Origin: a virus
Lineage: Duplodnaviria; Heunggongvirae; Uroviricota; Caudoviricetes
IMG/VR virus record: IMGVR_UViG_3300036945_000956
Length of the DNA: 64,000 bases
Reading direction: 5' to 3' (one strand)
Part shown: in pieces, positions 1-64,000 of the stretch
Numbering within the stretch: position 1 is the first letter of the stretch
How the letters are laid out: every line of letters begins with the position of its first letter
Position numbers and translations under genes: made by a program
The notes under the pieces: generated by a model
Seen by the model: the letters and a program-made list of their open reading frames with translations, nothing else
The model's database searches: none
What the model was told of the DNA's origin: nothing

Positions 1-3000
1 TAGCACTTAATACTTTTAATGTATCAATTACAGTTGTGTTTGCCCAATAACCAATAAAATCACCTGCTGCTATTGTGCCAACCAATGTGGTACCACTATA
101 AGCAATCTCAGTATTTGATTTGACAGTCGTAATTGTTTGTGTTAGGTTAGCAGCAACCTTTGCAACCAATTCAGAACCAACAAATGAATTTGATGTAGGT
201 ACAATTGTAAAGAATTCATGATCAGTGTTAGTAAAGTGTTGATAACCAGACTTATCATATTGTCCAGTATACAATGTAAATTTAGCATTTTCGTCCTGAT
301 ATGGGGTCCAAGCACGACCGTTTGTTGACGTAAACAATGTGCCATCAAATGTGTCGTGTGTCACATTGATTTTAGCAACTGGATCATAACCTCCGACTTT
401 ACTTAGATGAATATAATAATCAGGGTGATCATTATCTGGTAAAGCAACAAAGGCATATTCAGTATCTGTTTTTAATTCAACTGGTTCTGCAAATGTTACA
501 ATAGTTTTTACAGTAGTACTGATGGATGAGTTTTCCAAGTATACAACACCATTTTTAACAATGCTATTTGAACTTGGGTAACCATTAACAGTTTCACGAA
601 TTTCAATTGTAACACCAATGTTTGCATCAACAGGCTTTTGCTTAAAATATAATTCAAGTTTTGATAGCATAAGAACACTATCTTTACCTGCATCTCTATC
701 AATTCTAAATGTTTGAGCAAGTGGATCTCTATTTTGACGACGTGGTGTTGGACGAGGTGGATTAAATCCCGTATATGCAATATTTGAATATGAAGTATAT
801 GCATCAGGTGTTAATGTAAAGTCATTTACATCACCAATTTCTAATAATCTTTCACCAACAAGGAAAGTATTTGCTGGGATAGTAAATACAGCTGTTAGAT
901 TTCCACCTGAATCTGAAGTTACTGTAGTACCATCAGGATCTGTTGAATAGATGTCGACAAGATTTGTACTACCTGTTAAAAATTTTCCAGGTGCGCAGAA
1001 TGCATTAACATTCTTTTTATCAAATGCAAAGTAATGACGAGCATTTGGACGAAGTCCTGTTGCTCTAATACGAACATTTTGTGGGCGCATGTAAGCTGAT
1101 TGAAATGCAGTTTGTTCAATATTGGTGCCAGTTTTATTTGCACCAGTGGTTCTTATAGCATTTCCAGTTGTTGAATATCTGTAAATAGATGTTGAATCCA
1201 CATCAAAACTTGGTTCTGGTGTAATGTTAGTATCCCAACCCCCATCAAATGATGGATATATTCTAGCATTACCTTTGAATGACCAGAATTGGTCTGCCAA
1301 TCTTCTTGAACCAGTTGCATATGGTTGATTGATTAATACGCTATCAGTGTTTTTTCTCAATGTAACAGTTGAAATGCCGACACTCACATTTGCATTTGTT
1401 GCGGTAAGATCAGGTTTAATAGTTAATGGATATAATCTAAAAATCGGACTGATTTCTTGAGTGGATACATTATAGCCAGCATTATATTCTGGGTCATCAA
1501 TGTTAGCACCTAAAAGATCACTAAAATTATCTACCAAAATACCATTCTTAAATCTATTCAACCCATCAGCACCAGTGATAATTAGATCTTTTGTAGTTGT
1601 TTCCAAAAGACTAAGAGCTGTATAGTATTCAAGATTGTTTACTCGTGTATCAATTTGACCTACATCTCGCATTGTGTAACGACGATTGTTTCTTTTTGAT
1701 AGTGAAACACCATATTGGTTACGTTTGACGGCATTTGCAAGTTTAGCAGTTAATGATGGGAATGGAGGAATTGAAATGTCTGCCAATACCATACCAACAG
1801 AAGGATCAGCCGGTGCAATTGGAGTTTCAGCAGGTGTGCCAGATTTGAGAACAATATTTCCAGTTGTGTCAATCATTAGCAAGTCTTTTCTTGCCAGATA
1901 ATACTCATAATCCGCAACCAATTCTTTGTTTGGTGTAGGAACAAGACCACCAGTATTAAATGATATTGTGGCAGATGGGTTCACTGATGCTGAAGCTGAA
2001 GTTACAGAATTTGCAGCAGTATTAACTGAATATGGTCTAAAGTCAACAACATCTCTTAGATCGTAAATAGCACCATCACTTGAGGTGAATGTTGGAATTT
2101 CATAAGTCTGAATTGCCGAAGTATTAGCTGTGTTTGCATCATCAATAGGATATGATAATACACTAAAGAAACCATTATCAGTAATACCTTTTTTAAATCT
2201 TGTCAATTTGACAACAAGATTTGAATTTGCTACTAATGATAATCCAGACTTTTTAGAGATTGTTGCCAATCCATAATAATCATCTTTTTGATTTGAGTTT
2301 AATACAAAGAATGATGTTTTATCAGCAGCGGTATTAGCATCTTGATAACCAATTGTTGTGTCACCTACATACACATTGTCAATAGAGTAGACATCTGGGA
2401 ATCCAAGACTCCAAGGACCTGTGCTATTTGTTGTTGCTGTGTTACATGCAATTTTTACATATACAGTTTCAAGGATCTTTTGTGTAGGTGCATTGATACC
2501 GTCTTTTTTCACATTGTGATATAGAATACAATTTGAAATAGAACCGGCTGGTGCTCCAACTGTAATTGAAATATTGGTTGTATTTGTTACTGTCGCAGTA
2601 GCACTTGTCAGATCAATTGGTCTATTAGCAACATACGGTGATGAAGTAGCACCAGCAACAAGAATAAGATCTTTTTTCTGATCTGTTGTCAAAGCACCTA
2701 CTGAATACGGCCACTCACCACTTGTAAGTGTAAATGATAGAACACCACCTGAACTCATTGTTAAGGAATTATTAACAGTTCTTAATGTAAAATAGGTAGT
2801 TGTATTTGCTGCTGGTATTGCTTTAATTGCTGAACGACCAACATTAAATACACGGCGTTTAAATGATTGATCATATATTGTGGTTGTAATTAAATCAGCA
2901 GTACCAACGTTTGTTGCATAAACTAATGCTTTTACATCATCCCATTTCTTTGTTGATGCCATAGTAATGTCAGAAATATATGCTTTATATATTGCAGTGT

Positions 3001-4303
3001 TTGAACCAATAGTACCACTATCATAAGTGATTGCCATGATCTTTGCAGTACCAATGGAAGTCCCTGCTGCTGATCCAATTGAACCATCAGTCACATTAGT
3101 CTGAACTGTATCATAAAGTGCCACGTTTGCACCAAGATGAGTATCAAACCGACCCATGAATTCTTTGACAAGAATATAGTTACCATAATTCGTTGAAATA
3201 TTCTGAGAACTTTCAGTCAAATATGTAGATGATTTAGGAAGATCAAGACTAATTTTGTCAAGAAGTTCTACTCTCTTACCTTCAACATATGCTAAACCTT
3301 TATTCACATCAAGTGCAATAGCAGACGTATTTGCGCTATCAGATGTATTAATTACAAAATCATTAACAATATAATTACCTGATTCTTCTTTTGTGCGCTT
3401 TTCAATTACACTCATAATCGTGCTATATTGAGTGTCATTATTTCTACGAATAACACGACCATATGCATATTCTTGAATAGCAAAGAATGATGAATTTGCA
3501 ATTGCTTCATCAGTTGTTTTCGTCACAAGAATTGGAGTAAGTTTTAAACGATCAGCACCTGGCGCATTATAGTTATTAAAACCATTTGCATTATCAAGCA
3601 ATGATGTATCTGCATTGCTATTAATAATTGACTCATCAGTACTAAAACCAACCACAACATTATTTGGGCTGTTTGTATATTTTGAAACTACAGTAAGTTG
3701 TTCTTCAACACGTGAGAAGAAACCTTTTTGATAAATGATACCATCACCAGTTTTTATACCATATGCTTTACCAACTGCATTTGCTGGAACTGTAAGAATA
3801 CTTCCTGCTGCAGTAACAGTATCAATAATAGTATTGCTGGTATTCAGCAAATATAGGTTTTCAGTACTATTAAATGTTTTGATTTCAGTATTTGGGTTAC
3901 CAGAACCTGTATATTTAAAGAATAAAGTATTTAAATCCGGATCTTGAGATTCTAATCCATTAGCATATGTTTGAATAACACCTGAAACACCAGTAGTTGC
4001 ACCAATAATTTTAAGTCCATCATATGAACTCATTGAAACTGGTTGACCATTAGTATTCAGATCAAGAATTTTAATATATGCAAGATTATCAATTTCTGAA
4101 AAATTACAACCTTGAATAATTGTACCATCAACAAGAATATTATTACCAAAGCGTTCAATTTGATTCTGAAGAATCGTTTGAAGTTGAGTTAATTCTCTTG
4201 CTTGTAGTGCAACACCTGGCTTAAATAGCACACGATAAAAGCTATTAGCTTCATTAAAATCATCAAAATATGGCGCTTGATTAAAATCAGTAGTTAGACC
4301 CAT
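1..4303 (-). CDS. Large virion structural protein, 5' partial (continues past the window start); putative tail fiber or baseplate-associated protein
   Basis: ATG at 4303 with a GAGG SD 9 nt upstream. N-terminus MGLTTDFNQAPYFDDFNEANSFYRVLFKPGVALQARELTQLQTILQNQIERFG. No competing long ORFs on either strand across 1 to 4300. Composition is Asn, Thr, Ser and Gly rich, like tail fiber proteins. Confidence 0.55.
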   Translation of the reverse strand, partial: MGLTTDFNQAPYFDDFNEANSFYRVLFKPGVALQARELTQLQTILQNQIERFGNNILVDGTIIQGCNFSEIDNLAYIKILDLNTNGQPVSMSSYDGLKIIGATTGVSGVIQTYANGLESQDPDLNTLFFKYTGSGNPNTEIKTFNSTENLYLLNTSNTIIDTVTAAGSILTVPANAVGKAYGIKTGDGIIYQKGFFSRVEEQLTVVSKYTNSPNNVVVGFSTDESIINSNADTSLLDNANGFNNYNAPGADRLKLTPILVTKTTDEAIANSSFFAIQEYAYGRVIRRNNDTQYSTIMSVIEKRTKEESGNYIVNDFVINTSDSANTSAIALDVNKGLAYVEGKRVELLDKISLDLPKSSTYLTESSQNISTNYGNYILVKEFMGRFDTHLGANVALYDTVQTNVTDGSIGSAAGTSIGTAKIMAITYDSGTIGSNTAIYKAYISDITMASTKKWDDVKALVYATNVGTADLITTTIYDQSFKRRVFNVGRSAIKAIPAANTTTYFTLRTVNNSLTMSSGGVLSFTLTSGEWPYSVGALTTDQKKDLILVAGATSSPYVANRPIDLTSATATVTNTTNISITVGAPAGSISNCILYHNVKKDGINAPTQKILETVYVKIACNTATTNSTGPWSLGFPDVYSIDNVYVGDTTIGYQDANTAADKTSFFVLNSNQKDDYYGLATISKKSGLSLVANSNLVVKLTRFKKGITDNGFFSVLSYPIDDANTANTSAIQTYEIPTFTSSDGAIYDLRDVVDFRPYSVNTAANSVTSASASVNPSATISFNTGGLVPTPNKELVADYEYYLARKDLLMIDTTGNIVLKSGTPAETPIAPADPSVGMVLADISIPPFPSLTAKLANAVKRNQYGVSLSKRNNRRYTMRDVGQIDTRVNNLEYYTALSLLETTTKDLIITGADGLNRFKNGILVDNFSDLLGANIDDPEYNAGYNVSTQEISPIFRLYPLTIKPDLTATNANVSVGISTVTLRKNTDSVLINQPYATGSRRLADQFWSFKGNARIYPSFDGGWDTNITPEPSFDVDSTSIYRYSTTGNAIRTTGANKTGTNIEQTAFQSAYMRPQNVRIRATGLRPNARHYFAFDKKNVNAFCAPGKFLTGSTNLVDIYSTDPDGTTVTSDSGGNLTAVFTIPANTFLVGERLLEIGDVNDFTLTPDAYTSYSNIAYTGFNPPRPTPRRQNRDPLAQTFRIDRDAGKDSVLMLSKLELYFKQKPVDANIGVTIEIRETVNGYPSSNSIVKNGVVYLENSSISTTVKTIVTFAEPVELKTDTEYAFVALPDNDHPDYYIHLSKVGGYDPVAKINVTHDTFDGTLFTSTNGRAWTPYQDENAKFTLYTGQYDKSGYQHFTNTDHEFFTIVPTSNSFVGSELVAKVAANLTQTITTVKSNTEIAYSGTTLVGTIAAGDFIGYWANTTVIDTLKVLSA

Positions 4304-4316
4304 CTATTTTAGCCTC

Positions 4317-6650
4317 TTAAAATTCAATTATTATTTTTACTTTTTCAGTTTGTGAAGTACTACGAGCAATTGGAGTAAATGTTTCAACATATAATATTTC
4401 GCCAGAACCATCAACTACTGAATTCAAAGTATTAACTTTTCCGGTAAGTTTAGCTGTTGCACCATTTATTTGCCCTACAAATGTATTTATAACGCCTGAC
4501 GGATCATCAGAAAGATTAAATACACCTTGAACACCAGTTAAACCAATTACAGTACTTGTTGTATTACTACCATTCAGGCTGTGAATATATCCTAAACCAT
4601 TTGCTTGGAAAGTATTATCAACATTTGATACTGACGCAACAACTGTATTTCCAGATGTTTTAATAATATTGATAGTACTATTTCCAACTAAAAATGTGCC
4701 AAAATTAGGATTAATTGTTATTGTATTTGCACCACGATCAATAATAATACCATTTGCTGTCACTGTAGAATCATTGTATTGTGTAATTAATGCACCTTCA
4801 CTGAACGAAAATGCTGAAGTATTTGTTGTTAACTTTACAACGTCTGAACTAATTAACTGTAATCCTGTCTGAAGAACTAATTCATCAAGTTCAAAACCTT
4901 TATCAGCAGGACCTGTATTTGTGATCACAACATTGTAGATTTCACGTTGATCAAAAGTAGTCAATGATCTATCAATTGCTGAAACACTTGCGGTAGTATT
5001 ACTTGTACTTCCAGTAATGTAGTTTACAGTACTATTTCCTGTTCCAAAAAATCCATCTATGTTGGTAAGTCGTAATGTTGTACCGTCACGATTTGAAACT
5101 TGACCTGTTGCCCCAGTGTTAGCTTGAACAATATATTCGCCTGCCGTAAAGTTAGCTGCAACACTTGCCGATAATGTCAATTGAACATTTGCAAATAATG
5201 GATCTTTAATAATTGATATTTTTCTAAAATCATTTGTTGCTGGAATTGTACTTGATTCCGTATTTGCAAATGACATACCAATACCAATTCTATTTGCATA
5301 TAACTCATTAATTACATCAGAACCGTGACCACCTTGTGGAGAAATGATTGCTCTTGCCTTTGCAGTTGATGTATTAATAACACCATTTGAAGTACCAGTA
5401 GAAATGTTACCAGTGTTTGCAATAATTGTAATATTTGCAAATGTATAATTTGATCCTGAGTTAATAATTTCAATATCTGAAATTGAGTTAGCTGATGGAT
5501 TTACAATGGCAATTGCTTTTGCATTTGATCCATCACCATTAATGACTACACGTGGACCAATTTCAAATACAGAACTTACATCTGGAACTGTTTGTAATGG
5601 TGAATCTAATAGAACACGGCGAGTATCACCAGTAGAATAATATTCTGTGATATTTCTTAACTGACCTGCACCTAAACCTGAACGAATATAAAATGAGTTA
5701 TTTTTATAAAAGCCGGCATTTGGATTTAATGATGTCGTAAGCGGTGTTGCTGAAAGTATTGTTCTATTAGTAGTTGTTGTAACACCAATAATATTTGCGC
5801 CTGGATTAAATGATCTATCAACATTTGTAATTCTTAAAGTATTATTTGAGGTAAATACGGCAACAATAACACCATTTGATGTTTTATTAGTTGCGGTATT
5901 TAGTGATGTAACTTTTTCTTCAGTAAATCCTGCCACACTTGATAATGTCACATCATATTCAGAATAACGTTCTGATGAAATAGAATATAATAATGTATTA
6001 CCACCAACAGTGGCCTCCTTAATGGTGCCTGTTGCATAACTATTGTATTCTGAACCTGGGTTTGTAATAAGAATTGTATTAATTGAACCAACCACAGCAT
6101 TAGATGTCACATTGGCATTTGGAACAACTGGAATATATTCTGCTGTGGCAAATTTGGAGTATGTAGATGCATCCACAGAAAACATATATTTCCACTGATA
6201 CCCGTCATTTGTCACATAAGTTTCATCATCTGCCGATGTTTCTGAAAATAATGGTTGACTTATTGATTGAGACCTGTTATTATTATTCAGACACTTAAAT
6301 ATATGATAATTTGTACTTTCAGGTGATACGACAAAAAAGTTCTTTGTCTCTAAATTGGCCACTGTATCATCATACATATCATATATTGTACCAGAAGTCC
6401 AAGAAACATTTCGAATCATATGCTTAATATCAGCAGGTGTAATATTTTTACCAAAGATAAGATCATCGTATAGATTATAATGGTTTTCTATAATAGAATT
6501 CACAGGATCTGGTGGGGAACTATCATTTGTAAAAGGTGTGCTTTTATGGGCACCAATATAATAGATTGAATTAGCAGATTCATTCACAGACTCAAGAAAT
6601 TGAGCAGCGGCATGTGTACGAAAATTACTTACAATAAGACGAGACATCAA
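4317..6650 (-). CDS. Baseplate wedge or tail structural protein (777 aa; gp8/gp10-position)
   Basis: Long ORF, tightly packed between the gp7-like gene and the giant structural ORF. Composition is Thr, Asn, Ser and Gly rich, typical of fibrous virion proteins. Confidence 0.5.
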   Translation of the reverse strand: MMSRLIVSNFRTHAAAQFLESVNESANSIYYIGAHKSTPFTNDSSPPDPVNSIIENHYNLYDDLIFGKNITPADIKHMIRNVSWTSGTIYDMYDDTVANLETKNFFVVSPESTNYHIFKCLNNNNRSQSISQPLFSETSADDETYVTNDGYQWKYMFSVDASTYSKFATAEYIPVVPNANVTSNAVVGSINTILITNPGSEYNSYATGTIKEATVGGNTLLYSISSERYSEYDVTLSSVAGFTEEKVTSLNTATNKTSNGVIVAVFTSNNTLRITNVDRSFNPGANIIGVTTTTNRTILSATPLTTSLNPNAGFYKNNSFYIRSGLGAGQLRNITEYYSTGDTRRVLLDSPLQTVPDVSSVFEIGPRVVINGDGSNAKAIAIVNPSANSISDIEIINSGSNYTFANITIIANTGNISTGTSNGVINTSTAKARAIISPQGGHGSDVINELYANRIGIGMSFANTESSTIPATNDFRKISIIKDPLFANVQLTLSASVAANFTAGEYIVQANTGATGQVSNRDGTTLRLTNIDGFFGTGNSTVNYITGSTSNTTASVSAIDRSLTTFDQREIYNVVITNTGPADKGFELDELVLQTGLQLISSDVVKLTTNTSAFSFSEGALITQYNDSTVTANGIIIDRGANTITINPNFGTFLVGNSTINIIKTSGNTVVASVSNVDNTFQANGLGYIHSLNGSNTTSTVIGLTGVQGVFNLSDDPSGVINTFVGQINGATAKLTGKVNTLNSVVDGSGEILYVETFTPIARSTSQTEKVKIIIEF

Positions 6651-6657
6651 TTATTCC

Positions 6658-9600
6658 TTAGGCTGATGTTATACTACTATTGGCAATGGCAATACTTAAA
6701 TTAGCTGTTGATCTTTTTTCAACACTACCAAATATTTCATTACCAGCAACATGCAATATCTTTTTAACAATATCTTCATATCTATTTATAGACAATCCTG
6801 AAATGATGTCATACGAATATTCTTGATAGTATCTATTATCCTGAATCTTCTTTTCAGAGTTCAGATGTGATGTTGTTGTTTTCCAATAACCTTCACCAAT
6901 ACCTTGATTCAAAATGTTTGTAGTACCTTCAAGTAAAAACTGATTGTTAACACTTTCAAGAGTGACAACACCATCTTGTACATATCCAAAACCAGAATCA
7001 ATAACCTCAAGTGAAGTTGCAATACCATTTGCAACAATAACATTTGATGATATAATTGCATTATCACCAAGAACACTTGAAGTACTATCGGCCTGAACAT
7101 TTAAAATATTTGCACTAGCATTTGAATCAACACCAGTAATAGCAATTCCAGCCGAAAATGCAACATTAAATGATGTTCTGTGAACTTTAAGTATTTTTCC
7201 AATAGTGTCATATTGTAATACTTTTCCTTTAGCAGATGTACTCTGTTCAAGGTTTTCACCAACAATAAATGATCCAATCACATTGTTTAATTCAAGATAA
7301 AAATCACCTCTTGCATATGAAGCAATATATGGATTATATACTCTTGTAAATGGATTTGCGTTATAGTTAATACCTGGATTTATTTTTCCTAGTGAACCAA
7401 TAGAACCAATAGTAAAGTTTTCAGATGTAAGAAGACTAGTAATAGTATCTGTAATCTCACCTTGTGGATTCTTGATAAATCCATAACCATAATTCATCAC
7501 TGGTGATATGCTAGCAACTGTGCCAGACGTTGCAGGAAGCGTAAGACTAGGTGAAGTGTAGTAACCTTCGCCAGGATCTGTTACAGTCACTGTAGTGATC
7601 ACACCTGAACCATTTGTAGTGATATATGCATTTGCCTGTAACCATGGATTGCCACCGCCTTGACCACCGCCCGTAAATGTAATTAAACCACCATTTGCAT
7701 ATAAAGTGCCACCAGTATTTACAGTTACTGTTTGTACAAATCCAATACCAGATTCTTGACCATTCAATAATACATTCAGGAATGGAGTATTGGCTGTATT
7801 ATTTGCACCTACAAGATCAGTATTTAAAGCAACAGTTTCAGCATTTTCCAATACACCTACTTTAAAATTAGCACCAGTACCTGTTCTTATTCCTGTTATA
7901 ACTGTGTTTAGCTCAATGATAGTACCGTTTGCATATCGTGGAGGTGATATTAATAATTCACGATTTGTTTCAACATAAAAGTTACCTGCTTCATTATAGA
8001 AAAATGGTTGTGTATTTCCATAGATACCAATTGCTATTGTATTCTGCCCAACAATAAATCCATTTGCATATGCTTTTGTTATGTTATTCTTACCTGCAGG
8101 GGCTCCAATAACGCCATTTGCACTATTATTACTATTTAGATATACAGATGCTGCACCAGTATTTGTATTTGATGAAATTGTAGCAATAAGTTTGGTGCGA
8201 TCACCACGAATTTTATTGCCATCATTAAAGACACCATATACAATTCTTGCACTCACATTTGCTCCAGTAACATTAGTTACCAAACCTCTTGCTCCAGTAT
8301 TTGACACCGTAACGGAACTAACTGAACAGTTCACAGTTGGATTACTGGTTTTAATTAGTGATTGAGTTGTTACAAATGTTCCCCACGATTCTTTAACAAT
8401 AATTGTATTTGCAGTGCTTGATTCCACTAAACCAAATGCACTACTAGTAATTGTATTTGACACAGGTTCACGAATTGTTTGACTGACGGCATCATTAACA
8501 TTAAAACCAGTATTTGAAGATACTGATAATGTAACAATACTTTGCTCATCAATATATTCACCGATGGAATATGCTGTTGCTGAACTTAAAGTAAATTTAG
8601 TTTGATCACCAAATGTTGTATCACCGAGTAATTGAACAGTCACTAATGAATTGGCAGATGGTGTTGTGATAATATCACCAGTAGCATTTGTATTAGCAAC
8701 TGAAATAATAATTGAGTTTGCCACCACAGTATTTGCAGCATTTCTACCAGACAGATAGTCACCAACATTGGCGCTATTGACATTTGTTGCGGATGCAAGA
8801 TATATTTTTTCAATTCGTTGCAGAACTGGTTCATATAATGAATATGAAAGATTTGCGTTATTGACATTTAAAAGTGCTGTTGAAACATATACGTTTGTTG
8901 TATTGGTTGTTGTATATCCATAACCGCCATCGACAAGTTTAAAGTCAACACGACCAGTAGCATTCTCAATACCAGTCACACGAACCTTACCGTGTTTTGC
9001 TTCACTGCTTATAATATCAAGAATGTCACCAATTTTATTATCTTTGCCACCAGATATGATATTAATAGAAGTCAATGATCCATTGACTGATGGGGCTCCA
9101 TTGAGTGAAACACTATCAGTAATTTGTTCACCATAAATAAAATTTCCCTTAATTGAACTTAGATATACAATATCAATAAGTTTCCCATTAACACGTTTAG
9201 TAATAATACTTTCAACAAAAGCTTTAGTTCCAGTAATTGAACCAGTAATTTGTTTATTAATGAATGTTTTTGTTCTGGGACTTTTTGTAACTTCAATATA
9301 AATTTGATTGTACCATAAAGAATCCGACGGCTTGATAATATCATCACCTGGATAATACACATCAATTTCTTGATTATAAAGAAGTTTCATAAGCAACTCT
9401 AATGAGTACTTAGAACCTTTTGTTGAATATAGGTCAAGAATATGTTTGATTGCAAATCGCTTATCAGTTGTGATAATTGATGGAAAGTCAGCCAAGAATT
9501 CATTTTTGAAATGTGATATGAATGAATCCAAAGACTCATCAATATCACTTAATTCAAACATTTGACGTGATAATTTTATCGAATACTTGTCAGTTGTTTC

Positions 9601-9714
9601 AAGAAACTCATAATAGGCTTTTATGAATGCAACTAATTCAGCACCTTGCTCACGATAATAAGCAGGAAATTGTGACTCAATTACATGTGATATTGTTTGT
9701 GTAATATCAGTCAT
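6658..9714 (-). CDS. Baseplate wedge protein, gp7-like (1018 aa)
   Basis: Size and position immediately downstream of gp6-like, as in T4-like baseplate operons. It abuts the neighbouring genes with 2 bp and 7 bp gaps. Confidence 0.5.
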   Translation of the reverse strand: MTDITQTISHVIESQFPAYYREQGAELVAFIKAYYEFLETTDKYSIKLSRQMFELSDIDESLDSFISHFKNEFLADFPSIITTDKRFAIKHILDLYSTKGSKYSLELLMKLLYNQEIDVYYPGDDIIKPSDSLWYNQIYIEVTKSPRTKTFINKQITGSITGTKAFVESIITKRVNGKLIDIVYLSSIKGNFIYGEQITDSVSLNGAPSVNGSLTSINIISGGKDNKIGDILDIISSEAKHGKVRVTGIENATGRVDFKLVDGGYGYTTTNTTNVYVSTALLNVNNANLSYSLYEPVLQRIEKIYLASATNVNSANVGDYLSGRNAANTVVANSIIISVANTNATGDIITTPSANSLVTVQLLGDTTFGDQTKFTLSSATAYSIGEYIDEQSIVTLSVSSNTGFNVNDAVSQTIREPVSNTITSSAFGLVESSTANTIIVKESWGTFVTTQSLIKTSNPTVNCSVSSVTVSNTGARGLVTNVTGANVSARIVYGVFNDGNKIRGDRTKLIATISSNTNTGAASVYLNSNNSANGVIGAPAGKNNITKAYANGFIVGQNTIAIGIYGNTQPFFYNEAGNFYVETNRELLISPPRYANGTIIELNTVITGIRTGTGANFKVGVLENAETVALNTDLVGANNTANTPFLNVLLNGQESGIGFVQTVTVNTGGTLYANGGLITFTGGGQGGGNPWLQANAYITTNGSGVITTVTVTDPGEGYYTSPSLTLPATSGTVASISPVMNYGYGFIKNPQGEITDTITSLLTSENFTIGSIGSLGKINPGINYNANPFTRVYNPYIASYARGDFYLELNNVIGSFIVGENLEQSTSAKGKVLQYDTIGKILKVHRTSFNVAFSAGIAITGVDSNASANILNVQADSTSSVLGDNAIISSNVIVANGIATSLEVIDSGFGYVQDGVVTLESVNNQFLLEGTTNILNQGIGEGYWKTTTSHLNSEKKIQDNRYYQEYSYDIISGLSINRYEDIVKKILHVAGNEIFGSVEKRSTANLSIAIANSSITSA

Positions 9715-9715
9715 C

Positions 9716-11509
9716 TTATCCTGCTACTCCATATACGGTGATAAGTACATCTTCTGGTCGAATAGTAATAATTCTATTGTTTGGCGGCACAATGTCACTT
9801 AACACTGTTCTTCCATATATTCTTAAATCAGCACCTTCATATGCAGAAATATTAAGTGCTTTAATAGTAACTTTACCAGTCATATAATCAACACTACCAA
9901 TATCATCATTTAAGTAAATAAAACCACCATTTGTTGTTTGAAGTATTTGTAATTTACCTAAACCATCATCTTGAATAAACGCAGAGTCTTTTCCAGCATA
10001 TGTAAATGTTGAAGATTTAATAGCTGGTTTATGTGTGTTAACCAATTCACCAGTAGTCAATGGATGATCAATGATCAGTTGATTTTTAAATTCTAATGAA
10101 TATGCATTATTTACATTTAATGTTGGATTGATCGCAAGAATGGCTTGAACTGATGTATCATTTGATAGTATGCTAACGTTACTATTATCAATTGTGGATG
10201 TAAAATTAGAATATCTAAATGTTTTCTTAAAATCGGATAGATTATTTGTACTGTATTTGGTGATTGAATTAGCAACAAGATCTTTAATTGCAACAGGAGA
10301 TAAATCTGTTACATTAATATTATAGTAAACATTACTTGTAACATATAGATACATAAATTCAGCAGCTTCAATGATTGGTTCAATACCCAGAGCTGTTCTA
10401 TCTTTTAAGTAGTTGTAATATTTGTTCTTATCATTACTTGATAGTCCATAAGCATTATTGGTATCAACTGCAACAATGACACGACCATATTGTGGCGGAT
10501 CACGTTCTTCACCACCGTAAGCCAATGCAGCTTGAATTTCTGGAAACTTATTTTTCAAAATAATTTCAAAATCAGACTTAGTAATTGCACGATCTTGAAT
10601 CTGAATGGATTTTGGTGCAAAGTATTTGATTGACTCAATACTTTCAATGTCTGAGCCACCTGCCGATGTTGAGTTTAATGATACGGTTGCTTGATAACCA
10701 GAAATAGAACCTGATGGTGCCATGCTAGTAATACCATTTGCAGCCGAACCAACGGTCATACGATATTCAATAAGTACAACATTACCAGTTGTCGGAACAT
10801 TTCCAAATACGTTTTGACCAAATCCAATCTCATACTTATCATCAAAATACGGTTGAACATAGAAAACATTGTCTAATGATCCAACACCAAAGATATTTGA
10901 TTTTGGCATATATGTGATACCGGTTGTATCGGTTGATGTAGCTTTAACAGTGACACGAATACTGTTTGTATCTACATTCTTATTTGAGATAACAAATCGT
11001 TGTGTGTTTATATTAGTGACAGAATATGCTTCAGTGATATAACTGCCTTCATAAACTTCAAGGTTGTTATACACAAATGAGTTATTGACATTTGGTATTG
11101 ACACAGCATCAGTACTATAGAATGTGTAAGTCTTGTTGCCACATCTTGCAATGAATTTTGTTTTTGCAGGAATTGTAATTGTTGCTGGATATGGTGCAGC
11201 CACAGACAGTCTTACAGCAATTTTTGCAACTGATGATGTGTATGATCTTGGAAGATAATTCAAGGACTTTGCATGTGAAATGACTGAATCTCTTAGTTGT
11301 GATGAGTCAAGAAACATTTCAGAAATTGCCATATTTGTATAGAAGTTATTCTGATATGTATTATAAGCCAATATGTCTAATAGGACAGACATATTTGAAC
11401 CTTCAAAATCATAGTCCTTAAACTGGTTTTGACCTTTAAGGTAAGCTTTAAGATCAGCTTTTACCTGATCAAAGTCTAAATTAGTGATACTGTTAACTGT
11501 AGTTGCCAT
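9716..11509 (-). CDS. 6: Baseplate wedge protein gp6
   Basis: N-terminal FKDYDFEGSNMSVLLDILAYNT matches the T4 gp6 motif FLDYDFEGSRLNVLCDLLAYNT. It sits downstream of gp25. Confidence 0.75.
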   Translation of the reverse strand: MATTVNSITNLDFDQVKADLKAYLKGQNQFKDYDFEGSNMSVLLDILAYNTYQNNFYTNMAISEMFLDSSQLRDSVISHAKSLNYLPRSYTSSVAKIAVRLSVAAPYPATITIPAKTKFIARCGNKTYTFYSTDAVSIPNVNNSFVYNNLEVYEGSYITEAYSVTNINTQRFVISNKNVDTNSIRVTVKATSTDTTGITYMPKSNIFGVGSLDNVFYVQPYFDDKYEIGFGQNVFGNVPTTGNVVLIEYRMTVGSAANGITSMAPSGSISGYQATVSLNSTSAGGSDIESIESIKYFAPKSIQIQDRAITKSDFEIILKNKFPEIQAALAYGGEERDPPQYGRVIVAVDTNNAYGLSSNDKNKYYNYLKDRTALGIEPIIEAAEFMYLYVTSNVYYNINVTDLSPVAIKDLVANSITKYSTNNLSDFKKTFRYSNFTSTIDNSNVSILSNDTSVQAILAINPTLNVNNAYSLEFKNQLIIDHPLTTGELVNTHKPAIKSSTFTYAGKDSAFIQDDGLGKLQILQTTNGGFIYLNDDIGSVDYMTGKVTIKALNISAYEGADLRIYGRTVLSDIVPPNNRIITIRPEDVLITVYGVAG

Positions 11510-11925
11510 TATCTTACCCTGTTAAGTACTACGTTTAATGTTATTGGTGTTTGTATATTTATGACGCTAAACATGATGGTAATTGTAGCGCTATTTTGAT
11601 CATTAAAAAGATCACTCACATTTACAGAAATTAAATTGCATCTTGGTTCAAAGTTTTCTATAGTTGTTCTAATAAGATCTTTTAGAATGTATTGTGTTTC
11701 GGGATGAAGAATATTCTCAAACAACATTTTTCTGATATTAGAACCAAGTGTTGGATTAAATAGTCGTTCACCAGTATCGGTCAAAAGTAAATTTTTGATT
11801 GACTCTTTGATAGAATCCTCATCGGTATATCTAACAACATCACTATTTACTGGATTCAATAAAAGATCTTTTCTCAAATCAGAATATAATACATCCTGTT
11901 TTCTTACACTAGGTGTTATGATCAT
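11509..11925 (-). CDS. 25: Baseplate wedge protein gp25 (lysozyme-fold)
   Basis: 138 aa. The pattern YSDL..D...N, R.F.P..G, NFEPR and FSVI matches T4 gp25. Confidence 0.7.
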   Translation of the reverse strand: MIITPSVRKQDVLYSDLRKDLLLNPVNSDVVRYTDEDSIKESIKNLLLTDTGERLFNPTLGSNIRKMLFENILHPETQYILKDLIRTTIENFEPRCNLISVNVSDLFNDQNSATITIMFSVINIQTPITLNVVLNRVR

Positions 11926-11949
11926 TTAACTTCTCCTTTATAGTATTTA

Positions 11950-13521
11950 TCAGGTTCTAAGAGCAGCACGAACATCAGCATTCAATTGATCAATTTCTGC
12001 TGAAGAACCATTTCTAAATTGATCATTAAAATGCAATTTTAAAGCATTTGTGTGTGCTAATGGTCCAGATGTTTCAGTCCATTGTGATCTGTAATCTCGA
12101 ACATCAATATGAATAAAATTATTGTTACCACCAGAGTATGTGCCAATACCCATAGCACCTTCTTCACTAGCTGCTTTAATAAACTTCTCACCTGATTCAA
12201 AGTCTGTACCAAAACTACTTCTTGCCACATCAAGGGCCATACCTGACATATGATAACTATTTTTTGCGCCACCAATACTTCTATTATATGCAGGTGATCT
12301 ATATCCGGAATTAATGCTTAATTTCTTACCTAATTTTTCTGATATTCTCATACCAAGAATAAGAATATCAACAGTTAACTTTTTTACACCTATAGCATCT
12401 GTTGGATTATTCATTGAACCACCAATTGTGCTAAAGTCAAACCATTTTGTACCAGGATGATTACCTGTCAATATATCAGCAGCAGCTGCAGATATAATTG
12501 CTATTGCTGTAGCCTTTTCAGTTTCTGTAAAAGGTCTTGTATACCACTTTCCAGGTTTAGCTTGCCCTGCTTGATCAAGACCAGAATCAGCTCCATTGTT
12601 AAGGTTATCTGAAAGTTGTTTCTTTACAGCTTCAACATTATCATCACTCATTCTAAATGCACCAGCAGTAACAGCAGATAGACTGAATTCAGTTGAAGCA
12701 TTTGTTAATACATTTTTAACATCAGTGCAACTTTGTAAAGCATTTTGTAGTTCTGATAATGGACTACGCATAAATTGTTCAACAGCATTTGATAACTGAC
12801 AGAATCTATAAACAAGATACTCAATATTCTGTTGTGTGATATTAGTAAACTTATTTGAGGTTGATGCAATTACACCATTCACAGTATCTTTTAATGTCTG
12901 AATATTTAAATCACTAAAGAAGTCAGAAGTCTGTTGAACTGTATTTGCAATACCTTTAATAGATCCTAAACAGTTGCTAACTTGCTGTATTAATTGTGTG
13001 ACAAGTTGTGATAACTTTTCTTTTAATGTATCAATCAATGTTTCAATTAATTTTTGTATATTAAGTATTGCACCTATAACATTGTTAACAGTATTTAATG
13101 CATTAAAAACATCATTTAAGACACCAGAGAATATAGTACAAAAACCATCAGTACTTGATGAAAAGTTATTGGTGTAATATGTATTCAGATTTTCAAGATA
13201 TTGTAATGCAGTAATTGATAGTTGATTAGGATTTAATGCTTGAACCATACTTTGAGTTGTGCCAGTTGCAATTAAAAAGTCAGCATATTCAGTGGTACTA
13301 ATTGGACCACTATTTAATCTATCATATAACATTGGATAATCATATTCTTGTCTTGCCAATGTAACCAATAAATTTAAATCTGTTAGTGCTATAAGTAGAA
13401 ATGATTGATCATATTGTTTTGCAGAATCGTTTTGAAGATCAAATAGATCACCAACGGAAAGAATTTTATACTCTAACTCTGCTGTAGTTGAATTAAGATT
13501 AAAATATGGGCTACAAGACAT
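11950..13521 (-). CDS. Baseplate or tail protein with a C-terminal peptidase M15 (LAS-type zinc D-Ala-D-Ala carboxypeptidase-like) domain
   Basis: C-terminal SGYRSPAYNRSIGGAKNSYHMSGMALDV...FIHIDVR gives the SxHxxGxAxD plus HxD zinc-peptidase signature. The N-terminal two thirds are coiled-coil and Q/N/L rich. Confidence 0.55.
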   Translation of the reverse strand: MSCSPYFNLNSTTAELEYKILSVGDLFDLQNDSAKQYDQSFLLIALTDLNLLVTLARQEYDYPMLYDRLNSGPISTTEYADFLIATGTTQSMVQALNPNQLSITALQYLENLNTYYTNNFSSSTDGFCTIFSGVLNDVFNALNTVNNVIGAILNIQKLIETLIDTLKEKLSQLVTQLIQQVSNCLGSIKGIANTVQQTSDFFSDLNIQTLKDTVNGVIASTSNKFTNITQQNIEYLVYRFCQLSNAVEQFMRSPLSELQNALQSCTDVKNVLTNASTEFSLSAVTAGAFRMSDDNVEAVKKQLSDNLNNGADSGLDQAGQAKPGKWYTRPFTETEKATAIAIISAAAADILTGNHPGTKWFDFSTIGGSMNNPTDAIGVKKLTVDILILGMRISEKLGKKLSINSGYRSPAYNRSIGGAKNSYHMSGMALDVARSSFGTDFESGEKFIKAASEEGAMGIGTYSGGNNNFIHIDVRDYRSQWTETSGPLAHTNALKLHFNDQFRNGSSAEIDQLNADVRAALRT

Positions 13522-13530
13522 GTTTATTCC

Positions 13531-15234
13531 TTATACCGTATCATCAATTTGATTAATACTAATACCGCCGGTTGTCGGTGATGATTGTTTTTTAGTTGCA
13601 ATACCGGCAGTTGGTGGTTTTTCAATATTTGCTGCACCTTGAGTATCTGCTACGGTTGCAACAGAACCGTCATTAAGATGAACTTCAGTGCCTTTAATAG
13701 TGGCATTACCACCAGTTGCTTCAATTCCCACTGTTGCCGCATTTACATTGAAATTAGCACCTTTAACTGTAGTATCACCCACTGATTGTAATTGGATCCC
13801 TTCAGAAGATAGAACACCAACACCGCCTGCGGTTGCTGACAAGCCTACACGTGCAGACTTTATGTCTAATGATGTACCAGAGTTCAGTACAATATCACCA
13901 GCGGCTGCTATGTTAATGTTAGAGTTTGATGATATGCTTAAATCACCGACTGAGTGTAACTGAATACCACCATTTTCTACACGAATCGAATAACCACCAT
14001 CAGAAATATTTGTGGTATGACCACCGACCTGTTGTTCAAAGTCATTTATTGAAACTACATGTAAACGACCAATTGCCCCAATTGTTACATTACCATTTTG
14101 ATCTAATGCAATGTGAGCACCGCTCTTATGAATAATATTAATATGTTCATTGTTTTCACCATCACCACCATGCATTTCAATATACGAACCATTATAACTT
14201 GCATTAATTACTGTTGTATTATGTGATCCTCCAACAGCAAGACCTGGATGATAAAGATCACCAGTTGATTTTTGAAAGTTTGCAAGTGCTGGAGCTAGTG
14301 GTGTGTGATGAATGCCTTCACCAGTTCTCTGAGGCGGTAATGCACCCTGACCATATGATTCAATTGTTGATGATACTAATGGTGTATACGGTGCGGTTGA
14401 CGGAAGTGTTGATGTCACAATCCCTGGATCAGTGCCGGTAATTCTAAAATAGTCTTCCAACCAATTTTTTTGATATGTTGCCGAAGTTTGCCCACGATTT
14501 ACACTAAGTTGTTCGGCAGACATATTGCCTTGAGCATTTCCTGTAAACCAAACGTTTGGTATTGCAGCAACATTGTTATTATTCTTTGCAAGAATATCAT
14601 TTACATAGTGTCCGGCTACTGCATCTTGTATGGCTGGAGGTGCATCAGCTGCATGACTATATTCAGTACCAATACCTGCAGCTGTCGCACGTTCTTGCCA
14701 TGTCGAGTCAATAAATTGATAAGCACCTGAAGCTGTAGATCCTATAGCATTACCGTTTGCATCTCTCTCGACATATCTTGTTCCACCATTTTCAGCTGTG
14801 TAATCACCGCCTGATTCTCGAGCTTTAATTGTTCTAAGAACACCTTCTGCAGTACCTGAAACATATGCTGGTGTTGCATTATTCTGGGATTGATCATTAG
14901 CACTCATATCACCAACAGAGCCAGTAGGTTCTAATGTAGGAATCCCAAACTTTGGTGTTGGTATTACCCCAAAGATAAGTGGTTGTTGAGCATCACGTCC
15001 ATCAAGAAAAGCACCAAATACCAATTCACCAATGGCAAGTTTTGCAGAAACACTTACGTTATTAACAAGAACTGTTGCCCATGGTAAATCATCTGCACTA
15101 ACAGTGCCTTCTGCAATAGTAGGATGGAACCCAAAAGCTCTTACTTTTACACGGCCTTCGTGTTTAGGATCATTAATGCGCTGCACAATTCCCATAAACC
15201 AAGTAAGGTTATTTAAGCCCTCATATAATATCAT
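13531..15234 (-). CDS. 5: Baseplate hub and cell-puncturing protein gp5-like, with a central lytic-transglycosylase-like (GH23/SLT-type) domain and a C-terminal beta-helix
   Basis: N-terminal GIVQRINDPKHEGRVKVRAFGFHP resembles the T4 gp5 OB domain. The middle has RESGGDY...GSTASGAYQF.DSTWQ, which fits the E-S...GAxGxxQ SLT motif. The C-terminus is a GxxVxxG repeat beta-helix. Confidence 0.65.
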   Translation of the reverse strand: MILYEGLNNLTWFMGIVQRINDPKHEGRVKVRAFGFHPTIAEGTVSADDLPWATVLVNNVSVSAKLAIGELVFGAFLDGRDAQQPLIFGVIPTPKFGIPTLEPTGSVGDMSANDQSQNNATPAYVSGTAEGVLRTIKARESGGDYTAENGGTRYVERDANGNAIGSTASGAYQFIDSTWQERATAAGIGTEYSHAADAPPAIQDAVAGHYVNDILAKNNNNVAAIPNVWFTGNAQGNMSAEQLSVNRGQTSATYQKNWLEDYFRITGTDPGIVTSTLPSTAPYTPLVSSTIESYGQGALPPQRTGEGIHHTPLAPALANFQKSTGDLYHPGLAVGGSHNTTVINASYNGSYIEMHGGDGENNEHINIIHKSGAHIALDQNGNVTIGAIGRLHVVSINDFEQQVGGHTTNISDGGYSIRVENGGIQLHSVGDLSISSNSNINIAAAGDIVLNSGTSLDIKSARVGLSATAGGVGVLSSEGIQLQSVGDTTVKGANFNVNAATVGIEATGGNATIKGTEVHLNDGSVATVADTQGAANIEKPPTAGIATKKQSSPTTGGISINQIDDTV

Positions 15235-16568
15235 GCTGTTCCAATTCCATATCGTGATAATGTAAGTTTCTGTTTATATTCTTTATTTAGAAATTCATTT
15301 CGTATTTCATTCACCAAATAATAACCACTGCGTTCAACATCTATGTTTTTTGTATTACCTGAATTGGCTTTTGCTCTCAATGGTAACTGAAGATTGATTA
15401 CTGATCCAGCAACAATATCATTATGCCCATGAATTTCAACTTCAATGGTGTTTTGATCATATTGGTAAAAATATGAACCTTTCTTATTATATAGGTCAGA
15501 ATAATTAGCATCAAGTCTGACTGCAGGTCCTGAAACATCTGCAGGTGCTGTATAATCTTTTAAAACAAATCGAGTATACTTATCTGATATGACTTCATCA
15601 ATAAATTGTTTGCTGTGCGGTAACTTTATTTTATTATCTGAAAAGTCATCTAAAATACTATATGGTGTTTGAGGAATTAAAATAGTCCCATTTAAAATAT
15701 CAATTGCATATACGTTGCGTTTGTAAGCACCTTTGTTAATATCATTTATCGTATTTACTTTTTCACCAAAATTGATGTCACGAATATTAAACATCAGCGT
15801 ATATTGTGAATTAGCATCCATGTTTGGTAGATAGTTGTAATAGAAATTCTTTACTTCACCATCTTGCAATACACTTGGTGGTCGCATTTCAGTTTCAGAA
15901 ACTTTTGTTCCATAGCGTTTAATAACATACTCATTTGTTCCAAAAAAGTAACTATCTCTGTTTTCAAAGAAGCGATAAGACTGTGTATTTGAATCTGATT
16001 TATAAGCATAACGAGCAAAAAACAAAAACGTTTCAACAGGAGTAAGATTTGGAATGACAAGATTCTGAATGCCATCAGTTTCTTCAACATCTAATTCCTT
16101 TGGTTTTAAACGCTGTTGATCCATTGCTGCTTTAAATGTAGCATCAAAATGTAGTTTTACATAATCACTTATTTTCTGATTCTTAAATGCTTTCATGACT
16201 CTAAAGCTATCAGTAAGAACTCTAGGTGTTGATACAAAGTTTAATGTGTACTGAATTAATGTTTGGTTATTAGGATCTGAATATTTAATATCAGATACTG
16301 AAAAGACCATAAACACATCAGTTCTTACTTTACCAAAAAAGTCTTTATATATGAACTCAATATATTCTTCACCTATGACTGGCAATCTTGATAAAATATC
16401 ATCACTGTCAAAGAGTGTAGTTGTACCAGTCATAAATGGTGCTGACATTGATTCTGTGATAGTAAAACCAGACATTAAAGCAGACACTTCTATCTTGCTC
16501 TGTCTTGTATAGTCACTGAGATAAACACTCACAAGTTCGTATTGTCCAGCTTGAGTCAGACTAGGCAT
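15231..16568 (-). CDS. 27: Baseplate hub protein gp27-like
   Basis: 445 aa immediately upstream of the gp5-like gene. N-terminal composition and overall pattern resemble T4 gp27. Translationally coupled to its neighbours. Confidence 0.5.
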   Translation of the reverse strand: MPSLTQAGQYELVSVYLSDYTRQSKIEVSALMSGFTITESMSAPFMTGTTTLFDSDDILSRLPVIGEEYIEFIYKDFFGKVRTDVFMVFSVSDIKYSDPNNQTLIQYTLNFVSTPRVLTDSFRVMKAFKNQKISDYVKLHFDATFKAAMDQQRLKPKELDVEETDGIQNLVIPNLTPVETFLFFARYAYKSDSNTQSYRFFENRDSYFFGTNEYVIKRYGTKVSETEMRPPSVLQDGEVKNFYYNYLPNMDANSQYTLMFNIRDINFGEKVNTINDINKGAYKRNVYAIDILNGTILIPQTPYSILDDFSDNKIKLPHSKQFIDEVISDKYTRFVLKDYTAPADVSGPAVRLDANYSDLYNKKGSYFYQYDQNTIEVEIHGHNDIVAGSVINLQLPLRAKANSGNTKNIDVERSGYYLVNEIRNEFLNKEYKQKLTLSRYGIGTA

Positions 16569-17139
16569 TCAACAATCCCTTTAATTCTGATTCGGCTTGC
16601 GACGCATATGCTCTATTAAATAAGAATATGTTTCTTTTATTCTCATTCAGTTCAAGTTCATAATCATAAATTCGTACTGGGTACCAATCACCTGCAGTGA
16701 TCAATCCTAAATCTGCATTTAACAGATAAGTATCCTTACTGATTCTATTGTTCTCGGCATTCTGATACCATAGAATATTGCTGGTAAGTGATGCATTCTG
16801 TGTCCAATTAATAACACCATTTCCAACATATGCTGGATTTACTGCTTGTGCTTGTTCAGTATATTTCTTTATAATCATTTTTTCAAAGTCACTATTTGAT
16901 AATGGCCATTGAGAAACAGGGTCAATGATATTATTGGCCATGAATACAAGCCAAGTTTTACCCATATCATCATAATAATATAGAGCAATGTCTTCTGGCT
17001 TCTCACCATCTTTAATTGAATATGAAAGGAATGAAATAGGTGAACTATATAATTGTTGCTGAATAGCAGTTCGGCGAGTAATATTTACTACCGATTTGCC
17101 GTTGTATGTTACTGTTGGGAAAAATTTAAAGTAGTTCAT
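16561..17139 (-). CDS. Baseplate structural protein (gp53/gp26-size)
   Basis: 192 aa, inside the baseplate operon with 4 bp overlaps on both sides. Confidence 0.4.
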   Translation of the reverse strand: MNYFKFFPTVTYNGKSVVNITRRTAIQQQLYSSPISFLSYSIKDGEKPEDIALYYYDDMGKTWLVFMANNIIDPVSQWPLSNSDFEKMIIKKYTEQAQAVNPAYVGNGVINWTQNASLTSNILWYQNAENNRISKDTYLLNADLGLITAGDWYPVRIYDYELELNENKRNIFLFNRAYASQAESELKGLLNA

Positions 17140-18146
17140 CTTGGCTGTCTCCCGCTATTAGTTCCTGGTGCACCGGTTAGTATGTCTTGTCTAAATTGAT
17201 TCGGATTCGAAATAGGTTCATCAAGAGGTATAATGGTATCAGCACCACCGCCGTAATCATCACTTGTATGAATTTGCACCTCAGTCATCTCTAATGATAA
17301 TTCCACAACAACAGGCTTACCACCTTTAAAAACGTTTAATTGTTCACCTCCATTATATCGTACATCAAACCCAGTGATCATACATGGTTTTAATTTATAA
17401 TAATAATCCTGATTAATACCAAGAAATGTAACCATAACAAGTTTTGGGTATTTAAGAAGTGCATGTGTTAAAGCAGCAGGACCTGCGGCACCAACATATG
17501 CCGGTAACATATTTTTCTTAATTTCCTTAATAACATCTCTTAAAGCATCTGAATCTTTTTGACTTGACGGTGATAATCTCCAGTTAAAAGAATGGGATTT
17601 AAGTTTTACGCCTTTGAATTCCATTGTTTCAAATGAGTTAATAGCCTTACCCAAGAGAAGAGAACCTGTAGTTCCTGCTACTTGATTAGATACAACTGCA
17701 GTTCCACCTAAAAATGTTGTAAGGGCTGCAGCTATTGGACCTTTAAGTTGAGAAGTCGCGGCAGCTGCGGATCCTGCCACATTTTTCATTAAATCAGCAT
17801 AAAATCTAGCATTTGATTCAAAATCTTCACCGCCTTGATATGAACCAAAATCAGCTGCTGTACTTGTAATTGCTGCTATATTACCAGATACTGAACTTGC
17901 TTCAATACCTACAGAATCTCTTAATTGTAATGGTAATGGAAGAACAATAGAACCTTTTGAAATTTCATTTGCAAAATTTTCAGTGCCAAGTCCAATGTTT
18001 TCACTATATATATATTCCTTGAAATTCATAAGCATAACATATGGAATAGCTTCTGATGCTGGGAATCTAAGATTATCAATTGCAGTAGTACTATTTCTTC
18101 GCGCTGCAGCTATTACATAGTTTGGATTTTCTACAAAATTGGGCAT
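17136..18146 (-). CDS. Baseplate tail-tube cap or initiator protein (gp48/gp54-like)
   Basis: First gene of the minus-strand baseplate operon, 38 nt after a TATAAATA late promoter. The C-terminal segment has tube-fold-like beta-strand character. Confidence 0.4.
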   Translation of the reverse strand: MPNFVENPNYVIAAARRNSTTAIDNLRFPASEAIPYVMLMNFKEYIYSENIGLGTENFANEISKGSIVLPLPLQLRDSVGIEASSVSGNIAAITSTAADFGSYQGGEDFESNARFYADLMKNVAGSAAAATSQLKGPIAAALTTFLGGTAVVSNQVAGTTGSLLLGKAINSFETMEFKGVKLKSHSFNWRLSPSSQKDSDALRDVIKEIKKNMLPAYVGAAGPAALTHALLKYPKLVMVTFLGINQDYYYKLKPCMITGFDVRYNGGEQLNVFKGGKPVVVELSLEMTEVQIHTSDDYGGGADTIIPLDEPISNPNQFRQDILTGAPGTNSGRQPR

Positions 18147-18156
18147 AGTATTCCTT

Positions 18157-18191
18157 TATAAATACATATAAGCTTTAACATATTTATATGG
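18157..18191. promoter_or_regulatory. Divergent pair of T4-type late promoters (TATAAATA on each strand)
   Basis: Plus-strand TATAAATA at 18157 to 18164 sits 34 nt upstream of the ATG at 18198. Minus-strand TATAAATA (tatttata at 18184 to 18191) sits about 38 nt upstream of the ATG at 18146. Confidence 0.7.
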
Positions 18192-18197
18192 TTTTTC

Positions 18198-18656
18198 ATG
18201 GCAGCGTATCAAGGCAAATTTAAACCGAAGAATCCTTCTAAGTATAAGGGTGATCCTACAAATATTATTTATAGATCATCGTGGGAACTTAAGTTAATGG
18301 CATATTTGGATTCTCATCCGAATGTTATTAAATGGGGCTCGGAAGAGATTGTGATACCATATGAAAGTCCAGTTGACGGAAGAATGCATAGATACTTTCC
18401 AGACTTTTTTGTAGAGCAAATAAATAGAGATGGTAAAAAAGAAAAGATACTAATTGAAGTGAAACCAAAAGCACAGACAATAGCACCGAATCCAAGTACA
18501 AAGTTAACACCCAAGGGAATGTTGAATAAAAAATATATCAATGAAGTTATGACTTACGGCGTGAATATGGCAAAGTGGAAGGCCGCTGAGGAAGTCTGCA
18601 AGGATCGTGGCTGGATTTTTCGAATTATGACGGAAATAGAACTAGGAATCAAGTAA
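18198..18656 (+). CDS. 4: Head completion protein gp4-like (PD-(D/E)xK motif PDFFV...IEVKPK)
   Basis: 152 aa. The N-terminus K.KNPSKYKGDPTNIIYRSSWEL resembles T4 gp4 and its homologs. A late promoter lies upstream. Confidence 0.5.
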   Translation: MAAYQGKFKPKNPSKYKGDPTNIIYRSSWELKLMAYLDSHPNVIKWGSEEIVIPYESPVDGRMHRYFPDFFVEQINRDGKKEKILIEVKPKAQTIAPNPSTKLTPKGMLNKKYINEVMTYGVNMAKWKAAEEVCKDRGWIFRIMTEIELGIK

Positions 18657-19255
18657 TGGCAATACTATTCGATACTATATTATCAAAGGGTATTCGAGAA
18701 GGAAACATTCCTGCTCGTACTCAAGAAGCACGTGATTGGTATCGTAACACCGCTCAACAGCAAGGCAAGATCAACGAAACATCACTGCTTAAAGGTAGTG
18801 ATGCAACTCGTTTTACTAGTTCTCCTAGAATTGGTCAGATGTATATGTTTACCTATAACCCAAAGCACAAGGATACTTTGCCATATTGGGATAGATTTCC
18901 TCTTGTATTTCCATTCAGAAAAGTTCCAGGTGGATTTCTTGGTATGAATATGCACTATCTTCCATTGCCTTACAGAGCTAAGTTAATGGATGGCCTTTAT
19001 TCCATTACAAACAATACACTGTACAATGATACAACAAAGTTAAAGTTGAATTATGATTTATTAAATGGTGCTGCGCAATTTAAATACTTTAAACCAACAG
19101 TAAAGCATTATTTAAGCGATCATCTGACAAGTAAATTCTTATACATATTTCCTGCAGAGTGGGACGTAGCACTTTTTCTTCCCTTATCAAGATTCCAAAA
19201 AGCGGCGAATCAAAAAGTTTGGGCAGATTCAGTCAAAATTATCAGAGGTCGTTAA
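18656..19255 (+). CDS. Virion or DNA-end protein (gp2-position), hypothetical
   Basis: 199 aa. Its ATG overlaps the stop of the gp4-like gene. Trp and Pro rich. Confidence 0.35.
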   Translation: MAILFDTILSKGIREGNIPARTQEARDWYRNTAQQQGKINETSLLKGSDATRFTSSPRIGQMYMFTYNPKHKDTLPYWDRFPLVFPFRKVPGGFLGMNMHYLPLPYRAKLMDGLYSITNNTLYNDTTKLKLNYDLLNGAAQFKYFKPTVKHYLSDHLTSKFLYIFPAEWDVALFLPLSRFQKAANQKVWADSVKIIRGR

Positions 19256-19256
19256 C

Positions 19257-19952
19257 ATGGTATTTAAATTATCAGAATTCAAAAGTTCACTCAATAGCTA
19301 TGGAGTTGCTAAGACAAACACATATGAAGTAACAATTACGCCACCTCCTTTTGTACAAACATTTGCAAATATTAGTACTGAGGATTTAAGACAGTTATCA
19401 CTTCGTTGTTCTTCTGTTCAGTTGCCAGAACTTGATCTCTTAACAATACCATATTATTCAAGAGTAACTGGTGTTGCAGAGAATCGTGTCATTGGTGCAA
19501 ATCAGTTCAAAATAATTCCCATGGAATTTATTGTTGATGCAGATATGAAAAGTGCTAACTTTTTTCAAAGTTGGTTACAATTTATTGTTAACTATTACTC
19601 ATCAGGAAGTCCCTTTAATTCAATTAATGATGCTGATCAATTACCATATGAAGTATCATATATTAATGAATATGCAGCAACCATTGATATTGACGTTTAT
19701 CCTGGTGGTATGCAAGGTAATCCAGGTGAAGATGGTACCAATACTACTAAAATGCAGAAGTATAAATTAATTAAAGCATTCCCTGTGAACATGGGAAATA
19801 TTTCGTTGAATTGGAATAATACTGATGCTACATCGACTATGATTCTTCCAATTGGTTTTACATACAGTGCAATTGAAGTTCCAAAAATAAATCGTGGAAA
19901 AAATCTAGATCCAATTTCTGCTAATGGTGCTGCACTTAGTGGCACTTTTTAA
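19257..19952 (+). CDS. Tail tube family protein (gp19/gp54-like fold)
   Basis: N-terminal ..KTNTYEVTITPPP resembles gp19 PNLFQVEISYLG. C-terminal FPVNMGNISLNWNNTDA resembles gp19 LWPTNVGELQLDWDSNNE. Confidence 0.55.
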   Translation: MVFKLSEFKSSLNSYGVAKTNTYEVTITPPPFVQTFANISTEDLRQLSLRCSSVQLPELDLLTIPYYSRVTGVAENRVIGANQFKIIPMEFIVDADMKSANFFQSWLQFIVNYYSSGSPFNSINDADQLPYEVSYINEYAATIDIDVYPGGMQGNPGEDGTNTTKMQKYKLIKAFPVNMGNISLNWNNTDATSTMILPIGFTYSAIEVPKINRGKNLDPISANGAALSGTF

Positions 19953-19977
19953 ACTTATAATATAGAAAGATTTTAAA

Positions 19978-20652
19978 ATGAGTTTACCAAAAATTGAACT
20001 ACCACTATTTGAATTGACAGTTCCATCAAGTGGTAAAAAAGTAAAATATAGACCGTATAATGTACGTGAAGAAAAGATCTTATTAGTAGCACAAGAGAGT
20101 GATGATATAGACCAAACAATATTGGCTATTAAGCAGATCATTACAAACTGTGTGTATGATCTTGATGTAAATGAAATTCCAATGTTTGATCTTGAATATA
20201 TTATGTTAAATATTCGAGCAAAATCTGTTAATAATGAAATTGAATTTAATATCATTGATAATGAAACTGATGAAACAGTTACTTTGAAACTTGATATTAA
20301 TAATATAAAACTTATTCAGAATGAAAAGCATAGTAAAAAGATTGATCTTGATAATCATTATACTTTAATTATGAAATACCCTACAATTGATAAGATTAAT
20401 AGTGGTGAAGATCTTGTTATTAATTGTATTGATGTTCTTGTCAGTAATGACGGCGAAAAGGTTTATAAGTTATCTGAATATACTAAAGAAGAAATTGAAA
20501 AATTTATTGAAGAATTAAATCCAAAGAATATTGATTCAATCAAAGATTTTTTCAAAACAATACCAGTACTTAAAGTTGAAATACCATATAAAGATAAAAC
20601 TGGTGTTGATAAAACTTTTGTATTGGAGGGATTGAGTAATTTTTTTACTTAA
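19978..20652 (+). CDS. Hypothetical structural-module protein
   Basis: 224 aa ORF, acidic and Lys rich, in the plus-strand late operon. Confidence 0.4.
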   Translation: MSLPKIELPLFELTVPSSGKKVKYRPYNVREEKILLVAQESDDIDQTILAIKQIITNCVYDLDVNEIPMFDLEYIMLNIRAKSVNNEIEFNIIDNETDETVTLKLDINNIKLIQNEKHSKKIDLDNHYTLIMKYPTIDKINSGEDLVINCIDVLVSNDGEKVYKLSEYTKEEIEKFIEELNPKNIDSIKDFFKTIPVLKVEIPYKDKTGVDKTFVLEGLSNFFT

Positions 20653-20807
20653 TGGTGAGTCATACTTCTTTGATTCACCTATATACAAATATTTTTAAAT
20701 TGGTAACCATTCATAGATATGCATTAAGTGATATTGAAAACATGATACCATATGAATTAGAATTGTACATACATATGTTAACAGACCACATAGAGAAAGA
20801 TAACTAA

Positions 20808-22202
20808 ATGGTAGAAGTAACCAGCAAACCAACTGATATATCTAAGATTCAAGATATTATGAATGCAATTAGTTCAAATGGTGGTTCAGATAAAACTGGG
20901 CTTATGGTAGATTATGCTGCTGGTTCAAAACTTGAAAGTGGTATCAATGAACTTAAAATGATTGGCAAAGAACAAGCTGTTTATCTTAAAAAAATGGTTG
21001 GTTATCAAGAAGCAATGCTTGGAAAGGCCAGAAGAGAAGATGTATCTAGTGCTGCAACGCCATCAAAAAAAGGTAAAAAAGATAATGATGAAGAAGAAAG
21101 TAAATCTGCTAGTTTAGGTTCGGTATTAGCAGCTGCTGGATCAGCAGGACTTATGTCATTACTTGGACCTTTAGGATTACAAGCTGCAGCAGGAATGTTA
21201 CTTAGAGGTGGAGGTGGCGCTGACAAATTAAAGGGAGCACCTGGAAATGACCGACTGAATGTTAATGACACAAAACCAAAAACATCGACAAAATACTTAA
21301 CTGTAGATGAGCGTCTTGCAGCAATTGCCGAAGATAAGCGTCTTGCCACACTTGCTGAGCAAGCATCATCCAAACCAAAAACATCAACAAAATACTTAAC
21401 TGTAGATGAGCGTCTTGCAGCATTTGCTAAAGATAAACTTCTTGCATCAATTGATGATCTGAATACAGTGCCAAAACCAAAACTATCTACAAAATACTTA
21501 ACTGTAGATGAGCATCTTGCAGCGCTCGGTGATAAAAAACCAACACTCAAACCAATGCCACCAATGAATGCTGGGTTAGAACCATTCAAATTAACACAAG
21601 ATATGCGTGTTACCACTGAAGCCGCACCTAAAATATATCCTAAAATATCAGATGCACCAACAAAAGGTATAGTTAAGCCACCAAAAATGTCCAAAGTACC
21701 TGGCGCACTTGGAGCATTATTATCAGGTGGTATGGGTTATTTTGATCAAGAATTAAAAGATGCCGGACTTGATGCCACACAAAGAATTCGTCAAGGTCTT
21801 CTTGAATCTATTCCTGGCGCAATTGATATGTTTGTTCAAGGTTTAATCACAGATCCACTTAATAGCATAACAGGAAGAGGATTTGCCGCTGAGGAAGATA
21901 AGTTTAATCTTGATATTACACCGGCATTTCGTAAATATATGTTGGCATCAATTGATGAAACGCCTAATAAAACAATAGCTGCAGCTCCAAATAGAATGAC
22001 AGCATTTAAAACGGCTATGGCACCAACAACAGTACCTGATAAAACCCTTGCACAACCACAAGCAGCACCTATTATTATTGCACCGCCTGCAGCACCAGCA
22101 TCATCTGTAGTGAACTCTAATAACCAACAGACCACCATTGTAAATCAAACAAAAAATGTGTCTGCATCGTTATACACACAGATGCTTGGTGGTAATCGGT
22201 AA
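20808..22202 (+). CDS. Repeat-containing virion protein, putative tape-measure or baseplate-hub (gp29-like), with a hydrophobic segment and 3 tandem repeats
   Basis: 464 aa. The hydrophobic stretch is SASLGSVLAAAGSAGLMSLLGPLGLQAAAGMLL. The repeat KPKTSTKYLTVDERLAAIAEDKRLA occurs three times (DNA repeats at about 21283, 21373 and 21478). A terminator follows at 22203. Confidence 0.45.
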   Translation: MVEVTSKPTDISKIQDIMNAISSNGGSDKTGLMVDYAAGSKLESGINELKMIGKEQAVYLKKMVGYQEAMLGKARREDVSSAATPSKKGKKDNDEEESKSASLGSVLAAAGSAGLMSLLGPLGLQAAAGMLLRGGGGADKLKGAPGNDRLNVNDTKPKTSTKYLTVDERLAAIAEDKRLATLAEQASSKPKTSTKYLTVDERLAAFAKDKLLASIDDLNTVPKPKLSTKYLTVDEHLAALGDKKPTLKPMPPMNAGLEPFKLTQDMRVTTEAAPKIYPKISDAPTKGIVKPPKMSKVPGALGALLSGGMGYFDQELKDAGLDATQRIRQGLLESIPGAIDMFVQGLITDPLNSITGRGFAAEEDKFNLDITPAFRKYMLASIDETPNKTIAAAPNRMTAFKTAMAPTTVPDKTLAQPQAAPIIIAPPAAPASSVVNSNNQQTTIVNQTKNVSASLYTQMLGGNR

Positions 22203-22242
22203 CAAAAAGGGGATGCATTTCTGCACCCCCTCATATTTCATA
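22203..22242. terminator. Bidirectional rho-independent terminator between the convergent genes
   Basis: GGGGATGCA...TGCACCCCC hairpin flanked by A and T runs on both strands. Confidence 0.6.
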
Positions 22243-22260
22243 ATATAGTCACATTACTGA

Positions 22261-23175
22261 TTAGTCATCAGCAAGGTTCTTGAAGAATGATAGACTGTCG
22301 TCATCATCCTCATCAATAGAAGGCGATGAAGCTTCACTCATAGCAGGAGCAGAACGTTCCTTAAACTTAGGAGTGTAGTCCATCACCTCATCATCGTCCT
22401 CAGCAGCAGTGGATGTGGGTGCACGTTTGCTACCGTCAAGACCAAGTGTGCTATACAATTTGGTCTTGAGTTCTTCATATGATTTGAAGTTTTTAGGATC
22501 GACAATATCCTTTAGAGAATTTTCTGATTTCCAGATTTCCTCTAGGCGATCATCATCTTCCAACAAAGGACCTGCTGGGGCAAAATCTGATTTGTCATAG
22601 TTCTGATAACCTTCATACTTACGAATTTTAAGTTGAAAGTTAGCACCTTTCCATAGATCGAAAGGGTTAACCTTTGCTTCACCTTCAAATTGTGGATTCA
22701 TAAGGTCATTGAGTTTTTCAAAGATTTTCTTACCAAACTTGTATAGGAAAACTTTGCCTTCATTAGAAGGATTTGCTGGATCACGTACGATATAGACGTT
22801 TGCAATATATGACTCACGACGCTTTTGTTTACGAACAATCTCTTTGTTTGCTTCAATACCTGTTGCCCAAAGTTCTGAGTTATGTTCAGAAACTGGATCA
22901 GGCATTCCAAGAGTTGTAAGTGATTTCTCAATATACCATTTACCAGTTGGTCCCTGGAATCCATGATCCCATAGGCGCACAAATGGCATTTCTTCATTTA
23001 CTGGAGGAGGGAGGAAACGAAGGACGGCAAAACCATTGCCAGCCTTATCAACGATTGGTTTCCAATATTTATCTTCGTCATTAGAATAGTTCGGCTTGCC
23101 CATTGATTTCAATTGATTATTCAATTTATCAAATGACGATGAACTGTTTTTCTTAAGGTCTGCGAAATTAACCAT
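22261..23175 (-). CDS. 32: Single-stranded DNA-binding protein gp32
   Basis: KAGNGFAVLRFLPPP, GKWYIEKS, VYIVRDPANPSNEGKVFLYKFGKKI and an acidic C-terminal tail, all T4 gp32 signatures. Confidence 0.85.
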   Translation of the reverse strand: MVNFADLKKNSSSSFDKLNNQLKSMGKPNYSNDEDKYWKPIVDKAGNGFAVLRFLPPPVNEEMPFVRLWDHGFQGPTGKWYIEKSLTTLGMPDPVSEHNSELWATGIEANKEIVRKQKRRESYIANVYIVRDPANPSNEGKVFLYKFGKKIFEKLNDLMNPQFEGEAKVNPFDLWKGANFQLKIRKYEGYQNYDKSDFAPAGPLLEDDDRLEEIWKSENSLKDIVDPKNFKSYEELKTKLYSTLGLDGSKRAPTSTAAEDDDEVMDYTPKFKERSAPAMSEASSPSIDEDDDDSLSFFKNLADD

Positions 23176-23196
23176 GTTTAGTATCCTTTATGCGAT

Positions 23197-23787
23197 TTAT
23201 TTGCGAAATGTTGCGATTATAGTAGTTTTAATTTTTGCCTTATCGAATGATAAGAATGGTCTATATTTGACACATGTTCTCTTTATATCAGGCCATATTA
23301 TTTTGTCAACCAATTTCTTATCCCAATAATCAAAAATATTTATCACGTCGTTTATCATAATCAAGGTTTCAGAATGTATTTGTTTTGTCAAGTACATTCG
23401 GATCAGTGGTGGATGTTGACCGTCCTTTGTAAGAACATTGGAATCAAAATCTCCATCCATGTTATTTATATCAGATTGGAAAGTATACATCAGTGATTGC
23501 TGAACTTTTTTCCAATCATTGTAGATAGTTTCACCATTACCATTACCAAGATCACCTATCCATAATTTAGGATTATGAATGATATTTGCTAAAAGATAAC
23601 TTTGAGAATCAGATCGTTTTGATAGTTTATAGAAAAAGAACTTGTCTTTTCTATTCTCAAAGGCATCTTGTGATGCTCTCACTTTACCATTGTATTTGAA
23701 AAAATCATAATCAGTGGTAAAGTGTTTCTTTAAAGCCAAATAGTACACATACAGATCATATGCAGCTTTTGTTGAATATATACTCAT
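23197..23787 (-). CDS. 59: gp59 loader of the gp41 DNA helicase
   Basis: RKDKFFFYKLSKR and the N-terminal HMG-like region resemble T4 gp59 RRDKYFFQKLSEK. The gene order 59 then 32 is as in T4. Confidence 0.7.
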   Translation of the reverse strand: MSIYSTKAAYDLYVYYLALKKHFTTDYDFFKYNGKVRASQDAFENRKDKFFFYKLSKRSDSQSYLLANIIHNPKLWIGDLGNGNGETIYNDWKKVQQSLMYTFQSDINNMDGDFDSNVLTKDGQHPPLIRMYLTKQIHSETLIMINDVINIFDYWDKKLVDKIIWPDIKRTCVKYRPFLSFDKAKIKTTIIATFRK

Positions 23788-24005
23788 ACTGGAAGTTGTG
23801 CCGTTTTTTCTTCTAATAAGTTAAGACGTTCTGCATCATTACGAACTTTTGCTTTTAATACAACAGAACGTCTTACAATTTCACCAATCAATTCAATTTC
23901 AATATCATGTTTTTCAGAGAAATGTACTAAAGCATCAATAAGACTGACTTCATTATTTGTATATTGTTCTACTTCTTTTAGGATCATTTCAGCTGAAAGT
24001 GTCAT
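23784..24005 (-). CDS. Hypothetical small protein (gp33/DsbA position)
   Basis: 73 aa ORF overlapping the gp59 start by 4 nt. Confidence 0.35.
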   Translation of the reverse strand: MTLSAEMILKEVEQYTNNEVSLIDALVHFSEKHDIEIELIGEIVRRSVVLKAKVRNDAERLNLLEEKTAQLPV

Positions 24006-24006
24006 A

Positions 24007-24204
24007 TTATTCCTTCAATACTTGAATCTGTGATGCCCATGTTTCGGCAATGTTTTGTGCCGTTTGTTCATTGACAAAGTTTTCAGATCTGAATAACTGA
24101 CCACTATTATTGTAGTAATGAACCTCATATAGACCATTATTTTTAATCACTTCAGCTCGGGCCTTTGAAGTCTGTTCATTAAAGTATGTTGAAATTAATT
24201 CCAT
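24007..24204 (-). CDS. Hypothetical small protein
   Basis: 65 aa ORF with the promoter cassette upstream (gatatgtcaatc at 24250). Confidence 0.4.
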   Translation of the reverse strand: MELISTYFNEQTSKARAEVIKNNGLYEVHYYNNSGQLFRSENFVNEQTAQNIAETWASQIQVLKE

Positions 24205-24267
24205 GTTTATCCTTTCATAGTCTATAGTTTAATATACACCAACTATAAGATATGTCAATCTAATAAT

Positions 24268-24302
24268 AAAATGTGGAGAGATTAAGTTCTCTCCACATTT
24301 TT
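24268..24302. terminator. Rho-independent terminator (AAAATGTGGAGAG...CTCTCCACATTTTT)
   Basis: Perfect 11 bp stem with A and T runs on both sides, immediately after the stop of the 24308..24655 gene. Confidence 0.7.
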
Positions 24303-24307
24303 AAGTA

Positions 24308-24655
24308 TTAGAAACTAACAGTGGCGCCAATAACTACATCACCGAAGTTAAAATTCTCATCTGTAGATACATTTGCATACAAATTAAAACTGTCGTTCAA
24401 ATCATACGAAGCTTCAAGATCAAGACCGACAAAATATACATCAGCCAAATCAATATCGGTACCGATTGTCAAGTCGACAGAAGCAAGACTGTAATACAAT
24501 GCTGGAGTTGCAGTCAATGCAATATCACCACCAGCGGTCAAATTGTATTCTGCATTGATGTCGGCGCCAACAGAGAAGCCATAGCCAAGGTCAGCAGCCA
24601 TTGCAGAAACAGCGGTCATTGCAAGGATGGTAGTTGCAAGAAGAATCTTTTTCAT
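24308..24655 (-). CDS. Secreted small beta-barrel outer-membrane-protein-like protein
   Basis: Signal peptide MKKILLATTILAMTAVSAMA. Alternating hydrophobic beta-strand pattern and a C-terminal Phe (…ATVSF), which is an OMP signature. Confidence 0.5.
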   Translation of the reverse strand: MKKILLATTILAMTAVSAMAADLGYGFSVGADINAEYNLTAGGDIALTATPALYYSLASVDLTIGTDIDLADVYFVGLDLEASYDLNDSFNLYANVSTDENFNFGDVVIGATVSF

Positions 24656-24689
24656 AGTATTTCCTTTAATTATATAAACATGTTTAAGT

Positions 24690-24996
24690 GAGCCCGTTAG
24701 GTTATACGGTGGAGCTCATACCGCAAGAGATTAAGCCGCTAGGCGAACCTCAGGTGCGAAATTTTCATTTGCCTTTAGTTTATTTAGCCGATACGAGGCC
24801 ATCCGGTAAACTCCACTCTATCTTCACACCTGTCGATCCTAATTTCGACCCCAGCAAAGATACACTACCAGACGGCGTAAAGCCTATCCCCGTGTCAAAA
24901 GACCATAAGCAGTGTATCTATGGTGGAGTCGTGCGGTACCGCCCCGCAGTCCAGAATGTGTCCATGTTGCTTCAATATTTACAAGTCTATTTATAA
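24690..24996 (-). ncRNA. ssrA: Circularly permuted (two-piece) tmRNA (ssrA)-like gene: acceptor piece followed by coding piece with a tag ORF
   Basis: On the minus strand, a T-arm UGCGG-GGCGGUA-CCGCA is followed by acceptor 3' strand CGACUCC, then A, then CCA (plus 24921 to 24950). After an intervening segment bracketed by the 9-bp inverted repeat AGAUACACU/AGUGUAUCU comes GGGGUCGAAAUUAGGAUCGACAGG (plus 24830 to 24853). That matches the tmRNA 5' consensus GGGGnnGAnnnnGGAUUCGACGGG, and its first 7 nt pair perfectly with CGACUCC. The downstream reading frame GCA AAU GAA AAU UUC GCA CCU GAG GUU CGC CUA GCG GCU UAA gives ANENFAPEVRLAA-stop (plus 24772 down to 24731). The GC content is far above the phage background. 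Confidence 0.6.
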
Positions 24997-25027
24997 CACC
25001 TTAATTAGTATATGTCAACCATTGTTT

Positions 25028-25327
25028 TCAAAGGTGTCCCCATGGTGTCCATGCTTTAGAATTATCAGTATCGGTAAAGTCATAGGTCTTTTCAAAGATG
25101 GCTTTATCACAAATATAAAGTTCAGCATCAATACCCATCATGAGATAGTCACCAGCTTTACCTTGCTTGTAATTACCTTCAAGAGTATTGACACGGAACT
25201 CTTCATGTATCTGTTTGGCATGAACAACAATAGGTCGTTTCATACAAGGTTGTAAATTATGCACATATTCATAAGTTTCAAACGTTTTCATATCAACCTC
25301 TATCATATCGCCTAATTGTTTCTTCAT
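25028..25327 (-). CDS. Hypothetical protein
   Basis: 99 aa ORF with the promoter cassette nearby (tatatgtcaacc at 25005 belongs to the downstream gene). Confidence 0.35.
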   Translation of the reverse strand: MKKQLGDMIEVDMKTFETYEYVHNLQPCMKRPIVVHAKQIHEEFRVNTLEGNYKQGKAGDYLMMGIDAELYICDKAIFEKTYDFTDTDNSKAWTPWGHL

Positions 25328-25425
25328 GTGTTAACTTATGTTTTGGTGTTGTCACAGGCACAGGAGGATTATCATCTTTCTTTTTAGCATCCTCTATGTC
25401 TGTTTCAAGTTTTTTATTATCCCAT

Positions 25426-25893
25426 TTAGCCATTGTCAGTTTCTTTCTTGTAAAAAATATGTCCGTCAATCTTTGTAGTAACAACATATGATTTTCTCCA
25501 AGAAGGTTTACTATTTAATGTGTGAAACATAACAGCACCATCTGTTGGATCGTTGCTAACCTTATGGGTTTTAAGAATCACATATGCTATATATAAGGCT
25601 CTAGCCCATGCATTATCATCCTTAGGATCATCAGACTTTTTATCTCTTGTCCATGAGAATTGACCTCTATCATAGACAACATCACAAATATCGTCTGGGT
25701 ATTCTGGAGAGTTAGTCCTATTAAGAGTCACCCATGCAACAGCTTTTTGACCCAGACTAGATTCACCTCTTGATTCAAAATAAACATTAAGTGCTAGACA
25801 ATTTAATTCATTCATATAATCATCATGTAGTGCTTCAACTTTAGTACTTGTTAAGATACTAGTGAGAATAATTATTCCTAAGATATATCTCAT
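25426..25893 (-). CDS. SleB-like cell wall hydrolase (Hydrolase_2 family) with signal peptide
   Basis: N-terminal hydrophobic leader. The motifs NVYFESRGE, AVAWVTLNR and YPDDICDVVYDRGQFSW match spore-cortex-lytic and cell-wall-hydrolase family proteins. Confidence 0.6.
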   Translation of the reverse strand: MRYILGIIILTSILTSTKVEALHDDYMNELNCLALNVYFESRGESSLGQKAVAWVTLNRTNSPEYPDDICDVVYDRGQFSWTRDKKSDDPKDDNAWARALYIAYVILKTHKVSNDPTDGAVMFHTLNSKPSWRKSYVVTTKIDGHIFYKKETDNG

Positions 25894-26036
25894 TTTGTAT
25901 TTCCTTATATAGTTAAAATATATTAGTTATAACTCATTAATCCTTTCATATTATTCAGAACCATTAATTCATTATACCATACTATAGAACTTTGTCAATA
26001 TAAATATGTTATATACTTATACAAAAATTACGTACT

Positions 26037-26354
26037 ATGGACAGAACAATGGACAAAAAGTCAAGTCGCATTGGTTATGATAGTGATGGAGATGGTGTTA
26101 TTTCAAATAGTGATATTAAAAAGACTCAAGAGATAATTGAGATTGAGAATCTAGATAAAAAAGAAGACCAACAACGGCGCATGGCATGGATTGCTATGGC
26201 GTCAATGGTCTTCTTTACAGCATTGTTATTTTTACCATGGATTGATACAGAACGCATCCAGGCTATAGATAATATCCTGGGCATGTTTTACATTGCCCAG
26301 GCTGGTGTAGTCGCTACATTTTTTGGAAGTCAAGCTTACATGAGCAGAAGTTAA
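26037..26354 (+). CDS. Small membrane protein (2 TM), candidate holin-like partner of the divergent hydrolase; late promoter upstream
   Basis: A rare plus-strand gene in this region. TATAAATA at 26005 to 26012 lies 25 nt upstream of the ATG. Hydrophobic segments are FFTALLFLPW and IAQAGVVATFFG. Confidence 0.45.
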   Translation: MDRTMDKKSSRIGYDSDGDGVISNSDIKKTQEIIEIENLDKKEDQQRRMAWIAMASMVFFTALLFLPWIDTERIQAIDNILGMFYIAQAGVVATFFGSQAYMSRS

Positions 26355-27301
26355 GCAGCCTCTGCCATTTCCAAGGCCAATTCCAAGGCCTGAGTTTTCA
26401 GCTTTTTGTTAGTGCCATACCATGCCGATTGCATCCGCGTATCGGCCGAGCGACCCAATTCATGGTCAGTCATGAAGGTAATCGAGTTAAAGGCAGACCA
26501 CCAAGAGCCTTCGGCAAACTCAGCACCTGGTTGTTCAATCAGAACTTCCATTGCACGGGCGGCGGTGCGGCTCAATTCACCTTCCTTCTTGTTTGACATA
26601 CCCAACAACTCACCGAAGTATTGTTTGACGGTATCCTCAGTGGTGCGCTTGGAGCCAAGGAAGGAAGCCATTTCCTTGTATTGCGACATCTTGAAGTGTG
26701 CAATGCCCATCATATCTTTGACAGCATCAGCATCAAACTTTTGACGGTGGTTCAACTTGACTGCATTTGCAGCGGTCTGGTTGAGCGACAATGTCAAGGT
26801 GTTGTTACATACCACACGGATAGGAGTAAACCGAATGTCGATGGTCTTGCCGTATTGGTGTGGGTTCGAGAAGAGCATGTAGCTCTCAACTTTATCACCA
26901 TTGAACAATTCAAAGTCATCATCAACTTTTGCCAAGGCCCAGATGATCTCACCGTTCTTCAAAGAACCTGCAGTGTGCATTTTCATCTTACCAGCATCGG
27001 TGAAGTCCTTGAAGAACTCAAAGGCCTCTTCGTTTTGGACAGGGTGCCAACCCTTGCCGACCTGAGTCAATACACGGCCGTCAGTTTCACGGATCAGTGC
27101 TTTCATACCGGTTGGGACTTTTTTGCCGTTGAACTCAGCAAAGGTTTCAACCTCTTGTACACGCCAGTCAACACCAGCAGCCTTCATCATATCGGCAGGA
27201 GCCAAATCATCGGCAACCTGAACACCCAGGCCATGCCAAGGCAATTCACCGACAAATGCCATCTGAGCAGCGCCGTTAACAAATTCAATCTCGTGAGCCA
27301 T
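26351..27301 (-). CDS. DUF932 family protein (phage and plasmid HGT-associated)
   Basis: 316 aa with the N-terminal signature ...LPWHGLGV... GC is about 50 percent against a background near 33 percent. Confidence 0.55.
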   Translation of the reverse strand: MAHEIEFVNGAAQMAFVGELPWHGLGVQVADDLAPADMMKAAGVDWRVQEVETFAEFNGKKVPTGMKALIRETDGRVLTQVGKGWHPVQNEEAFEFFKDFTDAGKMKMHTAGSLKNGEIIWALAKVDDDFELFNGDKVESYMLFSNPHQYGKTIDIRFTPIRVVCNNTLTLSLNQTAANAVKLNHRQKFDADAVKDMMGIAHFKMSQYKEMASFLGSKRTTEDTVKQYFGELLGMSNKKEGELSRTAARAMEVLIEQPGAEFAEGSWWSAFNSITFMTDHELGRSADTRMQSAWYGTNKKLKTQALELALEMAEAA

Positions 27302-27556
27302 TTTGTATTCCTCTGTTTTGTTTTGGTTACATAGTCAACATAACATACAATTAAAACAATGTCAACAATTATTTTTAAAATATTTCACAACCATCATATC
27401 TTTTTCAGTCAGCTTTTTCACAAAGGGCATACCTTGGTGAGCAACAAGATCACCGACACGAGCAAACTCATTTGCAAGAATGTCATTGTGATAGGTCTTA
27501 GCGACAGTCATCATGCGATCGCCTAGGATTTGAAGTTTATTCATGGTCAGTTCTCC

Positions 27557-27934
27557 TTATGCTGCAAACAAGAATTTTGCCATATCTTCGGCACATTTGT
27601 AACGCTTACCGTCAGAAGCTTTCTGATAGATGAAAGGCATCTTATGGGCACGACTGTTATAGCCAACAAGTTCATCACCATTGGCATTCTTCAGTTTTAG
27701 ACCTTTCAGTTTGATCACAGTCTCAAGCATAGAATCGGCACGAGTTTTCACACCGATGACCTTAGCCGTCACTTTGATCTCGACTTCAGCTTCACTGAAC
27801 TTCATATTGCCGACAGCAATCTCAAGATTTGCGGCAACACCGTATTTTTCAAGGACGGCAGCCATTTCAGCGCGAAGAGCTTTCAGATTAGCACGGTCAA
27901 ACTTAGCAAATTTAGTCATTGTCATTTCCTTCAT
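27557..27934 (-). CDS. Hypothetical protein; start inside the conserved promoter-SD cassette
   Basis: ATGAAGGAAATGACAATG sits directly downstream of TTGACA-17-TATAAA. The likely true start is the third ATG, with AAGGAAA as the SD. Confidence 0.5.
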   Translation of the reverse strand: MKEMTMTKFAKFDRANLKALRAEMAAVLEKYGVAANLEIAVGNMKFSEAEVEIKVTAKVIGVKTRADSMLETVIKLKGLKLKNANGDELVGYNSRAHKMPFIYQKASDGKRYKCAEDMAKFLFAA

Positions 27935-27947
27935 TGGTTACATATAC

Positions 27948-27976
27948 TTTATAATATAAACAAAAGCAAATGTCAA
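27948..27976 (-). promoter_or_regulatory. Early sigma70-like promoter (TTGACA, 17 bp spacer, TATAAA), prototype of the repeated cassette
   Basis: Read on the minus strand: GTTGTTGACATTTGCTTTTGTTTATATTATAAAGTATATGTAACCAATGAAGGAAATG. A near-identical 75 to 95 bp copy lies at 29457 to 29530. Confidence 0.7.
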
Positions 27977-27989
27977 CAACAAAATGCAT

Positions 27990-28235
27990 TTATTTCAAAT
28001 TATTTTTTGTTTCAATCAGAACACAAGGTGCCTCGGTTTCAATCCAAAGCTTTGCACCACATGGTCTAGGACTGTCTGGTCTATAGATCATTCGACTAGG
28101 ACCTTGTATATCGACTTCCATACAGTATTGTACAACACCATTGGTTTCGACACGGACAACTGGTTCCGCCCGACTATGCTTTGCATTCTGTTGAATGATG
28201 TTTCTATTGATATGGATAATGGTTGTGGTAGCCAT
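27990..28235 (-). CDS. Hypothetical small protein
   Basis: 81 aa ORF in the array of small early genes. Confidence 0.35.
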   Translation of the reverse strand: MATTTIIHINRNIIQQNAKHSRAEPVVRVETNGVVQYCMEVDIQGPSRMIYRPDSPRPCGAKLWIETEAPCVLIETKNNLK

Positions 28236-28238
28236 ATG

Positions 28239-28586
28239 TTATCTCCGCATTGCACTCACTTCGATGGCCTGTTCGGCTGTAGTGATGGGGATGGCATTGC
28301 TCTTATGTGTTGTAGCAATACCTTTGATCAATGTACCAGTATATACATTCCGTTCCTTTGCAGCACCATTCGAGCATACTTTATTGCTCAAAGGAACCGA
28401 AGGTTTTGTTGACTTGTAGTCTGGAATACTATTGACAGAAGACTTGGCTACTTTATTGTAACCTTGTTCTTCCATCCATTTCTCATGTCGTTCCTGTGCA
28501 GCTAGAAGCCGTTTATTCTTTGTCTTTTTTGTCTTGCTGTTATACTTTGTGGTCGCCATATACGGACCAACAAGATGCATTGTCAT
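28239..28586 (-). CDS. Hypothetical basic protein
   Basis: 115 aa ORF with a Lys-rich N-terminus. Confidence 0.35.
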   Translation of the reverse strand: MTMHLVGPYMATTKYNSKTKKTKNKRLLAAQERHEKWMEEQGYNKVAKSSVNSIPDYKSTKPSVPLSNKVCSNGAAKERNVYTGTLIKGIATTHKSNAIPITTAEQAIEVSAMRR

Positions 28587-28765
28587 TTCCAGCCTCCGAT
28601 AGGGGAATATGTCGATACAATTTTATTCGAACTCATCTCAACAATGTTGCACTCGAACCCACATGCAACTGCTGCATCCTTAGCTTTTGATACATCAGTG
28701 AACTTCTTCCCCAATGCATGACCAAAATTATAGAACTGAACTTCATAGTACATGTCATTCTACCT

Positions 28766-29029
28766 TTAATAAGAGTATTTGTCTTTGAATGCTGCATTCG
28801 GAAACAATTGTTTCAGAGCAGTAACAATGTGAGCATCAACCACTGACCGATCAGTATAGGCTTCCTCAGTAATACCAGAACGGTGAGCAATCGTCCATGC
28901 ACTTGTAGCATCAGTCACATGGGAACGTTCAGTGATGCCGAACCGATCGGTAATACCAAAGTTCTTAGAAAACCATACATCAATCATCTCGGTCCAACGA
29001 ACAATTGTTTCTTGATCAAACTTTGACAT
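28766..29029 (-). CDS. Hypothetical protein
   Basis: 87 aa ORF. Confidence 0.35.
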   Translation of the reverse strand: MSKFDQETIVRWTEMIDVWFSKNFGITDRFGITERSHVTDATSAWTIAHRSGITEEAYTDRSVVDAHIVTALKQLFPNAAFKDKYSY

Positions 29030-29250
29030 TAGATATTGATCCCTTCAAAGTAACGAATGTCAGCTTCGGTAGTCCATGGATCCTCATTTTGAATCCGCAT
29101 AACAAATTCAGCCCAAAGACCTTTGGCTTTGGCATCAAGTGCACGGGACAATCCAAAATCATTTGCAGCAAAAGCAAGTTTGGAATTGCGGATCATGGAC
29201 TTAATGGCGTCACGGATTTGGTCAATTGTCAAGTCAGCATATTTGGTCAT
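29029..29250 (-). CDS. Hypothetical protein
   Basis: 73 aa ORF with stop and start overlap to its neighbour. Confidence 0.35.
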   Translation of the reverse strand: MTKYADLTIDQIRDAIKSMIRNSKLAFAANDFGLSRALDAKAKGLWAEFVMRIQNEDPWTTEADIRYFEGINI

Positions 29251-29262
29251 GGTCAGTTCTCC

Positions 29263-29454
29263 TTAGTTGAAGCTGCGAACAAAGACGACTTTGTCGGTGA
29301 TCATATCCGACAGGCAGACTGTTTCTTGTGACAACTCCCGCAATGCCAAGAAGGCCTCAGCGGCTGCGACTGTCTCAAAAGATACCTTTTCCAGGCGGGC
29401 TGACGAAGTGAGCACATATGCAACAAACCGTTTAGTCATGTCATGTTCCTTCAT
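29263..29454 (-). CDS. Hypothetical protein carrying the promoter-SD-ATG cassette (MKEHDMTK)
   Basis: Starts with ATGAAGGAACATGACATGACTAAA downstream of the second promoter copy (tgtcaa at 29491 to 29496). Confidence 0.45.
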   Translation of the reverse strand: MKEHDMTKRFVAYVLTSSARLEKVSFETVAAAEAFLALRELSQETVCLSDMITDKVVFVRSFN

Positions 29455-29467
29455 TGGTTACATATAC

Positions 29468-29496
29468 TTTATAAAACAAACTAAAGTATATGTCAA
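29468..29496 (-). promoter_or_regulatory. Early promoter, duplicate of the 27948 cassette including the A-tract UP element
   Basis: Identical -35, spacer and -10. The identity extends through aaaatgcatttatttcaaattatttt. Confidence 0.65.
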
Positions 29497-29530
29497 CAAC
29501 AAAATGCATTTATTTCAAATTATTTTTCAA

Positions 29531-29758
29531 TCAATCCTTGGCTTTTACAATATGACCGCTTTTGGTGAAAGTTGACCATACATATCCTGCTCGACGAGTT
29601 GCATTTAAAAGATCGGATTTATCTTCGACGTGCAAAAAAATAGAGATGAATTTATTGAAAAATTGATCTTGAGTAAATTGTCTATCTTTAAATGTTCTTT
29701 TCATAGCTCGATCATACCAGACATTGCTTTTAATTCTCTTATTCGTGTATGTATACAT
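29531..29758 (-). CDS. Hypothetical protein
   Basis: 75 aa ORF. Confidence 0.35.
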   Translation of the reverse strand: MYTYTNKRIKSNVWYDRAMKRTFKDRQFTQDQFFNKFISIFLHVEDKSDLLNATRRAGYVWSTFTKSGHIVKAKD

Positions 29759-29947
29759 ATTAAAGTTCCTTTAATTATTCAACAGTAGGCCATGGAATCA
29801 ACTCAACTTTATATGATTCAATGCCCCACTTTTCAGGTGCACCAAATTTTCTTACGCTCATTGTTTGAGCATCAGCTTCATCTTTTGCATATTCATAACC
29901 CAAAAAGTTATTTCCTGCAAAAATCTTCCAAGTGCGGTTATCCCATA

Positions 29948-30466
29948 TCATGCTAGTTCCTTCACTTTAAACCATTCTGGTACTTCACGTTTAGTCCAAG
30001 ACATCTTGAACCGGTCTTGTTTTGTTTGATAGAACTCACGGTATGACCGAACAGGATCATTCGGATGCATGCACTCTGGATTTGAACCCATCGCCAATGG
30101 AAATTGTGTCCGATAGTTGGTCGGCAAATTCTTTGGATAGTTTGCCAATGGATTACGCAACAATGTATCGGTAGAATGTACTTTGCCATAGCGGTGATTA
30201 TATTCGTCACACAGCGCAGTAAAGTGCACATAGTGCCACCAATAGTTGCCAGTGTTGATGGTTGACCACACAGTGCATGGATGACCCATATGTACTGCCT
30301 TGTACATAATAGAGTCACGGCTATCGGGCAATATCCAATGTTTTGATAATGTCTTGCCAGACTTGGATGGAGCACGTTTGAGTTCACCATCCAGCATACG
30401 ATGAACTGTCGAGAGCATTTGAGCAGACTCGACAATCATTTTTACTACATGTTTGTCACACTGCAA
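29948..30466 (-). CDS. Hypothetical protein (172 aa)
   Basis: ORF with His, Trp and Tyr-rich conserved-looking blocks (HMGHPCTVWS, WWHYVHF). No family assignment. Confidence 0.4.
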   Translation of the reverse strand: MQCDKHVVKMIVESAQMLSTVHRMLDGELKRAPSKSGKTLSKHWILPDSRDSIMYKAVHMGHPCTVWSTINTGNYWWHYVHFTALCDEYNHRYGKVHSTDTLLRNPLANYPKNLPTNYRTQFPLAMGSNPECMHPNDPVRSYREFYQTKQDRFKMSWTKREVPEWFKVKELA

Positions 30467-30778
30467 TTGTGCAGCAGCAACTGGATCTTTGTCAAGGATG
30501 AAAATATTAATTTTTTATTCCCCATATGTTTACATTAGTTTTATAATATAACCAGAACCAAATGTCAACAACTATTTTTGGTGAGTCTGATTTACGCCAA
30601 GAATACCGAGGATAACTGACTTGATGTGGTAGCATTCAAACTTCATCTTCTTTTTGCAGTTACACACGAAGCCGTCTGATAGCATTTCTACCTGAAACTG
30701 ACCATGTGGCCAGACAGTGCCGACTAACATATTGCCATCGGTGTTGATGTGTCTATGATTGAATGTCATTCAGTTCTC

Positions 30779-30979
30779 CTATTTCACTCTATCTAAAATT
30801 TCAAATTCATCTGAGTGATAATCATAGACTCGTCTAGTTTTGAATCGCTTATCTAGCTTAACCAAAGCTACGTTATCAACAAAACCACCGCCCACAATAG
30901 TGCCCTCTTTTCCACCAGTTGGTCTATTGCCGATAATTCTAACCCTATCGCCATACTTCCAATTGGTCATCGTGCCCAC
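30779..30979 (-). CDS. Hypothetical small protein (KOW-like Gly-rich)
   Basis: 66 aa ORF. Confidence 0.3.
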   Translation of the reverse strand: MGTMTNWKYGDRVRIIGNRPTGGKEGTIVGGGFVDNVALVKLDKRFKTRRVYDYHSDEFEILDRVK

Positions 30980-31227
30980 ATATCATTGTTAGGATTCCGC
31001 AGTCGATCATTCTCACGCTGCAACTCTTCTGTGGTCTGGTCCCACGCAACATGGAGCATATCAATAACCGTATTGAGCGAAGTGATTTCGAGTTGCAACT
31101 CTTCGATGCGATCAGCGGCAGCACTCATGCTTTCTGCCATCATTTTATAAAGATGATCTTTATTGAGTGCCATAGACATCACGGGCGGGTTTCGTAGTTG
31201 GTACATCAAAAGTTCTGTGTCAGTCAT
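30967..31227 (-). CDS. Hypothetical coiled-coil protein
   Basis: 86 aa ORF. Confidence 0.3.
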   Translation of the reverse strand: MTDTELLMYQLRNPPVMSMALNKDHLYKMMAESMSAAADRIEELQLEITSLNTVIDMLHVAWDQTTEELQRENDRLRNPNNDMWAR

Positions 31228-31447
31228 TATACAATCTCCAAAATATCAGCTTCATCACGGAAAAAAGAAGTTCCATGGGTGTTCCAAAACATCATATCAT
31301 CATGATCATCATATGCATAAATCACATCAATCTGCCACCCGTTTTGACCAGCAGGATTGAAATGCAGTATTACAATAGAACCATCAACCAGACGGGCATT
31401 TTCCCCATTCTGGGCTGCCTGAGTGTATTCGGTCATCTTAGTTCTCC

Positions 31448-31702
31448 TTAATAAGCCAAGTAGGAAACAGAAATGATAGGATCATCGCCAAGTTTATACT
31501 CTTTAGCATATTCTACAGCCTTAGTAACCGCTTCCATGAAAGTCGGTGCCGTCACTGTCACCGGTATGGTCTTACCAACATAGCGAACCATCCACGTAGT
31601 CATAGTCTTTGCTCCATCACAATGCCCACAAGTACCTTCGGCACAGGCAACTCCTTCTTCTCTGTAACAAATCCCAGTCTCTGCTTCCCAATGTCCAGCC
31701 AT
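31448..31702 (-). CDS. Hypothetical Cys-rich protein
   Basis: 84 aa ORF with a CxxGxCGHC cluster. Promoter at 31705 to 31760. Confidence 0.4.
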   Translation of the reverse strand: MAGHWEAETGICYREEGVACAEGTCGHCDGAKTMTTWMVRYVGKTIPVTVTAPTFMEAVTKAVEYAKEYKLGDDPIISVSYLAY

Positions 31703-31762
31703 TTGATCTCTTCCCTTTTGGTTACATATACTTTATAATATAAACAAAAGTAAATGTCAACA

Positions 31763-31789
31763 AAAAAGAGCGCCGAAGCGCTCTTTTTC
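31763..31789 (-). terminator. Rho-independent terminator fused to the next promoter (GAGCGCTTCGGCGCTC hairpin plus T-run overlapping the -35 UP region)
   Basis: AAAAAGAGCGCCGAAGCGCTCTTTTT. The same element recurs at 34969 and 36630. Confidence 0.7.
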
Positions 31790-31799
31790 ACAACTATTT

Positions 31800-32468
31800 T
31801 CAGATACCTTTGAGTTCTGTATATTTTTTTCGGAGTACAATGAAGTTGTGAATATGATCATCACGGTTCTCAATAAAGACTTGTGGGTCATCACTATCGA
31901 CTGCTACAATCGTTACCAGTTGCTTGATGGGTTTACCTATACGCTCTTCGAAGGCAACAGCATAGAACGATTCTTGCATGAAGTAATTCTGAATCCACTC
32001 ACGTTTCTTTGGCTTACGAGAGGTTTTGAAGTCAATAATTGACAGTTTACCATTCCATTCTGCAACCAAGTCAACACGACCAGCTACTCGGATAAAATGT
32101 GAATAAAGAGGTGCTTCTTGGAACCAGATGTTATCTAGATGTTTGTCTAACAATGGTTTAATCTGATTGAAGGTAAACATATTGGTTGGCATTTTACCGA
32201 CGGCATAGTCTGGCTTGTTGTCAATATACTCTTCGGCAATCAAGTGAACTTCAGTTCCTCGAATGCCAGCCTGAGTGACAATTTTGGCTGCTTGTTCTTC
32301 ACCAACACTTTTCTTCCATTTTTCAAGACCATCCTTCTCCATAATAGATAGGACTGTAGTGACCGATGGATACTTTTCACCTGTTGGTGGGTAATAGAAT
32401 CTTCCAGTTGGAGTAGTATCACAATGTAGATCAGGTAGAATTAACCCGTGTTTCACATGATTAAACAT
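31800..32468 (-). CDS. PD-(D/E)xK superfamily nuclease (RecB/YqaJ-like)
   Basis: The motif GRVDLVAEWNGKLSIIDFKTS gives a D..E.K pattern. 222 aa. Sits 3 nt downstream of the PAAR-like gene. Confidence 0.5.
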   Translation of the reverse strand: MFNHVKHGLILPDLHCDTTPTGRFYYPPTGEKYPSVTTVLSIMEKDGLEKWKKSVGEEQAAKIVTQAGIRGTEVHLIAEEYIDNKPDYAVGKMPTNMFTFNQIKPLLDKHLDNIWFQEAPLYSHFIRVAGRVDLVAEWNGKLSIIDFKTSRKPKKREWIQNYFMQESFYAVAFEERIGKPIKQLVTIVAVDSDDPQVFIENRDDHIHNFIVLRKKYTELKGI

Positions 32469-32470
32469 TT

Positions 32471-32725
32471 TTATCCTATAATTACAGTACTTGATCCTGT
32501 AGCAGAATGACCGCAGGATGCAGTATCACCAGTTTTGACTATTGACTTACCACCGATTTTAACACTTGATGTACCAGAAATAGTGGCTGCAGCATGAAGG
32601 CCAATACCATGTGGTTGCACAGCATCACCATCTACAATCACTAATTTACCATTAAAGTAAACAGTTGATTGTGATGAAATTAATGCACCACCGGCCAAAT
32701 CATTCTGAAGGCAAGCTGCCGGCAT
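32471..32725 (-). CDS. PAAR-repeat protein (gp5.4-like spike tip)
   Basis: MPAAC..., GKLVIVDGDAV and VKIGGKSIVKTGDTASCGH match PAAR motifs. 84 aa. Confidence 0.6.
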   Translation of the reverse strand: MPAACLQNDLAGGALISSQSTVYFNGKLVIVDGDAVQPHGIGLHAAATISGTSSVKIGGKSIVKTGDTASCGHSATGSSTVIIG

Positions 32726-32877
32726 CTTTCACCTCTCGTATTGTAACCATATCATCACTTATGATCCATTCAATAAGTGTATCCTCGGTCCATCCCATTT
32801 GATTGAGTAGTTCAACGGGGAATTGAACAATCGCATCCCCGTTGATATCTTCTTGTACTTCCATAGTGTATGTCATA

Positions 32878-33633
32878 TTAATATCCTAATTTGTCTCTTG
32901 CAATAATGTATGATTTGACCAAGTCACTACGAACAATATCATCAATGAAAAATTCAACAAATTTAAATTCACTCATACTGCTAATGATCTTCATAAAATC
33001 AGCAATACCTGACTGTTCGTTATAGCGCTTGTTAGTAAGGTCGTCTTGTTTAATATCACCGGCAAAGATGATTCGGCAATTCTGTCCAACACGAGTCATA
33101 ATGGTATGCAATTCACCATCGTTCATGTTCTGCATTTCATCAACAACAATAATACAATCATCAAAGGTAACGCCTCTTAGAAATGATGTACTTCTAAATT
33201 CAATAATATCCTTTTGCTTTAAAATAGAATATGAATCACCACGACCGAAGAACTTTTGGCAGATAGGTGGATATGGTTCTTCATATACCGCTTCTTTCTG
33301 TGCTTTAGTTCCTGGCATAAAGCCTTGATCACGAGCAGAAACAGTTGATCGAACGATCCAAACTTTTTTCTGTGGTGTGTTTTTATTCATCACTGTTTTT
33401 AATGCAAAGTATAGAGCAAGGAATGTCTTACCTGTACCAGCAATACCATGTAACATGACATTATTGTCATCATCCCATGCATCAAAGGCTTTGCCTTGAT
33501 TCAAAGTCATAGGTCTAATATCTTCTACAATATTAAATGAAGCAGATAGTCTATTACCATCCTCCAACACTCCTTGTTGCTTTAATCCACGCTTTTGTCT
33601 TTTATTGATTCGTTGTTGTTGTTGAAAAGCCAT
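32878..33633 (-). CDS. phoH: PhoH-like ATPase
   Basis: Walker A GIAGTGKTFLAL and Walker B IIVVDEMQN. 251 aa. Confidence 0.75.
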   Translation of the reverse strand: MAFQQQQRINKRQKRGLKQQGVLEDGNRLSASFNIVEDIRPMTLNQGKAFDAWDDDNNVMLHGIAGTGKTFLALYFALKTVMNKNTPQKKVWIVRSTVSARDQGFMPGTKAQKEAVYEEPYPPICQKFFGRGDSYSILKQKDIIEFRSTSFLRGVTFDDCIIVVDEMQNMNDGELHTIMTRVGQNCRIIFAGDIKQDDLTNKRYNEQSGIADFMKIISSMSEFKFVEFFIDDIVRSDLVKSYIIARDKLGY

Positions 33634-33641
33634 AATTGTCC

Positions 33642-33932
33642 TCAGTTGCGAGTTTCAATAGTACTATGTAAATGTGCCTTCTTGGCCTTTTTTAGTACGT
33701 CGTTAAATCCGTCATCAATTCTACGGAAGCCTAATCGGACTGAGTCTCCAATAGATACCATTGGTGGTACTTGCATGTAATCTTGATTTTCTTCTAGGAA
33801 TTTCTCTCTCTCTGCCAAAGATAAAATTTGTGTTACTTCTTCAAGGGTTTCCTTGTTACGAAAAGTATACGTCGGCAATATAATACTCCTTAATAAAAAA
33901 GGCGGCATAGTAGCCGCCTTCACTTCCACCAT
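33642..33932 (-). CDS. Hypothetical protein; annotated start overlaps a terminator, so the true start is probably downstream (possibly TTG at about 33876 after GGAG)
   Basis: The ORF 5' end coincides with the hairpin at 33894 to 33920. Confidence 0.3.
   Translation of the reverse strand: MVEVKAATMPPFLLRSIILPTYTFRNKETLEEVTQILSLAEREKFLEENQDYMQVPPMVSIGDSVRLGFRRIDDGFNDVLKKAKKAHLHSTIETRN
33894..33920 (-). terminator. Rho-independent terminator (GGCGGCTACTATGCCGCC plus T6)
   Basis: The hairpin is followed by TTTTTT on the minus strand, just after the stop of the 33948..34538 gene. Confidence 0.6.
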
Positions 33933-33947
33933 AGGAGTATTTATAAT

Positions 33948-34538
33948 CTAATGAAAGAATGTAATCATCTCATAAATTTCCTTCCAGCCTTTTACAACAG
34001 GAACATCTGGGTGAACAAAGTCTTTGTTATAGTCATGTTCAATTAGGACTGCCCACAAACCAAGATCATTACCACACACTGCGTTTTCTGGTTTATCTTC
34101 AATCCAGAAACAATCAGTATCTTTGTATGGAAGCAATGCCTGATCCTTATCAGCACCACAATCCAAGCAGATCACCTTTTCAAAGATGTTGGCGCCAAAG
34201 ATTGAGTTCAGATTCTTCCGCCGAAGTTTGCCGGCATATTCATTGGTACTCAGTGAGGTAATGCAATGGAAAACAAACCCATGTTCCTCATGAAGTTTCC
34301 GAACATATTTAATAGCATCACGGAAAGGAGTAAGAGAACCAATGTTAGACGATTCATTGAACTGCCGAACAAAGGCCTTCATATCAGCCTTTGGAATGTC
34401 ATATGTAATTGCCAAATCATATACACCATCAACCTTTTTGGTGTATCCATGTTCTTTCATGTAATTGTCAAATGAGTATACCCAATCAAGAAGAACACCA
34501 TCACAATCGGTTAGGATCACTTTATCTTTCAGTTTCAT
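33948..34538 (-). CDS. HAD-superfamily 5'(3')-deoxyribonucleotidase-like hydrolase
   Basis: Motif I LTDCDGVLLDW (DxDGV) and the C-terminal WIEDKPENA resemble the NT5C family. Confidence 0.5.
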   Translation of the reverse strand: MKLKDKVILTDCDGVLLDWVYSFDNYMKEHGYTKKVDGVYDLAITYDIPKADMKAFVRQFNESSNIGSLTPFRDAIKYVRKLHEEHGFVFHCITSLSTNEYAGKLRRKNLNSIFGANIFEKVICLDCGADKDQALLPYKDTDCFWIEDKPENAVCGNDLGLWAVLIEHDYNKDFVHPDVPVVKGWKEIYEMITFFH

Positions 34539-34909
34539 TTTGCACCTTTCAGGTTCATTTCAACTTCTTCAAACTTTTTATTCCGTGGTGCATAAAACCA
34601 AATGTCACCATCCCAGAGATATAAATATTGTGCACCTGTGTCTGCATGACCTTCGTTCAGATATTCATCAACAGAATTGAAAGTTTCTGGACGATCATTA
34701 TGGGCCGCTCCAGCACGGCTCTGAGCATAGTCATGATATAGAGCCGAAAGATAACCACCGTAGGCAACCTTTTGTGCGCCGAGTTCAGTGTTATACGAAT
34801 CAACAAGTGTTGCGCCAACACCGTCAACATAGCCATCAAAGTGTACATACGAGGCAATAACTTTGCCGGTGCCCTTGTCAAAATGGCCGATCATTGCAGA
34901 AGTACCCAT
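34535..34909 (-). CDS. Hypothetical protein
   Basis: 124 aa. Start ATG lies within the cassette (AAAAGGAAATGACATGGGT). Confidence 0.4.
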   Translation of the reverse strand: MGTSAMIGHFDKGTGKVIASYVHFDGYVDGVGATLVDSYNTELGAQKVAYGGYLSALYHDYAQSRAGAAHNDRPETFNSVDEYLNEGHADTGAQYLYLWDGDIWFYAPRNKKFEEVEMNLKGAK

Positions 34910-34968
34910 GTCATTTCCTTTTCATTGGTTACATATATCTTATAAAACAACTACAACCCATTGTCAAC

Positions 34969-34994
34969 AAAAAAGAGCGCCGAAGCGCTCTTTT
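34969..34994 (-). terminator. Terminator-promoter fusion (copy 2)
   Basis: AAAAGAGCGCCGAAGCGCTCTTTT directly after the RtcB stop. TTGACA at 34962 to 34967. Confidence 0.7.
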
Positions 34995-34995
34995 C

Positions 34996-36369
34996 TCACA
35001 TTTTTTTCCACGACTTTTCAAAGTTACCAGCCATGATGTTACCATATGGCATGATACGATCAACAGTCACAGCCAAACCAAAACCCAACATATCAGCCTG
35101 AACAGTAGCAGCACTTTTGTAAGCACTTGGCAATTCACTGATGTCAGGTATTCCAGACCAGAACCGAGCATCAATACCACGAGTTTCCTGTGCTACCAAT
35201 TCGGCTTCAGACAAGGTCTGTTGACGAGCAAATTGTGAACGACTGAAGATACGACCGGCACCGTGTGGTGCAAAACCTATCTCATTGTCGGCATGTGCCT
35301 TAACAAACAAAATTGGCTCAGCCATGTTCATAGGAACAATTTGAGTGTCATATGGGTCACGCAACAAAGCAGTGTTAACAGGTGTAGAACCTTTGGCGTG
35401 ATATACCAATTGATCATCACTTGGGTCACGGAATACAAAGTTGTGTGGAGTAAAGATACGATCAGTACCAGAAACAGACAAACGACTCAACACAGCATCA
35501 TGCAAACTGTTATGGTTAGCACGAGTCCAATCGTGGGCAATCTCCAAAGCATCCCAATATTCAACACCTTCGTCAGTGTCCAATGGAATCCAGGCATTCT
35601 GCTTCAACGTTTTTGGGCTCATTTGAATCCGAAACTTTTCAGCAATCTCCATACCTTTTTTATAGATACCAGCGCCAAAACCACGGCTACCGAAGTGCGA
35701 GATCAACCAAACATCACCAGTGTTTTCACTACGGCCAACAGATATAAAATGGTTACCATCGCCAGAGGTGCGCAAATGACTCATAGAAGCATTTACAGTT
35801 TTTTGATCACGAGTAAAGCGGTTAACCAAAATGCGATCCAACAAACTCAAGTCAATTTGTTCAACAGGAGTCGAATGGCCACCAGGACCAAAGTGACTCA
35901 ATTCATGTGCAACATTCAATACATCCAAAGGATCAACATCACCGAAGTTGGTGGCACTCATAGAGCAACACACATCAGCTGAGTGCATGCCAGGATGGAT
36001 AGCATTACGAGTCACAACCATACCACCCACTGGGATAGTACCAATTGAACCTGCAGGACAAGCATCTGGCATTACCGAAGCACTTACAACTGTGGGAGTC
36101 TTGACCAATTCAGCCATAGTAGCCATTACAGCATTGTAGTTTGCGGTCTCGTATTCATCACCTTGTGACAAAAATACATTAATAGCAATATTGTCTTGCA
36201 ATGGCATATACACTGGTTCTACAGGCATATTTCGTTGGATAATGTCAGCCAAGACAGAGTCATCAACTACAGCAATCTGACGCAATTCTTTCAGGATCTT
36301 ACCGATATGTGGACCTGGCTTTACACCACGGTCAATCAAATCTTTGCCAGTCCAAACATATTGTTCCAT
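34996..36369 (-). CDS. rtcB: RtcB RNA 3'-phosphate/5'-OH ligase
   Basis: ASVMPDACPAGSIG, GDGNHF, PHNF and HGAGR match the RtcB catalytic motifs. 457 aa. Confidence 0.8.
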   Translation of the reverse strand: MEQYVWTGKDLIDRGVKPGPHIGKILKELRQIAVVDDSVLADIIQRNMPVEPVYMPLQDNIAINVFLSQGDEYETANYNAVMATMAELVKTPTVVSASVMPDACPAGSIGTIPVGGMVVTRNAIHPGMHSADVCCSMSATNFGDVDPLDVLNVAHELSHFGPGGHSTPVEQIDLSLLDRILVNRFTRDQKTVNASMSHLRTSGDGNHFISVGRSENTGDVWLISHFGSRGFGAGIYKKGMEIAEKFRIQMSPKTLKQNAWIPLDTDEGVEYWDALEIAHDWTRANHNSLHDAVLSRLSVSGTDRIFTPHNFVFRDPSDDQLVYHAKGSTPVNTALLRDPYDTQIVPMNMAEPILFVKAHADNEIGFAPHGAGRIFSRSQFARQQTLSEAELVAQETRGIDARFWSGIPDISELPSAYKSAATVQADMLGFGLAVTVDRIMPYGNIMAGNFEKSWKKM

Positions 36370-36380
36370 AGTTATTCTCC

Positions 36381-36578
36381 TTAAAGACTGTTGATACGTT
36401 CAACTTCACCGCTTTGGATGTCTTTCATTGCCCGAAAATATCCTTGAGTATTGGCACGTGACATTTCTTTAAGCAGAAGATCAGCAAGACGATCTACACC
36501 ATACAGATTAAAAGGAATATCAGATTCAAGGGATCCTTCAATCAAACTGATAAGGTCATTGCGAGTCATCATGATCAT
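36381..36578 (-). CDS. Hypothetical small protein
   Basis: 65 aa. SD AGAGGAAATGA within the cassette. Confidence 0.4.
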   Translation of the reverse strand: MIMMTRNDLISLIEGSLESDIPFNLYGVDRLADLLLKEMSRANTQGYFRAMKDIQSGEVERINSL

Positions 36579-36629
36579 TTCCTCTATTGGTTACATATAC
36601 TATATAAAACAAATAGAACCCATTGTCAA

Positions 36630-36655
36630 CAAAAAAGAGCGCCGAAGCGCTCTTT
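36630..36655 (-). terminator. Terminator-promoter fusion (copy 3)
   Basis: The same GAGCGC-TTCG-GCGCTC hairpin. TTGACA at 36624 to 36629. Confidence 0.7.
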
Positions 36656-36657
36656 TC

Positions 36658-36876
36658 TCACATTTTTTTCCATGTCTTGTTGTCGACCACAGGAGTATCA
36701 AGTTCATCTAGATACTGACTACGCTGATTCAACTTTTCTCTCCGTTTGTCACGAATGGATTGTTTCTTGTCATCATAGTCAAAGTCTGGAGCCCAATCAC
36801 TACCATAATCTTCTGCATAGGCATTACGCTTTTTCGACATCGCTTTTCTCATTAATAATGTTACCGAATGCTTCAT
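36658..36876 (-). CDS. Hypothetical basic protein
   Basis: 72 aa. Confidence 0.35.
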   Translation of the reverse strand: MKHSVTLLMRKAMSKKRNAYAEDYGSDWAPDFDYDDKKQSIRDKRREKLNQRSQYLDELDTPVVDNKTWKKM

Positions 36877-37264
36877 TGATTGCTTTTACTGGCAGATCTT
36901 TATATCCAGTCTGTGCAATCATATCTAACAAAAGTAAAGCATCTTCTTTATGGACAGATTCAAGCATCTGAATAAAGATTTGTTCCCGCTTAATTTTTTG
37001 TACTTTTTCACCGCCAAACCCATCAACAAAATATTTGAGTTTGCGGCATTCGTGATATAAAGCACCTTGATTCTCAACTGCACCTGATGGACTATATGGA
37101 GGCGCTTCAGAAGGAATGAGAAACTTTACTTTGCCTTTATCATACATTGCAGTAAGAATGTCACGAATTTGTGGACTATCATGATTCTTAAGCCACGCAA
37201 CCTTCTCATCATGAGTTTTAAGTTTGCGAGACTTATTGATAATCTCAGATAACATTTGGACCAT
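36824..37264 (-). CDS. Hypothetical protein (146 aa)
   Basis: ORF directly downstream of rnh with a 3 bp gap. Confidence 0.4.
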   Translation of the reverse strand: MVQMLSEIINKSRKLKTHDEKVAWLKNHDSPQIRDILTAMYDKGKVKFLIPSEAPPYSPSGAVENQGALYHECRKLKYFVDGFGGEKVQKIKREQIFIQMLESVHKEDALLLLDMIAQTGYKDLPVKAINEAFGNIINEKSDVEKA

Positions 37265-37266
37265 TA

Positions 37267-38115
37267 TTAGAATTCCTGTATATTTTGCATTAAATTACGA
37301 AGGTTGTTTTCCATAAAATATTCAAATAGTTTTGATCTATCTTTTGGGTTAATCTCTTCAAACTTTTCAGTAATTTTTGCTTGAAGAGAAGCAGGGATTT
37401 TTGTCAAATCAATTAAGGTTTGATTACGATTAAAGTTACGAAGAATTTGTTCATTAGTAATAGAACCTTGTAACTCACTCATACGTTTTTGTGTGATAGG
37501 CTTTTGACGTTCACCAACGACAAAACAATTGTCATTTGATAGAACATTTGGTACACCATCGCCAGTATCGCCCTTGATGATGTGCTCAAGTAGATATGTA
37601 TCAGGGTCAGAATGAGCAATCCAACGCTTGCGGATTGGATCATATTGCTTGATATTGGCATACTTATGAAGTTGAATATAGTCTTTGTCTGATGAAAGGA
37701 TCAGAATAGGTTCACCACTGTTGAGAATGGTACCTTTGGTATGGCAGATGGTACCAATAATGTCATCGGCCTCGGCTGTATCAATCTGAATTACCTTATA
37801 AGGGAATACAGTTTTGAGTTCCTCACGAATTTTGTTGAGTGAAACAAAAATAGCATTCCAATCAAGTTCAGATTCCTCACGACTCTTACGACGTGATGCT
37901 TTATAATATGGAAAGAGTGTCCGACGCCAATAGTTTTTATCATCAGCACAGATGATCATTTCGCCAAACTCTGGGCCAAATTTAACTTTATTCATACGAA
38001 GAGAATTAAGAACCATATGACGGATCATATTCTCATCAATAGCAGCATTGTGGTGATTGCCAATATTTGCCATTAGGTTGGCAATCATCACTTGGTTAAG
38101 GTCTACAAGTATCAC
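37267..38115 (-). CDS. rnh: RNase H / 5'-3' flap exonuclease (T4 rnh, FEN-1 family)
   Basis: YWRR..F.YYK..R, REES.WDW, DTAEADD, ILSSDKDY.QLHKY and a C-terminal ..NIQEF all match T4 RNase H. Confidence 0.85.
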   Translation of the reverse strand: MILVDLNQVMIANLMANIGNHHNAAIDENMIRHMVLNSLRMNKVKFGPEFGEMIICADDKNYWRRTLFPYYKASRRKSREESELDWNAIFVSLNKIREELKTVFPYKVIQIDTAEADDIIGTICHTKGTILNSGEPILILSSDKDYIQLHKYANIKQYDPIRKRWIAHSDPDTYLLEHIIKGDTGDGVPNVLSNDNCFVVGERQKPITQKRMSELQGSITNEQILRNFNRNQTLIDLTKIPASLQAKITEKFEEINPKDRSKLFEYFMENNLRNLMQNIQEF

Positions 38116-38170
38116 TTATTATCTCCAAAAATTAACTCATAGTATAAGTATACACTATTTATAGCAAATG

Positions 38171-38500
38171 TCAATCACTTTCCATAATTTCACGAAAACT
38201 AATTAAATGTTCCTCGTATTCAATGTCGATAAGTTTTTCCGATAGGATTTGTGCATCACATGGAATTCCGGCAACACGAGTGATCAATGCTTTTAGAACA
38301 TCAATCATCAGATAAATATCACCCATTGATTTAATGTCATTCTCTAATGGAATACCCATCTCATCTAATAGGACTCCAATATCCGCGGCAATACTGATTG
38401 CATATTGTAGGGCTTCATCTTCGTCAAGAATCGCAATATTTTCTTCGTCTTGTTCTTTTTTCTTTTCTTTTGCTACAGTAAAGTCGACTACATTGTTCAT
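38171..38500 (-). CDS. Hypothetical acidic protein
   Basis: 109 aa. Confidence 0.35.
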   Translation of the reverse strand: MNNVVDFTVAKEKKKEQDEENIAILDEDEALQYAISIAADIGVLLDEMGIPLENDIKSMGDIYLMIDVLKALITRVAGIPCDAQILSEKLIDIEYEEHLISFREIMESD

Positions 38501-39696
38501 TTATATACTTTCAGAATAATTGTTTCGTTATTAATTCGCCCTGTAAACTCACTTGGTGATGTTTTGATTTCACTGAAGAATTTCAAGGACTTTGCCTTCG
38601 TCATACTCATCAGTTCCTTCAATGCTTCGTCAGGTTTACGAAGCATCTTCTTAGATGTATTGGTGGCATCAATACCTTGCAGTGTAGTACCTTTTAGAGT
38701 GAAGCCAGACGAACTCTGAGTCACAACATGAGCAAGGGTACGATATTTGACATTGAACAAATACAGTTCACTGGCACCAATGATATTCATGGGGTCCACA
38801 CTTGTGATCTTATATTCGACACTTTCTTTTAGATAGAGAACTTTTGACACTTGTTGTGTAGCAGATTTTGGTTTGGCAACTCGTGTTTTCCGAACAGCCT
38901 TTTTGGAAGTCATGAACTGTTCAGCATCATCAATGATGAGAGTGATGAGTTTGAGCAATTCTTTCTTCTTAGGTAGTGTTAAATGTTGATAACCTTCAAC
39001 AAGGTCAGGTGTTTTCTTTTGAAGCAATTCATTGAGTTCATCCTTGAAAGGAGTATAGTATTCAATGATTGCCTTCGCCACATTGGATGATGCATCAATC
39101 TTTTTCAGTTCATTATAAACCGAATAGTTTTCAACATCTAACCATACACCTTCATCCCATATGTCAATCACTTCTTCAATCTCGGCAATGAAGTCCGAGG
39201 TACGTTGTTTAATAATGTCAGAAGGACTCATCCGTGTTGGAGTTGTTATAACAGTCTTTTTCTTATTCAGAGAACCAGCAACAATTGCTTCCTGAAGTTT
39301 GTTTTTAATCCAAGCAATCCGATCAGCATCAAATGGTGCGCCGTTAAGATGCATTTTGCATAGACCAGCAGCAGTCATACTGGTGCGCCATGTTTCAGCT
39401 TCTTGGTAGTTTGAAAGGTCTTCTTTGGTCATGTGCTTTTTCATCCACATTGCAACCCACTTCACACCATCTTTCAGATCATAGAAATAGTTGTAATGTC
39501 GAAGTGTTTCATATACCGCTTTATTCATATCTTCAACTTGAAGCCAGTTAACAACTTCAACTCCGACATGCCGTTCTTCAAGGGTAATGGACTTACGGCC
39601 GCTACTTACAAAAGCCGTCTTTTTCTTTTTTGCAGAGATTTTAGTCAGTGCGGTAGCCATGTTCGAAGTCCTTTCAATAACTCTCAAGATCAACAT
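38497..39696 (-). CDS. Hypothetical protein (about 390 aa); probable true start MATALTK at about 39660
   Basis: Long ORF with no recognised motif. Promoter gcaatgtcaacc at 39708. Confidence 0.4.
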   Translation of the reverse strand: MLILRVIERTSNMATALTKISAKKKKTAFVSSGRKSITLEERHVGVEVVNWLQVEDMNKAVYETLRHYNYFYDLKDGVKWVAMWMKKHMTKEDLSNYQEAETWRTSMTAAGLCKMHLNGAPFDADRIAWIKNKLQEAIVAGSLNKKKTVITTPTRMSPSDIIKQRTSDFIAEIEEVIDIWDEGVWLDVENYSVYNELKKIDASSNVAKAIIEYYTPFKDELNELLQKKTPDLVEGYQHLTLPKKKELLKLITLIIDDAEQFMTSKKAVRKTRVAKPKSATQQVSKVLYLKESVEYKITSVDPMNIIGASELYLFNVKYRTLAHVVTQSSSGFTLKGTTLQGIDATNTSKKMLRKPDEALKELMSMTKAKSLKFFSEIKTSPSEFTGRINNETIILKVYK

Positions 39697-39716
39697 AACT
39701 TACTTATATGGCAATG

Positions 39717-40655
39717 TCAACCACTTTTTTGCAAAATGTTGTGCATTAGATTCTTCCATTGAATTGCACGATTATCCCAACTATAGACCACATCAGCAAT
39801 TGACTTTTCAACGGCAAGATTATTCATATGTTTTGATAGCATAGTTTTATCATTGTGGATCATAATTGCTTGTCGAAGATTGTTATAGAAAATCATTGCG
39901 TGAGTATTTGGATCTTCATGATAGTCATACATATGAGTAAGACTCAATGATGTTTCTGGTAGCGCAGCCAACGATGAGTGGACACAAGTAAGCCCAGCAG
40001 ACATTGCTTCAATAAGAACTAGGCATGATGTTTCAGCCCATGTAGATGGATAAGCAAGAATATGATTGCGCTTGAGTTCTTCACGAATCTGATCATTTGA
40101 TACTGATTTGCTATAATTGATCTGAGGATGATCCTCAAGTTTCTTAAATAGATCCTTGTGTTGTTCATCACGCTCGGGCCATGCATATAGATCAAATGAA
40201 CTGAATATATTCAATTCTAAGTTTGGAAACTCTTTTGCCAATGGAACAAAAGCTGCATATAGAATATCCAACCCACGATGGGGAGTAGAGTAATACATCA
40301 GACGAATTTTGTCTGTTGGCTTAGTATGTTCTTCAATTGGAGTGATTGCATTTTTCAATACAACACCAGCTGAAGGTGGCACACCAAGATAATCAAAGAA
40401 TTGTTGTTTCTGCCAATGACTTACAAAGACAAGTTTGTCAAAGTTTTTCCAACCACCATTACGTAGATGATCATGCATAGGATCAAGTGCAAGGTCATGT
40501 AATACCAAAATGTTCTTCTTGGTAAAACTAATATTTGTTTCACGTGAATGCATAATATTAAAATGTGAAAGTAACTCGGCAGGGAGAGTATTAATTCTCC
40601 CTGCCATCAGTTCAGTGCCGCCTCTTGGCTTTAATTCAGACATCATATCCGGCAT
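39717..40655 (-). CDS. Glycosyltransferase, GT4-like (GT-B fold)
   Basis: ETSCLVLIEAMSAGLTCV matches the E-x7-E motif of retaining GT4 enzymes. 312 aa. Confidence 0.55.
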   Translation of the reverse strand: MPDMMSELKPRGGTELMAGRINTLPAELLSHFNIMHSRETNISFTKKNILVLHDLALDPMHDHLRNGGWKNFDKLVFVSHWQKQQFFDYLGVPPSAGVVLKNAITPIEEHTKPTDKIRLMYYSTPHRGLDILYAAFVPLAKEFPNLELNIFSSFDLYAWPERDEQHKDLFKKLEDHPQINYSKSVSNDQIREELKRNHILAYPSTWAETSCLVLIEAMSAGLTCVHSSLAALPETSLSLTHMYDYHEDPNTHAMIFYNNLRQAIMIHNDKTMLSKHMNNLAVEKSIADVVYSWDNRAIQWKNLMHNILQKSG

Positions 40656-41031
40656 ACTCTTCTTCTAAGTCTAGATGGTCAAAGATCACGCCGTTTACTG
40701 AAATGAGAGAGTCCCATCTGAATGAGCGCCAGCCTTGATTAATCAAATCAAATACAGCCACGACATCAGGATTTGTTGCTTTCTTTTGTACTGCTTCTTC
40801 AAGACCAACTTGATCAGGAAGAGATTCTGCTTTCAGTGTTGCAGTCATAACACGAACTGTGCCATCCTTCTTTACAAATTCCAGATCAACAGTTTCAGTG
40901 TGTAGCAGTTCAAGTACTTTAGATTTTTCCATTACCATAGTCTCCCATTGTGTTTTCAATTTCAGCGGCAAAGTCAGTATAGCCACCAATGTAACGATCA
41001 TCCCACCAGATTTGTGGTAGGGTCTTAACAC
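40636..41031 (-). CDS. Hypothetical protein; true start probably the internal MVMEK at about 40925, giving only a short overlap with the upstream gene
   Basis: The ORF overlaps the glutaredoxin gene in another frame. The conserved-looking block is KKDGTVRVMTATL...WRSFRWDSLISVNGV. Confidence 0.4.
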   Translation of the reverse strand: MLRPYHKSGGMIVTLVAILTLPLKLKTQWETMVMEKSKVLELLHTETVDLEFVKKDGTVRVMTATLKAESLPDQVGLEEAVQKKATNPDVVAVFDLINQGWRSFRWDSLISVNGVIFDHLDLEEEYAGYDV

Positions 41032-41173
41032 CTGGCATTAGAGCACTCAATTCAAAAATGAATTGGATATTATCATCGACATTACGATAGTCATGTGTCA
41101 ATGAACGACTTTCAGCCAATCCCTTAGCTGCAGTGCACCATTTGCAATTATTCTTTGCATAGATGGTGATCAT
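40919..41173 (-). CDS. nrdC: Glutaredoxin/thioredoxin (NrdC-like)
   Basis: CKWC active site near the N-terminus. 84 aa. Glutaredoxin-like C-terminal GGY motif. Confidence 0.65.
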   Translation of the reverse strand: MITIYAKNNCKWCTAAKGLAESRSLTHDYRNVDDNIQFIFELSALMPGVKTLPQIWWDDRYIGGYTDFAAEIENTMGDYGNGKI

Positions 41174-41436
41174 GCCTCAACTTCTTTCATACCCTTTTGG
41201 TTATGCTTCAAAGAGTTGATGTAATCTTTACCATTCACCTTGATAACCTTGTTTGGCATTACCTTGCCATTTTTACCCAAAACAGGCAATGACCAAACCA
41301 CATTCTTACCTTTTTGAAGGGCAGCAATTTGATTCAAAAGCTTTTGAGCAGGATCTTTCACCGAGGTACTCATACAACTGATACGTTCACCCTTCGAAGT
41401 CTTAACACCGCTCGAACTTTTTTTACCTTTAGCCAT
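41170..41436 (-). CDS. Hypothetical basic protein
   Basis: 88 aa. Confidence 0.35.
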   Translation of the reverse strand: MAKGKKSSSGVKTSKGERISCMSTSVKDPAQKLLNQIAALQKGKNVVWSLPVLGKNGKVMPNKVIKVNGKDYINSLKHNQKGMKEVEA

Positions 41437-41667
41437 TTTATATTCCTTACTTTTCTAGGGATTCAATACGATATTCAAGTTCATCAAGTTCACTTATGAA
41501 CTTTAATTTAATTTCATTTGCACGTTCATATGCTTCTTTTGTGTGGTTATGACTAGTCCCATAAACAGACTTTGCAACATCTGCTGATCGTTGTAGTTCA
41601 ACATAAATTAGAAATAGTGATTTAAGTGACATAATAATCTCCGATATGTTTACTATATATCAAGCAT

Positions 41668-41994
41668 TTAGTATGTCAACATATTTCTACGCCATTTTGT
41701 AACCCAGGATAATTTCTGCTCCTTAGTCCATTCGTTCAGATAATCATTATCTTTATCAAACAACTCGAGCAGTTGAGTTTCATCTAATAGAACACTGTCA
41801 ATGATTGTTTCACCAAGGTGCTTTTGTGAAAACTCCTCTACATCTTCACATGTAACACAATCCTCTGCCCATTCAAGTTCTAGACCTTCAATTGGTACTT
41901 CTGGATTCAAAGCTTGAAGTTGATCTACTGGAATTGCATAACGATTTCGAAAAGTAGAAATTACTGTAACCATTGCATATTGAGTCATAGACAA
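41668..41994 (-). CDS. Hypothetical protein
   Basis: 108 aa. Promoter agtatgtcaaca at 41668. Confidence 0.35.
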   Translation of the reverse strand: MSMTQYAMVTVISTFRNRYAIPVDQLQALNPEVPIEGLELEWAEDCVTCEDVEEFSQKHLGETIIDSVLLDETQLLELFDKDNDYLNEWTKEQKLSWVTKWRRNMLTY

Positions 41995-42123
41995 TCCTCA
42001 TCTGAATAATAGTTGTCAGCATGCCAAACAATGAATTCCCATACAATGTTTTCAAATGCTTTGCTAATAAAGTAAATACCACCAAACAAAAGTACATTTG
42101 GTAGAACGTAGTATAAAATTAAA

Positions 42124-42522
42124 TCAATCATTCTTGTCCCAATCTAATAGAGTGTCTTTATCTTTGTAAAATGGCAGGGTGGTTTTCCAACTGTTGGTAT
42201 TCTCAATAACATATTCGTAATTATTAAACCTCATGTTATCACGAAGGATACTATTTTCTTTTGTATCTGGAATATCATCAAGTGTTAAGAGTCTACCACC
42301 AAGGTAATACATGCCAGATTCTTTGACAGTCTTTGGCGACCAACCATCACTTTCTTTAGTTTTAAATCTAAAGCCATATGGGGTAGCGCCGTGACGTTCT
42401 TTAATCTTTTTAGCATAGTATACAGCTAGATCAACACTCCACATGTCAATCTCTTTTGTTGTGGTCTCTGATACAAAAGTTCCAGGAGAGTGAAAAGTTA
42501 CATAGTGTTTTTGGTCATTCAT
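42124..42522 (-). CDS. Hypothetical protein
   Basis: 132 aa. Confidence 0.35.
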   Translation of the reverse strand: MNDQKHYVTFHSPGTFVSETTTKEIDMWSVDLAVYYAKKIKERHGATPYGFRFKTKESDGWSPKTVKESGMYYLGGRLLTLDDIPDTKENSILRDNMRFNNYEYVIENTNSWKTTLPFYKDKDTLLDWDKND

Positions 42523-42797
42523 TCTGTTTTCTCCAGTTCAGCCAGCACCTCATAAATCCCGCCTTCCAGTCCAAACTTATCACGTAAATCCCGCAGCGCC
42601 TCCACAGCCTTAGCCAGCTTGGCTTCTGCGGCAAGGCGTTCCTCTACTCTCGCATTTGCAAAATCTCGCCAATAGTCGGCAGCGTCCCTTGCCGTGGCTC
42701 GTTCCTTCACCAACTGTTCAATGCGGTTGGCTGCATCATGCACAGTATAACCCCATGCGTTTTGGCGTAGTCCACGTATCAATTCTTCGTCGGTCAT
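42519..42797 (-). CDS. Hypothetical protein, paralog A of a tandem pair, GC-rich
   Basis: Shares N-terminal L..LRQNAWGYTVHDAANRIEQLV with the adjacent gene (GRNGFGWTEDAADRIEQLV). GC is about 50 percent. Confidence 0.45.
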   Translation of the reverse strand: MTDEELIRGLRQNAWGYTVHDAANRIEQLVKERATARDAADYWRDFANARVEERLAAEAKLAKAVEALRDLRDKFGLEGGIYEVLAELEKTE

Positions 42798-43138
42798 TTT
42801 TTATCCAGTTCGGTAATAAAGTATTGTGCATCATCCAACATGATGCGCCACTCGTCATCGTCGCCATCTGGCGCAATGTCGATTATGTCCTTAATAACAC
42901 CAATAGCTTTAGTCAGCTTGGCTTCTGCATCTTTACGCTTGCAACCACTTTCGCGCAGTGTCTCAACCAGAGATTCCTGTGCCCCAGCAAGACTCTTGTT
43001 GTCTTCCACCAACTGCTCAATGCGGTCAGCGGCATCTTCTGTCCATCCAAAGCCGTTGCGACCACGTAGTGTTTCAATCAACTCTTTATCAGTCATCGTT
43101 TTGCTCCCACTCCTACTGCAAGACCGAGTGCGACCCAA
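42794..43138 (-). CDS. Hypothetical protein, paralog B of the tandem pair, GC-rich
   Basis: See paralog A. Overlaps it by 4 nt. Confidence 0.45.
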   Translation of the reverse strand: MGRTRSCSRSGSKTMTDKELIETLRGRNGFGWTEDAADRIEQLVEDNKSLAGAQESLVETLRESGCKRKDAEAKLTKAIGVIKDIIDIAPDGDDDEWRIMLDDAQYFITELDKK

Positions 43139-43277
43139 CCAACAACTTGGTCAGCAGGTTCACCAAAAAGCCAAGCAAAGAAATACACTACACCTATAAC
43201 AATCAACACATCAACAAGGCTTGAAAAGCTCACATTCCGCAGACCTTCAACAAAACCTTCTTTAAACTTATTCCACA

Positions 43278-43721
43278 TCAGAAATCCTCCGTTCCTTGAT
43301 ACACATCAGCAACAAACACACCATTCTCACGCAGCATCTTCACAACACGAGGACGGTCATCAAACCACAGATCAGGCTTTTGGCCCCAATCAAGAACAAT
43401 ATGTGCCAGAAGTAAACTCTTGACAATGTCGTCTGACCGATGATCTTTCTCCGCCCTCATGTATAATTTCTTAAACCTAATGTTATGTCTGTTCAACCAG
43501 TTTTCAGTTACTTCACGATTTTCTTCACCACGACCAGTGCACAGGATAACATGATGGCCTAGAAGAGACATGCTACGAGCCATAAAGCAAATCGGTTCAA
43601 TAGGTATGTCATTGATCATTTCCGACTTGAACATATTCCAGTTCTTTGGTTCTTCACGCCAGTAATGAACACGGTGGCTCAGATCAGCAAGTGTACCATC
43701 AATATCGAAACAGATCAGCAT
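43278..43721 (-). CDS. HAD-superfamily phosphatase
   Basis: Motif I ICFDIDGTLAD (DxDGT). 147 aa. Confidence 0.5.
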   Translation of the reverse strand: MLICFDIDGTLADLSHRVHYWREEPKNWNMFKSEMINDIPIEPICFMARSMSLLGHHVILCTGRGEENREVTENWLNRHNIRFKKLYMRAEKDHRSDDIVKSLLLAHIVLDWGQKPDLWFDDRPRVVKMLRENGVFVADVYQGTEDF

Positions 43722-43723
43722 AG

Positions 43724-44005
43724 TTATTCTCCTTCAAACCCGATCAACTCAACCACCGTATAACAAGGGGCCACAGTAAACGGCAAACCAAATTTATCTT
43801 TTTTGAACAAACCCCACAAAAAGTCATAGATGGCTTGTTCAGCTTCTTTACGAGTTTCAAATTGTTTGTCTGAGTATTCATCACCAAACAAGAATTCACC
43901 TGGAGTACCTTCAGACCAGTTAGAAGCAACAGGGCGGATCATCAAGCCTTCTTTAGTTAATTGACGGATTACATAAACTCTGGTCAACATGGTTATTTCC
44001 TTCAT
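43724..44005 (-). CDS. Hypothetical protein; likely start MLTRV after the cassette SD
   Basis: ATGAAGGAAATAACCATG within the promoter cassette. Confidence 0.4.
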   Translation of the reverse strand: MKEITMLTRVYVIRQLTKEGLMIRPVASNWSEGTPGEFLFGDEYSDKQFETRKEAEQAIYDFLWGLFKKDKFGLPFTVAPCYTVVELIGFEGE

Positions 44006-44050
44006 TGGTTACATATACTTTATAAAACAATTCAAAGCAAATGTCAACAA

Positions 44051-44374
44051 CTATTTTTGTAAAAAGAATAATATAAGCCAAAAGGCTGACATTATTGTGA
44101 ACACACTCACAGCAATAAAGATTTGTCCATTAACTGCATCTCTCAAGTCTCGTTTTACTTTTTGAGTTGTATTAATTTGTTCTTGTAACATTCTATAATA
44201 TTTCTGGGACTCAGTTCGAGCTTGAGTAACCAGCTGTGCCCACTGCTCGTCTCGCTCTTGGTCAATTGGTGCATCAGCTTTCAAACCTTTCTTGCGAGCC
44301 ATGCGAAGGCAAGCAATAGCTTCATCTTCGGAAGTGGTGCTTAGAGCCTTGGCTATTAGTTGATTAGCACTCAT
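44051..44374 (-). CDS. Hypothetical membrane-anchored protein (C-terminal TM)
   Basis: 107 aa. C-terminal IFIAVSVFTIMSAFWLILFFL. Confidence 0.35.
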   Translation of the reverse strand: MSANQLIAKALSTTSEDEAIACLRMARKKGLKADAPIDQERDEQWAQLVTQARTESQKYYRMLQEQINTTQKVKRDLRDAVNGQIFIAVSVFTIMSAFWLILFFLQK

Positions 44375-44748
44375 TTTCTGAACTCCAAGTAATTGTTCAA
44401 CAGACCTTCGATGTTCGCTTTACCGATAAGATTCTTTGAGTGAACATAGAATGCAAAGTCTGCAGGGAACTGCATATGTGGTTCATCAGGAAAGTCAAGG
44501 GCATCATTAATTAGCCTTTTGGCAAGCACATTTCCTGTCAGTTGATTTACACCCAAGTCATGGTCAAACGAGATAAACTTAGGCATACTGCATCGGCTGA
44601 TGATCATTCTACTTGCAGATGAAACACTCCGAACAACCACCCACTCTTCATTACGATACATTTCTTGAACCTGCCAAGGAGCCCAAGTCACATCAGCAGG
44701 CATTCTTTCATCATCTAGAAATAGATTCCAAGTCATGTCAATATCCAC
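44371..44748 (-). CDS. Hypothetical protein
   Basis: 125 aa. Confidence 0.35.
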   Translation of the reverse strand: MDIDMTWNLFLDDERMPADVTWAPWQVQEMYRNEEWVVVRSVSSASRMIISRCSMPKFISFDHDLGVNQLTGNVLAKRLINDALDFPDEPHMQFPADFAFYVHSKNLIGKANIEGLLNNYLEFRK

Positions 44749-45008
44749 TTAAAAATTTCAGAGTCGACCATAATAGTGCCGAAATACAAAAGAGATGGGC
44801 TAAAGTCCTTGTTGTTGCGGAAAGCATGGCAATATGCGATAAAACAAGTAATCATTTTGACACACAGACTCCATCTATACCTTTCCATAACCCTGTGAAC
44901 CTTGAATTTTTTCCAATGCATCTTGACATGTTTTGAAAGAATTAAAATCTATCATAGCAATTGTATGTGCACCAGAGACTCCCCACCCAACTAAAATAAG
45001 AACATACA

Positions 45009-45311
45009 TCATTTCCACACCTGTGCTGTCACATCATACCCATCAAAACGAGACACAAGGATCACATCATATCCTTCAAGTTCTGCTACATGCTTTTTCA
45101 GATGCCGTCTAAACGCTTTGTAACTACGGCAAGGCGCATGGGTAGACCCACTCCATTTCACGTCAAGTGTAGAAGTCACCCACCGACGAGTTTCATAGCA
45201 CCACCACAGAGGTGGCTGATCTTTATCACGAGTCCATGTTGTAATCCCCATGAAGCGACTGTTCATAATCCGTTCACGAATACCAGCTTCAAAGCCAATC
45301 ATCATTTTCAT
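45009..45311 (-). CDS. Hypothetical protein
   Basis: 100 aa. Confidence 0.3.
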   Translation of the reverse strand: MKMMIGFEAGIRERIMNSRFMGITTWTRDKDQPPLWWCYETRRWVTSTLDVKWSGSTHAPCRSYKAFRRHLKKHVAELEGYDVILVSRFDGYDVTAQVWK

Positions 45312-45516
45312 TTTATACCTCCACGGCAGTTACAGTATCATCAGCTTGTTCATAATAGTCAGGAGCAGTTGCAGCAGTATTCTTATCGTCATACCACTTA
45401 ATACGAGCTTTGGCTTCTTGCAGTGTATCAAAGTCTTCGGTCCAATGGTCTTGACCCCAACCACGTTCAGACGATAGACATTTAATCCGAAACTTGACAG
45501 TCATAGTGTATTCCTT

Positions 45517-45780
45517 TCAATAAGCAAAATCGGGGTGAGAACGACCATATGTATCACGAGTTCCAATAACCTCAGTACGTTTGATAAAAGACTTCATTTT
45601 CTTTGGAGTTCCATAAGTCTTAACAGCTTTTTCAGGGTTTTTGAGAACGATATTTGCCACAGCATATTTCAGAACATCACGATATTCTTTTGGTGTGGCA
45701 TCATAGAGTTCCATTATTTCTTGGGAAGTACGTTTTGGACCTTTTGGAAAACCTGTTACACCGTTGTTGTTAATTGTCAT
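45517..45780 (-). CDS. Hypothetical protein
   Basis: 87 aa. Confidence 0.3.
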   Translation of the reverse strand: MTINNNGVTGFPKGPKRTSQEIMELYDATPKEYRDVLKYAVANIVLKNPEKAVKTYGTPKKMKSFIKRTEVIGTRDTYGRSHPDFAY

Positions 45781-45788
45781 TGTTTATC

Positions 45789-46127
45789 TCACTCAGCTTC
45801 TGTTACTTCAATTGCCACTACATGGAATTCAGCAGGACCTTCATCTGCATACCACTCGTCTTCTGGGTCAAACCAGCAAAAGTCAGACAGTGGAATAAAA
45901 CTAATTCCATTAGGACCTTTAGAATTGACAAAATACCGTTTAGTTTTGAAAGTGCTATGACGGCCCATTTCACTTACAGACACTTCAACTAAACGACTTG
46001 TGACGTCACAACAAATGCCGTCGATTTCAATAACTCTGATGTCAGTCAGTACTTTACCACCAGCTTTGTAAACATGGTGGCCATATTCATCTTCAAAGTA
46101 AATAGTGTGTTTCATCTTCATCTCCAT
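45789..46127 (-). CDS. Hypothetical protein
   Basis: 112 aa. Promoter with tgtcaa at 46163. Confidence 0.35.
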   Translation of the reverse strand: MEMKMKHTIYFEDEYGHHVYKAGGKVLTDIRVIEIDGICCDVTSRLVEVSVSEMGRHSTFKTKRYFVNSKGPNGISFIPLSDFCWFDPEDEWYADEGPAEFHVVAIEVTEAE

Positions 46128-46178
46128 TTGATATATACTTTATAAAACAAATCAAAGCAAATGTCAACAACTAAATGC

Positions 46179-46209
46179 AAAAAAGGCGACCGAAGCCGCC
46201 TTTTGTTTT
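46179..46209 (-). terminator. Terminator variant (GGCGGCTTCGGTCGCC plus T-run) fused to a promoter
   Basis: AAAAAAGGCGACCGAAGCCGCCTTTTG directly after the SPFH stop. Confidence 0.65.
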
Positions 46210-46226
46210 ATAATATATTCAAAATG

Positions 46227-47171
46227 TTACTTAACTACATCCATGAAAGGCACAGTCGAGTCAGGAATCATAGTGGTTGGCAGTGCACCATTCCAGCGTT
46301 CGGCTTGGATCAGAGCAATCAAACCAGCATTATCTTTCAGAGCTTCTGCTTTTGCCTTAATAGCACTTGCCTCGGCTTCACCTTGGATACGAGTTGCCTC
46401 TGCAGCAGCCTTTGCTTCGGCAAGTTTTGAGTCAGCCGCGGCTTGAGCTTGGATCACAGTAATCTCTGCAGTGATCTTTTCACGCTCGGCATTTTGTTTG
46501 ACCTTCTGAACTTCAACTTCTGCTTCCATACGGGCAGCAATTGCACGCTCATAACCGTCATCAAAGTCGATGTTTTCAATCTGAACGGATTCGATGATGA
46601 TAGGACCTTTGACCGATTCCATCAAAGCAGTCGAAACTTCATTGACCAACCGACCACGCTCATTGATAGCAGTCACAGCATTGAAGCGACCAAACACATT
46701 TTTTACAGCTTGCGGGACTTGACGGTCAAGCAAACGATTCACAACACCTTCAGCGCCACCATATTCACCATAAATGGTTTCAACTTGATCAGCTGGCAAG
46801 CGATAGTTGACTGAGATCATCAAGCTAGCAGTTTGCTGGTCTTTCGAGTAAGTCTGGACATTTTCATAAGTGCGAGCTTGAGACTGCACACTGATGTCGA
46901 CAACAGAGTCGATCACAGGCATCTTAAAGCCAAGACCAGGTTCAGCAGTGCCAACAACAGCACCGTTGCGCAGCTGCACACCACGATAACCTTCACCTAC
47001 AGTATACCACGAACCACCAAGAACGGTCAGGGCAACAAGACCAGCAACAGCAGCAACACCGGATCCAACAACAGCATTCATTTTCATTTTCCTTACATAT
47101 TGATTATAACGTTTTTTAGCAGCTTCGTATTCCGCATTAGTTTTGAAGTCCCAACGTTCGGGTTTATTCAT
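46227..47171 (-). CDS. SPFH/band-7 (stomatin, prohibitin, HflC-like) domain protein
   Basis: N-terminal TM, then a band-7 domain with an Ala and Glu-rich coiled-coil tail (AQAAADSKLAEAKAAAEATRIQGEAEASAIKAKAEAL). Elevated GC. Confidence 0.65.
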   Translation of the reverse strand: MNKPERWDFKTNAEYEAAKKRYNQYVRKMKMNAVVGSGVAAVAGLVALTVLGGSWYTVGEGYRGVQLRNGAVVGTAEPGLGFKMPVIDSVVDISVQSQARTYENVQTYSKDQQTASLMISVNYRLPADQVETIYGEYGGAEGVVNRLLDRQVPQAVKNVFGRFNAVTAINERGRLVNEVSTALMESVKGPIIIESVQIENIDFDDGYERAIAARMEAEVEVQKVKQNAEREKITAEITVIQAQAAADSKLAEAKAAAEATRIQGEAEASAIKAKAEALKDNAGLIALIQAERWNGALPTTMIPDSTVPFMDVVK

Positions 47172-47328
47172 TAGTGTTATCTTTCACGCTCATATTTCCA
47201 TTTTCATCAGTCTTGTACTCATACGGGTTTGGTTGTTTCTTGAAGGTGATGTTTTGCACCAACCAATAAGCACCTGCAGCAAACACTGCTGCAACAACAA
47301 TCATACCCAACATTGTATAGATAGCCAT
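47164..47328 (-). CDS. Small single-TM membrane protein (NfeD/YqiJ-like partner), overlapping the SPFH start by 8 nt
   Basis: 54 aa MAIYTMLGMIVVAAVFAAGAYWLVQNI... Not in the ORF track because it is under 60 aa. Found by reading the minus strand. Confidence 0.45.
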   Translation of the reverse strand: MAIYTMLGMIVVAAVFAAGAYWLVQNITFKKQPNPYEYKTDENGNMSVKDNTNE

Positions 47329-47329
47329 T

Positions 47330-47614
47330 TTAGTATTCCTTCATTTTATTGATAATATCAACCCACATATCAATCTCTTTGTTTTTGTTTGCGAGCATAG
47401 TAATCAGCCATTTGATCCGATCAATTGAATTAGCATGCCGCCAATCCTTTGAGTCATATAGATCATCGGGCAACAATTCACGCAACTCAACTTGTAGTGG
47501 CGAACAATCACACGTGCCATAAGAACAGCAATATGGACAAAATTCGTCTTTTGATAGGATAAAGTCTGTCATTTGATGTATTCCTCTATTGGTTCCAAAA
47601 CTTTGTTGCATCAC
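47330..47614 (-). CDS. Hypothetical Cys-rich protein
   Basis: 94 aa with CPYCCSYGTCDC. Confidence 0.35.
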   Translation of the reverse strand: MMQQSFGTNRGIHQMTDFILSKDEFCPYCCSYGTCDCSPLQVELRELLPDDLYDSKDWRHANSIDRIKWLITMLANKNKEIDMWVDIINKMKEY

Positions 47615-47673
47615 GAGGTGTTAGGTTTTTGCTCTTAAAGCAATCTTCAAGTCTTCTTCACTAAACGTGAAAG

Positions 47674-47892
47674 TCATTTTTCCTCCACAATATCTTGAAA
47701 GAATTGAAGCAGTTCTTCCTTTTGATCTGCAACAGTTTCTTCATGAGAGATGAAGATACCATTCGTATCCCATCTCTCATTGTTCAATCCATCTTTCAGG
47801 ACCACCATGACACCATTACCTTCAGACCACATCTTTCCGACCTTGGTCAGTCGACGTTTACCTAACCACTTGGTGATCATAGCAGTATTCAT
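47674..47892 (-). CDS. Hypothetical protein
   Basis: 72 aa. SD AGGAGG. Promoter with tgtcaa at 47953. Confidence 0.4.
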   Translation of the reverse strand: MNTAMITKWLGKRRLTKVGKMWSEGNGVMVVLKDGLNNERWDTNGIFISHEETVADQKEELLQFFQDIVEEK

Positions 47893-48007
47893 GTAAGGTC
47901 CTCCTAGACCTGTTGCCTACATATATTTTATATACCAACCAAAACCAAATGTCAACAACTATTTTGTCTCATTTTGCAATTATCACCGTGCCATCTGTTA
48001 TGGTTTC

Positions 48008-48628
48008 CTATGTCCATAAGCTTTCAAAATAAACACCAAAAAGTCTGAAGCCATTACTCATGCGATCTTGGTGCGCTTTCAACCCTTCATAATCACATTT
48101 AAATTTATCGTTGGGTTCGTTGTAATACTGACTTGACCAGTCATAGCTCGCTTTGCTTTCAAATGCCCAAATCATTTCATCAATTACGTAATCCCAACGT
48201 TTGATAATCAAGCTGTCATGATCTGGGTGTTCAGCATCCTCAACTACTTTTTTGTTTCGAAGAGCTTTAGGAACATCAATATCATCTACCCAACTTGAAC
48301 CACGTTTATCTTCTTTTACTTTTTTTAACAAAGGGTAAATGATATGAGCGAGAGTATCATCAGCACTCCATGCATCATAGTTGTCAATATGAACATTGAT
48401 CTTCTGGTCTGTTCGTTTGTCGAAGATCTTGTTGACTGTCACATTGTAGATAACCTGCAAAGTGTCTTCAAGTTTCTCAAGGAAGCTTTCATAGATATTG
48501 TGATTGTTTTCCCAGTTATAACCATAACGTTTTTTCATATAATTACAATAAACGTTGCTGTGCCAACGATGGCGATACGGTCCGATGTGGATTTTCATTA
48601 GCAGGTCACTTTCATAAATGTTGGACAT
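48008..48628 (-). CDS. Hypothetical protein (206 aa)
   Basis: ORF with no recognised motif. Confidence 0.4.
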   Translation of the reverse strand: MSNIYESDLLMKIHIGPYRHRWHSNVYCNYMKKRYGYNWENNHNIYESFLEKLEDTLQVIYNVTVNKIFDKRTDQKINVHIDNYDAWSADDTLAHIIYPLLKKVKEDKRGSSWVDDIDVPKALRNKKVVEDAEHPDHDSLIIKRWDYVIDEMIWAFESKASYDWSSQYYNEPNDKFKCDYEGLKAHQDRMSNGFRLFGVYFESLWT

Positions 48629-49005
48629 TGTGCGTCATTACAAACATATCCCATGACGCCAGAAAGATGGATACCACACTTGGGACATTGTGGCTTTGGA
48701 TTATCTAGGGTTGGGTATTTGATGTAAGGGCGAGGGAAACTCGGTGTTTGCTCCATAGGTGAATGCCATGGTTGTCGTTTAACCATTTCAACCATATTAT
48801 TCCACGTCTGAATGATGTCGCGTTCTTGAACTGGCTCTTCCCAATCTTCAAGAAGTTCCATCAGTTCAAACAACGACATTTTGTTGATGTGTTCTTCGAA
48901 TTGTGTTTCTGGAGTATCTCTGTAATGAAGTGGTGGAGGTTCATGCGGTGCTTGATGTTCGATCCACCATTTTTTATATTGTGTGTAACTATTCATTTTG
49001 CCCAC
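48598..49005 (-). CDS. Hypothetical protein with a C-terminal zinc ribbon
   Basis: CPKCG...CNDAQCP. Confidence 0.4.
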   Translation of the reverse strand: MGKMNSYTQYKKWWIEHQAPHEPPPLHYRDTPETQFEEHINKMSLFELMELLEDWEEPVQERDIIQTWNNMVEMVKRQPWHSPMEQTPSFPRPYIKYPTLDNPKPQCPKCGIHLSGVMGYVCNDAQCPTFMKVTC

Positions 49006-49156
49006 TTTGTTTTAATATTGCCACAGCATTCGCATTGCAGTGTGTACCTATTTGCTAGACCGCTTGAAAAGTCGTTGTCATATCTAACATCTTCGGTATT
49101 GATAATCTTCCATTTGTGCCAGCAACCACTGAACAAAAATCCAATAAGTTTAAACA

Positions 49157-49534
49157 TCAGTTAATATCCTCATCTTGCCATTCTTTTGTATATATTACGT
49201 TCGAGGGGCGATTGTACTTCTCAACAAGAGGCTTGATCTGATCACGACGATAACCAGCAAGGCCACAGCCAATAGGAGTCAGCATAAACTCGTCGTCAGG
49301 ATGCGCTTCTGCATGTCTTAAAAACTCAGCAATGTAAAGCTCAATCTGATTTAGAGGCAAAGTATTTAATTGCCTATCCTTGGTTGGCAGAGCATACGAC
49401 ATACCGGTACGGCCAACACCAACACCATACTCTGCGCCATAATAGTTCATAGCATAAAGAGCTGCACCAGCGCCATGACGACCAGCAAGGTTCGATCCGA
49501 ATACGAAAATCTTAGTCATTCTTTGTTCTCCCAA
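49157..49534 (-). CDS. Small Rossmann-like protein with a Gly-rich FVFGSNLAGRHGAGAA motif (possible SLOG/LOG-like nucleotide-binding fold)
   Basis: 125 aa. The motif resembles the GGxRGxDxxA of DUF2493 and DprA SLOG proteins. Low-certainty family call. Confidence 0.3.
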   Translation of the reverse strand: MGEQRMTKIFVFGSNLAGRHGAGAALYAMNYYGAEYGVGVGRTGMSYALPTKDRQLNTLPLNQIELYIAEFLRHAEAHPDDEFMLTPIGCGLAGYRRDQIKPLVEKYNRPSNVIYTKEWQDEDIN

Positions 49535-49830
49535 GAGTAGTCTCGTTTTACTGGCCCAGAAGGAATTGCTACAATATCAATTTTGATTTTGACTTCTCGA
49601 CCCAACTCAAAAATTTGATCGTAGTCAGCACGATACGCCGAATGTTTGAACACTGCAGCCAAGTCAGTAATAATGACAGGTGGTTTTTCAGCACTAACCC
49701 AGACGTATTTTGGTTTTGGTTCAGCTTTCATAGTTCTCTCCGTTTGTAGTTGAGACACATCGCCCACTAAACTAAAGTGTATACACTGCTTATTACCGCA
49801 AACAGGATACTCTCTTGCTTCTCGCATCAC
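49516..49830 (-). CDS. Hypothetical protein
   Basis: 104 aa. Confidence 0.3.
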   Translation of the reverse strand: MMREAREYPVCGNKQCIHFSLVGDVSQLQTERTMKAEPKPKYVWVSAEKPPVIITDLAAVFKHSAYRADYDQIFELGREVKIKIDIVAIPSGPVKRDYSWENKE

Positions 49831-50084
49831 GCCACAATGTGGACAGGGTGTTGGTCGCCAATCTGTGTTGTTTATTTAGTTTACCTCATATTCAAATGTT
49901 TGAGTTTCATATCCTTGGCTTTCATACCAGTCAGAGATGTATCCTGCAAATTTTGGATCGGATTCAACACGTTGACCAATCTTGATCAAACCTTCGTAGA
50001 TAGCAATCACATAACGTTTCATCATATATCCTTTGTTCATAATCATAAGTAAGTTATACCATAAACAAAACCAAATGTCAACAA

Positions 50085-50306
50085 CTATTTTACCTGAAAT
50101 GTACCAATTGGGCTATTCAGTGCAATTTGGAACTGCTCAAACATTTCGGGTGACATACCAACTTCCTTAAAGTTTTCAGAATCTTCATCCCACTGTCGGA
50201 TGATAACAATATCCTCATACAAATAGATTTGTACATCTTCATAGAATCCACCATCATCTAGAATTGTTACAATTGTTTCATCATGATCCATTTCATTTGT
50301 GAACAT
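50085..50306 (-). CDS. Hypothetical acidic protein
   Basis: 73 aa. Confidence 0.3.
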   Translation of the reverse strand: MFTNEMDHDETIVTILDDGGFYEDVQIYLYEDIVIIRQWDEDSENFKEVGMSPEMFEQFQIALNSPIGTFQVK

Positions 50307-50320
50307 CCATATACTTTCTA

Positions 50321-51169
50321 TTAAACTGGCAGTGTTGCGCCGACATCTTTTGGTTTACGTTTTGCTCTGGGTTTGATATTAGTCGGAAATGCTTTTTCAT
50401 TATTAATCTTTGCAATGTTATTTGAGTTTTTTAACCCAGCATTTGCGCCAATCAAAAGCAATACGGCAAGAGGATCAAAGACAAAAATAATGATCAGAAT
50501 AATAAGACGAACGGCATGTTCAATTGTGGCCGTTTCTGAATTACCATACACAATCTCTGCAACATACTTCAAAGGGCCAATCTCTGTTTCAAGAGCAGAT
50601 GCTTCAATATCAACCTTTTGTTTTTCCTCAAGTAGTTTTGATACTGTGTTACTATTTGATGCAATTAAAGCATTCAAAGAATCACGTTCAGCTTGTTGGT
50701 TATTCCTAACAGCAACTGCACCTTCAGCACCACGAATCCGTTGAGCATCAGTTAATGCTTTTACAACAGAATCCAAATTAGCCAATGTTGCACGTGCAAG
50801 TGCAATATCCTGATTTGCAATATCAAGTTTCATTTGAATAGCGTCTTGGTCAACAATAGAGATAGAAGACTTGGACGACTGGTCTATATGTGCTTTCGAC
50901 AGATAACCAAAGATACCAATGCTAGTGATAAACATTAGCACAGTCACAGCCAGCATCAGGTAGTATCGAACAAAGCGTGGTGCGATAGTCCAGTTCTGAT
51001 AGAGCCAAGAAGTCGTGACAACCTTAGCCACTTCAAGTGTAGAACCCATCACCACAATAGGCCAGAATGATGCTGCAAAGATTGCAGTCAGACCGATGAT
51101 TGAGTAGTAGGCAGCAACGGCTGATAACGATAGCGATACCAGTAGTGCTAGAATGTTAATAAACTTCAT
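50321..51169 (-). CDS. Membrane protein with 4 TM segments and a central coiled coil
   Basis: 282 aa. Hydrophobic helices lie at the N-terminus and at residues 230 to 250. A long Ala, Leu and Gln-rich helix sits between them. Confidence 0.45.
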   Translation of the reverse strand: MKFINILALLVSLSLSAVAAYYSIIGLTAIFAASFWPIVVMGSTLEVAKVVTTSWLYQNWTIAPRFVRYYLMLAVTVLMFITSIGIFGYLSKAHIDQSSKSSISIVDQDAIQMKLDIANQDIALARATLANLDSVVKALTDAQRIRGAEGAVAVRNNQQAERDSLNALIASNSNTVSKLLEEKQKVDIEASALETEIGPLKYVAEIVYGNSETATIEHAVRLIILIIIFVFDPLAVLLLIGANAGLKNSNNIAKINNEKAFPTNIKPRAKRKPKDVGATLPV

Positions 51170-51345
51170 TTTATGTCTTTCTACTTGTTTGGATCGACAA
51201 TAAGCAACATATTATTTAGACTGCAATTAATATGATTACCATCTTTTGGGATAAATTCCACAATCAAATCTGTATCAATATCTAGAATTTTTGCAAAGTG
51301 CTTCTTATAGTTTATATAGTTCATTTTTTATCCTTTGGTATTGTT

Positions 51346-51561
51346 TCATTGATCCTCTGTCCATCTTTTGTCACAGTCGGGGCAGTAATGTTTAATCCAG
51401 TAGCAATCATCACCACGGTCCCAGTTACCTGTTGAACTATCTCTTTTGCTAATCGATTTTGGATGCAAACATTCTTCTTGCAGCGCCTTGTATGCAAGAT
51501 GCCACTTTCTTTGATGTTTCATAATCGTTTGATATCTGCGTCTTACTTGTGCCGGAGTCAT
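51346..51561 (-). CDS. Small zinc-ribbon protein
   Basis: CLHP...CPDCDKRW. Confidence 0.35.
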   Translation of the reverse strand: MTPAQVRRRYQTIMKHQRKWHLAYKALQEECLHPKSISKRDSSTGNWDRGDDCYWIKHYCPDCDKRWTEDQ

Positions 51562-51908
51562 TATGTTTGTCCTGTCATTTTCAAGAATTCATCAAGTTCC
51601 AACATATCCATATCCGAATCACCACCATTATACCAATGGCATTTGTATGGTCGTACTCTATCCATATGTGCTTCAATATCAAATTGTAATAGATCATAAA
51701 ATGGTGTTTTTGAATGAGTATCAGTCAATCCAAAAGTAATACCGTATTCACTACTATCTTCAGCAGTATAAGCAAGGGTTCCTTCATAATTGATCCGAAT
51801 GCTTGATCCTTGATCATAAAGCAATTCATTCCATTTGTCCAGTTCTTCTTCTGTTAGTTTACGACTCAAAGGAGCCATAAGACCTGCAGATGTTACATTT
51901 CTACTCAT
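51561..51908 (-). CDS. Hypothetical protein
   Basis: 115 aa. Confidence 0.3.
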   Translation of the reverse strand: MSRNVTSAGLMAPLSRKLTEEELDKWNELLYDQGSSIRINYEGTLAYTAEDSSEYGITFGLTDTHSKTPFYDLLQFDIEAHMDRVRPYKCHWYNGGDSDMDMLELDEFLKMTGQT

Positions 51909-52297
51909 AACGTAATCTTTCCGATAATTTCATCAAGTTTTTCTAGAATGGGATTGAGATGATCGAATGTTTTGTGCCCGTAATGGTAGCGCAGATCATT
52001 CCGCAAATTAATCAATTCATAAGACAACTCTCCATAGACTTTATTGACAATAGCGTGCCTCATCCGCTCAACCGCATAATCAATCACCTTTCCACCAGAA
52101 GCGTTAATTGCTTCTTCTGCAATCCATTCACTGGCGCCAAGAGTCACAGTAATTACATATTCCCTTGCATACTTCCCTTGCCAGTCTGGTTCTTTATCAC
52201 CAATAAGTTTAATCTTATACAAAGGTTCTTCAATGTGACTCCTATGTCCAGTTGCAACTGCTTTAATACCATCAACTAGTCTCATTTTATAATCCAA
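51905..52297 (-). CDS. Hypothetical protein
   Basis: 130 aa. Confidence 0.3.
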   Translation of the reverse strand: MDYKMRLVDGIKAVATGHRSHIEEPLYKIKLIGDKEPDWQGKYAREYVITVTLGASEWIAEEAINASGGKVIDYAVERMRHAIVNKVYGELSYELINLRNDLRYHYGHKTFDHLNPILEKLDEIIGKITL

Positions 52298-52303
52298 TCC
52301 ATG

Positions 52304-53017
52304 TTAAGTTTTTAATTTACAATTGTCAAAATGCCATCTATTCATTACACCACCAGATCCTTTTTTGAGACAGTGTGGGCACATAACCTCAACAATCTTT
52401 CCACAATTTTTGCCGTGCCACTTTGTATAATTGCCAGGATCTGATACGACACCACACTTTTCACATAGCATGTTTTTATATGGAGTTTTATTTCGTAATA
52501 AAGACATGGTAGAAGATTGTTTAATTCTTGATGGCTCTAACATATTTGTAACCCATTCGTCACTTTCTTGTCTTGCCTTGTATTTTTCTTTTATAGTATT
52601 AGATTTTTTTAATCCAATAGTTTGCAACCATTCTTCACTATTGGTTGTGATTTTTCTTTTTTCAATTGCAGCAGGAGTATTACATTTACTGTAATCAATA
52701 AATGGTGATGTATCCCCTCCATCCTGTCCATTTTCAGGTTTCAGATTAGACCATTCATCACTTTCAACAATGTTTAGTTTTCTACTCAAATCCAAAGCAT
52801 ATTTAACGATAGAGGTGTCAAAGAACCAATCACTATTCCAAATGTGAATAGCAGCGGCTTTATGTTTTTTTAGATGTCTTTGCCACACGGTGCCGGATCC
52901 CGAGTAAGATTTAATATCATTTGAAACTGATTTTCCTAAATAGTTTAGGCCACAATGAGAGCATTGTTTGTGATAGATACGAGTGGGCTTTTTTAAAGCC
53001 TCATATAAATAAGTCAT
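52304..53017 (-). CDS. GIY-YIG-like homing endonuclease (divergent), C-terminal CPHC...HFDNC zinc finger
   Basis: N-terminal YLGKSVSN..YSGSG. The C-terminus CPHCLKKGSGGVMNRWHFDNCK is near-identical to the 54477 endonuclease. It has the same 65 bp leader. Confidence 0.5.
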   Translation of the reverse strand: MTYLYEALKKPTRIYHKQCSHCGLNYLGKSVSNDIKSYSGSGTVWQRHLKKHKAAAIHIWNSDWFFDTSIVKYALDLSRKLNIVESDEWSNLKPENGQDGGDTSPFIDYSKCNTPAAIEKRKITTNSEEWLQTIGLKKSNTIKEKYKARQESDEWVTNMLEPSRIKQSSTMSLLRNKTPYKNMLCEKCGVVSDPGNYTKWHGKNCGKIVEVMCPHCLKKGSGGVMNRWHFDNCKLKT

Positions 53018-53089
53018 GCTGGAACTCCTATATTGTTCTAGAGTAGGTGGGGATACTGGGGAGTCTCCCGTGACCTACATGACTTATTT
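53015..53089 (-). promoter_or_regulatory. Late promoter TATAAATA plus conserved 65 bp leader (hairpin GGGAGACTCCC, SD TAGGAG) of homing endonuclease copy 1
   Basis: The 65 bp element is repeated identically at 55236 to 55300. tatttata at 53082 to 53089. Confidence 0.55.
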
Positions 53090-53098
53090 ATATTTTTA

Positions 53099-53428
53099 CT
53101 ACTTTATAATATAGTCAAGATTAAGCCAGTCAGTATCTTCTGGCATCAATTCAACTTCAAACAATGTACTTTCTTTCATGTGAGTCCAAATGCCTGAATT
53201 GTTCCTACGAATACAATATGCAGTTTTGATACACTCATAGCAGGAGCCAGATGCGCCATAAAACAAGAATGAATGTTCACTCTCCTCAACACGAACAATA
53301 CCACTGTTAATCCGCCAAGTGTCACTGTCAAGATACCCACCGGATGTCCCAGCAAGAATACGATAATGAGTTGGTTCATCGTTATATTTGTATTTAATCA
53401 CAACCCAATTATCTGGAATGTATGTCAT
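53099..53428 (-). CDS. Hypothetical protein
   Basis: 109 aa. Confidence 0.3.
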   Translation of the reverse strand: MTYIPDNWVVIKYKYNDEPTHYRILAGTSGGYLDSDTWRINSGIVRVEESEHSFLFYGASGSCYECIKTAYCIRRNNSGIWTHMKESTLFEVELMPEDTDWLNLDYIIK

Positions 53429-53730
53429 TTCTTGTAATATTCCTTATACAGATAAGCAATCTTTTTGATTTCAGGATGCTTTCGAATCCATTGACCAGTC
53501 GATGGATCGAAGTGTTTCTTAAAGTAATTATCACACTTTTTGTTGCCAGTGTCAATATTTAAATTGACTTCCAGGCACATTTTGTCAAACTCAGCATCTG
53601 ACATAATCGACTCATCAAGATACTCATATGCATATGCGGCAACAGATAACTTAATTCGGCGCCGCACTTCAACTTCAACTGAGTTACCCCAAACTGGTAC
53701 AGGTTCATCAAAAAATGCTTCAAGACTCAT
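53425..53730 (-). CDS. Hypothetical protein
   Basis: 101 aa. Confidence 0.3.
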   Translation of the reverse strand: MSLEAFFDEPVPVWGNSVEVEVRRRIKLSVAAYAYEYLDESIMSDAEFDKMCLEVNLNIDTGNKKCDNYFKKHFDPSTGQWIRKHPEIKKIAYLYKEYYKK

Positions 53731-54377
53731 AGTTCAACATCCACATAATCAAGAATACCAATGCACTGGAACATTGTGCGACCATGCTTGTATTGCATAG
53801 TGTGGTGCCAATGACCAAAGTACCACTCGTCAGGCTGATGGATATCAAACATCTTCTGAAGGTAATTGCCAGTTCGAGTAGGATAACGAGGACCTTTTAA
53901 AAACCCAGTATCCCAGAACATATGACCAGCAATCATATGAGGACAGTCATGGGTGATCATAACACGAGGCTTAACAGTGCTATAGACATCTAGCATCTGC
54001 TCAAACTGTTCATGAGAACATTGTTCATCAGCCCACCAGTCATAGTTTTCTGTGCGCTTGAGCCAACCATCAGGCGCATCTGGATTATCAATCGACCACG
54101 CACCACCAATGAACATCACATCACCTTCGACTGTGCCATCTGGAATACAGCTTGGCATGGTCTTGCATAAAGCAGGATGATCATGATTACCCCGAATGAA
54201 GCGATGACCGCCTAACTTATGAAACTCTGATACAGAGTTCAACCAGTAGTCGCCTTGACCAAAGCCAATGCCGAAGTCGCCAATCTGAATGGTTGGTCCT
54301 TCAAAGTTATCAATTGCGTATGCTTTACAGTCATACACAGCACCATGAATATCACCAATCAATCGTGTTAGAGTCAT
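53727..54377 (-). CDS. Calcineurin-like metallophosphoesterase (Ser/Thr phosphatase-like)
   Basis: GDIHG, GDFG, GNHD and GHWH motifs. Confidence 0.65.
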   Translation of the reverse strand: MTLTRLIGDIHGAVYDCKAYAIDNFEGPTIQIGDFGIGFGQGDYWLNSVSEFHKLGGHRFIRGNHDHPALCKTMPSCIPDGTVEGDVMFIGGAWSIDNPDAPDGWLKRTENYDWWADEQCSHEQFEQMLDVYSTVKPRVMITHDCPHMIAGHMFWDTGFLKGPRYPTRTGNYLQKMFDIHQPDEWYFGHWHHTMQYKHGRTMFQCIGILDYVDVEL

Positions 54378-54476
54378 TTATCAATCTCCAATACAGGAAC
54401 CCCTGCTTCTCGTCCAATTTTTATCATATGGGCAGTACCATTACCGCCTTTAAAAGCTACTATAACATCATTTGTA

Positions 54477-55238
54477 TTATTTGTCAATATTTGATTTGCA
54501 ATTATCAAAGTGCCATCTTTTCATACTATTGCCCTTACCGTTTTTTCCACAATGTGGACATTCAATAATGGGATTGTTTAAATGAGTATTTTTCATTTTT
54601 AATTTTGTTTCTTCTGATACAATTTTATTCTTTTGCGATTTGCTCATTTTTTTACGAGATTCTTCTGAAAAAGTCCTGCCTATTTTTGAATTTCTCATTT
54701 TTGTTTTTGTTTCTTCAGAATATTCACGGCCTTTCAGTGATTGGCCTATCTTTTGCTTTGTACTCAAATCGTGTTTCTTTCCCAATCTGGACTTTCTCAT
54801 ATTGTTTCTTTCAATATCTGTTCTTTCTCGGGTTTTTAGTTTTTGTTTAGTCTCTTCTGATAATTTGTGATCTAAATGAGAATTACTCAATTTTCTTCTT
54901 GTTTCTTCTGAGTGTTTTCTTCCTTTGGCTTTTCTTGATATTTTATCCCTACTTTCTGCAGAAAGTTTTCCAGAACCATCCCCATTTTCTTCCATTAGGT
55001 TTGCAAAGTCTGGGTTTTCAATAATCGACCAAAGTTTAGAATAATAAAGACCTATTTTCTTCAATTCATCTTTATCTCTACAAATATCTAAAATATCAGT
55101 TTTAACGTCATTGCCATGTACTGAAATATGCCTTAGCCAGTATATACCCGAGCCTTTATATTTGAATGGATCTTTTGTAGTCTGACCTAGGTATTTTTTA
55201 CCGGTAATGTTGTGAGTTTTTAAATATAAATAAAACAT
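54477..55238 (-). CDS. GIY-YIG homing endonuclease with NUMOD3 repeats and a C-terminal zinc finger
   Basis: YLYLKTHNITGKKYLGQTT...YKGSG. It has five SEETxxKxS NUMOD3-like repeats. The C-terminus is CPHCGKNGKGNSMKRWHFDNC. Confidence 0.65.
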   Translation of the reverse strand: MFYLYLKTHNITGKKYLGQTTKDPFKYKGSGIYWLRHISVHGNDVKTDILDICRDKDELKKIGLYYSKLWSIIENPDFANLMEENGDGSGKLSAESRDKISRKAKGRKHSEETRRKLSNSHLDHKLSEETKQKLKTRERTDIERNNMRKSRLGKKHDLSTKQKIGQSLKGREYSEETKTKMRNSKIGRTFSEESRKKMSKSQKNKIVSEETKLKMKNTHLNNPIIECPHCGKNGKGNSMKRWHFDNCKSNIDK

Positions 55239-55314
55239 GCTGGAACTCCTATATTGTTCTAGAGTAGGTGGGGATACTGGGGAGTCTCCCGTGACCTACA
55301 TGTTTATTTATAAC
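55236..55314 (-). promoter_or_regulatory. Late promoter TATAAATA plus conserved 65 bp leader of homing endonuclease copy 2
   Basis: tatttata at 55307 to 55314. The leader is identical to 53015 to 53080. Confidence 0.55.
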
Positions 55315-55317
55315 ATT

Positions 55318-55698
55318 TTAATCTTTCACAAAATAAATTGGTATTCCTGCTTTTTTGGATATATTTACCATGTTAGCAGTTCCTTTTCCACCAGGAAAGG
55401 CAATTACTGCGTGTGGGTTTTCTGTCAACATCAATTTGTTTCGGATGGGTCCTGCTGCTTTTTTGTCTCGTTCCCAATTTGCATGGTATACTCTAACATT
55501 GCCGCCCTCAAGTGTGATTTTTCGCTCTGTCGCCCATACATGTGCAAGCGAGTCAGCACCTCGGCATCCTCCATGGATAAGCGTAAAAGATTTTCCTGCC
55601 ATGGTTACAGCTTGTAGTGCTTGATCAAGGACTCTAAAGAGTCTTTCTCGGTTGTCATAGTCTCTACCCCCACAAACAAGGACGCGGAATTCTTTCAC
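55318..55698 (-). CDS. DUF2493 / SLOG-domain protein (DprA/LOG-like Rossmann fold)
   Basis: VLVCGGRDYDN, LIHGGCRGADSLAHVWA, AAGPIRN, IAFPGGKGTANMV and AGIPIY. Confidence 0.6.
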   Translation of the reverse strand: MKEFRVLVCGGRDYDNRERLFRVLDQALQAVTMAGKSFTLIHGGCRGADSLAHVWATERKITLEGGNVRVYHANWERDKKAAGPIRNKLMLTENPHAVIAFPGGKGTANMVNISKKAGIPIYFVKD

Positions 55699-56008
55699 TT
55701 ACTCCAAGCCTTTGCAAAAAAATTACTCATTGTATCAGTCCCTGCACTATAACCAGCCAACCATGCAAGAAACAATGCCTCTGTCTGATCATTCCGCAAA
55801 AGGTCTATTAGTTTATCCTTATGTTCTTCTAACCAAGTATCAAAGTCCATTTATTGCTTCACTTCCCTTACACAGATGATGTTTTCATGAGGAATGTTTG
55901 CTCTATAACAGTAAGTTCTAGCATCATATGGATGATTAAATGCTTCTAATAATCCTGATGCTGATTCCACAATCCAAAATACTCTGAGTTGTTGATCATT
56001 GGTATCCA

Positions 56009-56233
56009 TTATCGTTTCCTCAACTTCTCATAGATTTCATAACCAATCGTTCCAGGCAGAGACATCTGGAACTTGTTAAGTATAAAAGTAATCTCTTCCT
56101 GAGACAACTCTTCGTCTGGCTCCCAACCTTTTTCTTCACCCACAAACCAACCACGATTCTCAAGTTCGGCGATCAATTCTTGGTCGTCAACCGTGTCCAA
56201 TTCAAACTCAACATCCATATTAACGTAAGGCAT
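56009..56233 (-). CDS. Hypothetical acidic protein
   Basis: 74 aa. Confidence 0.3.
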   Translation of the reverse strand: MPYVNMDVEFELDTVDDQELIAELENRGWFVGEEKGWEPDEELSQEEITFILNKFQMSLPGTIGYEIYEKLRKR

Positions 56234-56416
56234 TTTACTTCTCCATTATTATATTAGTTTTATATCACAACCAACACAAAATGTCAATCCTTAATTGCAT
56301 CTTTAATAAAAGTTGTTGCTTTTACTTCTCCACAAGCAGCGCAATAAACTAGACTATATGGAAAAAGAAAGTCACCATATTTCAGATGACTTTCTTTAAT
56401 TATAATAATAGTATTA

Positions 56417-56911
56417 CTACAACACTTCACTTCTTGATGAACCTCGGCCATGAGCAATACCATCAGCACCAAACGAAGCAGCCCATGACTCAGGTTTTAG
56501 TTTTGGAACAATACCAGTCATGCCAAGAACGTAACCGGCCGCTTCACTTGCAGCACAATTAGAACCATATTTAGGATCTGTATTAATATCAAGATGCAGT
56601 TCAACTTCAAATTCGTCAATAAAAGGCGCCAATTGAGTATATAGTTCACATACCTTTTGTACTTCTTTCATCATTCTCATCTTAGGTCTATTTGCTTTTA
56701 GATCATAGTTGGCTTCATGTGATATATGTGAGAAGATACGACAACCATTCTTACCATTCATATGAACAATAGCAACAGTAGCATACCTAGCCATAGCACG
56801 ATTATGTTTATCTACATATCGTACCGAATCACAACCTAGATATACCTTTGTTTCAGGATTCAATCCAATCAACAGATTCACCATATCTTCAATTTGTTTT
56901 TCAGTAAGCAT
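56417..56911 (-). CDS. Hypothetical protein, possible RNase H-like fold
   Basis: KVYLGCDS ... MRMMKE ... LHLDINTD resembles a D-E-D arrangement. Weak call. Confidence 0.3.
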   Translation of the reverse strand: MLTEKQIEDMVNLLIGLNPETKVYLGCDSVRYVDKHNRAMARYATVAIVHMNGKNGCRIFSHISHEANYDLKANRPKMRMMKEVQKVCELYTQLAPFIDEFEVELHLDINTDPKYGSNCAASEAAGYVLGMTGIVPKLKPESWAASFGADGIAHGRGSSRSEVL

Positions 56912-56993
56912 AATATTATTACCTTTCCATTACCTATAATTAATTATACACCTACCTACTTATATGTCAACTAAAAAGTAGATTCTAGACATA

Positions 56994-57030
56994 AAAAAAG
57001 CGGAGCACAGAGGCTCCGCTTGAGGGTAGT
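56994..57030 (-). terminator. Rho-independent terminator after speD
   Basis: AGCGGAGCCTCTGTGCTCCGCT hairpin plus T7 on the minus strand. Confidence 0.65.
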
Positions 57031-57040
57031 TTGTTACTGA

Positions 57041-57457
57041 TTAGCCAGCACTACGAGTAATAAAGTTAACTCGAACCTTAGTTGGCTTGAAGTATTTGTC
57101 AATAACATCTTGTGCAATGCCAATATCAACTGGTTTACAAGAGAAGATGTCAATATATGCATCGCCATTGGAATCAACAAGGTGACCGGTAATATTACTA
57201 GTTTCAATCATTTGACAGAAGCTAATACCTGCTTTATCAGCCGCATGAGTAGCAAAGTGTTCGATCATTGGCTCGCCAAAGGCTACCATGTCGATTGCAG
57301 GAACAAGTTCTTTGATAAACTTGTAAACATTTTCTTTGCTAGTGATAAGATCTTTATCACAAGCAGCGCAATCAAACATTGCCATATAACCCCAGTATGC
57401 CATTGAAACTCCTAATAATGAAAAATGGTGCCCCAGGTAGGAATCGAACCCACACAC
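57041..57457 (-). CDS. speD: S-adenosylmethionine decarboxylase proenzyme (SpeH-type, class 1A); probable start at the internal MAYWGY
   Basis: GYMAMFDCAAC resembles SpeH HLVAEFYECD. ...IETSNITGHLVDSNGDAYIDIFSCK resembles [23 protein letters not shown]. Confidence 0.55.
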   Translation of the reverse strand: MCGFDSYLGHHFSLLGVSMAYWGYMAMFDCAACDKDLITSKENVYKFIKELVPAIDMVAFGEPMIEHFATHAADKAGISFCQMIETSNITGHLVDSNGDAYIDIFSCKPVDIGIAQDVIDKYFKPTKVRVNFITRSAG

Positions 57458-57500
57458 TCGCCTTACAAGAGCGAACCTCTACCATTAAGGATACAAGGGC
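57426..57500 (-). tRNA. tRNA (anticodon loop CUUGUAA, probably Thr-UGU), CCA encoded
   Basis: T-arm GTGGG-TTCGATT-CCTAC. Acceptor 7 bp with one mismatch. Confidence 0.55.
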
Positions 57501-57504
57501 ATAT

Positions 57505-57579
57505 TGGAGCGGGCAATGGGGATCGAACCCACGACAATCAGTTTGGAAAACTGGAGCTCTACCACTGAGCTATACCCGC
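57505..57579 (-). tRNA. tRNA-Gly (UCC)
   Basis: GCGGGTATAGCTCAGTGGTAGAGC...TTTCCAA loop...GGGTTCGATCCCC...TGCCCGCTCCA. Confidence 0.7.
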
Positions 57580-57773
57580 ATTAAGTGTCTGTCTCTCCAG
57601 ACTGTCACATCAGCCCCAGAAGGCGTTTACCCGATGTTTGGTAGGTAGCTTCATATATTCGCACTTCACAAATTTATTACAGGATGGTCTGTGTGTGCAT
57701 TGAATGTACTATCTAACCATCTACAATAAGATCTTACGATCATGCTTGGTGGCAGTATCCATCCTAATCTTAT

Positions 57774-58229
57774 TTATACGACCAGCGTTGCCCATTGCTG
57801 AATTTTTTGTTTTAAAATAGCAGTTGCTTCGTATTTATTTTTCTCACGATTCCAAATCCGATCACCATCTTGCTTACCGTATTTTGCTACCATAGCCCAT
57901 ACACGAGGTAGGGTTAGAATTTGAAAGTATGACTCGTTTTCAGGCTTACGCTTTTGTTCGACTGATGTATAAGGCACACCAGCAATATAAGCACGAGCAA
58001 GGAAGGTGGCACGATTCTCATTCCGAACATCCCACTTACGGTGGTTATTCAATGAACAATATGTATTGAATGCTTTATCATCCCAACGAGGATACATATC
58101 GTTGTTTCCAGCGGCATGCCATTTATTTAGCGCCCATTGATACTGTTTGAGTTGCTTCCGTTCTTCAAATTTAATGATACGGGCTTCTTCGGATAGGTGT
58201 TTCGATTTTACTTTAAGTTCTACAGACAT
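57774..58229 (-). CDS. Hypothetical protein (151 aa)
   Basis: ORF just downstream of the tRNA-like element at 58622. Confidence 0.4.
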   Translation of the reverse strand: MSVELKVKSKHLSEEARIIKFEERKQLKQYQWALNKWHAAGNNDMYPRWDDKAFNTYCSLNNHRKWDVRNENRATFLARAYIAGVPYTSVEQKRKPENESYFQILTLPRVWAMVAKYGKQDGDRIWNREKNKYEATAILKQKIQQWATLVV

Positions 58230-58621
58230 TTTATTCTCCTAAATTGATTTCAAATTGGTTTCATGTTACAGTCCAATTTAGGGTGGTTTAGTAATCTACA
58301 AGTTATCACTCATTGTGATTCTCCTTTTTTAGAATTTCTTCGTATTTAGATACGACAACATCCAGTTCATCAACCTGTTTAACACTTTCTTCTGTGAACT
58401 TAAGATCACCTGATTTAATTTTAGTCATCATAGATTCAAGTCTATCAGCCATATTTTGTAGAGTCACAGTTAGTTCTCCTTGTTAATATCCAATATATCA
58501 GCCATGTCATGATTCACATCAGCATGACCTTGTTCATCAGCTCTTACACACAAAACAACATCACGCAAGGCCAATCTGGTAAGTTGTGATTTAGATACGA
58601 CATAAATTAGCCTTTCTTTAA

Positions 58622-58697
58622 TGGTGGGTCTACTGGGACTCGAGCCCAGATTGTTCGTTTTAGAGGCGATTGCATACACCGTTCATGCTCTAGACCC
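58622..58697 (-). ncRNA. tRNA-like element with an aberrant anticodon arm (possible tRNA pseudogene or noncanonical tRNA)
   Basis: Perfect acceptor GGGTCTA/TAGACCC-A-CCA, D-stem GCAT/ATGC and T-arm CTGGG-CTCGAGT-CCCAG. No 5 bp anticodon stem can be drawn. Confidence 0.35.
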
Positions 58698-58829
58698 AAA
58701 TTTGGGATGCCCTATACTTCCCGATATGACAGTCAGCATTTGATTTCTTCCATAGCCGACATCCAACTATAGCATATACCGTTACTAATTACTCTACTCT
58801 ATCAACGATCTAACTTTGAGTAGAAATTC

Positions 58830-59345
58830 TTATGTTATTTTTATCAATGTGCGGTTATGAATTCGTTGGATATTGTAACCGCCGGCAAGGATAGTGCGGA
58901 TATTGATATGATGATCACCAACGTTGAAACTACCTTCATAACCATCACTCATGTGTGTCAGATCAAAGTCAGGAATAGTCTCAATATTCTTCTTACGCAG
59001 AGCCGAGATGATTTGCAAATCACGTTTTGCAATAAGAGCATTCGTATTCTTCATCATGTTCTCAAGGCCACCGGCAAGACCACGATCGGCAATCAAATTC
59101 ATCATGGATTGACTACCCCAGTACTTGATCACTTCAGGACCACGCAATTTGTAATCCATACGGCCTGTATGTTGAGCATCCCATTCCTTCATATGAGGTT
59201 GGAAACCTTTGATCTTTTTCTCTGCCCATTCTTGGTCAGACTTAATCAGTTTGGCATTCAACTCTGCAAACGCTTTAGTGATCTTGGCTTGCATATCTTT
59301 TTCAATTGAAAAGGTCGAGAAATTTGATACGGTCATGGCGAACAT
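58830..59345 (-). CDS. Hypothetical protein (171 aa)
   Basis: ORF 40 nt downstream of a promoter cassette (taatgtcaacaac at 59385). Confidence 0.4.
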   Translation of the reverse strand: MFAMTVSNFSTFSIEKDMQAKITKAFAELNAKLIKSDQEWAEKKIKGFQPHMKEWDAQHTGRMDYKLRGPEVIKYWGSQSMMNLIADRGLAGGLENMMKNTNALIAKRDLQIISALRKKNIETIPDFDLTHMSDGYEGSFNVGDHHINIRTILAGGYNIQRIHNRTLIKIT

Positions 59346-59401
59346 CTCCTGTTGATATAATACTTATATATCACATAGAAAGTAATGTCAACAACTATTT
59401 T

Positions 59402-59493
59402 TGGCGGATCGTGTAGGATTTGAACCTACGGTAGAACTTTTGCCCTACGACGGTTTAGCAAACCGCTGATTTAAACCACTCATCCAACGATCC
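59402..59493 (-). tRNA. tRNA-Ser (GCU), long variable arm
   Basis: Acceptor GGATCGT/ACGATCC-G-CCA. Anticodon loop TTGCTAA. Long variable arm. T-arm GTAGG-TTCAAAT-CCTAC. Confidence 0.7.
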
Positions 59494-59608
59494 AATTCTT
59501 CATATGAAGGATACACCGGTCTTAATCCACCAGACATCGGTTCATCCACGTACACGCGGCAGCCATAAGCAAGACGATCGAGCACGCTTCACGGTGTATC
59601 CATGATAT

Positions 59609-59686
59609 AAAGAATATTGGTGCCTTCGGTGAGATTCGAACTCACACTAGACCGCTTTTGAGGCAGTCGCCTCTACCAGGTTGGGC
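59609..59686 (-). tRNA. tRNA, type I, anticodon loop CUCAAAA (reads as CAA by position; identity uncertain)
   Basis: Acceptor GCCTTCG/CGAAGGC-A-CCA. T-arm GTGAG-TTCGAAT-CTCAC. Confidence 0.5.
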
Positions 59687-60283
59687 TACGAAGGCATTAC
59701 GTATTTCTTTGTTATGGATTTTCTTGATCATGTCATCACGCATATCAATGCAGACGCAGCACCAACACTTATCCACCTTTGTCTTCTTGCCGTGCATATT
59801 GATATTGGCAGCGGCAGGATGATTTAGTGATCCGCGTGGCTTGTGATCACGATTGCGACCACGACCATAGACTGGAGATTTAGCCATTGTAATCCTCATC
59901 AGTTGCTTTATAGTAATCATCCATGCGCTTTTCTTGCATTGTCTTGCTTTTCCAGTGCTTGCGAGGATTGCCGCACATATAACAAGAACAATTATGTGGA
60001 GTATGCGCCAGTTGACCAATAGACGATTCATCAAGTGGTCGCCATTTGGAAAAGATCTTAACAACCCATTTCTTTTTCTTCAACTCTTGAAACCGCCGAA
60101 AAGCTCTATCACGCATTAGACTCTCCTATAGCATTTAACAGAATGTTTGGGGAAAGCTAAGATTACTCTTAGCGGCACCTTGCCATACTCCCCATCAAAG
60201 ATACACTGTTTGGATTCAAACCTTGTTCTAGTCTTGTCGATCTGCGCTTCTCACAGTGCTGACAGAGTATCTATGGTGGGGAG

Positions 60284-60916
60284 TTAGTTAAATTTAAGTT
60301 TTCTTCCGATTGACCAACCATTTGGTATTAATTGATCTCTATTTATTTTTTTACTTTGTTTTAATTCTATAGAATGAATCCACATTGTCCCATATTGTGA
60401 ATTGTTAGGACCTTTTTGATGATCAATTTTATCATATGTCAGTTTCTTTTTTTCAATAGCTTCTGGTGCACGTGAAGCTTCGTTTGCAATACGTCTAACA
60501 TTGGGATCAAAAAATCCTAATTGTTTTTCTTTAAGAGTTTTAATCGTTTTAGAATTACCTTTTCTTTTATCTAAAGATTGTTGGAATTCTGGCGATCTGA
60601 ATGGATTTTTAGCTTCACCTAACTCATTATTTATATAACCCCAACCGCCTCTGCCACCAGCACAAAGATTGTATGTATTTTCTTTTAAACAAAACTCTTC
60701 AGTTACTAACTCCGCTTCTTTAGCGTCCATATCAGATTCATTATCAAATTGGAAGAGTATTTCTTTTTCAAAATTCTCAATTCCATATTTTTTAATAGAT
60801 TCCTTTATCAACTTACCTGAACCCATATAACCATCATTGAGGTTCCGAGTTTGATGCTTACCAACATAAATTTTGTTATTCACTTTGTTTGTTATTTTAT
60901 AAATCGTATAGAACAT
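60284..60916 (-). CDS. GIY-YIG homing endonuclease (Seg-like)
   Basis: FYTIYKITNKVNNKIYVGKHQT ... YMGSG. Late promoter TATAAATA at 60941 to 60948 and SD AAGGAG. Confidence 0.7.
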   Translation of the reverse strand: MFYTIYKITNKVNNKIYVGKHQTRNLNDGYMGSGKLIKESIKKYGIENFEKEILFQFDNESDMDAKEAELVTEEFCLKENTYNLCAGGRGGWGYINNELGEAKNPFRSPEFQQSLDKRKGNSKTIKTLKEKQLGFFDPNVRRIANEASRAPEAIEKKKLTYDKIDHQKGPNNSQYGTMWIHSIELKQSKKINRDQLIPNGWSIGRKLKFN

Positions 60917-61116
60917 TCAATTACTCCTTGCATATCAGTATTTATAATACTATTTATTTCATAGGAGTATCGGAATCGAACCGATAGTTTTTGTTTTCTT
61001 GCTGTAAACATTCTAAATTAGTATTGCTAGGGGTTTCGGACGCTCCCTATTACGCAGCACTACGCTACTCGACTTACGCCTAAGTCTGGGTCTGTTAGTT
61101 CCGGCCTAGCAATTTT

Positions 61117-61194
61117 TGGTGCCTCTAGTCGGATTCGAACCGACACTGTATGGCTTCTAAGACCATTGCCTGCTACCAATTGGGCTACAGAGGC
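61117..61194 (-). tRNA. tRNA, type I, anticodon loop CUUAGAA (UAG by position; identity uncertain)
   Basis: Acceptor GCCTCTG/TAGAGGC-A-CCA. T-arm GTCGG-TTCGAAT-CCGAC. Confidence 0.5.
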
Positions 61195-61199
61195 ATATT

Positions 61200-61273
61200 T
61201 GGTAGTCTGTGAGGGAATCGAACCCACGTAGTCGCCGTGTAAAGACGATGTTCTACCATTGAACTAACAGACC
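61200..61273 (-). tRNA. tRNA-Val (UAC)
   Basis: Acceptor GGTCTGT/ACAGACT-A-CCA. D-stem GTTC/GAAC. Anticodon stem TCGTC/GGCGA with loop TTTACAC. Confidence 0.65.
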
Positions 61274-61416
61274 ATAATTGCTGGAGTCGACGTGATAATT
61301 CAATCGACTCCGAAACCCTTTTGTGCACATGGTACATAGGGAAATTTGGTGAAGTGGATTTACGTCGTATGCCACTTCGGTGTTGAGATTTCGACACGGA
61401 GTACTCAACGTATATT

Positions 61417-61490
61417 GGCGATCTATGGGGTAATCGAAACCCCGCCCTCGGATAGACAATCCGGTACGCTACCACTACGTCAATAGACCA
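61417..61490 (-). tRNA. tRNA-Asp (GUC) probable
   Basis: Acceptor GGTCTAT/ATAGATC-G-CCA. T-arm GGGGT-TTCGATT-ACCCC. Anticodon loop TTGTCTA on a 4 bp stem. Confidence 0.55.
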
Positions 61491-61495
61491 ATTTT

Positions 61496-61570
61496 GGAGC
61501 GGAGAATGGGAATCGAACCCACGACCTTCTCGTTGGCAACGAGTGGCTCTACCTCTGAGCTACCTCCGCA
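61496..61570 (-). tRNA. tRNA-Gly (GCC)
   Basis: GCGGAGGTAGCTCAGAGGTAGAGC...TTGCCAA loop...GTGGGTTCGATTCCCAT...CTCCGCTCCA. Confidence 0.65.
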
Positions 61571-61778
61571 ATTTAATTCTGGTGTCGATCTTCCTGCAAA
61601 TCCTGAGAAGGAATTTAACGATTTTACCAGCAGGCCGTCGATCATAAAGTAAAAATCTCGGTTATAAATACACCGCCAGAAACTGAATATGATGGAATAA
61701 CGAGCATCGGCCATGAACCGATAGTCTTTTTAGTTTCCATGTCAATACTTTGTAAACTCTGACACAACCATCATAACT

Positions 61779-61853
61779 TGGTGGAGAATGGGGGATTCGA
61801 ACCCCCGACTCAAGCGTGCAAGGCTAGTGTTTTCCCGATTAGACTAATTCCCC
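61779..61853 (-). tRNA. tRNA (anticodon not resolved by eye)
   Basis: Acceptor GGGGAAT/ATTCTCC-A-CCA. T-arm GGGGG-TTCGAAT-CCCCC. Confidence 0.5.
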
Positions 61854-62053
61854 GTTATTTGTTGTTTCTCATAAAGAATGAACACTTCTTAAAGTTTTCA
61901 AGACCTATCTCTTTGATAGTTGCCACAAACGCGGCAATTAATGCTTCTTCTCGTGTCATTGTTCATTCCTTTTAATTTAACAGGATCGTTTTGTCCGCTA
62001 AGACATCATTGCATTGATTTAGCGTTTTGGTTTGCTGAACCGATCCTAAACTA

Positions 62054-62144
62054 TGGCGGAGAGTGTGAGATTCGAACTCACGGAACGCTATTAACGTTCG
62101 GTAGTTTTCAAGACTACAGGCATAATCCTCTCGCCCAACTCTCC
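62054..62144 (-). tRNA. tRNA-Ser (UGA), long variable arm
   Basis: Acceptor GGAGAGT/ACTCTCC-G-CCA. Anticodon stem GTAGT/ACTAC with loop CTTGAAA. Variable arm CGAACGTTAATAGCGTTCC. Confidence 0.7.
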
Positions 62145-62151
62145 GTATATT

Positions 62152-62227
62152 TGGCTCCTGAGGAGGGTTACGATCCCCCGACCAACGAGTTAACAGCTCG
62201 GCGCTCTACCAACTGAGCTACTCAGGA
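62152..62227 (-). tRNA. tRNA-Asn (GUU)
   Basis: TCCTGAGTAGCTCAGTTGGTAGAGC...CTGTTAA loop...CTCAGGAGCCA. Confidence 0.65.
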
Positions 62228-62299
62228 ACATTGGTTATAATATGAAGGGCGACTATATCCTTCATCATTTTACCCTGACTAGCAGGTCTGCGCTGTATT

Positions 62300-62375
62300 T
62301 GGTTGCGGTGGGACGGACTCGAACCGTCGATCTACTGGTTATGAGCCAGTCAAGATGCCTCTTCTCTACCCCGCA
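62300..62375 (-). tRNA. tRNA-Met/Ile-like (CAU anticodon), slightly irregular acceptor and T-arm junction
   Basis: Anticodon stem ACTGG/CCAGT with loop CTCATAA. D-stem GAGA/TCTT. T-arm GACGG-TTCGAGT-CCGTC. The acceptor has 1 mismatch and an extra nucleotide. Confidence 0.5.
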
Positions 62376-62714
62376 AAACTTAATTTGAAAATGCTTTGGT
62401 CGACTCACCGATTCGAACGGTTAAGTAACTAGTGTAGTATCCACATACCTACGCCAAAGAATGCACTAGACTCATTTTCAAAACTCTGTTTTCAACGATA
62501 CACCACCAAAGCGTCTTTCTGGGCATAACCAGCGACCACCATGTCTACTCGCTTACATCTTTCGAATGGCGCACGAGGTATATCTGTGAAAACAGAATTT
62601 CTTCTGTTTCTCTCTATTATCGACCGAAGTCTAAGAGTAATTCTAAATTGTCAAAGAGCAAGTAGTAAGGTTGTTTTTCATTCCCTATGTGTTATATATA
62701 TCATATATGGAATG

Positions 62715-62745
62715 GATGTCAACAACTATTTTTGTTTTTTACATT
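62715..62745 (-). promoter_or_regulatory. Early promoter cassette upstream of the tRNA cluster
   Basis: ggatgtcaacaactatttttg, the same -35 and UP context as the other copies, oriented toward the tRNAs. Confidence 0.5.
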
Positions 62746-63243
62746 TATTTTTTAACAGGATCAACTTTTTGCTACGTGTGCTAACCATTACACTAGTGAC
62801 CCATTTGGCGCCACTTGGGATTCGAACCCAAACTCCGATCGTTCAATGATATGCTATTTGTTGCTGTAATGATCCTAAAATTTTACGTTTGTTGTAGATA
62901 TGGTTTAATTTCCCAGAGACCATCGGTCACTGTAACACAAAAGTGTTTAGTCCCCAATGTCACGATCCATCTTTTATTCATTCGAGTATCTCCAAAATTA
63001 TGTAGCCACGACCCATTACAGGTCGTAGCGAGCATTCATCAATCAAAGTCTTGATAAGAGGTGCCGATAATCTTATCAGAGCCACCATACTTATCAAGCA
63101 TTTTTTCAAATTCTTTACGATGATCAACTTTTGGTTCAGCTTCAGGTTTTTTCTTTTTCTTTAAAAAATCCTTAAACTTATCTATTGTTCTTTTCATTCA
63201 GACACCTTTAAAGGAAATTCCAGCTATGACTATTTATACAGTC

Positions 63244-64000
63244 TTAGTAATCATACCGAGCATTAAGTAATGTACGACACATGACGTTGTAAGGAGTGTA
63301 ATCCTCAAGGTCGTTTGCAAGAACACTCTTCATGATGGAAGGAGAGAAACCAGACACAAGCGCAGTGCCGTTCTTGTCGAACTTAACTGGAGTGTTGCCA
63401 TTTTCTTTGCCATACATTGACAAGTTCCAGAAAACGATCTTAGGAAGATCATAGCCTGCATCCTTATACTTTCGCTTGATCATCTGCATTGCAGAGTCAT
63501 CATAGCGAGTGCAAGAATCGAACTGCATGTCAGACAATACCAACATCATGTCAGGCATATCTTTCTGAGCCACTTTACCCTTGACAGCAATCTTCAGGAT
63601 TTCATCAAATGCTGCGTGTAGGTTGGTGTTCATTTGCCAAGAAGATGTTGACATTTGATCCATCTTCTGAGACAGGGTGCCTTTCAGATGCAACATTTCT
63701 GGGTGTCCAGAGAAGGTCAAGAACAAGTCTTTGAATGCACCAGTGTTCTTGCTTGCGCAGTAAAGACCAAGGGAAACAGCAATGTCGATTGGTTGTAGAG
63801 CGCTACCTGTTGAGTAGTGAAGCGAACCCATAGAACCAGAGACGTCGACCATAGGCAGAACCTTTGCATCGCCGATGTAGTTAGGCAGAGCTTTCCATTG
63901 TTCATCAGCGACAGCTTTGTTACCCTTGATCACAGACTTCACAACATCATACGGATATACCGCACCAGCGTTAATCTTGACCTTTGGATCACGTTCTGCT
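63244..64000 (-). CDS. von Willebrand factor A (vWA) domain protein, 5' partial (continues past the window end); CobT-like C-terminal domain possible
   Basis: MIDAS motif VDVSGSMG (DxSxS). The frame stays open upstream of the GTG at 63942 through to position 64000. Confidence 0.5.
   Translation of the reverse strand, partial: AERDPKVKINAGAVYPYDVVKSVIKGNKAVADEQWKALPNYIGDAKVLPMVDVSGSMGSLHYSTGSALQPIDIAVSLGLYCASKNTGAFKDLFLTFSGHPEMLHLKGTLSQKMDQMSTSSWQMNTNLHAAFDEILKIAVKGKVAQKDMPDMMLVLSDMQFDSCTRYDDSAMQMIKRKYKDAGYDLPKIVFWNLSMYGKENGNTPVKFDKNGTALVSGFSPSIMKSVLANDLEDYTPYNVMCRTLLNARYDY

Follow-up and report, generated by a model that had tools for sequence, protein, structure and literature searches.

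Does the baseplate of a T4-type phage carry, alongside the wall-cutting enzyme of its central spike, a second enzyme directed against the peptide part of the cell wall? The question is raised by two neighbouring genes on the minus strand of a 64,000-nucleotide stretch of viral DNA (the window), for which a sequence-only reading had claimed two different virion-borne wall enzymes in one baseplate. Tail-associated wall-degrading enzymes are well known, and the basic finding is in this sense an ordinary one. The DNA comes from an uncultured myovirus of the T4 superfamily, most closely related among cultured phages to the Sinorhizobium phages phiM12, phiN3, phiM7 and phiM19, and an alphaproteobacterial tmRNA carried by the phage suggests that its host belongs to the Alphaproteobacteria; at the DNA level, a search with a 3.3-kb region against 50,697 phage records returned no match.

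The two open reading frames lie exactly where they had been placed, at 13531..15234 (567 aa) and 11950..13521 (523 aa), within a T4-type baseplate module transcribed from the minus strand. They are preceded by genes for a gp48-like tube cap (17136..18146), a gp53-like protein (16561..17139) and, directly upstream of gp5, a gp27-like hub of 445 aa (15231..16568; PHROG 350 ‘tail protein’, E=2e-57), and are followed by a gp25-like baseplate wedge gene (11509..11925; PF04965, 53.1 bits against a cut-off of 27.2), which directly adjoins the gene of the 523-aa protein, and by gp6-like (9716..11509), gp7-like (6658..9714) and gp8-like (4317..6650) genes. The opposite strand carries gp4, gp2, a tube-protein paralogue, gp26 and a 464-aa ORF (20808..22202) that contains internal 99-nt repeats and Gly/Ala-rich hydrophobic stretches. 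The start of gp5 overlaps the stop of the gp27-like gene, and the gene of the 523-aa protein, referred to below as the M15 protein, lies 9 nt behind the gp5 stop and 24 nt ahead of gp25. The T4-type late-promoter motif TATAAATA, identified by a scan for exact copies, is enriched in the window (20 copies against 6.0 expected, a number reached in 0/100 shuffles) and forms a divergent pair between gp4 and gp48. Its copy at 18181..18188 on the minus strand, upstream of gp48, is likely to mark the start of a predicted gp48-gp53-gp27-gp5-M15-gp25-gp6-gp7 transcription unit; past this position, no further exact copy is encountered on the same strand before 6783-6790, just upstream of gp8, so that the M15 gene is without one. 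Scans for sigma-70 promoters and terminators gave chance-level results only. The spacing of the late promoters and the tight gene junctions are most simply explained by co-transcription of the M15 gene with those of the hub and the wedge.

The 567-aa protein displays the layout of a central spike, in which an OB domain is followed by an inserted domain of ~170 aa and then by a predicted beta-helix, and its gene adjoins that of the gp27-like hub inside the baseplate module. The T4 counterpart of the OB domain docks on the gp27 hub. Here, the N-terminal OB domain (aa 1-103; 14926..15234, minus strand) is recognized by phmmer over aa 8-74, with matches to the OB domains of the central spike 9f4a (E=5.7e-7) and of T4 gp5 (1pdl; E=7.6e-6), and the protein matches the PHROG ‘baseplate hub and tail lysozyme’ families (430/694; E=3e-19). 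The linker and putative C-terminal beta-helix needle (aa 277-567 and the stop codon; 13531..14406, minus strand) include DUF2345/VgrG-type repeats in the C-terminal third, which score 26.4 bits, under the cut-off of 30.7, and align by BLASTP to the beta-helix of phiM12 gp5 (E=7e-16), a region that itself weakly matches Gp5_trimer_C; a second stretch of the spike matches Gp5 in PDB entry 9vzk. With 239 homologues collected, sequence comparison supports the assignment of this protein as a gp5-type central spike, as had been proposed.

The inserted domain occupies the position at which T4 gp5 carries a GH24 lysozyme, and was expected from the sequence-only reading to be of the GH23/SLT type. It corresponds to an exchangeable cassette of the lysozyme superfamily (aa 104-276; 14407..14925, minus strand), SLT-like and a putative lytic transglycosylase, of which aa ~119-275 constitute a discrete module that recurs in many other proteins at ~50% identity. 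Searched alone against Pfam, the domain yields no phage-lysozyme (GH24) match even at E<=10; its only match is to PF06737 (Rpf-type ‘Transglycosylas’), at 17.7 bits under a gathering score of 27, and this copy, which has no PF01464 match, lies under the gathering score of every Pfam family. Among the 29 module copies that form alignment A1, employed both as a profile and for an AlphaFold model, 26/29 match PF06737 and 18/29 match PF01464 at E<=0.01 (best PF01464 value, 8.7e-6). The A1 profile detects the lytic transglycosylase gp144 of phage phiKZ at E=5e-7, and a direct count in the alignment pairs Glu140-Ser141, at the end of the first core helix, with E115-S116 of gp144, whose Glu115 is the proposed catalytic residue. 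The codon of Glu140, the predicted catalytic acid, lies at 14815..14817 on the minus strand; the residue belongs to the ‘RES’ motif within RESGGDY (aa 139-145), and GSTASGAYQFIDSTWQ is found at aa 165-180. Over 219 module copies, position 140 is occupied by E in 218 and position 141 by S in 216, and Y145, G170, Y172, W179, Q203, D204, W229 and G232 are invariant. The E-S...GAxGxxQ signature that had been read in this block is borne out as far as E140-S141; the literal GAxGxxQ is absent, and the spike reads A-S-G-A-Y-Q-F at the counterpart of the SLT ‘G-L-M-Q’ motif. SLT motif III (AYNxG) is replaced in the module by W-[FY]-T-G-N, and in the window's copy, 14 extra residues separate the Glu helix from ASGAYQF, in a region where model confidence is low.

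The AlphaFold model built from A1 has a pLDDT of 79, and a Foldseek search with it against the PDB returned nothing significant; six of its seven best structural matches are lytic transglycosylases, the best being Slt70-type enzymes, and the sole significant sequence-profile match of the module is a lytic transglycosylase as well. The transglycosylases detected by structure or profile are Slt70, Cj0843c, Pseudomonas Slt, gp144 and MltC. In addition, the module is related to a lambda-lysozyme-like cassette family (hhalign 96.4%, E=1.4e-9), which in turn matches lambda lysozyme (1AM7) at E=4.9e-5. The likeness to E. coli Slt70 and family-1 enzymes (GH23, PF01464) is one of fold, with no PF01464 match in the window's copy and a different motif III. 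Because this copy falls under the Pfam cut-offs and is related both to gp144 (GH23-type) and to the lambda type (GH104), ‘GH23’ can be employed as a fold-level description only: the fold, the catalytic Glu and the lack of a GH24 match speak for the original proposal, but membership in GH23 does not follow. What is supported is a spike insert with an SLT/GH23-like lysozyme-superfamily fold and an aligned catalytic Glu, and no T4 GH24 lysozyme.

Since the nearest solved enzymes (gp144 and, via the related cassette, lambda lysozyme) and the best fold matches are all lytic transglycosylases, that mechanism represents the best guess for the module, whose predicted activity is probably of this type. 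The invariance of Asp204 in the module copies leaves room for a hydrolytic mechanism, in which case the spike would carry a true lysozyme, or muramidase; we regard this as rather unlikely in view of the structural and profile matches, which favour transglycosylases, and of the fact that the enzyme recognized by the related cassette type, lambda lysozyme, is itself a transglycosylase.

Comparison of the gp5 orthologues of close relatives reveals a sharp contrast between this module and its flanks: identities reach 89-97% in the OB domain and 86-90% in the C-terminal part, but only 24-27% in the central region. At the DNA level, the window is ~87% identical to two related loci, L004 and L005, through gp27 into the start of gp5, with the upstream similarity ending at window position 14926 for L004 and at 14908 for L005. 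No DNA similarity is detectable across 14408..14925 (against L004) or 14415..14907 (against L005), and ~87% identity resumes at 14407 (L004) or 14414 (L005) and continues to 11901, where the comparison ends shortly beyond the M15 stop. Alternative inserts at the same site include SLT_3/SLT domains above the Pfam cut-offs (P0004, P0006), Phage_lysozyme2 domains at >100 bits (P0020, P0031), members of the lambda-lysozyme-like family (P0003, P0024, P0029) and a further type (P0005, P0007), beside the window's own, such that at least five different lysozyme-superfamily modules are found at one gp5 site among phages ~87% identical in DNA. The presence of unrelated modules in such close relatives, bounded by sharp breakpoints, is new here. 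The enzyme module of the spike is, as judged from these alignments, an exchangeable cassette that appears to be swapped among close relatives by recombination in the conserved flanks. The window's type also occurs in more distant gp5 orthologues, of 47-49% overall identity. The GC and GC3 of the cassette are equal to those of its flanks; exchange thus appears to run within a compositionally similar pool of phages, and recent import from a compositionally distant source left no sign in either measure.

The module family is widespread beyond the spike. In a set of 1.84 billion representatives, it was detected in 4,556 clusters at E<=1e-3, in 1,171 at E<=1e-10 and in 248 at E<=1e-30, and a tblastn search with the module alone against the 50,697 cultured-phage records yielded one weak match, to a Streptomyces phage hydrolase (E=2e-4). 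On two further T4-like contigs, the module found in the window forms part of a protein of ~727 aa encoded just downstream of gp26; these carriers are at or beside the gp29 (tape-measure) position, an observation that is also new here. Muralytic motifs in tape measures are classical, the tape measure of mycobacteriophage TM4 carrying an Rpf-like motif (PMC1796659), and the likeness extends to the family concerned: an Rpf/PF06737-like motif in a tail-lumen protein of TM4, and a module nearest to PF06737 within Pfam in the window.

The 523-aa protein consists of helical N-terminal two thirds and a C-terminal peptidase. Its M15/LAS zinc-peptidase domain (aa ~330-500; 12022..12534, minus strand), which includes SGYRSPAYNRSIGGAKNSYHMSGMALDV...HIDVR at aa 405-475, matches PF08291 (Peptidase_M15_3) over aa 392-473 at 59.5 bits against a gathering score of 23.2, as well as PF05951 (39 bits against 27); in the Pfam check that had been suggested for both enzyme segments, it is thus this one that lies above its cut-off. 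PHROG 25247 ‘peptidase’ matches over the full length of the protein (E=1e-33), for which 54 homologues were collected. A profile of 32 M15 sequences finds the zinc DD-peptidase of Streptomyces albus (1LBU) at E=1.4e-5, and H424, D431 and H471 align by direct count (H-x6-D and a distal His) to H154, D161 and H197 of 1LBU, the zinc ligands of that enzyme. The corresponding codons lie on the minus strand at 12250-12252, 12229-12231 and 12109-12111; H424, D431 and H471 are kept in all 54 homologues, in which R408, N413, S422 and Y462 are also invariant and D473 is present in 98%. The predicted model, with a pLDDT above 90 in the M15 domain, shows the LAS fold. The match to the MepK L,D-endopeptidase equivalog (NF053624) reaches 42.8 bits, far under the 185-bit cut-off. 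The proposal for the neighbour of the spike is therefore supported: its C-terminal part is an M15/LAS zinc peptidase, and no metal ligand is missing. Given this score well above the curated cut-off and the broad conservation of the spike module, the motifs read in the two proteins exceed what chance would produce. N-terminal to it, aa 1-320 (12562..13521, minus strand) are predicted to fold into a compact helical domain and then to continue as long helices (aa 127-309, AF2); many residues of this part are invariant among the homologues, and a search for a specific structural relative found none. It is possibly a virion-anchoring or tube-lumen region. No further member of the transglycosylase, lambda-like or M15 families is encoded in the window.

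Is the M15 protein, like the spike, on the particle? We infer its incorporation into the hub or the tube lumen from co-transcription with the hub genes and from the large, conserved helical N-terminal part. The idea of two virion-borne wall enzymes in one baseplate is borne out at the level of gene position only, within a baseplate operon, and the 523-aa protein is a putative component of the particle. The M15 gene lies between gp5 and gp25 in phiM12, L004 and L005 alike, and at least 10 further putative gp5/M15 pairs, matched by the length of their contigs, were found among homologues of both proteins. In two further proteins, the activities are joined in one chain: P0064 (973 aa; available without genomic context) has the transglycosylase module fused with an M15_3 domain, 39% identical to that of the window, and in P0119 the transglycosylase module occurs together with an M15 domain of the VanY type and a match to a PHROG tape-measure family (E=3e-21). 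Related papers contain no statement on the M15 protein in virions.

One could suppose instead that the M15 protein serves host lysis, as the endolysin or an accessory to it, and that its gene happens to lie within the baseplate operon; only the gp5 enzyme would then ride on the particle. In cultured phages, which include Pectobacterium phage PP1, Lelliottia phage phD2B, Vibrio phages and gokushoviruses, the closest relatives of its C-terminal domain are small M15 proteins annotated as endolysin or peptidase; most PF08291 relatives there are listed as endolysins, and PHROG 894 ‘endolysin’ matches the M15 protein at E=1e-21. However, an N-terminal extension of 390 aa, rich in invariant residues, is not what one expects of an endolysin, the gp5-M15-gp25 order is constant in every relative examined, the gene is devoid of an exact late promoter of its own, and the same M15 type is fused to the transglycosylase module in P0064. 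Furthermore, another gene of the window (25426..25893) specifies a SleB-type hydrolase of 155 aa, which begins with a hydrophobic leader and could be the endolysin of the phage. An endolysin role for the M15 protein is thus considered unlikely.

Casting the 523-aa protein as the gp29 equivalent, a tail tape measure with a terminal peptidase, fares less well. Tape-measure families of PHROG match aa ~100-317 (E=6e-8 to 2e-4), long helices are predicted within this stretch, and muralytic motifs have precedents in tape measures, as mentioned above; but the PHROG matches are weak and could stem from a coiled-coil composition, the match to a tape measure in the PDB has an E of only 0.33, and the gp26-adjacent position that a tape measure would be expected to occupy is filled in the window by the 464-aa ORF and in phiM12 by a separate tape-measure-like protein. 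We thus judge this proposal improbable, and retain location in the hub or lumen as the preferred reading. The 464-aa ORF has no detectable similarity to the phiM12 protein or to the module-bearing proteins found at that position. Finally, that the transglycosylase domain, the M15 domain or both are catalytically dead, with structural or peptidoglycan-binding roles only, is highly improbable: despite the insertion and low model confidence in the window's transglycosylase copy, the catalytic Glu, His and Asp on which the sequence-only reading had staked its case are all present and conserved, and all predicted catalytic and metal-binding residues are essentially invariant over hundreds of copies.

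The association of a gp5 and an M15 gene is not new, since phiM12 has already been annotated likewise. The records of the Sinorhizobium phages list gp5 as ‘baseplate hub subunit and tail lysozyme; COG4678’ and the next gene as ‘peptidase, contains pfam08291’; we found no study of the pairing in the literature, only this public annotation. In phiM12 (genus Emdodecavirus), gp5 is AB690_gp111 and the ‘peptidase’ AB690_gp110, the gene at the gp27 position is annotated with an HHpred match to gp27, and the order gp48-gp53-gp27-gp5-M15-gp25-gp6-gp7 is common to phiM12 and the window. The phiM12 M15 protein is a full-length homologue of that of the window (26.7% identity over 82%, E=4e-29), and the gp5 OB domains are 44% identical. 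The enzymatic parts of the two spikes differ: phiM12 gp5 consists of the OB domain, the beta-helix and then a C-terminal lambda-lysozyme-like domain, whereas in the window a module of another type precedes the beta-helix. In this arrangement of OB domain, enzyme insert and C-terminal needle, encoded beside gp27, the window follows T4 gp5 (1K28, 1PDL), but its insert is not of the GH24 type. phiKZ gp144 (3BKH), in turn, acts as an endolysin and has a peptidoglycan-binding domain at its N-terminus, whereas the window's module is a spike insert, and the sequence match between the two is confined to ~52 residues in the region of the catalytic helix. For the baseplate of Anabaena phage A-1(L), both glycosidase-type and peptidase activities have been demonstrated experimentally (PMC10966104), and all domains reside there in one gp27-like hub protein; in the window, the glycan- and peptide-cutting domains are distributed over two proteins, the spike and its neighbour. 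According to a 2017 review, hardly any endopeptidase virion lysins were known at the time from phages of Gram-negative hosts, and only PRD1 and phi11 were known to have two different virion lysins (PMC5380687).

Set beside the observed domain identities, conserved catalytic residues, synteny and cassette breakpoints, the course of entry that we infer, including the enzymatic activities, the bonds cleaved and the virion location of the M15 protein, would run as follows. The OB domain would seat the spike on the gp27-like hub, and the C-terminal beta-helix would act as the membrane-piercing needle. Once the needle is past the outer membrane, the spike module would most likely cut the MurNAc-GlcNAc glycan strand, with Glu140 as the single catalytic acid, and the M15 domain, through H424, D431 and H471, would most likely cleave peptide stems or cross-links. 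Held in the hub or tube lumen and freed on contraction, the M15 protein would allow the phage to attack both kinds of wall bond. We assign a probability of roughly 0.62 to this reading as a whole, in which an exchangeable SLT-like glycan cutter on the spike and a hub- or lumen-borne M15 peptide cutter are both used at entry.

The locus provides an example of a T4-type spike with a transglycosylase-like module inserted exactly where the classical lysozyme would stand; the family of this module is abundant in metagenomes and lacks a close counterpart among the 50,697 cultured-phage records. The clean and recent exchange of cassettes among near-identical phages constitutes a natural experiment on whether wall chemistry constrains host range, and a conserved, unstudied M15 protein marks the hub operon of the phiM12-like clade; as phiM12 is a cultured phage, the M15 question is directly testable. 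A broader reading can be put forward only tentatively: the gp5 insert would be a hot-swappable locus, the module would move between the spike and the tape-measure position in different T4-like lineages, and the 523-aa protein would represent an uncharacterised class of hub or tube-lumen endopeptidases. If this were true, wall-cutting chemistry would be a rapidly exchanged determinant of host range or counter-defence, comparable to receptor-binding tips, and the endopeptidase class to which the 523-aa protein belongs would be ejected by T4-superfamily phages of alphaproteobacteria.

The M15 protein, the 523-aa product of 11950..13521 (minus strand) that ends in a zinc peptidase, carries three conserved cysteines, encoded on that strand: C3 (13513..13515), C128 (13138..13140) and C241 (12799..12801). 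C128 and C241 are invariant in an alignment of 32 sequences, in which C3 is kept in at least 90%, and across all 54 homologues the former two are conserved at 93-94%. These conserved cysteines fall within the helical N-terminal part of the protein, where they may serve in disulfide formation or metal binding; the periplasm is the expected site of action of the M15 protein.

The window's third predicted peptidoglycan-degrading gene encodes a 155-aa SleB-type cell-wall hydrolase (25426..25893, minus strand) that matches PF07486 with 84.3 bits (cut-off 27), shares 48.5% identity with the 'cell wall hydrolase homolog' of T5, and bears the hydrophobic leader MRYILGIIILTSILTSTKVEA at its N-terminus, being a candidate for the role of endolysin.

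The phage encodes a tmRNA, permuted (two-piece) and of alphaproteobacterial type, which Rfam and ARAGORN placed at 24687..25036 (minus strand); it scores 86.7 bits against RF01849 alpha_tmRNA (gathering threshold 50) and 99.6 bits against RF04321 tmRNA_permuted, with ANENFAPEVRLAA as the tag peptide predicted by ARAGORN. The type of this tmRNA suggests an alphaproteobacterial host, in agreement with the kinship of the phage to Sinorhizobium phage phiM12. Twelve tRNA genes are clustered at 57426..62375 (minus strand), with specificities for Thr, Gly (two), Ser (two), Leu (two), Val, Asp, Ala, Asn, and Met. The minus strand also harbors auxiliary genes for PhoH (32878..33633), an RtcB-type tRNA-splicing ligase (34996..36369), a group-1 glycosyltransferase (39717..40655) and an SPFH/Band-7 protein (46227..47171). 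At the left end, leaving aside any ORF that might run off it, none of at least 100 aa is listed within 1..4316; downstream of gp8 there may be a very long gene on the minus strand that extends out of the window. Across the whole window there are 20 copies of TATAAATA, the late-promoter motif of T4, versus 6.0 expected, and they include a divergent pair in the gp4/gp48 intergenic region (18157..18164, plus strand; 18181..18188, minus strand).

The tape-measure position adjacent to gp26 is occupied by a 464-aa ORF (20808..22202, plus strand) that has no match among PHROG families and no similarity to the tape-measure-like protein of phiM12. It contains Gly/Ala-rich hydrophobic stretches, as well as a 99-nt tandem repeat of 2.5 copies (21271..21523) whose translated units are of the KPKTSTKYLTVDERLAA type. 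Two other T4-like contigs from metagenomes, of 110 kb and 342 kb, each encode a protein of approximately 727 aa (L007, 10001..12184; L006, 10001..12181) that closely follows gp26 on its downstream side, occupying the gp29 position or one beside it; the L006 protein adjoins gp26 directly, while a 186-aa ORF intervenes in L007. Both carry, in their C-terminal part, the SLT-like transglycosylase module that the window's phage bears in its gp5-type spike. Across lineages, then, the module moves from spike to this site at or beside gp29, or the other way.

Follow-up and report, generated by a model that had tools for sequence, protein, structure and literature searches.

Does a TTGACA-containing repeat that recurs between the leftward genes of a phage only start transcription, or is it also a point at which genes are exchanged? 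The repeat lies in a 64,000-nt stretch of viral DNA (the window), whose source is an uncultured T4-superfamily myovirus. Baseplate genes, a T4 RNase H, a tRNA array and a two-piece tmRNA mark the window as T4-superfamily. PHROGs gave baseplate and tail matches, the gp6-like baseplate wedge protein shares 45% identity with its counterpart in Sinorhizobium phage phiM12/phiN3 and has other matches across T4-like phages, and the late-promoter motif TATAAATA occurs 20 times in the window versus 6 expected. We consider it likely that the repeats are early promoter–(terminator) cassettes of a T4-like phage, acting as recombination points for gene gain, loss and swapping in the manner of the promoter-early stem-loops (PeSLs).

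The repeat family in the early region

The region from about 24 to 63 kb appears to be the leftward early or 'hyperplastic' region, split into short transcription units by putative strong σ70-type early promoters. Intergenic DNA accounts for 12.6% of it, and homing-endonuclease-like genes (52304–53017, 54477–55238) lie near cassettes. The statement in the initial annotation that each gene is an insulated unit was too strong: the 62 genes of the 22–51 kb stretch share about 17 promoters, or about 3.6 genes to each, and a terminator hairpin stands directly 5′ of only 6–7 of 24 promoters.

That annotation had listed 20 tgtcaa sites as copies of one cassette. All 20 are minus-strand TTGACA elements with a TATAAA- or TATAAT-like hexamer 16–17 nt further on, and a good site at 25998 and a weaker one at 23309 were absent from the list. 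TTGACA-N17-TATAAA with at most one mismatch was found 13 times, always on the minus strand, versus 1.33 ± 1.04 expected, and TTGACA with a −10-like hexamer gave 24 minus-strand versus 3 plus-strand matches. The family is real, but a profile search with leave-one-out assigned an extended cassette to 14 sites only (62722, 59391, 56287, 50081, 47955, 46167, 44047, 36629, 34967, 31760, 30568, 29496, 27976 and 27365), 10 of which were found again at E ≤ 2e-6 when left out of the profile. The consensus first proposed had the right architecture, but as typed it was one T short in the spacer and had no matches at up to three mismatches. The profile found no copies in the structural region (1–24 kb).

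The other six sites are ordinary σ70-type promoters, with the hexamers as their sole similarity to the cassette. Profile E values were 0.46–2.5 for 24258, 25018, 38174 and 39720, and 41679 and 56970 gave no match at E ≤ 10. These promoters, like all features described below, are on the minus strand. Promoter 24258 (24231–24301; −35 at 24258–24253, −10 TATATT) follows a strong terminator hairpin (24301–24268, −20 kcal/mol). Promoter 25018 (24990–25018), TTGACA-N17-TATAAA(TA), is directly 5′ of the two-piece tmRNA gene, which would thus be driven by a generic promoter and not by a cassette-family copy. The consensus promoter 56970 (56943–57021; TTGACA-N16-TATAAT at 56970–56943) stands behind the hairpin AAGCGGAGC…GCTCCGCTT plus T8 (57021–56998), and promoter 38174 (38147–38174) is 5′ of the T4-type RNase H gene (37267–38115). 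Promoters of the same kind are at 39720–39692, 41679–41652 and 25998–25971; none of 38174, 39720, 41679 and 25998 is at a synteny breakpoint.

Architecture of the extended cassettes

The extended cassette is 65–95 nt long. Its upstream end is a terminator hairpin with a T-run or an A-rich CAAAAATAGTTG tract, followed by TTGACA, a conserved 17-nt T-rich spacer, TATAAA, the leader box GTATATGTAACCAA, an SD and the ATG. Judged from the sequence, host RNA polymerase would start about 7 nt 3′ of the −10, making GTATATGTAACCAA a conserved, probably initially transcribed box 5′ of the SD; the hairpin/T-run or A-rich tract would act as an UP-like region, and the hairpin, where present, would stop read-through from the preceding unit. 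Every promoter would serve the tRNA array or a run of 1–7 small genes. TATAAA, TATAAG and TATAAC are the prevailing −10 hexamers and lack the final T that is normally conserved, which counts against reading the cassette as a promoter.

Three copies share one hairpin. Cassette 36629 (36567–36678) begins with the stop of ORF 36658–36876 (…TWKKM*) and the hairpin (36657–36632), and continues with −35 (36629–36624), −10 TATATA (36606–36601), leader box, SD and ATG 36569. Cassette 34967 (34907–35016) includes the last codons and stop of an RtcB gene (…SWKKM*), the hairpin GAGCGCTTCGGCGCTC plus T6 (34995–34970), −35 (34967–34962), −10 TATAAG (34944–34939), leader ATATATGTAACCAA, SD AAGGAA and ATG 34909. 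Cassette 31760 (31700–31809) has GAGCGCTTCGGCGCTC plus T6 at 31789–31762, −35 at 31760–31755, −10 TATAAA at 31737–31732, leader GTATATGTAACCAA, an SD and ATG 31702. GAGCGCTTCGGCGCTC with its T-run occurs exactly three times (31764–31783, 34971–34990, 36633–36652) versus 0 expected. A fourth occurrence had been claimed at 46179, but the hairpin there (46204–46181) differs in sequence (GGCGGCTTCGGTCGCC): cassette 46167 (46113–46204; −35 46167–46162, −10 46144–46139, a variant leader, ATG 46115) has the terminator AAAAGGCGGCTTCGGTCGCCTTTTTT, 3′ of an SPFH/Band_7 gene. Terminator-like hairpins also stand 5′ of 56970, of 24258 and, in weak form, of 44047 (43988–44096), in which a hairpin of −10.7 kcal/mol (44096–44067) is followed by CAAAAATAGTTG, −35 (44047–44042), −10 (44024–44019), leader box, SD AAGGAA and ATG 43990. 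Hairpin free energies lay between −14 and −20 kcal/mol (z-scores −3.6 to −7.9), and a T-run follows each. Only 5 of the 14 extended copies have a stem-loop, most being 'promoter-only'.

Cassette 29496 (29437–29527) has no hairpin and carries an upstream block AAAAATAATTTGAAATAAATGCATTTTGTTG, −35 (29496–29491), −10 (29473–29468), leader box, SD and ATG 29439. Cassette 27976 (27917–28007; −35 27976–27971, −10 27953–27948, leader box, SD AAGGAA, ATG 27919) is closely similar to it. The two had been called identical; 27911–28007 and 29431–29527 are 89% identical over 97 nt: the 17-nt spacer differs, and the blocks on either side of it, 38 and 28 nt long, are identical. The N-termini MKEMTMTK and MKEHDMTK do occur on otherwise unrelated proteins, and it is reasonable to place their true start at the downstream ATG, as was suggested: 13 nt separate the −10 from the upstream ATG, which has no SD, while the downstream one is 28 nt from the −10, behind AAGGAA. 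At cassette 27976 the in-frame upstream ATG (27934) gives a spurious MKEMTMTK.

The remaining copies are more varied. Cassette 30568 (30509–30579) has a diverged leader resembling that of 56287, and is directly joined to a Pyr_excise-like gene (29948–30511) with ATT where relatives read ATG. Cassette 27365 (27299–27375) is a more diverged copy with −10 TATGTT, 5′ of a DUF932 gene (26351–27301), and its orthologue is conserved in the related loci L002 and L129. AAAATAGTTG is found in cassettes 47955 (47890–47965; −35 47955–47950, −10 TATAAA 47932–47927, leader ATATATGTAGGCAA, SD AGGAGG, ATG 47892) and 50081 (50020–50091; −35 50081–50076, −10 TATAAC 50058–50053, SD AAGGA, ATG 50025 or 50022). 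Cassette 56287 (56231–56298; −35 56287–56282, −10 TATAAA 56264–56259, SD GGAG, ATG 56233) is a weaker member of the family. AAAAATAGTTG is found in cassette 59391 (59334–59402; −35 59391–59386, −10 TATAAG 59368–59363, SD GGAG, ATG 59336), directly 3′ of a tRNA-Ser, and in the weak member 62722 (62669–62733; −35 62722–62717, −10 TATATA 62700–62695), which has no protein gene 3′ of it and heads the tRNA array starting with tRNA-Met at 62375.

As the initial annotation had expected, the cassettes are placed at gene 5′ ends: all extended copies lie within intergenic spacers of 59–115 nt, with SD and start codon 22–35 nt 3′ of the −10. They are co-oriented with the genes and positioned exactly between the stop codon of one gene and the RBS of the next, which argues against a MITE-like miniature mobile element or homing-endonuclease footprints. 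Dispersed copies and nearby homing-endonuclease-like genes would fit such an origin, but the copies showed neither terminal inverted repeats nor target-site duplications, and the endonuclease genes carry their own, different repeat, built on a late-type promoter; we regard this explanation as hardly credible.

A less exotic explanation is that the repeats are strong early promoters and nothing else, their extended similarity being kept by selection for polymerase capture and promoter escape, and the indels being incidental. T4 early promoters do have a consensus extending beyond the −35, −10 and UP elements (PMC2988021), and this explanation covers the spacer, the discriminator, the first ~14 transcribed bases and the A-rich upstream tract. 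However, similarity between copies also reaches parts with no promoter role, namely the terminal codons of the preceding genes with their stop (…WKKM*), the identical terminator, and the stretch from the SD to the ATGAC(T/C)AAA codons.

Gene gain, loss and swapping at cassettes

The clearest event concerns an RtcB-type RNA ligase. In the window, a 1,662-bp module (cargo 34996–36578) consisting of the RtcB gene (34996–36369) and a 62-aa ORF (36381–36569) is bracketed by two 93-nt direct-repeat copies, cassettes 36629 and 34967, which are 92% identical and spaced 1,662 bp apart. The module is missing in close metagenomic relatives (88–96% identity), namely L128 (93–95%) and L122 (87–90%), which jump from window position 36570 to 35016 via a single hybrid cassette. 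The upstream flank of this hybrid is that of the 36629 copy and its downstream flank that of the 34967 copy, with the crossover zone in a 54-nt identical stretch. RtcB is also absent at the corresponding place in L129, L123 and L001, and was found in none of the related loci. A bracketing pair of repeats with an exact single-copy recombinant in relatives argues against promoters alone.

Cargo varied at other slots too, with different ORFs across relatives behind four cassettes (46167, 31760, 30568 and 29496). Behind 31760, the window, L002 and L148 have three different ORF sets, and homology stops right after GTATATGTAACCAA. A different ORF occupies slot 46167 in L146 and L150, slot 30568 holds a 145-aa ORF in L002 and a ~33-aa ORF in L148, and the 58-aa ORF behind 29496 (29263–29439) is missing in L002. 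The ORF family MKH(T/P)IY… is behind 46167 in the window and behind the 31760-equivalent cassette in L002.

At these variable slots, homology among relatives breaks inside the cassette leader. The recurrence of breakpoints at the leader box's 3′ edge and the retention of the same hairpin and −35 in relatives whose genes are just ~70% identical could point to integron-like capture, in which a recombinase or structure-specific nuclease reads the hairpin or leader box and inserts circular gene cassettes downstream; Arbiol et al. (PMC2839356) left site-specific recombination as a possibility. Homologous recombination, however, also makes breakpoints appear where a conserved block ends, the RtcB crossover zone is a 54-nt stretch of identity, many indels lack cassettes, and the window showed no integrase or recombinase. 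Site-specific capture is thus very improbable, and we infer that cassette recombination is homologous.

Of the 9 extended-cassette junctions, 7 carried a synteny breakpoint, as did 15 of the 45 others; the enrichment is modest (p = 0.06 against plain junctions; Fisher p = 0.023 against all others). Most breakpoint junctions (15 of 22) are cassette-free; the short SD/ATG microhomologies found where ordinary genes meet are evidently adequate too. A GC change at cassettes had been proposed as a check, and the shift was no greater than across other gene junctions (p = 0.74). The modest enrichment, the predominance of cassette-free breakpoints and the lack of a GC discontinuity all favour promoters alone.

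The cassette cores themselves are mosaics of non-orthologous copies. In 6–7 of 13 cases, a relative's core best matched a non-orthologous copy in the window; at orthologous slots, cores were copied from other slots, yet their flanks are 92–94% identical, a pattern that again argues against promoters alone. Each related lineage has its own cassette consensus, with identity of 0.70–0.84 within and 0.58–0.65 between genomes. A lineage-specific consensus is also expected of promoters tuned to a given host or phage-modified polymerase, and with the extended conservation it could reflect selection by the transcription machinery instead of gene conversion. Overall, we judge that selection on promoters with incidental indels is unlikely to be the whole explanation.

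Our preferred reading is that, because the copies are direct repeats of 50–95 nt with near-identical sequences, phage homologous recombination can cross over between them. Such crossovers would delete, insert or swap the enclosed genes and leave the neighbours with an intact promoter and RBS. The initial proposal of a portable expression cassette that mediates gene shuffling is supported by the RtcB indel, the variable slots and the mosaic cores. The phenomenon is already known: PeSLs and their mechanism were defined in T4-type phages (Arbiol 2010, PMC2839356; Comeau 2014, PMC4122927), and the window cassettes match these published elements, for which the same recombination mechanism was described, and add to that set. 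The initial annotation did not recognise the published phenomenon.

The leader box as a possible regulatory site

GTATATGTAACCAA holds an ATG-TAA 'start-stop' 4 nt 3′ of the −10, and the palindrome AAATGCATTT, present 5′ of some copies, recurs in cassettes of the window, L129 and L001. Either or both could be sites for a phage regulator, for example a RegA-like translational repressor, an early-transcription shut-off protein or a 5′-terminal ribosome-loading signal. An ATG and stop recur at one identical offset in 21 of the 59 promoters of this phage clade (ATGTAA in the window, ATGTAG in L129), counts that are not independent because the copies are homologous, and the motif is absent from the L125 and L126 cassette families. 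The leader box has UAUGUAA in common with the T4 RegA SELEX consensus aaAAUUGUUAUGUAA (PMC3014915), although seven shared nucleotides are weak evidence in AT-rich DNA. With no regulator gene identified in the window, we think a regulon signature improbable; it would in any case fit alongside the promoter-cassette reading and not compete with it.

A putative early promoter cassette family in a T4-type phage

Genes for T4-type baseplate and tail proteins (gp6-, gp7-, gp5- and gp48/54-like by PHROG matches) occupy the left third of the window. By tblastn, the gp6 homologue matched 2,389 T4-like phage records, headed by Sinorhizobium phage phiN3 (45.6%), with phiM12 at 45.3%; megablast found no close relative among 50,697 phage records and genomes. 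From ~24 to 64 kb nearly all genes lie on the minus strand, comprising roughly 100 small ORFs together with a T4-type RNase H, the RtcB ligase, a permuted tmRNA of the alpha type and 13–14 tRNA genes. The core motif of T4 late promoters, TATAAATA, shows enrichment (20 copies, 6 expected). The baseplate and tail genes, gp6, RNase H, the late-promoter enrichment and the leftward small ORFs together assign the window to an uncultured myovirus of the T4 superfamily and the cassettes to its early, hyperplastic region. Three of the TATAAATA motifs, at 18157 (+), 18181 (−) and 18266 (−), lie in a divergent intergenic region (18150-18280) separating leftward tail and baseplate genes from rightward genes (18198–22202), and are likely to be back-to-back late promoters.

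The tmRNA (24687-25036, minus strand) is of the two-piece alphaproteobacterial type, with the tag ANENFAPEVRLAA, and scored 99.6 bits with the Rfam model tmRNA_permuted and 86.7 bits with alpha_tmRNA. Because of this tmRNA type the host is probably an aquatic alphaproteobacterium; a search of bacterial genomes with the tag ANENFAPEV as a host clue gave no match. The gene lies directly behind a promoter, TTGACA-N17-TATAAATA (25018–24988), and the T4-like aquatic myophage Melnitz likewise has its two-piece ssrA downstream of an early promoter (PMC9004378).

A minus-strand TTGACA was found at all 20 positions where the initial annotation had placed a copy of one promoter-SD-ATG cassette, each followed 16–17 nt downstream by a −10-like hexamer. 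The consensus as typed there had no matches at up to three mismatches, because its spacer was one T short. With TTGACA-N17-TATAAA and at most one mismatch, 13 sites were found where 1.33 were expected, all 13 on the minus strand, and a looser −10 gave 24 minus-strand sites versus three on the plus strand. A generic promoter and terminator scanner was uninformative (64 promoter-like sites, 63 expected) and was replaced by dedicated scans: it missed the TATAAA promoters because it requires T at the last −10 position, and the GAGCGC hairpins described below because A·T pairs carry their stem into the T-run.

Repeat finding returned a 12-copy family of 53 nt, with the longest similarities between 27911–28007 and 29431–29527 (89% over 97 nt) and between 34924–35016 and 36586–36678 (92% over 93 nt). 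Membership was decided with an nhmmer profile and leave-one-out searches, which gave one extended family of 14 sites, here numbered by the start of their −35; when left out, 10 were recovered at E ≤ 2e-6 and four at ~1e-3 to 6e-3. The promoters at 24258, 25018, 38174, 39720, 41679 and 56970 have only the σ70 hexamers in common with this family, the first four scoring E = 0.46-2.5 and the last two giving no match at E ≤ 10. The sites claimed initially are thus present, and the count for a single family falls to 14.

All 14 extended copies lie at 27.3–62.7 kb, amid small ORFs of unknown function. The structural region has no copy, and 1–27 kb gave no profile match at E < 0.1. All copies are intergenic, in spacers of 59–115 nt, while intergenic DNA makes up 12.6% of the region. 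The AT-rich part upstream of the promoter is CAAAAATAGTTG, AAAAATAATTTGAAATAAATGCATTTTG or the T-run of a hairpin. At the 5' side the repeat takes in the …WKKM* ends of two different upstream ORFs, and at the 3' end it comprises the SD and start of the next gene, 22–35 nt past the −10. Cassette 59391 directly follows tRNA-Ser. Cassette 62722 has no protein gene behind it and stands at the head of the tRNA array (57426-62375, minus strand), in which ARAGORN found 12 tRNAs, with small ORFs interspersed, and an Rfam scan found 13, adding 58625-58697.

The shared N-termini MKEMTMTK and MKEHDMTK, borne by proteins otherwise unrelated, were suspected from the outset to reflect wrong starts. Both are read from an ATG within CCAATGAAGGAA, 13 nt past the −10 and lacking an SD, while the SD-preceded ATG gives MTK…, so the start-codon annotation is corrected to the latter. 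The cassettes also define early transcription units and mark slots in which strain-variable genes are to be expected.

By σ70 promoter rules, host polymerase would start ~7 nt past TATAAA, with the A-rich tract or the terminator T-run in the position of an UP element; by the rules for intrinsic terminators, the hairpin would end the upstream unit. The hairpin GAGCGCTTCGGCGCTC with its T-run (−17.4 kcal/mol) occurs three times (0 expected). These are three of the four positions at which a shared terminator had been proposed; the fourth, 46204–46181, has another stem and only the UUCG loop in common. A stem-loop is present in extended copies 31760, 34967, 36629 and 46167 and weakly in 44047, with no convincing one in the other nine of 14, which appear to correspond to plain early promoters. 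Terminator-like hairpins also precede the generic promoters 56970 and 24258, so that 6–7 of the 24 promoters are terminator-fused. Between 22 and 51 kb there are ~17 promoters for 62 genes. Since promoters are so few relative to genes, and terminators fewer still, the proposal that each gene is an insulated unit gives way to one of short operons.

The SPFH/Band_7 gene (46227-47171, minus strand) is kept in all relatives (loci L123-L126, L129 and L130). In the more distant of these it is followed by an exact GAGCGCTTCGGCGCTC-T6-GTTGACA terminator-promoter, and in the window by the different hairpin GGCGGCTTCGGTCGCC; the terminator behind this gene was swapped between lineages.

Recombination between cassettes

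Relatives were found by exact-word scans with cassette sequences and by a protein-based scan. Loci L002 and L128 belong to one 18.8-kb contig (IMGVR_UViG_3300017778_002158), 92–96% identical over window 23196–42547. The others are on separate contigs: L122 at 87–90%, L148, L146 and L150 at 80–97%, and L129, L123, L001, L125, L126, L130, L131 and L132 at about 65–84%. Locus L143, picked up because it encodes an identical protein, is collinear with the window at 99.84% identity and uninformative on indels.

The clearest event concerns RtcB. In both L128 and L122 the match to the window runs to 36570 and picks up again at 35016, with a 110-nt stretch of each that matches both window cassettes, 36629 and 34967. 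In a four-way alignment the relatives have a single cassette, which agrees with copy 36629 in its upstream flank and with copy 34967 in its downstream part; between these parts lie 54 nt over which the two window copies do not differ. The extra 1,662 bp of the window, carrying a 62-aa ORF and RtcB, thus has direct repeats on both sides. RtcB is not at this position in L129, L123 or L001 and is absent from all related loci, and the most parsimonious reading is an insertion in the window lineage. No donor was found in viral contigs; the closest RtcB homologues in phages are those of Bacteroidota phages, the nearest isolates being Tenacibaculum and Cellulophaga phages at 45–52% amino-acid identity. 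In a phage with ~14 tRNAs, RtcB, an accessory RNA-repair gene, would plausibly counteract the anticodon nucleases of the host. On this alignment we regard the event as the qualitatively decisive case for recombination at the cassettes.

Further slots differ in cargo between relatives. At cassette 31760 the sequences of the window, L002 and L148 hardly differ up to …TATAAAGTATATGTAACCAA and diverge completely thereafter: the window has an ORF beginning MAGHWEAE, L148 has an extra 75-aa ORF ahead of its homologue of that ORF, and L002 has MKHPIYIEDDYGHHVY…, an ORF 64% identical to the one behind window cassette 46167, ~14 kb away. Behind cassette 46167 itself, L146 and L150 carry a different ORF of 55–59 aa. 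At 30568 there is a 145-aa ORF in L002, a ~33-aa ORF in L148 and none in the window. At 29496 the window alone has a 58-aa ORF, with GGAAC(A/C)TGAC(C)ATGAC(T/C)AAA common to both ends of the indel. The Pyr_excise-like gene at 29948–30511 (minus strand) has ATT (30505-30530) where L002 and L148 have an ATG start (…GGGGAATAAAAAATTAATATTTTC), which is either a rare ATT start or damage from deletion of the ORF behind cassette 30568.

Breakpoints also occur without cassettes, as in a two-ORF indel at 28586/28588 and a homology end at 42547. When all close relatives were scored, seven of nine extended-cassette junctions had a breakpoint, compared with 15 of 39 plain junctions and none of six at generic promoters (Fisher p = 0.06 versus plain; p = 0.023 versus all others, 15/45). 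The association of breakpoints with cassettes is real but modest. The GC shift at cassettes, a further sign of shuffling that had been suggested, was no larger than at other junctions (p = 0.74). In L148 (1247-1638), homologues of window ORFs 31448–31702 and 31227–31436 (window 31222-31616) stand in swapped order, and the window ORFs at 30779–31227 are missing; small-gene order is thus permuted even at cassette-less junctions.

The cassettes themselves are mosaic. In 6–7 of 13 comparisons of positional orthologues, the cassette core of the relative matched a non-orthologous window copy best. The L002 cassette at slot 30568, for example, is 98% identical to 31760 and 73% to 30568, with flanks at ~92%. 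Each of the more distant lineages shows a cassette consensus of its own, with identities of 0.70–0.84 within a genome and 0.58–0.65 between genomes. These comparisons indicate that cassettes swap sequence among themselves. Judged by the alignments, the direct repeats are shown to be sites of deletion, insertion, replacement and patchy conversion, and the central proposal of the initial annotation, that these are portable cassettes mediating gene shuffling by recombination, is borne out by the RtcB indel, the variable slots and the mosaic cores.

Cassette exchange may be ordinary homologous recombination or may be aided by a specific factor; in T4-type systems the need for homology is <50 bp (discussion in PMC2839356). 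The footprint of a MITE or homing endonuclease was rejected as an origin of the repeats, which have no inverted repeats and are strict in orientation and placement.

Relation to known intergenic repeats

By its sequence organization the cassette family can be equated with the PeSL (promoter-early stem-loop) phenomenon of T4-type phages, described in RB49/phi1 (Arbiol et al. 2010, PMC2839356) and in PST/T4 and nt-1/KVP40 (Comeau et al. 2014, PMC4122927), and proposed in the latter study for probably all T4-likes (PMC4122927). PeSLs run from a stop codon through an AT-rich region, a σ70 promoter and a stem-loop to an SD and ATG, and they concentrate in hyperplastic regions, with indels between PeSLs and mini-circles (PMC2839356). 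The window cassettes are likewise intergenic repeats in a hyperplastic early region of a T4-like genome, the phage being a T4-type myovirus by its gp6/gp7/gp5-like proteins, T4 RNase H and late-promoter enrichment. Their parts follow the same order, from upstream stop codon through an AT-rich region and a σ70-like −35/N17/−10 to downstream SD and ATG, plus, in some copies, a stem-loop as putative terminator, and they adjoin insertions, deletions and replacements between close relatives. Where present, the stem-loop stands just upstream of the promoter, as in the T4/PST and KVP40/nt-1 PeSLs (PMC4122927), and the perfect TTGACA −35 is shared with RB49. The RtcB indel has a structure that fits the PeSL model of mini-circle excision and integration.

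The window family also differs from PeSLs in several respects. Its lineage is distant and uncultured (gp6 is 45% identical to the nearest isolate, which is phiM12-like). Its hairpin is GAGCGC-UUCG-GCGCUC, whereas PeSL types are Gn-loop-Cn or A3-4G3…C3T3-4, and only about one copy in three has a stem-loop. The −10 reads TATAAA, not TATAAT, and conservation is strong over the first ~14 transcribed bases. For RB49/phi1, experiments demonstrated promoter and terminator activity as well as mini-circles (PMC2839356), whereas promoter and terminator activity in the window are predicted from sequence. With this family the range of PeSL-type regulatory cassettes comes to include a remote branch of the T4 superfamily that is uncultured, and the current understanding of phage genome evolution is left unchanged; RtcB, inserted between two direct copies of the cassette as a module that brings its own expression signals, is an unusually clean natural example of a PeSL-type mechanism.

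T4 early promoters are of an 'über' UP/−35/TGn/−10 type with extra consensus outside the hexamers (Hinton 2010, PMC2988021). They resemble the window copies as numerous strong host-σ70 promoters with A/T-rich upstream DNA that drive small early genes and tRNAs. However, most window copies have no TGn extended −10, and they resemble one another far more closely (up to 89–92% identity over 93–97 nt), which implies copying rather than convergence.

Integron gene cassettes, which use attC/attI sites and an IntI-type tyrosine recombinase, are similar in having variable promoter-proximal slots, in which unrelated small ORFs are flanked by a structured repeat. In the window, by contrast, each slot has its own promoter, the repeats are direct and contain the promoter, and the evidence is consistent with homologous exchange. 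No integrase or recombinase turned up when about 30 window ORFs, including part of the small ORFs, were scanned with Pfam and PHROG. The start-associated sequences and stoperators of mycobacteriophages and the boundary or linker sequences of lambdoid phages are comparable too, as short repeats that are conserved in intergenic DNA next to gene starts and have been proposed to be regulatory sites and/or recombination linkers; they belong to other phage groups, are much shorter (~13 bp) and do not form complete promoter–terminator–RBS units.

Leader box, late-type cassette and other candidate signals

The conserved first ~14 transcribed bases form a lineage-specific leader box, which reads GTATATGTAACCAA in the window and, in one relative, GTAAATGTAGGCAA, each with an ATG-stop exactly 4 nt past the −10. 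At up to two mismatches GTATATGTAACCAA occurs eight times (0.86 expected), seven of them in cassettes. Among 59 promoters of the phage clade, 21 have an ATG with an immediate stop (ATGTAA/ATGTAG) at this same offset, a feature of window cassettes and of loci L129, L001, L123 and L127 that is absent in the L125 and L126 lineages. The box has UAUGUAA in common with the T4 RegA SELEX consensus, a partial match. It could serve as the operator of a RegA-like early-gene repressor, as a 5'-terminal start-stop for ribosome loading, or as the recognition site of a dedicated recombination factor; this last role would make the cassettes genuine capture sites of the integron kind in a virulent phage. We nevertheless think it improbable that the box is a separate RNA/DNA regulatory or recombination signal, beyond being part of the promoter.

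A second expression cassette, unrelated to the early one, is suggested by a 79-nt repeat, 97% identical between copies, ahead of each of two paralogous homing-endonuclease-like ORFs (within 52304-53092 and 54477-55312, both on the minus strand; NUMOD3 in 54477–55238). The repeat comprises a T4-late-type TATAAATA, an GGGAGACTCCCC hairpin, an AGGAG SD and an ATG, and would act as a late-promoter cassette. Both ORFs end in a common ~27-nt block.

ORF 54477–55238 appears to split a YspA/SLOG (PF10686) gene (54380-55698, minus strand), whose N-terminal part is ORF 55318–55698 and whose C-terminal part (…VIVAFKGGNGTAHMIKIGR) resumes in another frame from ~54490; in L126 the sequence is uninterrupted. 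No Rfam group I intron match was found at this gene. Two TTGACA sites, 54487 and 52329, were rejected as early cassettes, as they lie within the 3' ends of the two endonuclease-like ORFs, the former also overlapping the resumed SLOG frame.

Cassettes 27976 and 29496 have a perfect palindrome of 10 nt, AAATGCATTT, ~8 nt ahead of their −35 (27985-27994 and 29505-29514, minus strand), which is a possible operator; a resembling sequence, …ATGCATTTTG…, is found upstream of several cassettes in L129 and L001. In the distant relatives L039 (10633) and L025 (6292) the promoters are TATAATAGATTCATAGATTGAAAAAGGAG, which differs little from the coliphage T5 promoter PN25 across its −10 and initial transcribed region.

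Follow-up and report, generated by a model that had tools for sequence, protein, structure and literature searches.

The 64,000-nt stretch of phage DNA analysed here (the window) carries, on its minus strand, a complete circularly permuted ssrA gene, with a promoter, an acceptor piece, a spacer, a coding piece, a tag reading frame and a pseudoknot. It is highly probable, from the sequence comparisons set out below, that this is a functional, phage-encoded tmRNA of the alphaproteobacterial type that occupies a fixed locus in a clade of marine T4-like myoviruses. Judged by changes among the phage copies, both the RNA structure and the tag peptide are under selection within the phage lineage. Two-piece tmRNAs of marine myophages have already been published, and the gene is a further example of a known phenomenon.

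ARAGORN reports a permuted tmRNA (tmRNA*) at 24640-25015 on the minus strand, with a tag that reads exactly ANENFAPEVRLAA, the peptide that an earlier note on this DNA had proposed. Two covariance models from Rfam 15, judged against their curated gathering thresholds, agree: RF04321 (tmRNA_permuted) scores 99.6 bits (gathering threshold 47, E=3.5e-18) over model positions 1-213 of 213, and RF01849 (alpha_tmRNA) scores 86.7 bits (gathering threshold 50, E=4.3e-22) over positions 1-355 of 355. With E-values of this size from two models, the resemblance to tmRNA is far beyond chance. The gene order is the permuted one: the T-arm comes first, with the acceptor 3′ strand and CCA, and the acceptor 5′ strand and the tag frame follow after an excisable spacer. 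The permuted-mode ARAGORN search and the Rfam tmRNA models had been suggested as checks on the proposal of a phage-encoded two-piece tmRNA, and both bear it out; the elements then listed (T-arm, acceptor, CCA, inverted repeat, 5′ segment and tag frame) are all found on the minus strand. The extent given for the gene, 24690-24996, was slightly narrow, since the functional unit extends from 25018, in the promoter, to 24690, where the pseudoknot ends. The description of the region as a GC-rich island holds in a relative sense only: its GC content is 47-48%, compared with 30-35% over most of the few kilobases on either side, while the window mean is 37.4%, the adjoining gene for a protein resembling outer membrane proteins (OMP-like) stands at 42-45%, and other parts of the window reach 51%.

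The acceptor piece (about 62 nt, 24921-24982, minus strand) was delimited from the Rfam alignments and covariation, with its 5′ end predicted from the position of the promoter. It comprises, in order, the P2 outer strand GUAAA, a hairpin UAUUG-AAG-CAACA, the P2 inner strand CACAUUCUG, the T-arm TGCGG-GGCGGTA-CCGCA (24948-24932), the acceptor 3′ strand CGACTCC (24931-24925; CGACUCC in the RNA), the discriminator A (A73, 24924) and an encoded CCA (24923-24921). A 68-nt intervening spacer (24853-24920), predicted to be removed from the tmRNA precursor, is closed by the stem GAUACACU/AGUGUAUC, lengthened to 12 bp in the minimum free energy (MFE) fold; spacers of 63 viral tmRNAs have a median length of 74 nt. 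The inverted repeat noticed earlier, AGATACACT/AGTGTATCT, does bracket the spacer, and its inner 8 bp, GATACACT (24918-24911) and AGTGTATC (24866-24859), were the part scored for covariation.

The coding piece (about 163 nt, 24690-24852, minus strand) was placed by ARAGORN, Rfam and covariation, 24690 being the end of the pseudoknot. Its parts are, in order, the acceptor 5′ strand GGGGUCG, a D-loop analogue AAAUUAGGAUCGA, the 3′ strands of P2, a pre-tag hairpin, the tag frame and the post-tag pseudoknot. The first seven bases of GGGGTCGAAATTAGGATCGACAGG, which begins at 24852, pair with CGACUCC, and the resulting acceptor stem, GGGGUCG/CGACUCC, is a fully paired 7-bp helix that includes the G3:U70 wobble, the alanine identity pair. 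The tag frame (24731-24772, minus strand; ARAGORN) starts with the resume codon GCA at 24772 and ends with the stop codon UAA at 24733-24731; its letters are GCA AAT GAA AAT TTC GCA CCT GAG GTT CGC CTA GCG GCT TAA, so that the frame claimed earlier, opening on an Ala resume codon and closing on LAA and UAA, proved correct. Stem 1 of the post-tag pseudoknot pairs GCGGU (24724-24720) with ACCGU (24710-24706), and stem 2 pairs GAGCUC (24717-24712) with GGGCUC (24695-24690), both drawn from covariation. This pseudoknot (24690-24724) aligns with the terminal segment of the Rfam alpha_tmRNA model, and about 43 model positions are missing between the stop codon and this last pseudoknot. The alpha_tmRNA score given above is lower than the 111-130 bits of six close IMG/VR relatives rescanned with Rfam.

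Upstream of the acceptor piece lies a predicted promoter of the near-consensus, extended -10 sigma-70 type (24990-25018, minus strand), with a -35 element TTGACA (25018-25013), a 17-nt spacer ending in TGT and a -10 element TATAAA (24995-24990). Equivalent -35, TGn and -10 elements stand at the same position in most of 11 aligned IMG/VR relatives. A consensus promoter scan passed over the tmRNA promoter because it requires T at the sixth position of the -10 element. Overlapping the -10 element is a match to the T4 late-promoter consensus, TATAAATA (24995-24988, minus strand), a sequence that is enriched in the window (20 matches against 6.0±2.4 expected). Because the two elements overlap, both early and late expression of the tmRNA is possible. 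Between the tmRNA and the next open reading frame (ORF) there is no predicted terminator, and the ORF begins 35 nt beyond the last stem of the pseudoknot; the two are therefore probably co-transcribed.

Support for the structure comes mainly from comparison of 12 phage homologues, the window's gene aligned with the 11 IMG/VR relatives. Paired cells make up 92.7% of the scored structure, compared with 35-43% in controls in which partners were slid by 1-3 columns; because the structure was written from the window sequence, itself one of the 12 aligned, this percentage is somewhat favoured, and more weight belongs to the counts of pairs in which both sides have changed. Such changes occur in 34 of 53 pairs, and none of 500 column shuffles matched any observed covariation measure. 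Pairing stands at 100% in the T-stem (3 covarying pairs), 93.8% in the P2 inner helix (5 covarying pairs) and 96.7% in the P2 outer helix (5 covarying pairs); the small 5′ hairpin of the acceptor piece is also among the helices supported by covariation. In the acceptor stem, position 5:68 covaries and the U:G pair (G3:U70) is kept in 11 of the 12 homologues. The spacer-closing stem shows both-side changes in 7 of 8 pairs although the sequence of the spacer is not conserved, and the post-tag pseudoknot shows them in 4 of 5 pairs of stem 1 and 5 of 6 pairs of stem 2. Covariation support within the phage lineage, including that for the stem that closes the precursor and for the post-tag pseudoknot, is new here. 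Upstream of the tag, the 12 homologues offer no convincing pre-tag pseudoknot PK1; a weak 4-bp hairpin is seen there, 73-78% paired, and the region holds two possible 4-bp stems that are mutually exclusive.

The same comparison bears on whether the region is instead protein-coding on the plus strand, with an incidental likeness to tmRNA. Two plus-strand ORFs do exist (24688-24996, 102 aa, and 24920-25255, 111 aa), and a tblastn search with the second finds matches in related loci. These matches, however, are 20-36 aa long and lie exactly over the conserved tRNA-like domain, the spacers of relatives differ by large indels, and the paired columns covary; together with RNA-model E-values of 1e-18 to 1e-22, this makes plus-strand coding extremely improbable as an account of the region.

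Folding energy by itself does not suffice to establish the structure of this RNA. An MFE co-fold of the two predicted pieces, which had been proposed as a check, recovers the 7-bp acceptor stem but mis-pairs the T-arm, which it joins to the post-tag region; single-sequence MFE folding likewise reproduces neither the T-arm nor the P2 helices. Energy evaluation gives -36 kcal/mol for the comparative structure against -98 kcal/mol for the MFE fold. The alternative pairing of the T-arm shows no covariation among relatives, and we therefore regard it as an artefact. Energy thus bears out the proposed co-folding only in part; the structure that we propose rests on covariance models and covariation, rather than on folding energy.

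Differences among the tags of the 12 genes fall mostly at third codon positions, which argues that the tag peptide is under selection, a point that is also new here. Of the 229 pairwise differences in codons one to seven, 186 are at the third position, as are 113 of the 135 in the last four codons; counted as codons, synonymous differences outnumber nonsynonymous ones by 141 to 67 in the first seven and by 113 to 11 in the last four. The N-terminal AN(D/E)NFAP and the C-terminal LAA are thus conserved as peptide, a pattern to be expected of a frame that is translated and of a tag that adaptors and proteases recognise. The exact 42-nt tag frame has no match in IMG/VR, and the same phage population is therefore not in that collection.

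The tag also bears on what the RNA does. An expressed phage tmRNA could mainly compete with or re-programme host trans-translation, for instance by specifying a tag with a different fate or adaptor. A precedent for interference is the tmRNA of mycobacteriophage DS6A, which lacks a coding sequence and inhibits the endogenous tmRNA in E. coli (PMC11915505); among the phage relatives, moreover, the middle of the tag is highly variable while its ends are fixed, and very unusual tags, such as AKKAHNDNINYSAMKIAA, occur in the same syntenic clade. We nonetheless consider competition or re-programming unlikely as the main role, since the intact tag frame of the window's gene, with its canonical AN(D/E)N start and LAA end and the signs of purifying selection, is that of an ordinary degradation tag.

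The genomic setting is that of a T4-like myovirus, as judged from Pfam and PHROGs. The window encodes baseplate wedge and hub proteins, a gp5-like protein, a tail-tube cap, RNase H, PhoH, a PD-(D/E)XK exonuclease, gp32, gp59, gp33 and RtcB, together with tRNAs, 12 of which are called by ARAGORN and one more by Rfam; the phage origin assumed at the outset is borne out by the T4-like baseplate proteins, the gp5-like protein, gp32, gp59, gp33 and RNase H. In minus-strand order, a PGDYG-domain ORF (25028-25327) comes first, before the promoter, and the tmRNA is followed directly by a 115-aa OMP-like ORF with a signal peptide and a C-terminal Phe (24308-24655), which has no family match in Pfam or PHROG. 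A 65-aa ORF then precedes the genes that Pfam and PHROGs identify as the gp33 late-transcription coactivator (23784-24005), the gp59 helicase loader (23197-23787) and the gp32 ssDNA-binding protein (22261-23175), all on the minus strand. The tmRNA and gp33 thus share a strand, with the tmRNA 0.7 kb upstream. The arrangement of a tmRNA followed by a signal-peptide ORF recurs in the related loci L062, L052, L113 and L046.

A degenerate pattern for the tRNA-like domain matches on at least 119 IMG/VR contigs, and ARAGORN finds full permuted tmRNAs in 64 of these 119 loci, nearly all with tags of the AN(D/E)N...AA type; some of the remaining loci may be fragments or cut by contig ends. The nearest relative, L062, matches the window's gene at 78% identity over 327 nt; its tag is ANENFAPKAYALAA. 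At least 13 of the 64 viral tmRNA loci are followed on the same strand, at a distance of 0.6-6 kb, by gp33, gp59 or gp32; the count is a minimum, since many of the contigs are short. Several of the 13 have PhoH, the exonuclease or DUF932 upstream.

At the DNA level the phage is only remotely related to cultured phages. A blastn search of the locus against 50,697 cultured-phage records (INPHARED) found no match at E<=1e-5, and short matches to the tRNA-like domain appear only at E<=10. Within gp32, a 184-bp stretch is 77% identical to Pelagibacter phage HTVC008M, while the best gp32 protein matches, at 58.6%, are to the Sinorhizobium phiM12 group, whose members carry no tmRNA in the 25 kb around gp32.

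HTVC008M itself provides the closest parallel in gene order. Its record (NC_020484.1) contains, at ~145120-145461, a permuted tmRNA that is absent from the feature table and that passes both Rfam models (90.6 and 83.8 bits). Like the window, HTVC008M is a T4-like marine myophage with an alpha-type tmRNA, and its locus is laid out in the same way, with an exonuclease, a hypothetical gene, the tmRNA, two small ORFs, gp33 and then gp59, the last lying next to gp33 across the ends of the record. The order RNase H, PhoH, exonuclease, tmRNA, gp33, gp59, gp32 is colinear in HTVC008M and the window. The two differ in the tag (ANFNEYALAA in HTVC008M as against ANENFAPEVRLAA), in the ORF directly downstream of the tmRNA, which in HTVC008M encodes a different protein that lacks a signal peptide, and in a peroxiredoxin gene that HTVC008M has between gp33 and gp59 and the window does not. 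The DNA of the HTVC008M tmRNA is too diverged to be detected in the blastn search of INPHARED at E<=1e-5.

Melnitz, a phage of OM43 (Methylophilales), has a two-piece alpha-type ssrA that follows an early promoter and lies directly upstream of gp33 (Buchholz et al. 2022, PMC9004378); compared by this published description, its arrangement is the same as that of the window. The same study, which also covers related pelagimyophage genomes, found permuted tmRNA in 17 of 47 related contigs and counted 53 two-piece tmRNAs, 50 of marine or aquatic origin, in 18,146 phage genomes (PMC9004378); a tmRNA database of 2025 lists 79 unique phage tmRNAs (PMC11915505). A glutamine riboswitch is present in the ssrA 3′ domain of Melnitz and Mosig, and the authors who describe it do not consider it a defining feature (PMC9004378); in the window, the interval 23900-25600 has no match to the glnA or Downstream-peptide models of Rfam at the gathering score or at E<=1. 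Roseophages and other alphaproteobacterial phages (DSS3P8, DSS3_MAL1, MD18, RcXuper and vB_RpoS-V10) also carry alpha-type tRNA-like domains like that of the window, and permuted genes of this group have tags of the AN-N...AA form (ANINNAPMEMAIAA and ANTNAAPMEMAIAA). Among cultured phages, the group gives the best DNA match to the tRNA-like domain of the window (88.6% across 41% of a 191-nt query); its genomes, however, are ~146-150 kb and carry the tmRNA among tRNA genes, without the gp33-gp59-gp32 neighbourhood.

These comparisons add a well-characterised example to a pattern already described, that of large marine phages which infect streamlined heterotrophs and have a two-piece tmRNA of their own at a conserved locus. 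They also speak to the origin of the gene, which could in principle be a recently captured host ssrA, or the remnant of an attachment site, that the phage carries unused. Genes for tmRNA are frequent sites of integration and fragments of them occur in prophages (PMC9004378, PMC4383910), and the finding of full tmRNAs at little more than half of the IMG/VR motif loci, 64 of 119, fits such a history. In the window's gene, however, neither piece is broken, and promoter, tag and pseudoknot are likewise intact; compensatory and synonymous changes have accumulated among the phage copies; and a clade of T4-like phages has the gene at one fixed locus. T4-like phages are a lytic group, and no integrase was found among the ~30 annotated ORFs of the window. 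A further argument comes from the P2 signature of the subfamily, TAGGATCGACAGGTGTGRA, a 19-mer found on 3 contigs among 185,579 species genomes, with ~9 expected by chance; ARAGORN finds no tmRNA on any of the three. Since the signature thus occurs in no intact cellular tmRNA of this collection, the lineage looks phage-resident rather than freshly captured, and long residence in phages is favoured over repeated capture. A recent capture or an unused remnant is accordingly very improbable, and we prefer to view the gene as a maintained phage tmRNA.

Caulobacter is the paradigm of two-piece tmRNA (Keiler et al. 2000, as cited in PMC9004378). The cellular alphaproteobacterial form (RF01849) has the same gene order, G3:U70 acceptor stem and T-loop GGCGGUA as the phage gene, and shares with it the D-analogue AGGAUCGAC, the P2 helices, a tag of the AN(D/E)N...LAA type and the terminal pseudoknot. 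The phage gene is shorter than its cellular counterpart, and the 5′ hairpin of the model is replaced by the promoter.

An alphaproteobacterial host, which the earlier note had drawn from the permuted arrangement, is plausible and indeed likely, but unproven. Similar tRNA-like domains in cultured phages come, in seven cases of seven, from phages of Alphaproteobacteria (the hosts being Ruegeria, Phaeobacter, Rhodobacter, Erythrobacter and Sinorhizobium), and two of these domains were confirmed as parts of permuted tmRNAs. Together with the syntenic copy in HTVC008M, a SAR11 phage, they favour, indirectly, a host of this kind. Melnitz, however, carries an alpha-type tmRNA and yet infects OM43, which leaves the assignment unproven and makes the type of tmRNA an imperfect clue to a host among the Alphaproteobacteria.

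A search of the 64-kb window for smpB found nothing better than E=2.9 in a tblastn comparison with an E. coli SmpB query, which is a weak test, and the RNA therefore presumably uses SmpB of the host. Phage tmRNAs normally rely on host SmpB, and the function of this one presumably depends on compatibility with it.

The course of events that we consider most likely combines the gene as read from its sequence with established tmRNA biology. Early in infection, host RNA polymerase would transcribe the precursor from the sigma-70-type promoter, and transcription from TATAAATA might follow late. The acceptor strands would pair and the spacer hairpin would form, stacked on the acceptor stem; RNase P would then cut 5′ of G24852, and 3′ trimming would expose the CCA that the gene encodes; the two resulting RNAs would stay joined through the P2 helices and the 7-bp acceptor stem. 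Charging by host AlaRS would make use of G3:U70 and A73, and host SmpB and EF-Tu would bring the RNA to ribosomes that have stalled on mRNAs which are broken or lack a stop codon. There, translation would resume at GCA, add (A)ANENFAPEVRLAA and end at UAA, after which the ribosome would be recycled and the tagged fragment passed to ClpXP- or Lon-type proteases. T4-like infection leaves many host mRNAs broken, and ribosomes are scarce in hosts of this kind; for these two reasons, the most plausible benefit to the phage would be that a small ribosome pool is kept free and amino acids are recycled while host mRNA is being destroyed.

Beyond this, it is conceivable but unlikely that the tmRNA is one arm of a phage translation-maintenance kit or, alternatively, that it has a phage-specific role in a shortened, OMP-linked lineage. 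The shortened two-piece tmRNAs of the phage lineage lie upstream of gp33, often together with a gene for a small secreted OMP-like protein with which co-transcription is predicted. A phage-specific role, if there is one, might be, for example, the selective tagging of host proteins for the recycling of amino acids in nutrient-starved hosts.

The same 64-kb window contains 12 ordinary tRNAs, the RNA ligase RtcB and a tRNA-like gene with a CUA (amber-reading) anticodon. No PrfH partner is present next to RtcB, and recoding of TAG, considered as an explanation of the CUA tRNA, gave no genome-wide signal. If the CUA tRNA suppresses UAG, it would send ribosomes on to the 3′ end of their mRNAs, from which the phage tmRNA would then have to release them.

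The tmRNA gene of Pelagibacter phage HTVC008M, which is syntenic with that of the window, was detected by ARAGORN and by both Rfam models at 6121-6462 of our HTVC008M locus, corresponding to about 145120-145461 of NC_020484.1. Its 3′ end overlaps the start of the annotated gp195, and no tmRNA is listed among the annotated features of the record as retrieved here. A phage-type tRNA-like domain accompanied by the P2 signature, the P2 helix sequence typical of this phage tmRNA subfamily, was also found at 4035-4241 of JBEAPG010000217.1, where it is cut by the contig end. This 4.3-kb contig is binned in a 'Bacteroidota' MAG and is probably a mis-binned phage fragment.

The spacer of the two-piece gene varies in length, with a median of 74 nt in 63 viral tmRNAs, 68 nt in the window, and 155 nt (13488-13642) in a close relative, L030 (IMGVR_UViG_3300009079_000064); the longest spacers at other loci reach up to 207 nt. 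The L030 spacer holds a 65-codon ORF that starts with an ATG at 13500 and extends into the acceptor 5′ strand.

Directly 3′ of the tmRNA lies a small ORF with a signal peptide (24308-24655, minus strand), which is also present at four related IMG/VR loci (L062, L052, L113 and L046). Across these five genomes the protein is 108-142 aa long, has an alternating sequence pattern resembling beta-strands after the signal peptide, and ends in Phe, and no terminator was found between the tmRNA and this ORF in any of them. The protein matched no Pfam or PHROG family. At ~95 residues, the mature protein seems small for a monomeric 8-stranded barrel.

An RtcB-family RNA ligase gene (34996-36369, minus strand; PHROG E=6e-78, Pfam RtcB E=3.5e-32) shares the early region with the tmRNA and tRNA genes, and no PrfH-like release-factor partner adjoins it in the window. 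Rfam, at 44.4 bits, also identified a 73-nt tRNA (58625-58697, minus strand), not called by ARAGORN, whose anticodon loop, CUCUAAA, specifies the amber-reading anticodon CUA. Two of the five anticodon-stem pairs are mismatched, and this may be either a suppressor tRNA or a decaying one. TAG is the least used stop codon in the window (10 of 88 ORFs), and no signal of genome-wide TAG recoding was seen. One TAG-terminated ORF of 196 aa (33948-34538, minus strand) is in frame with its 3′ neighbor of 96 aa (33642-33932, minus strand); read-through would add 101 codons, yielding a fusion of ~298 aa (33642-34538, minus strand), and this TAG could be a target for the CUA tRNA.

Elsewhere in the window, a 464-aa ORF (20808-22202, plus strand) without a PHROG match contains a ~30-aa motif, ...KPKTSTKYLTVDERLAA..., that occurs three times in tandem, and is low-complexity and Ala/Pro-rich at both ends. 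The T4 late-promoter consensus TATAAATA is enriched three-fold, with 20 matches (for example 18157-18273, 38156-38163 and 60939-60946) versus 6.0±2.4 expected, a count reached in 0 of 100 shuffles. Judged by eye, several copies appear to be intergenic.
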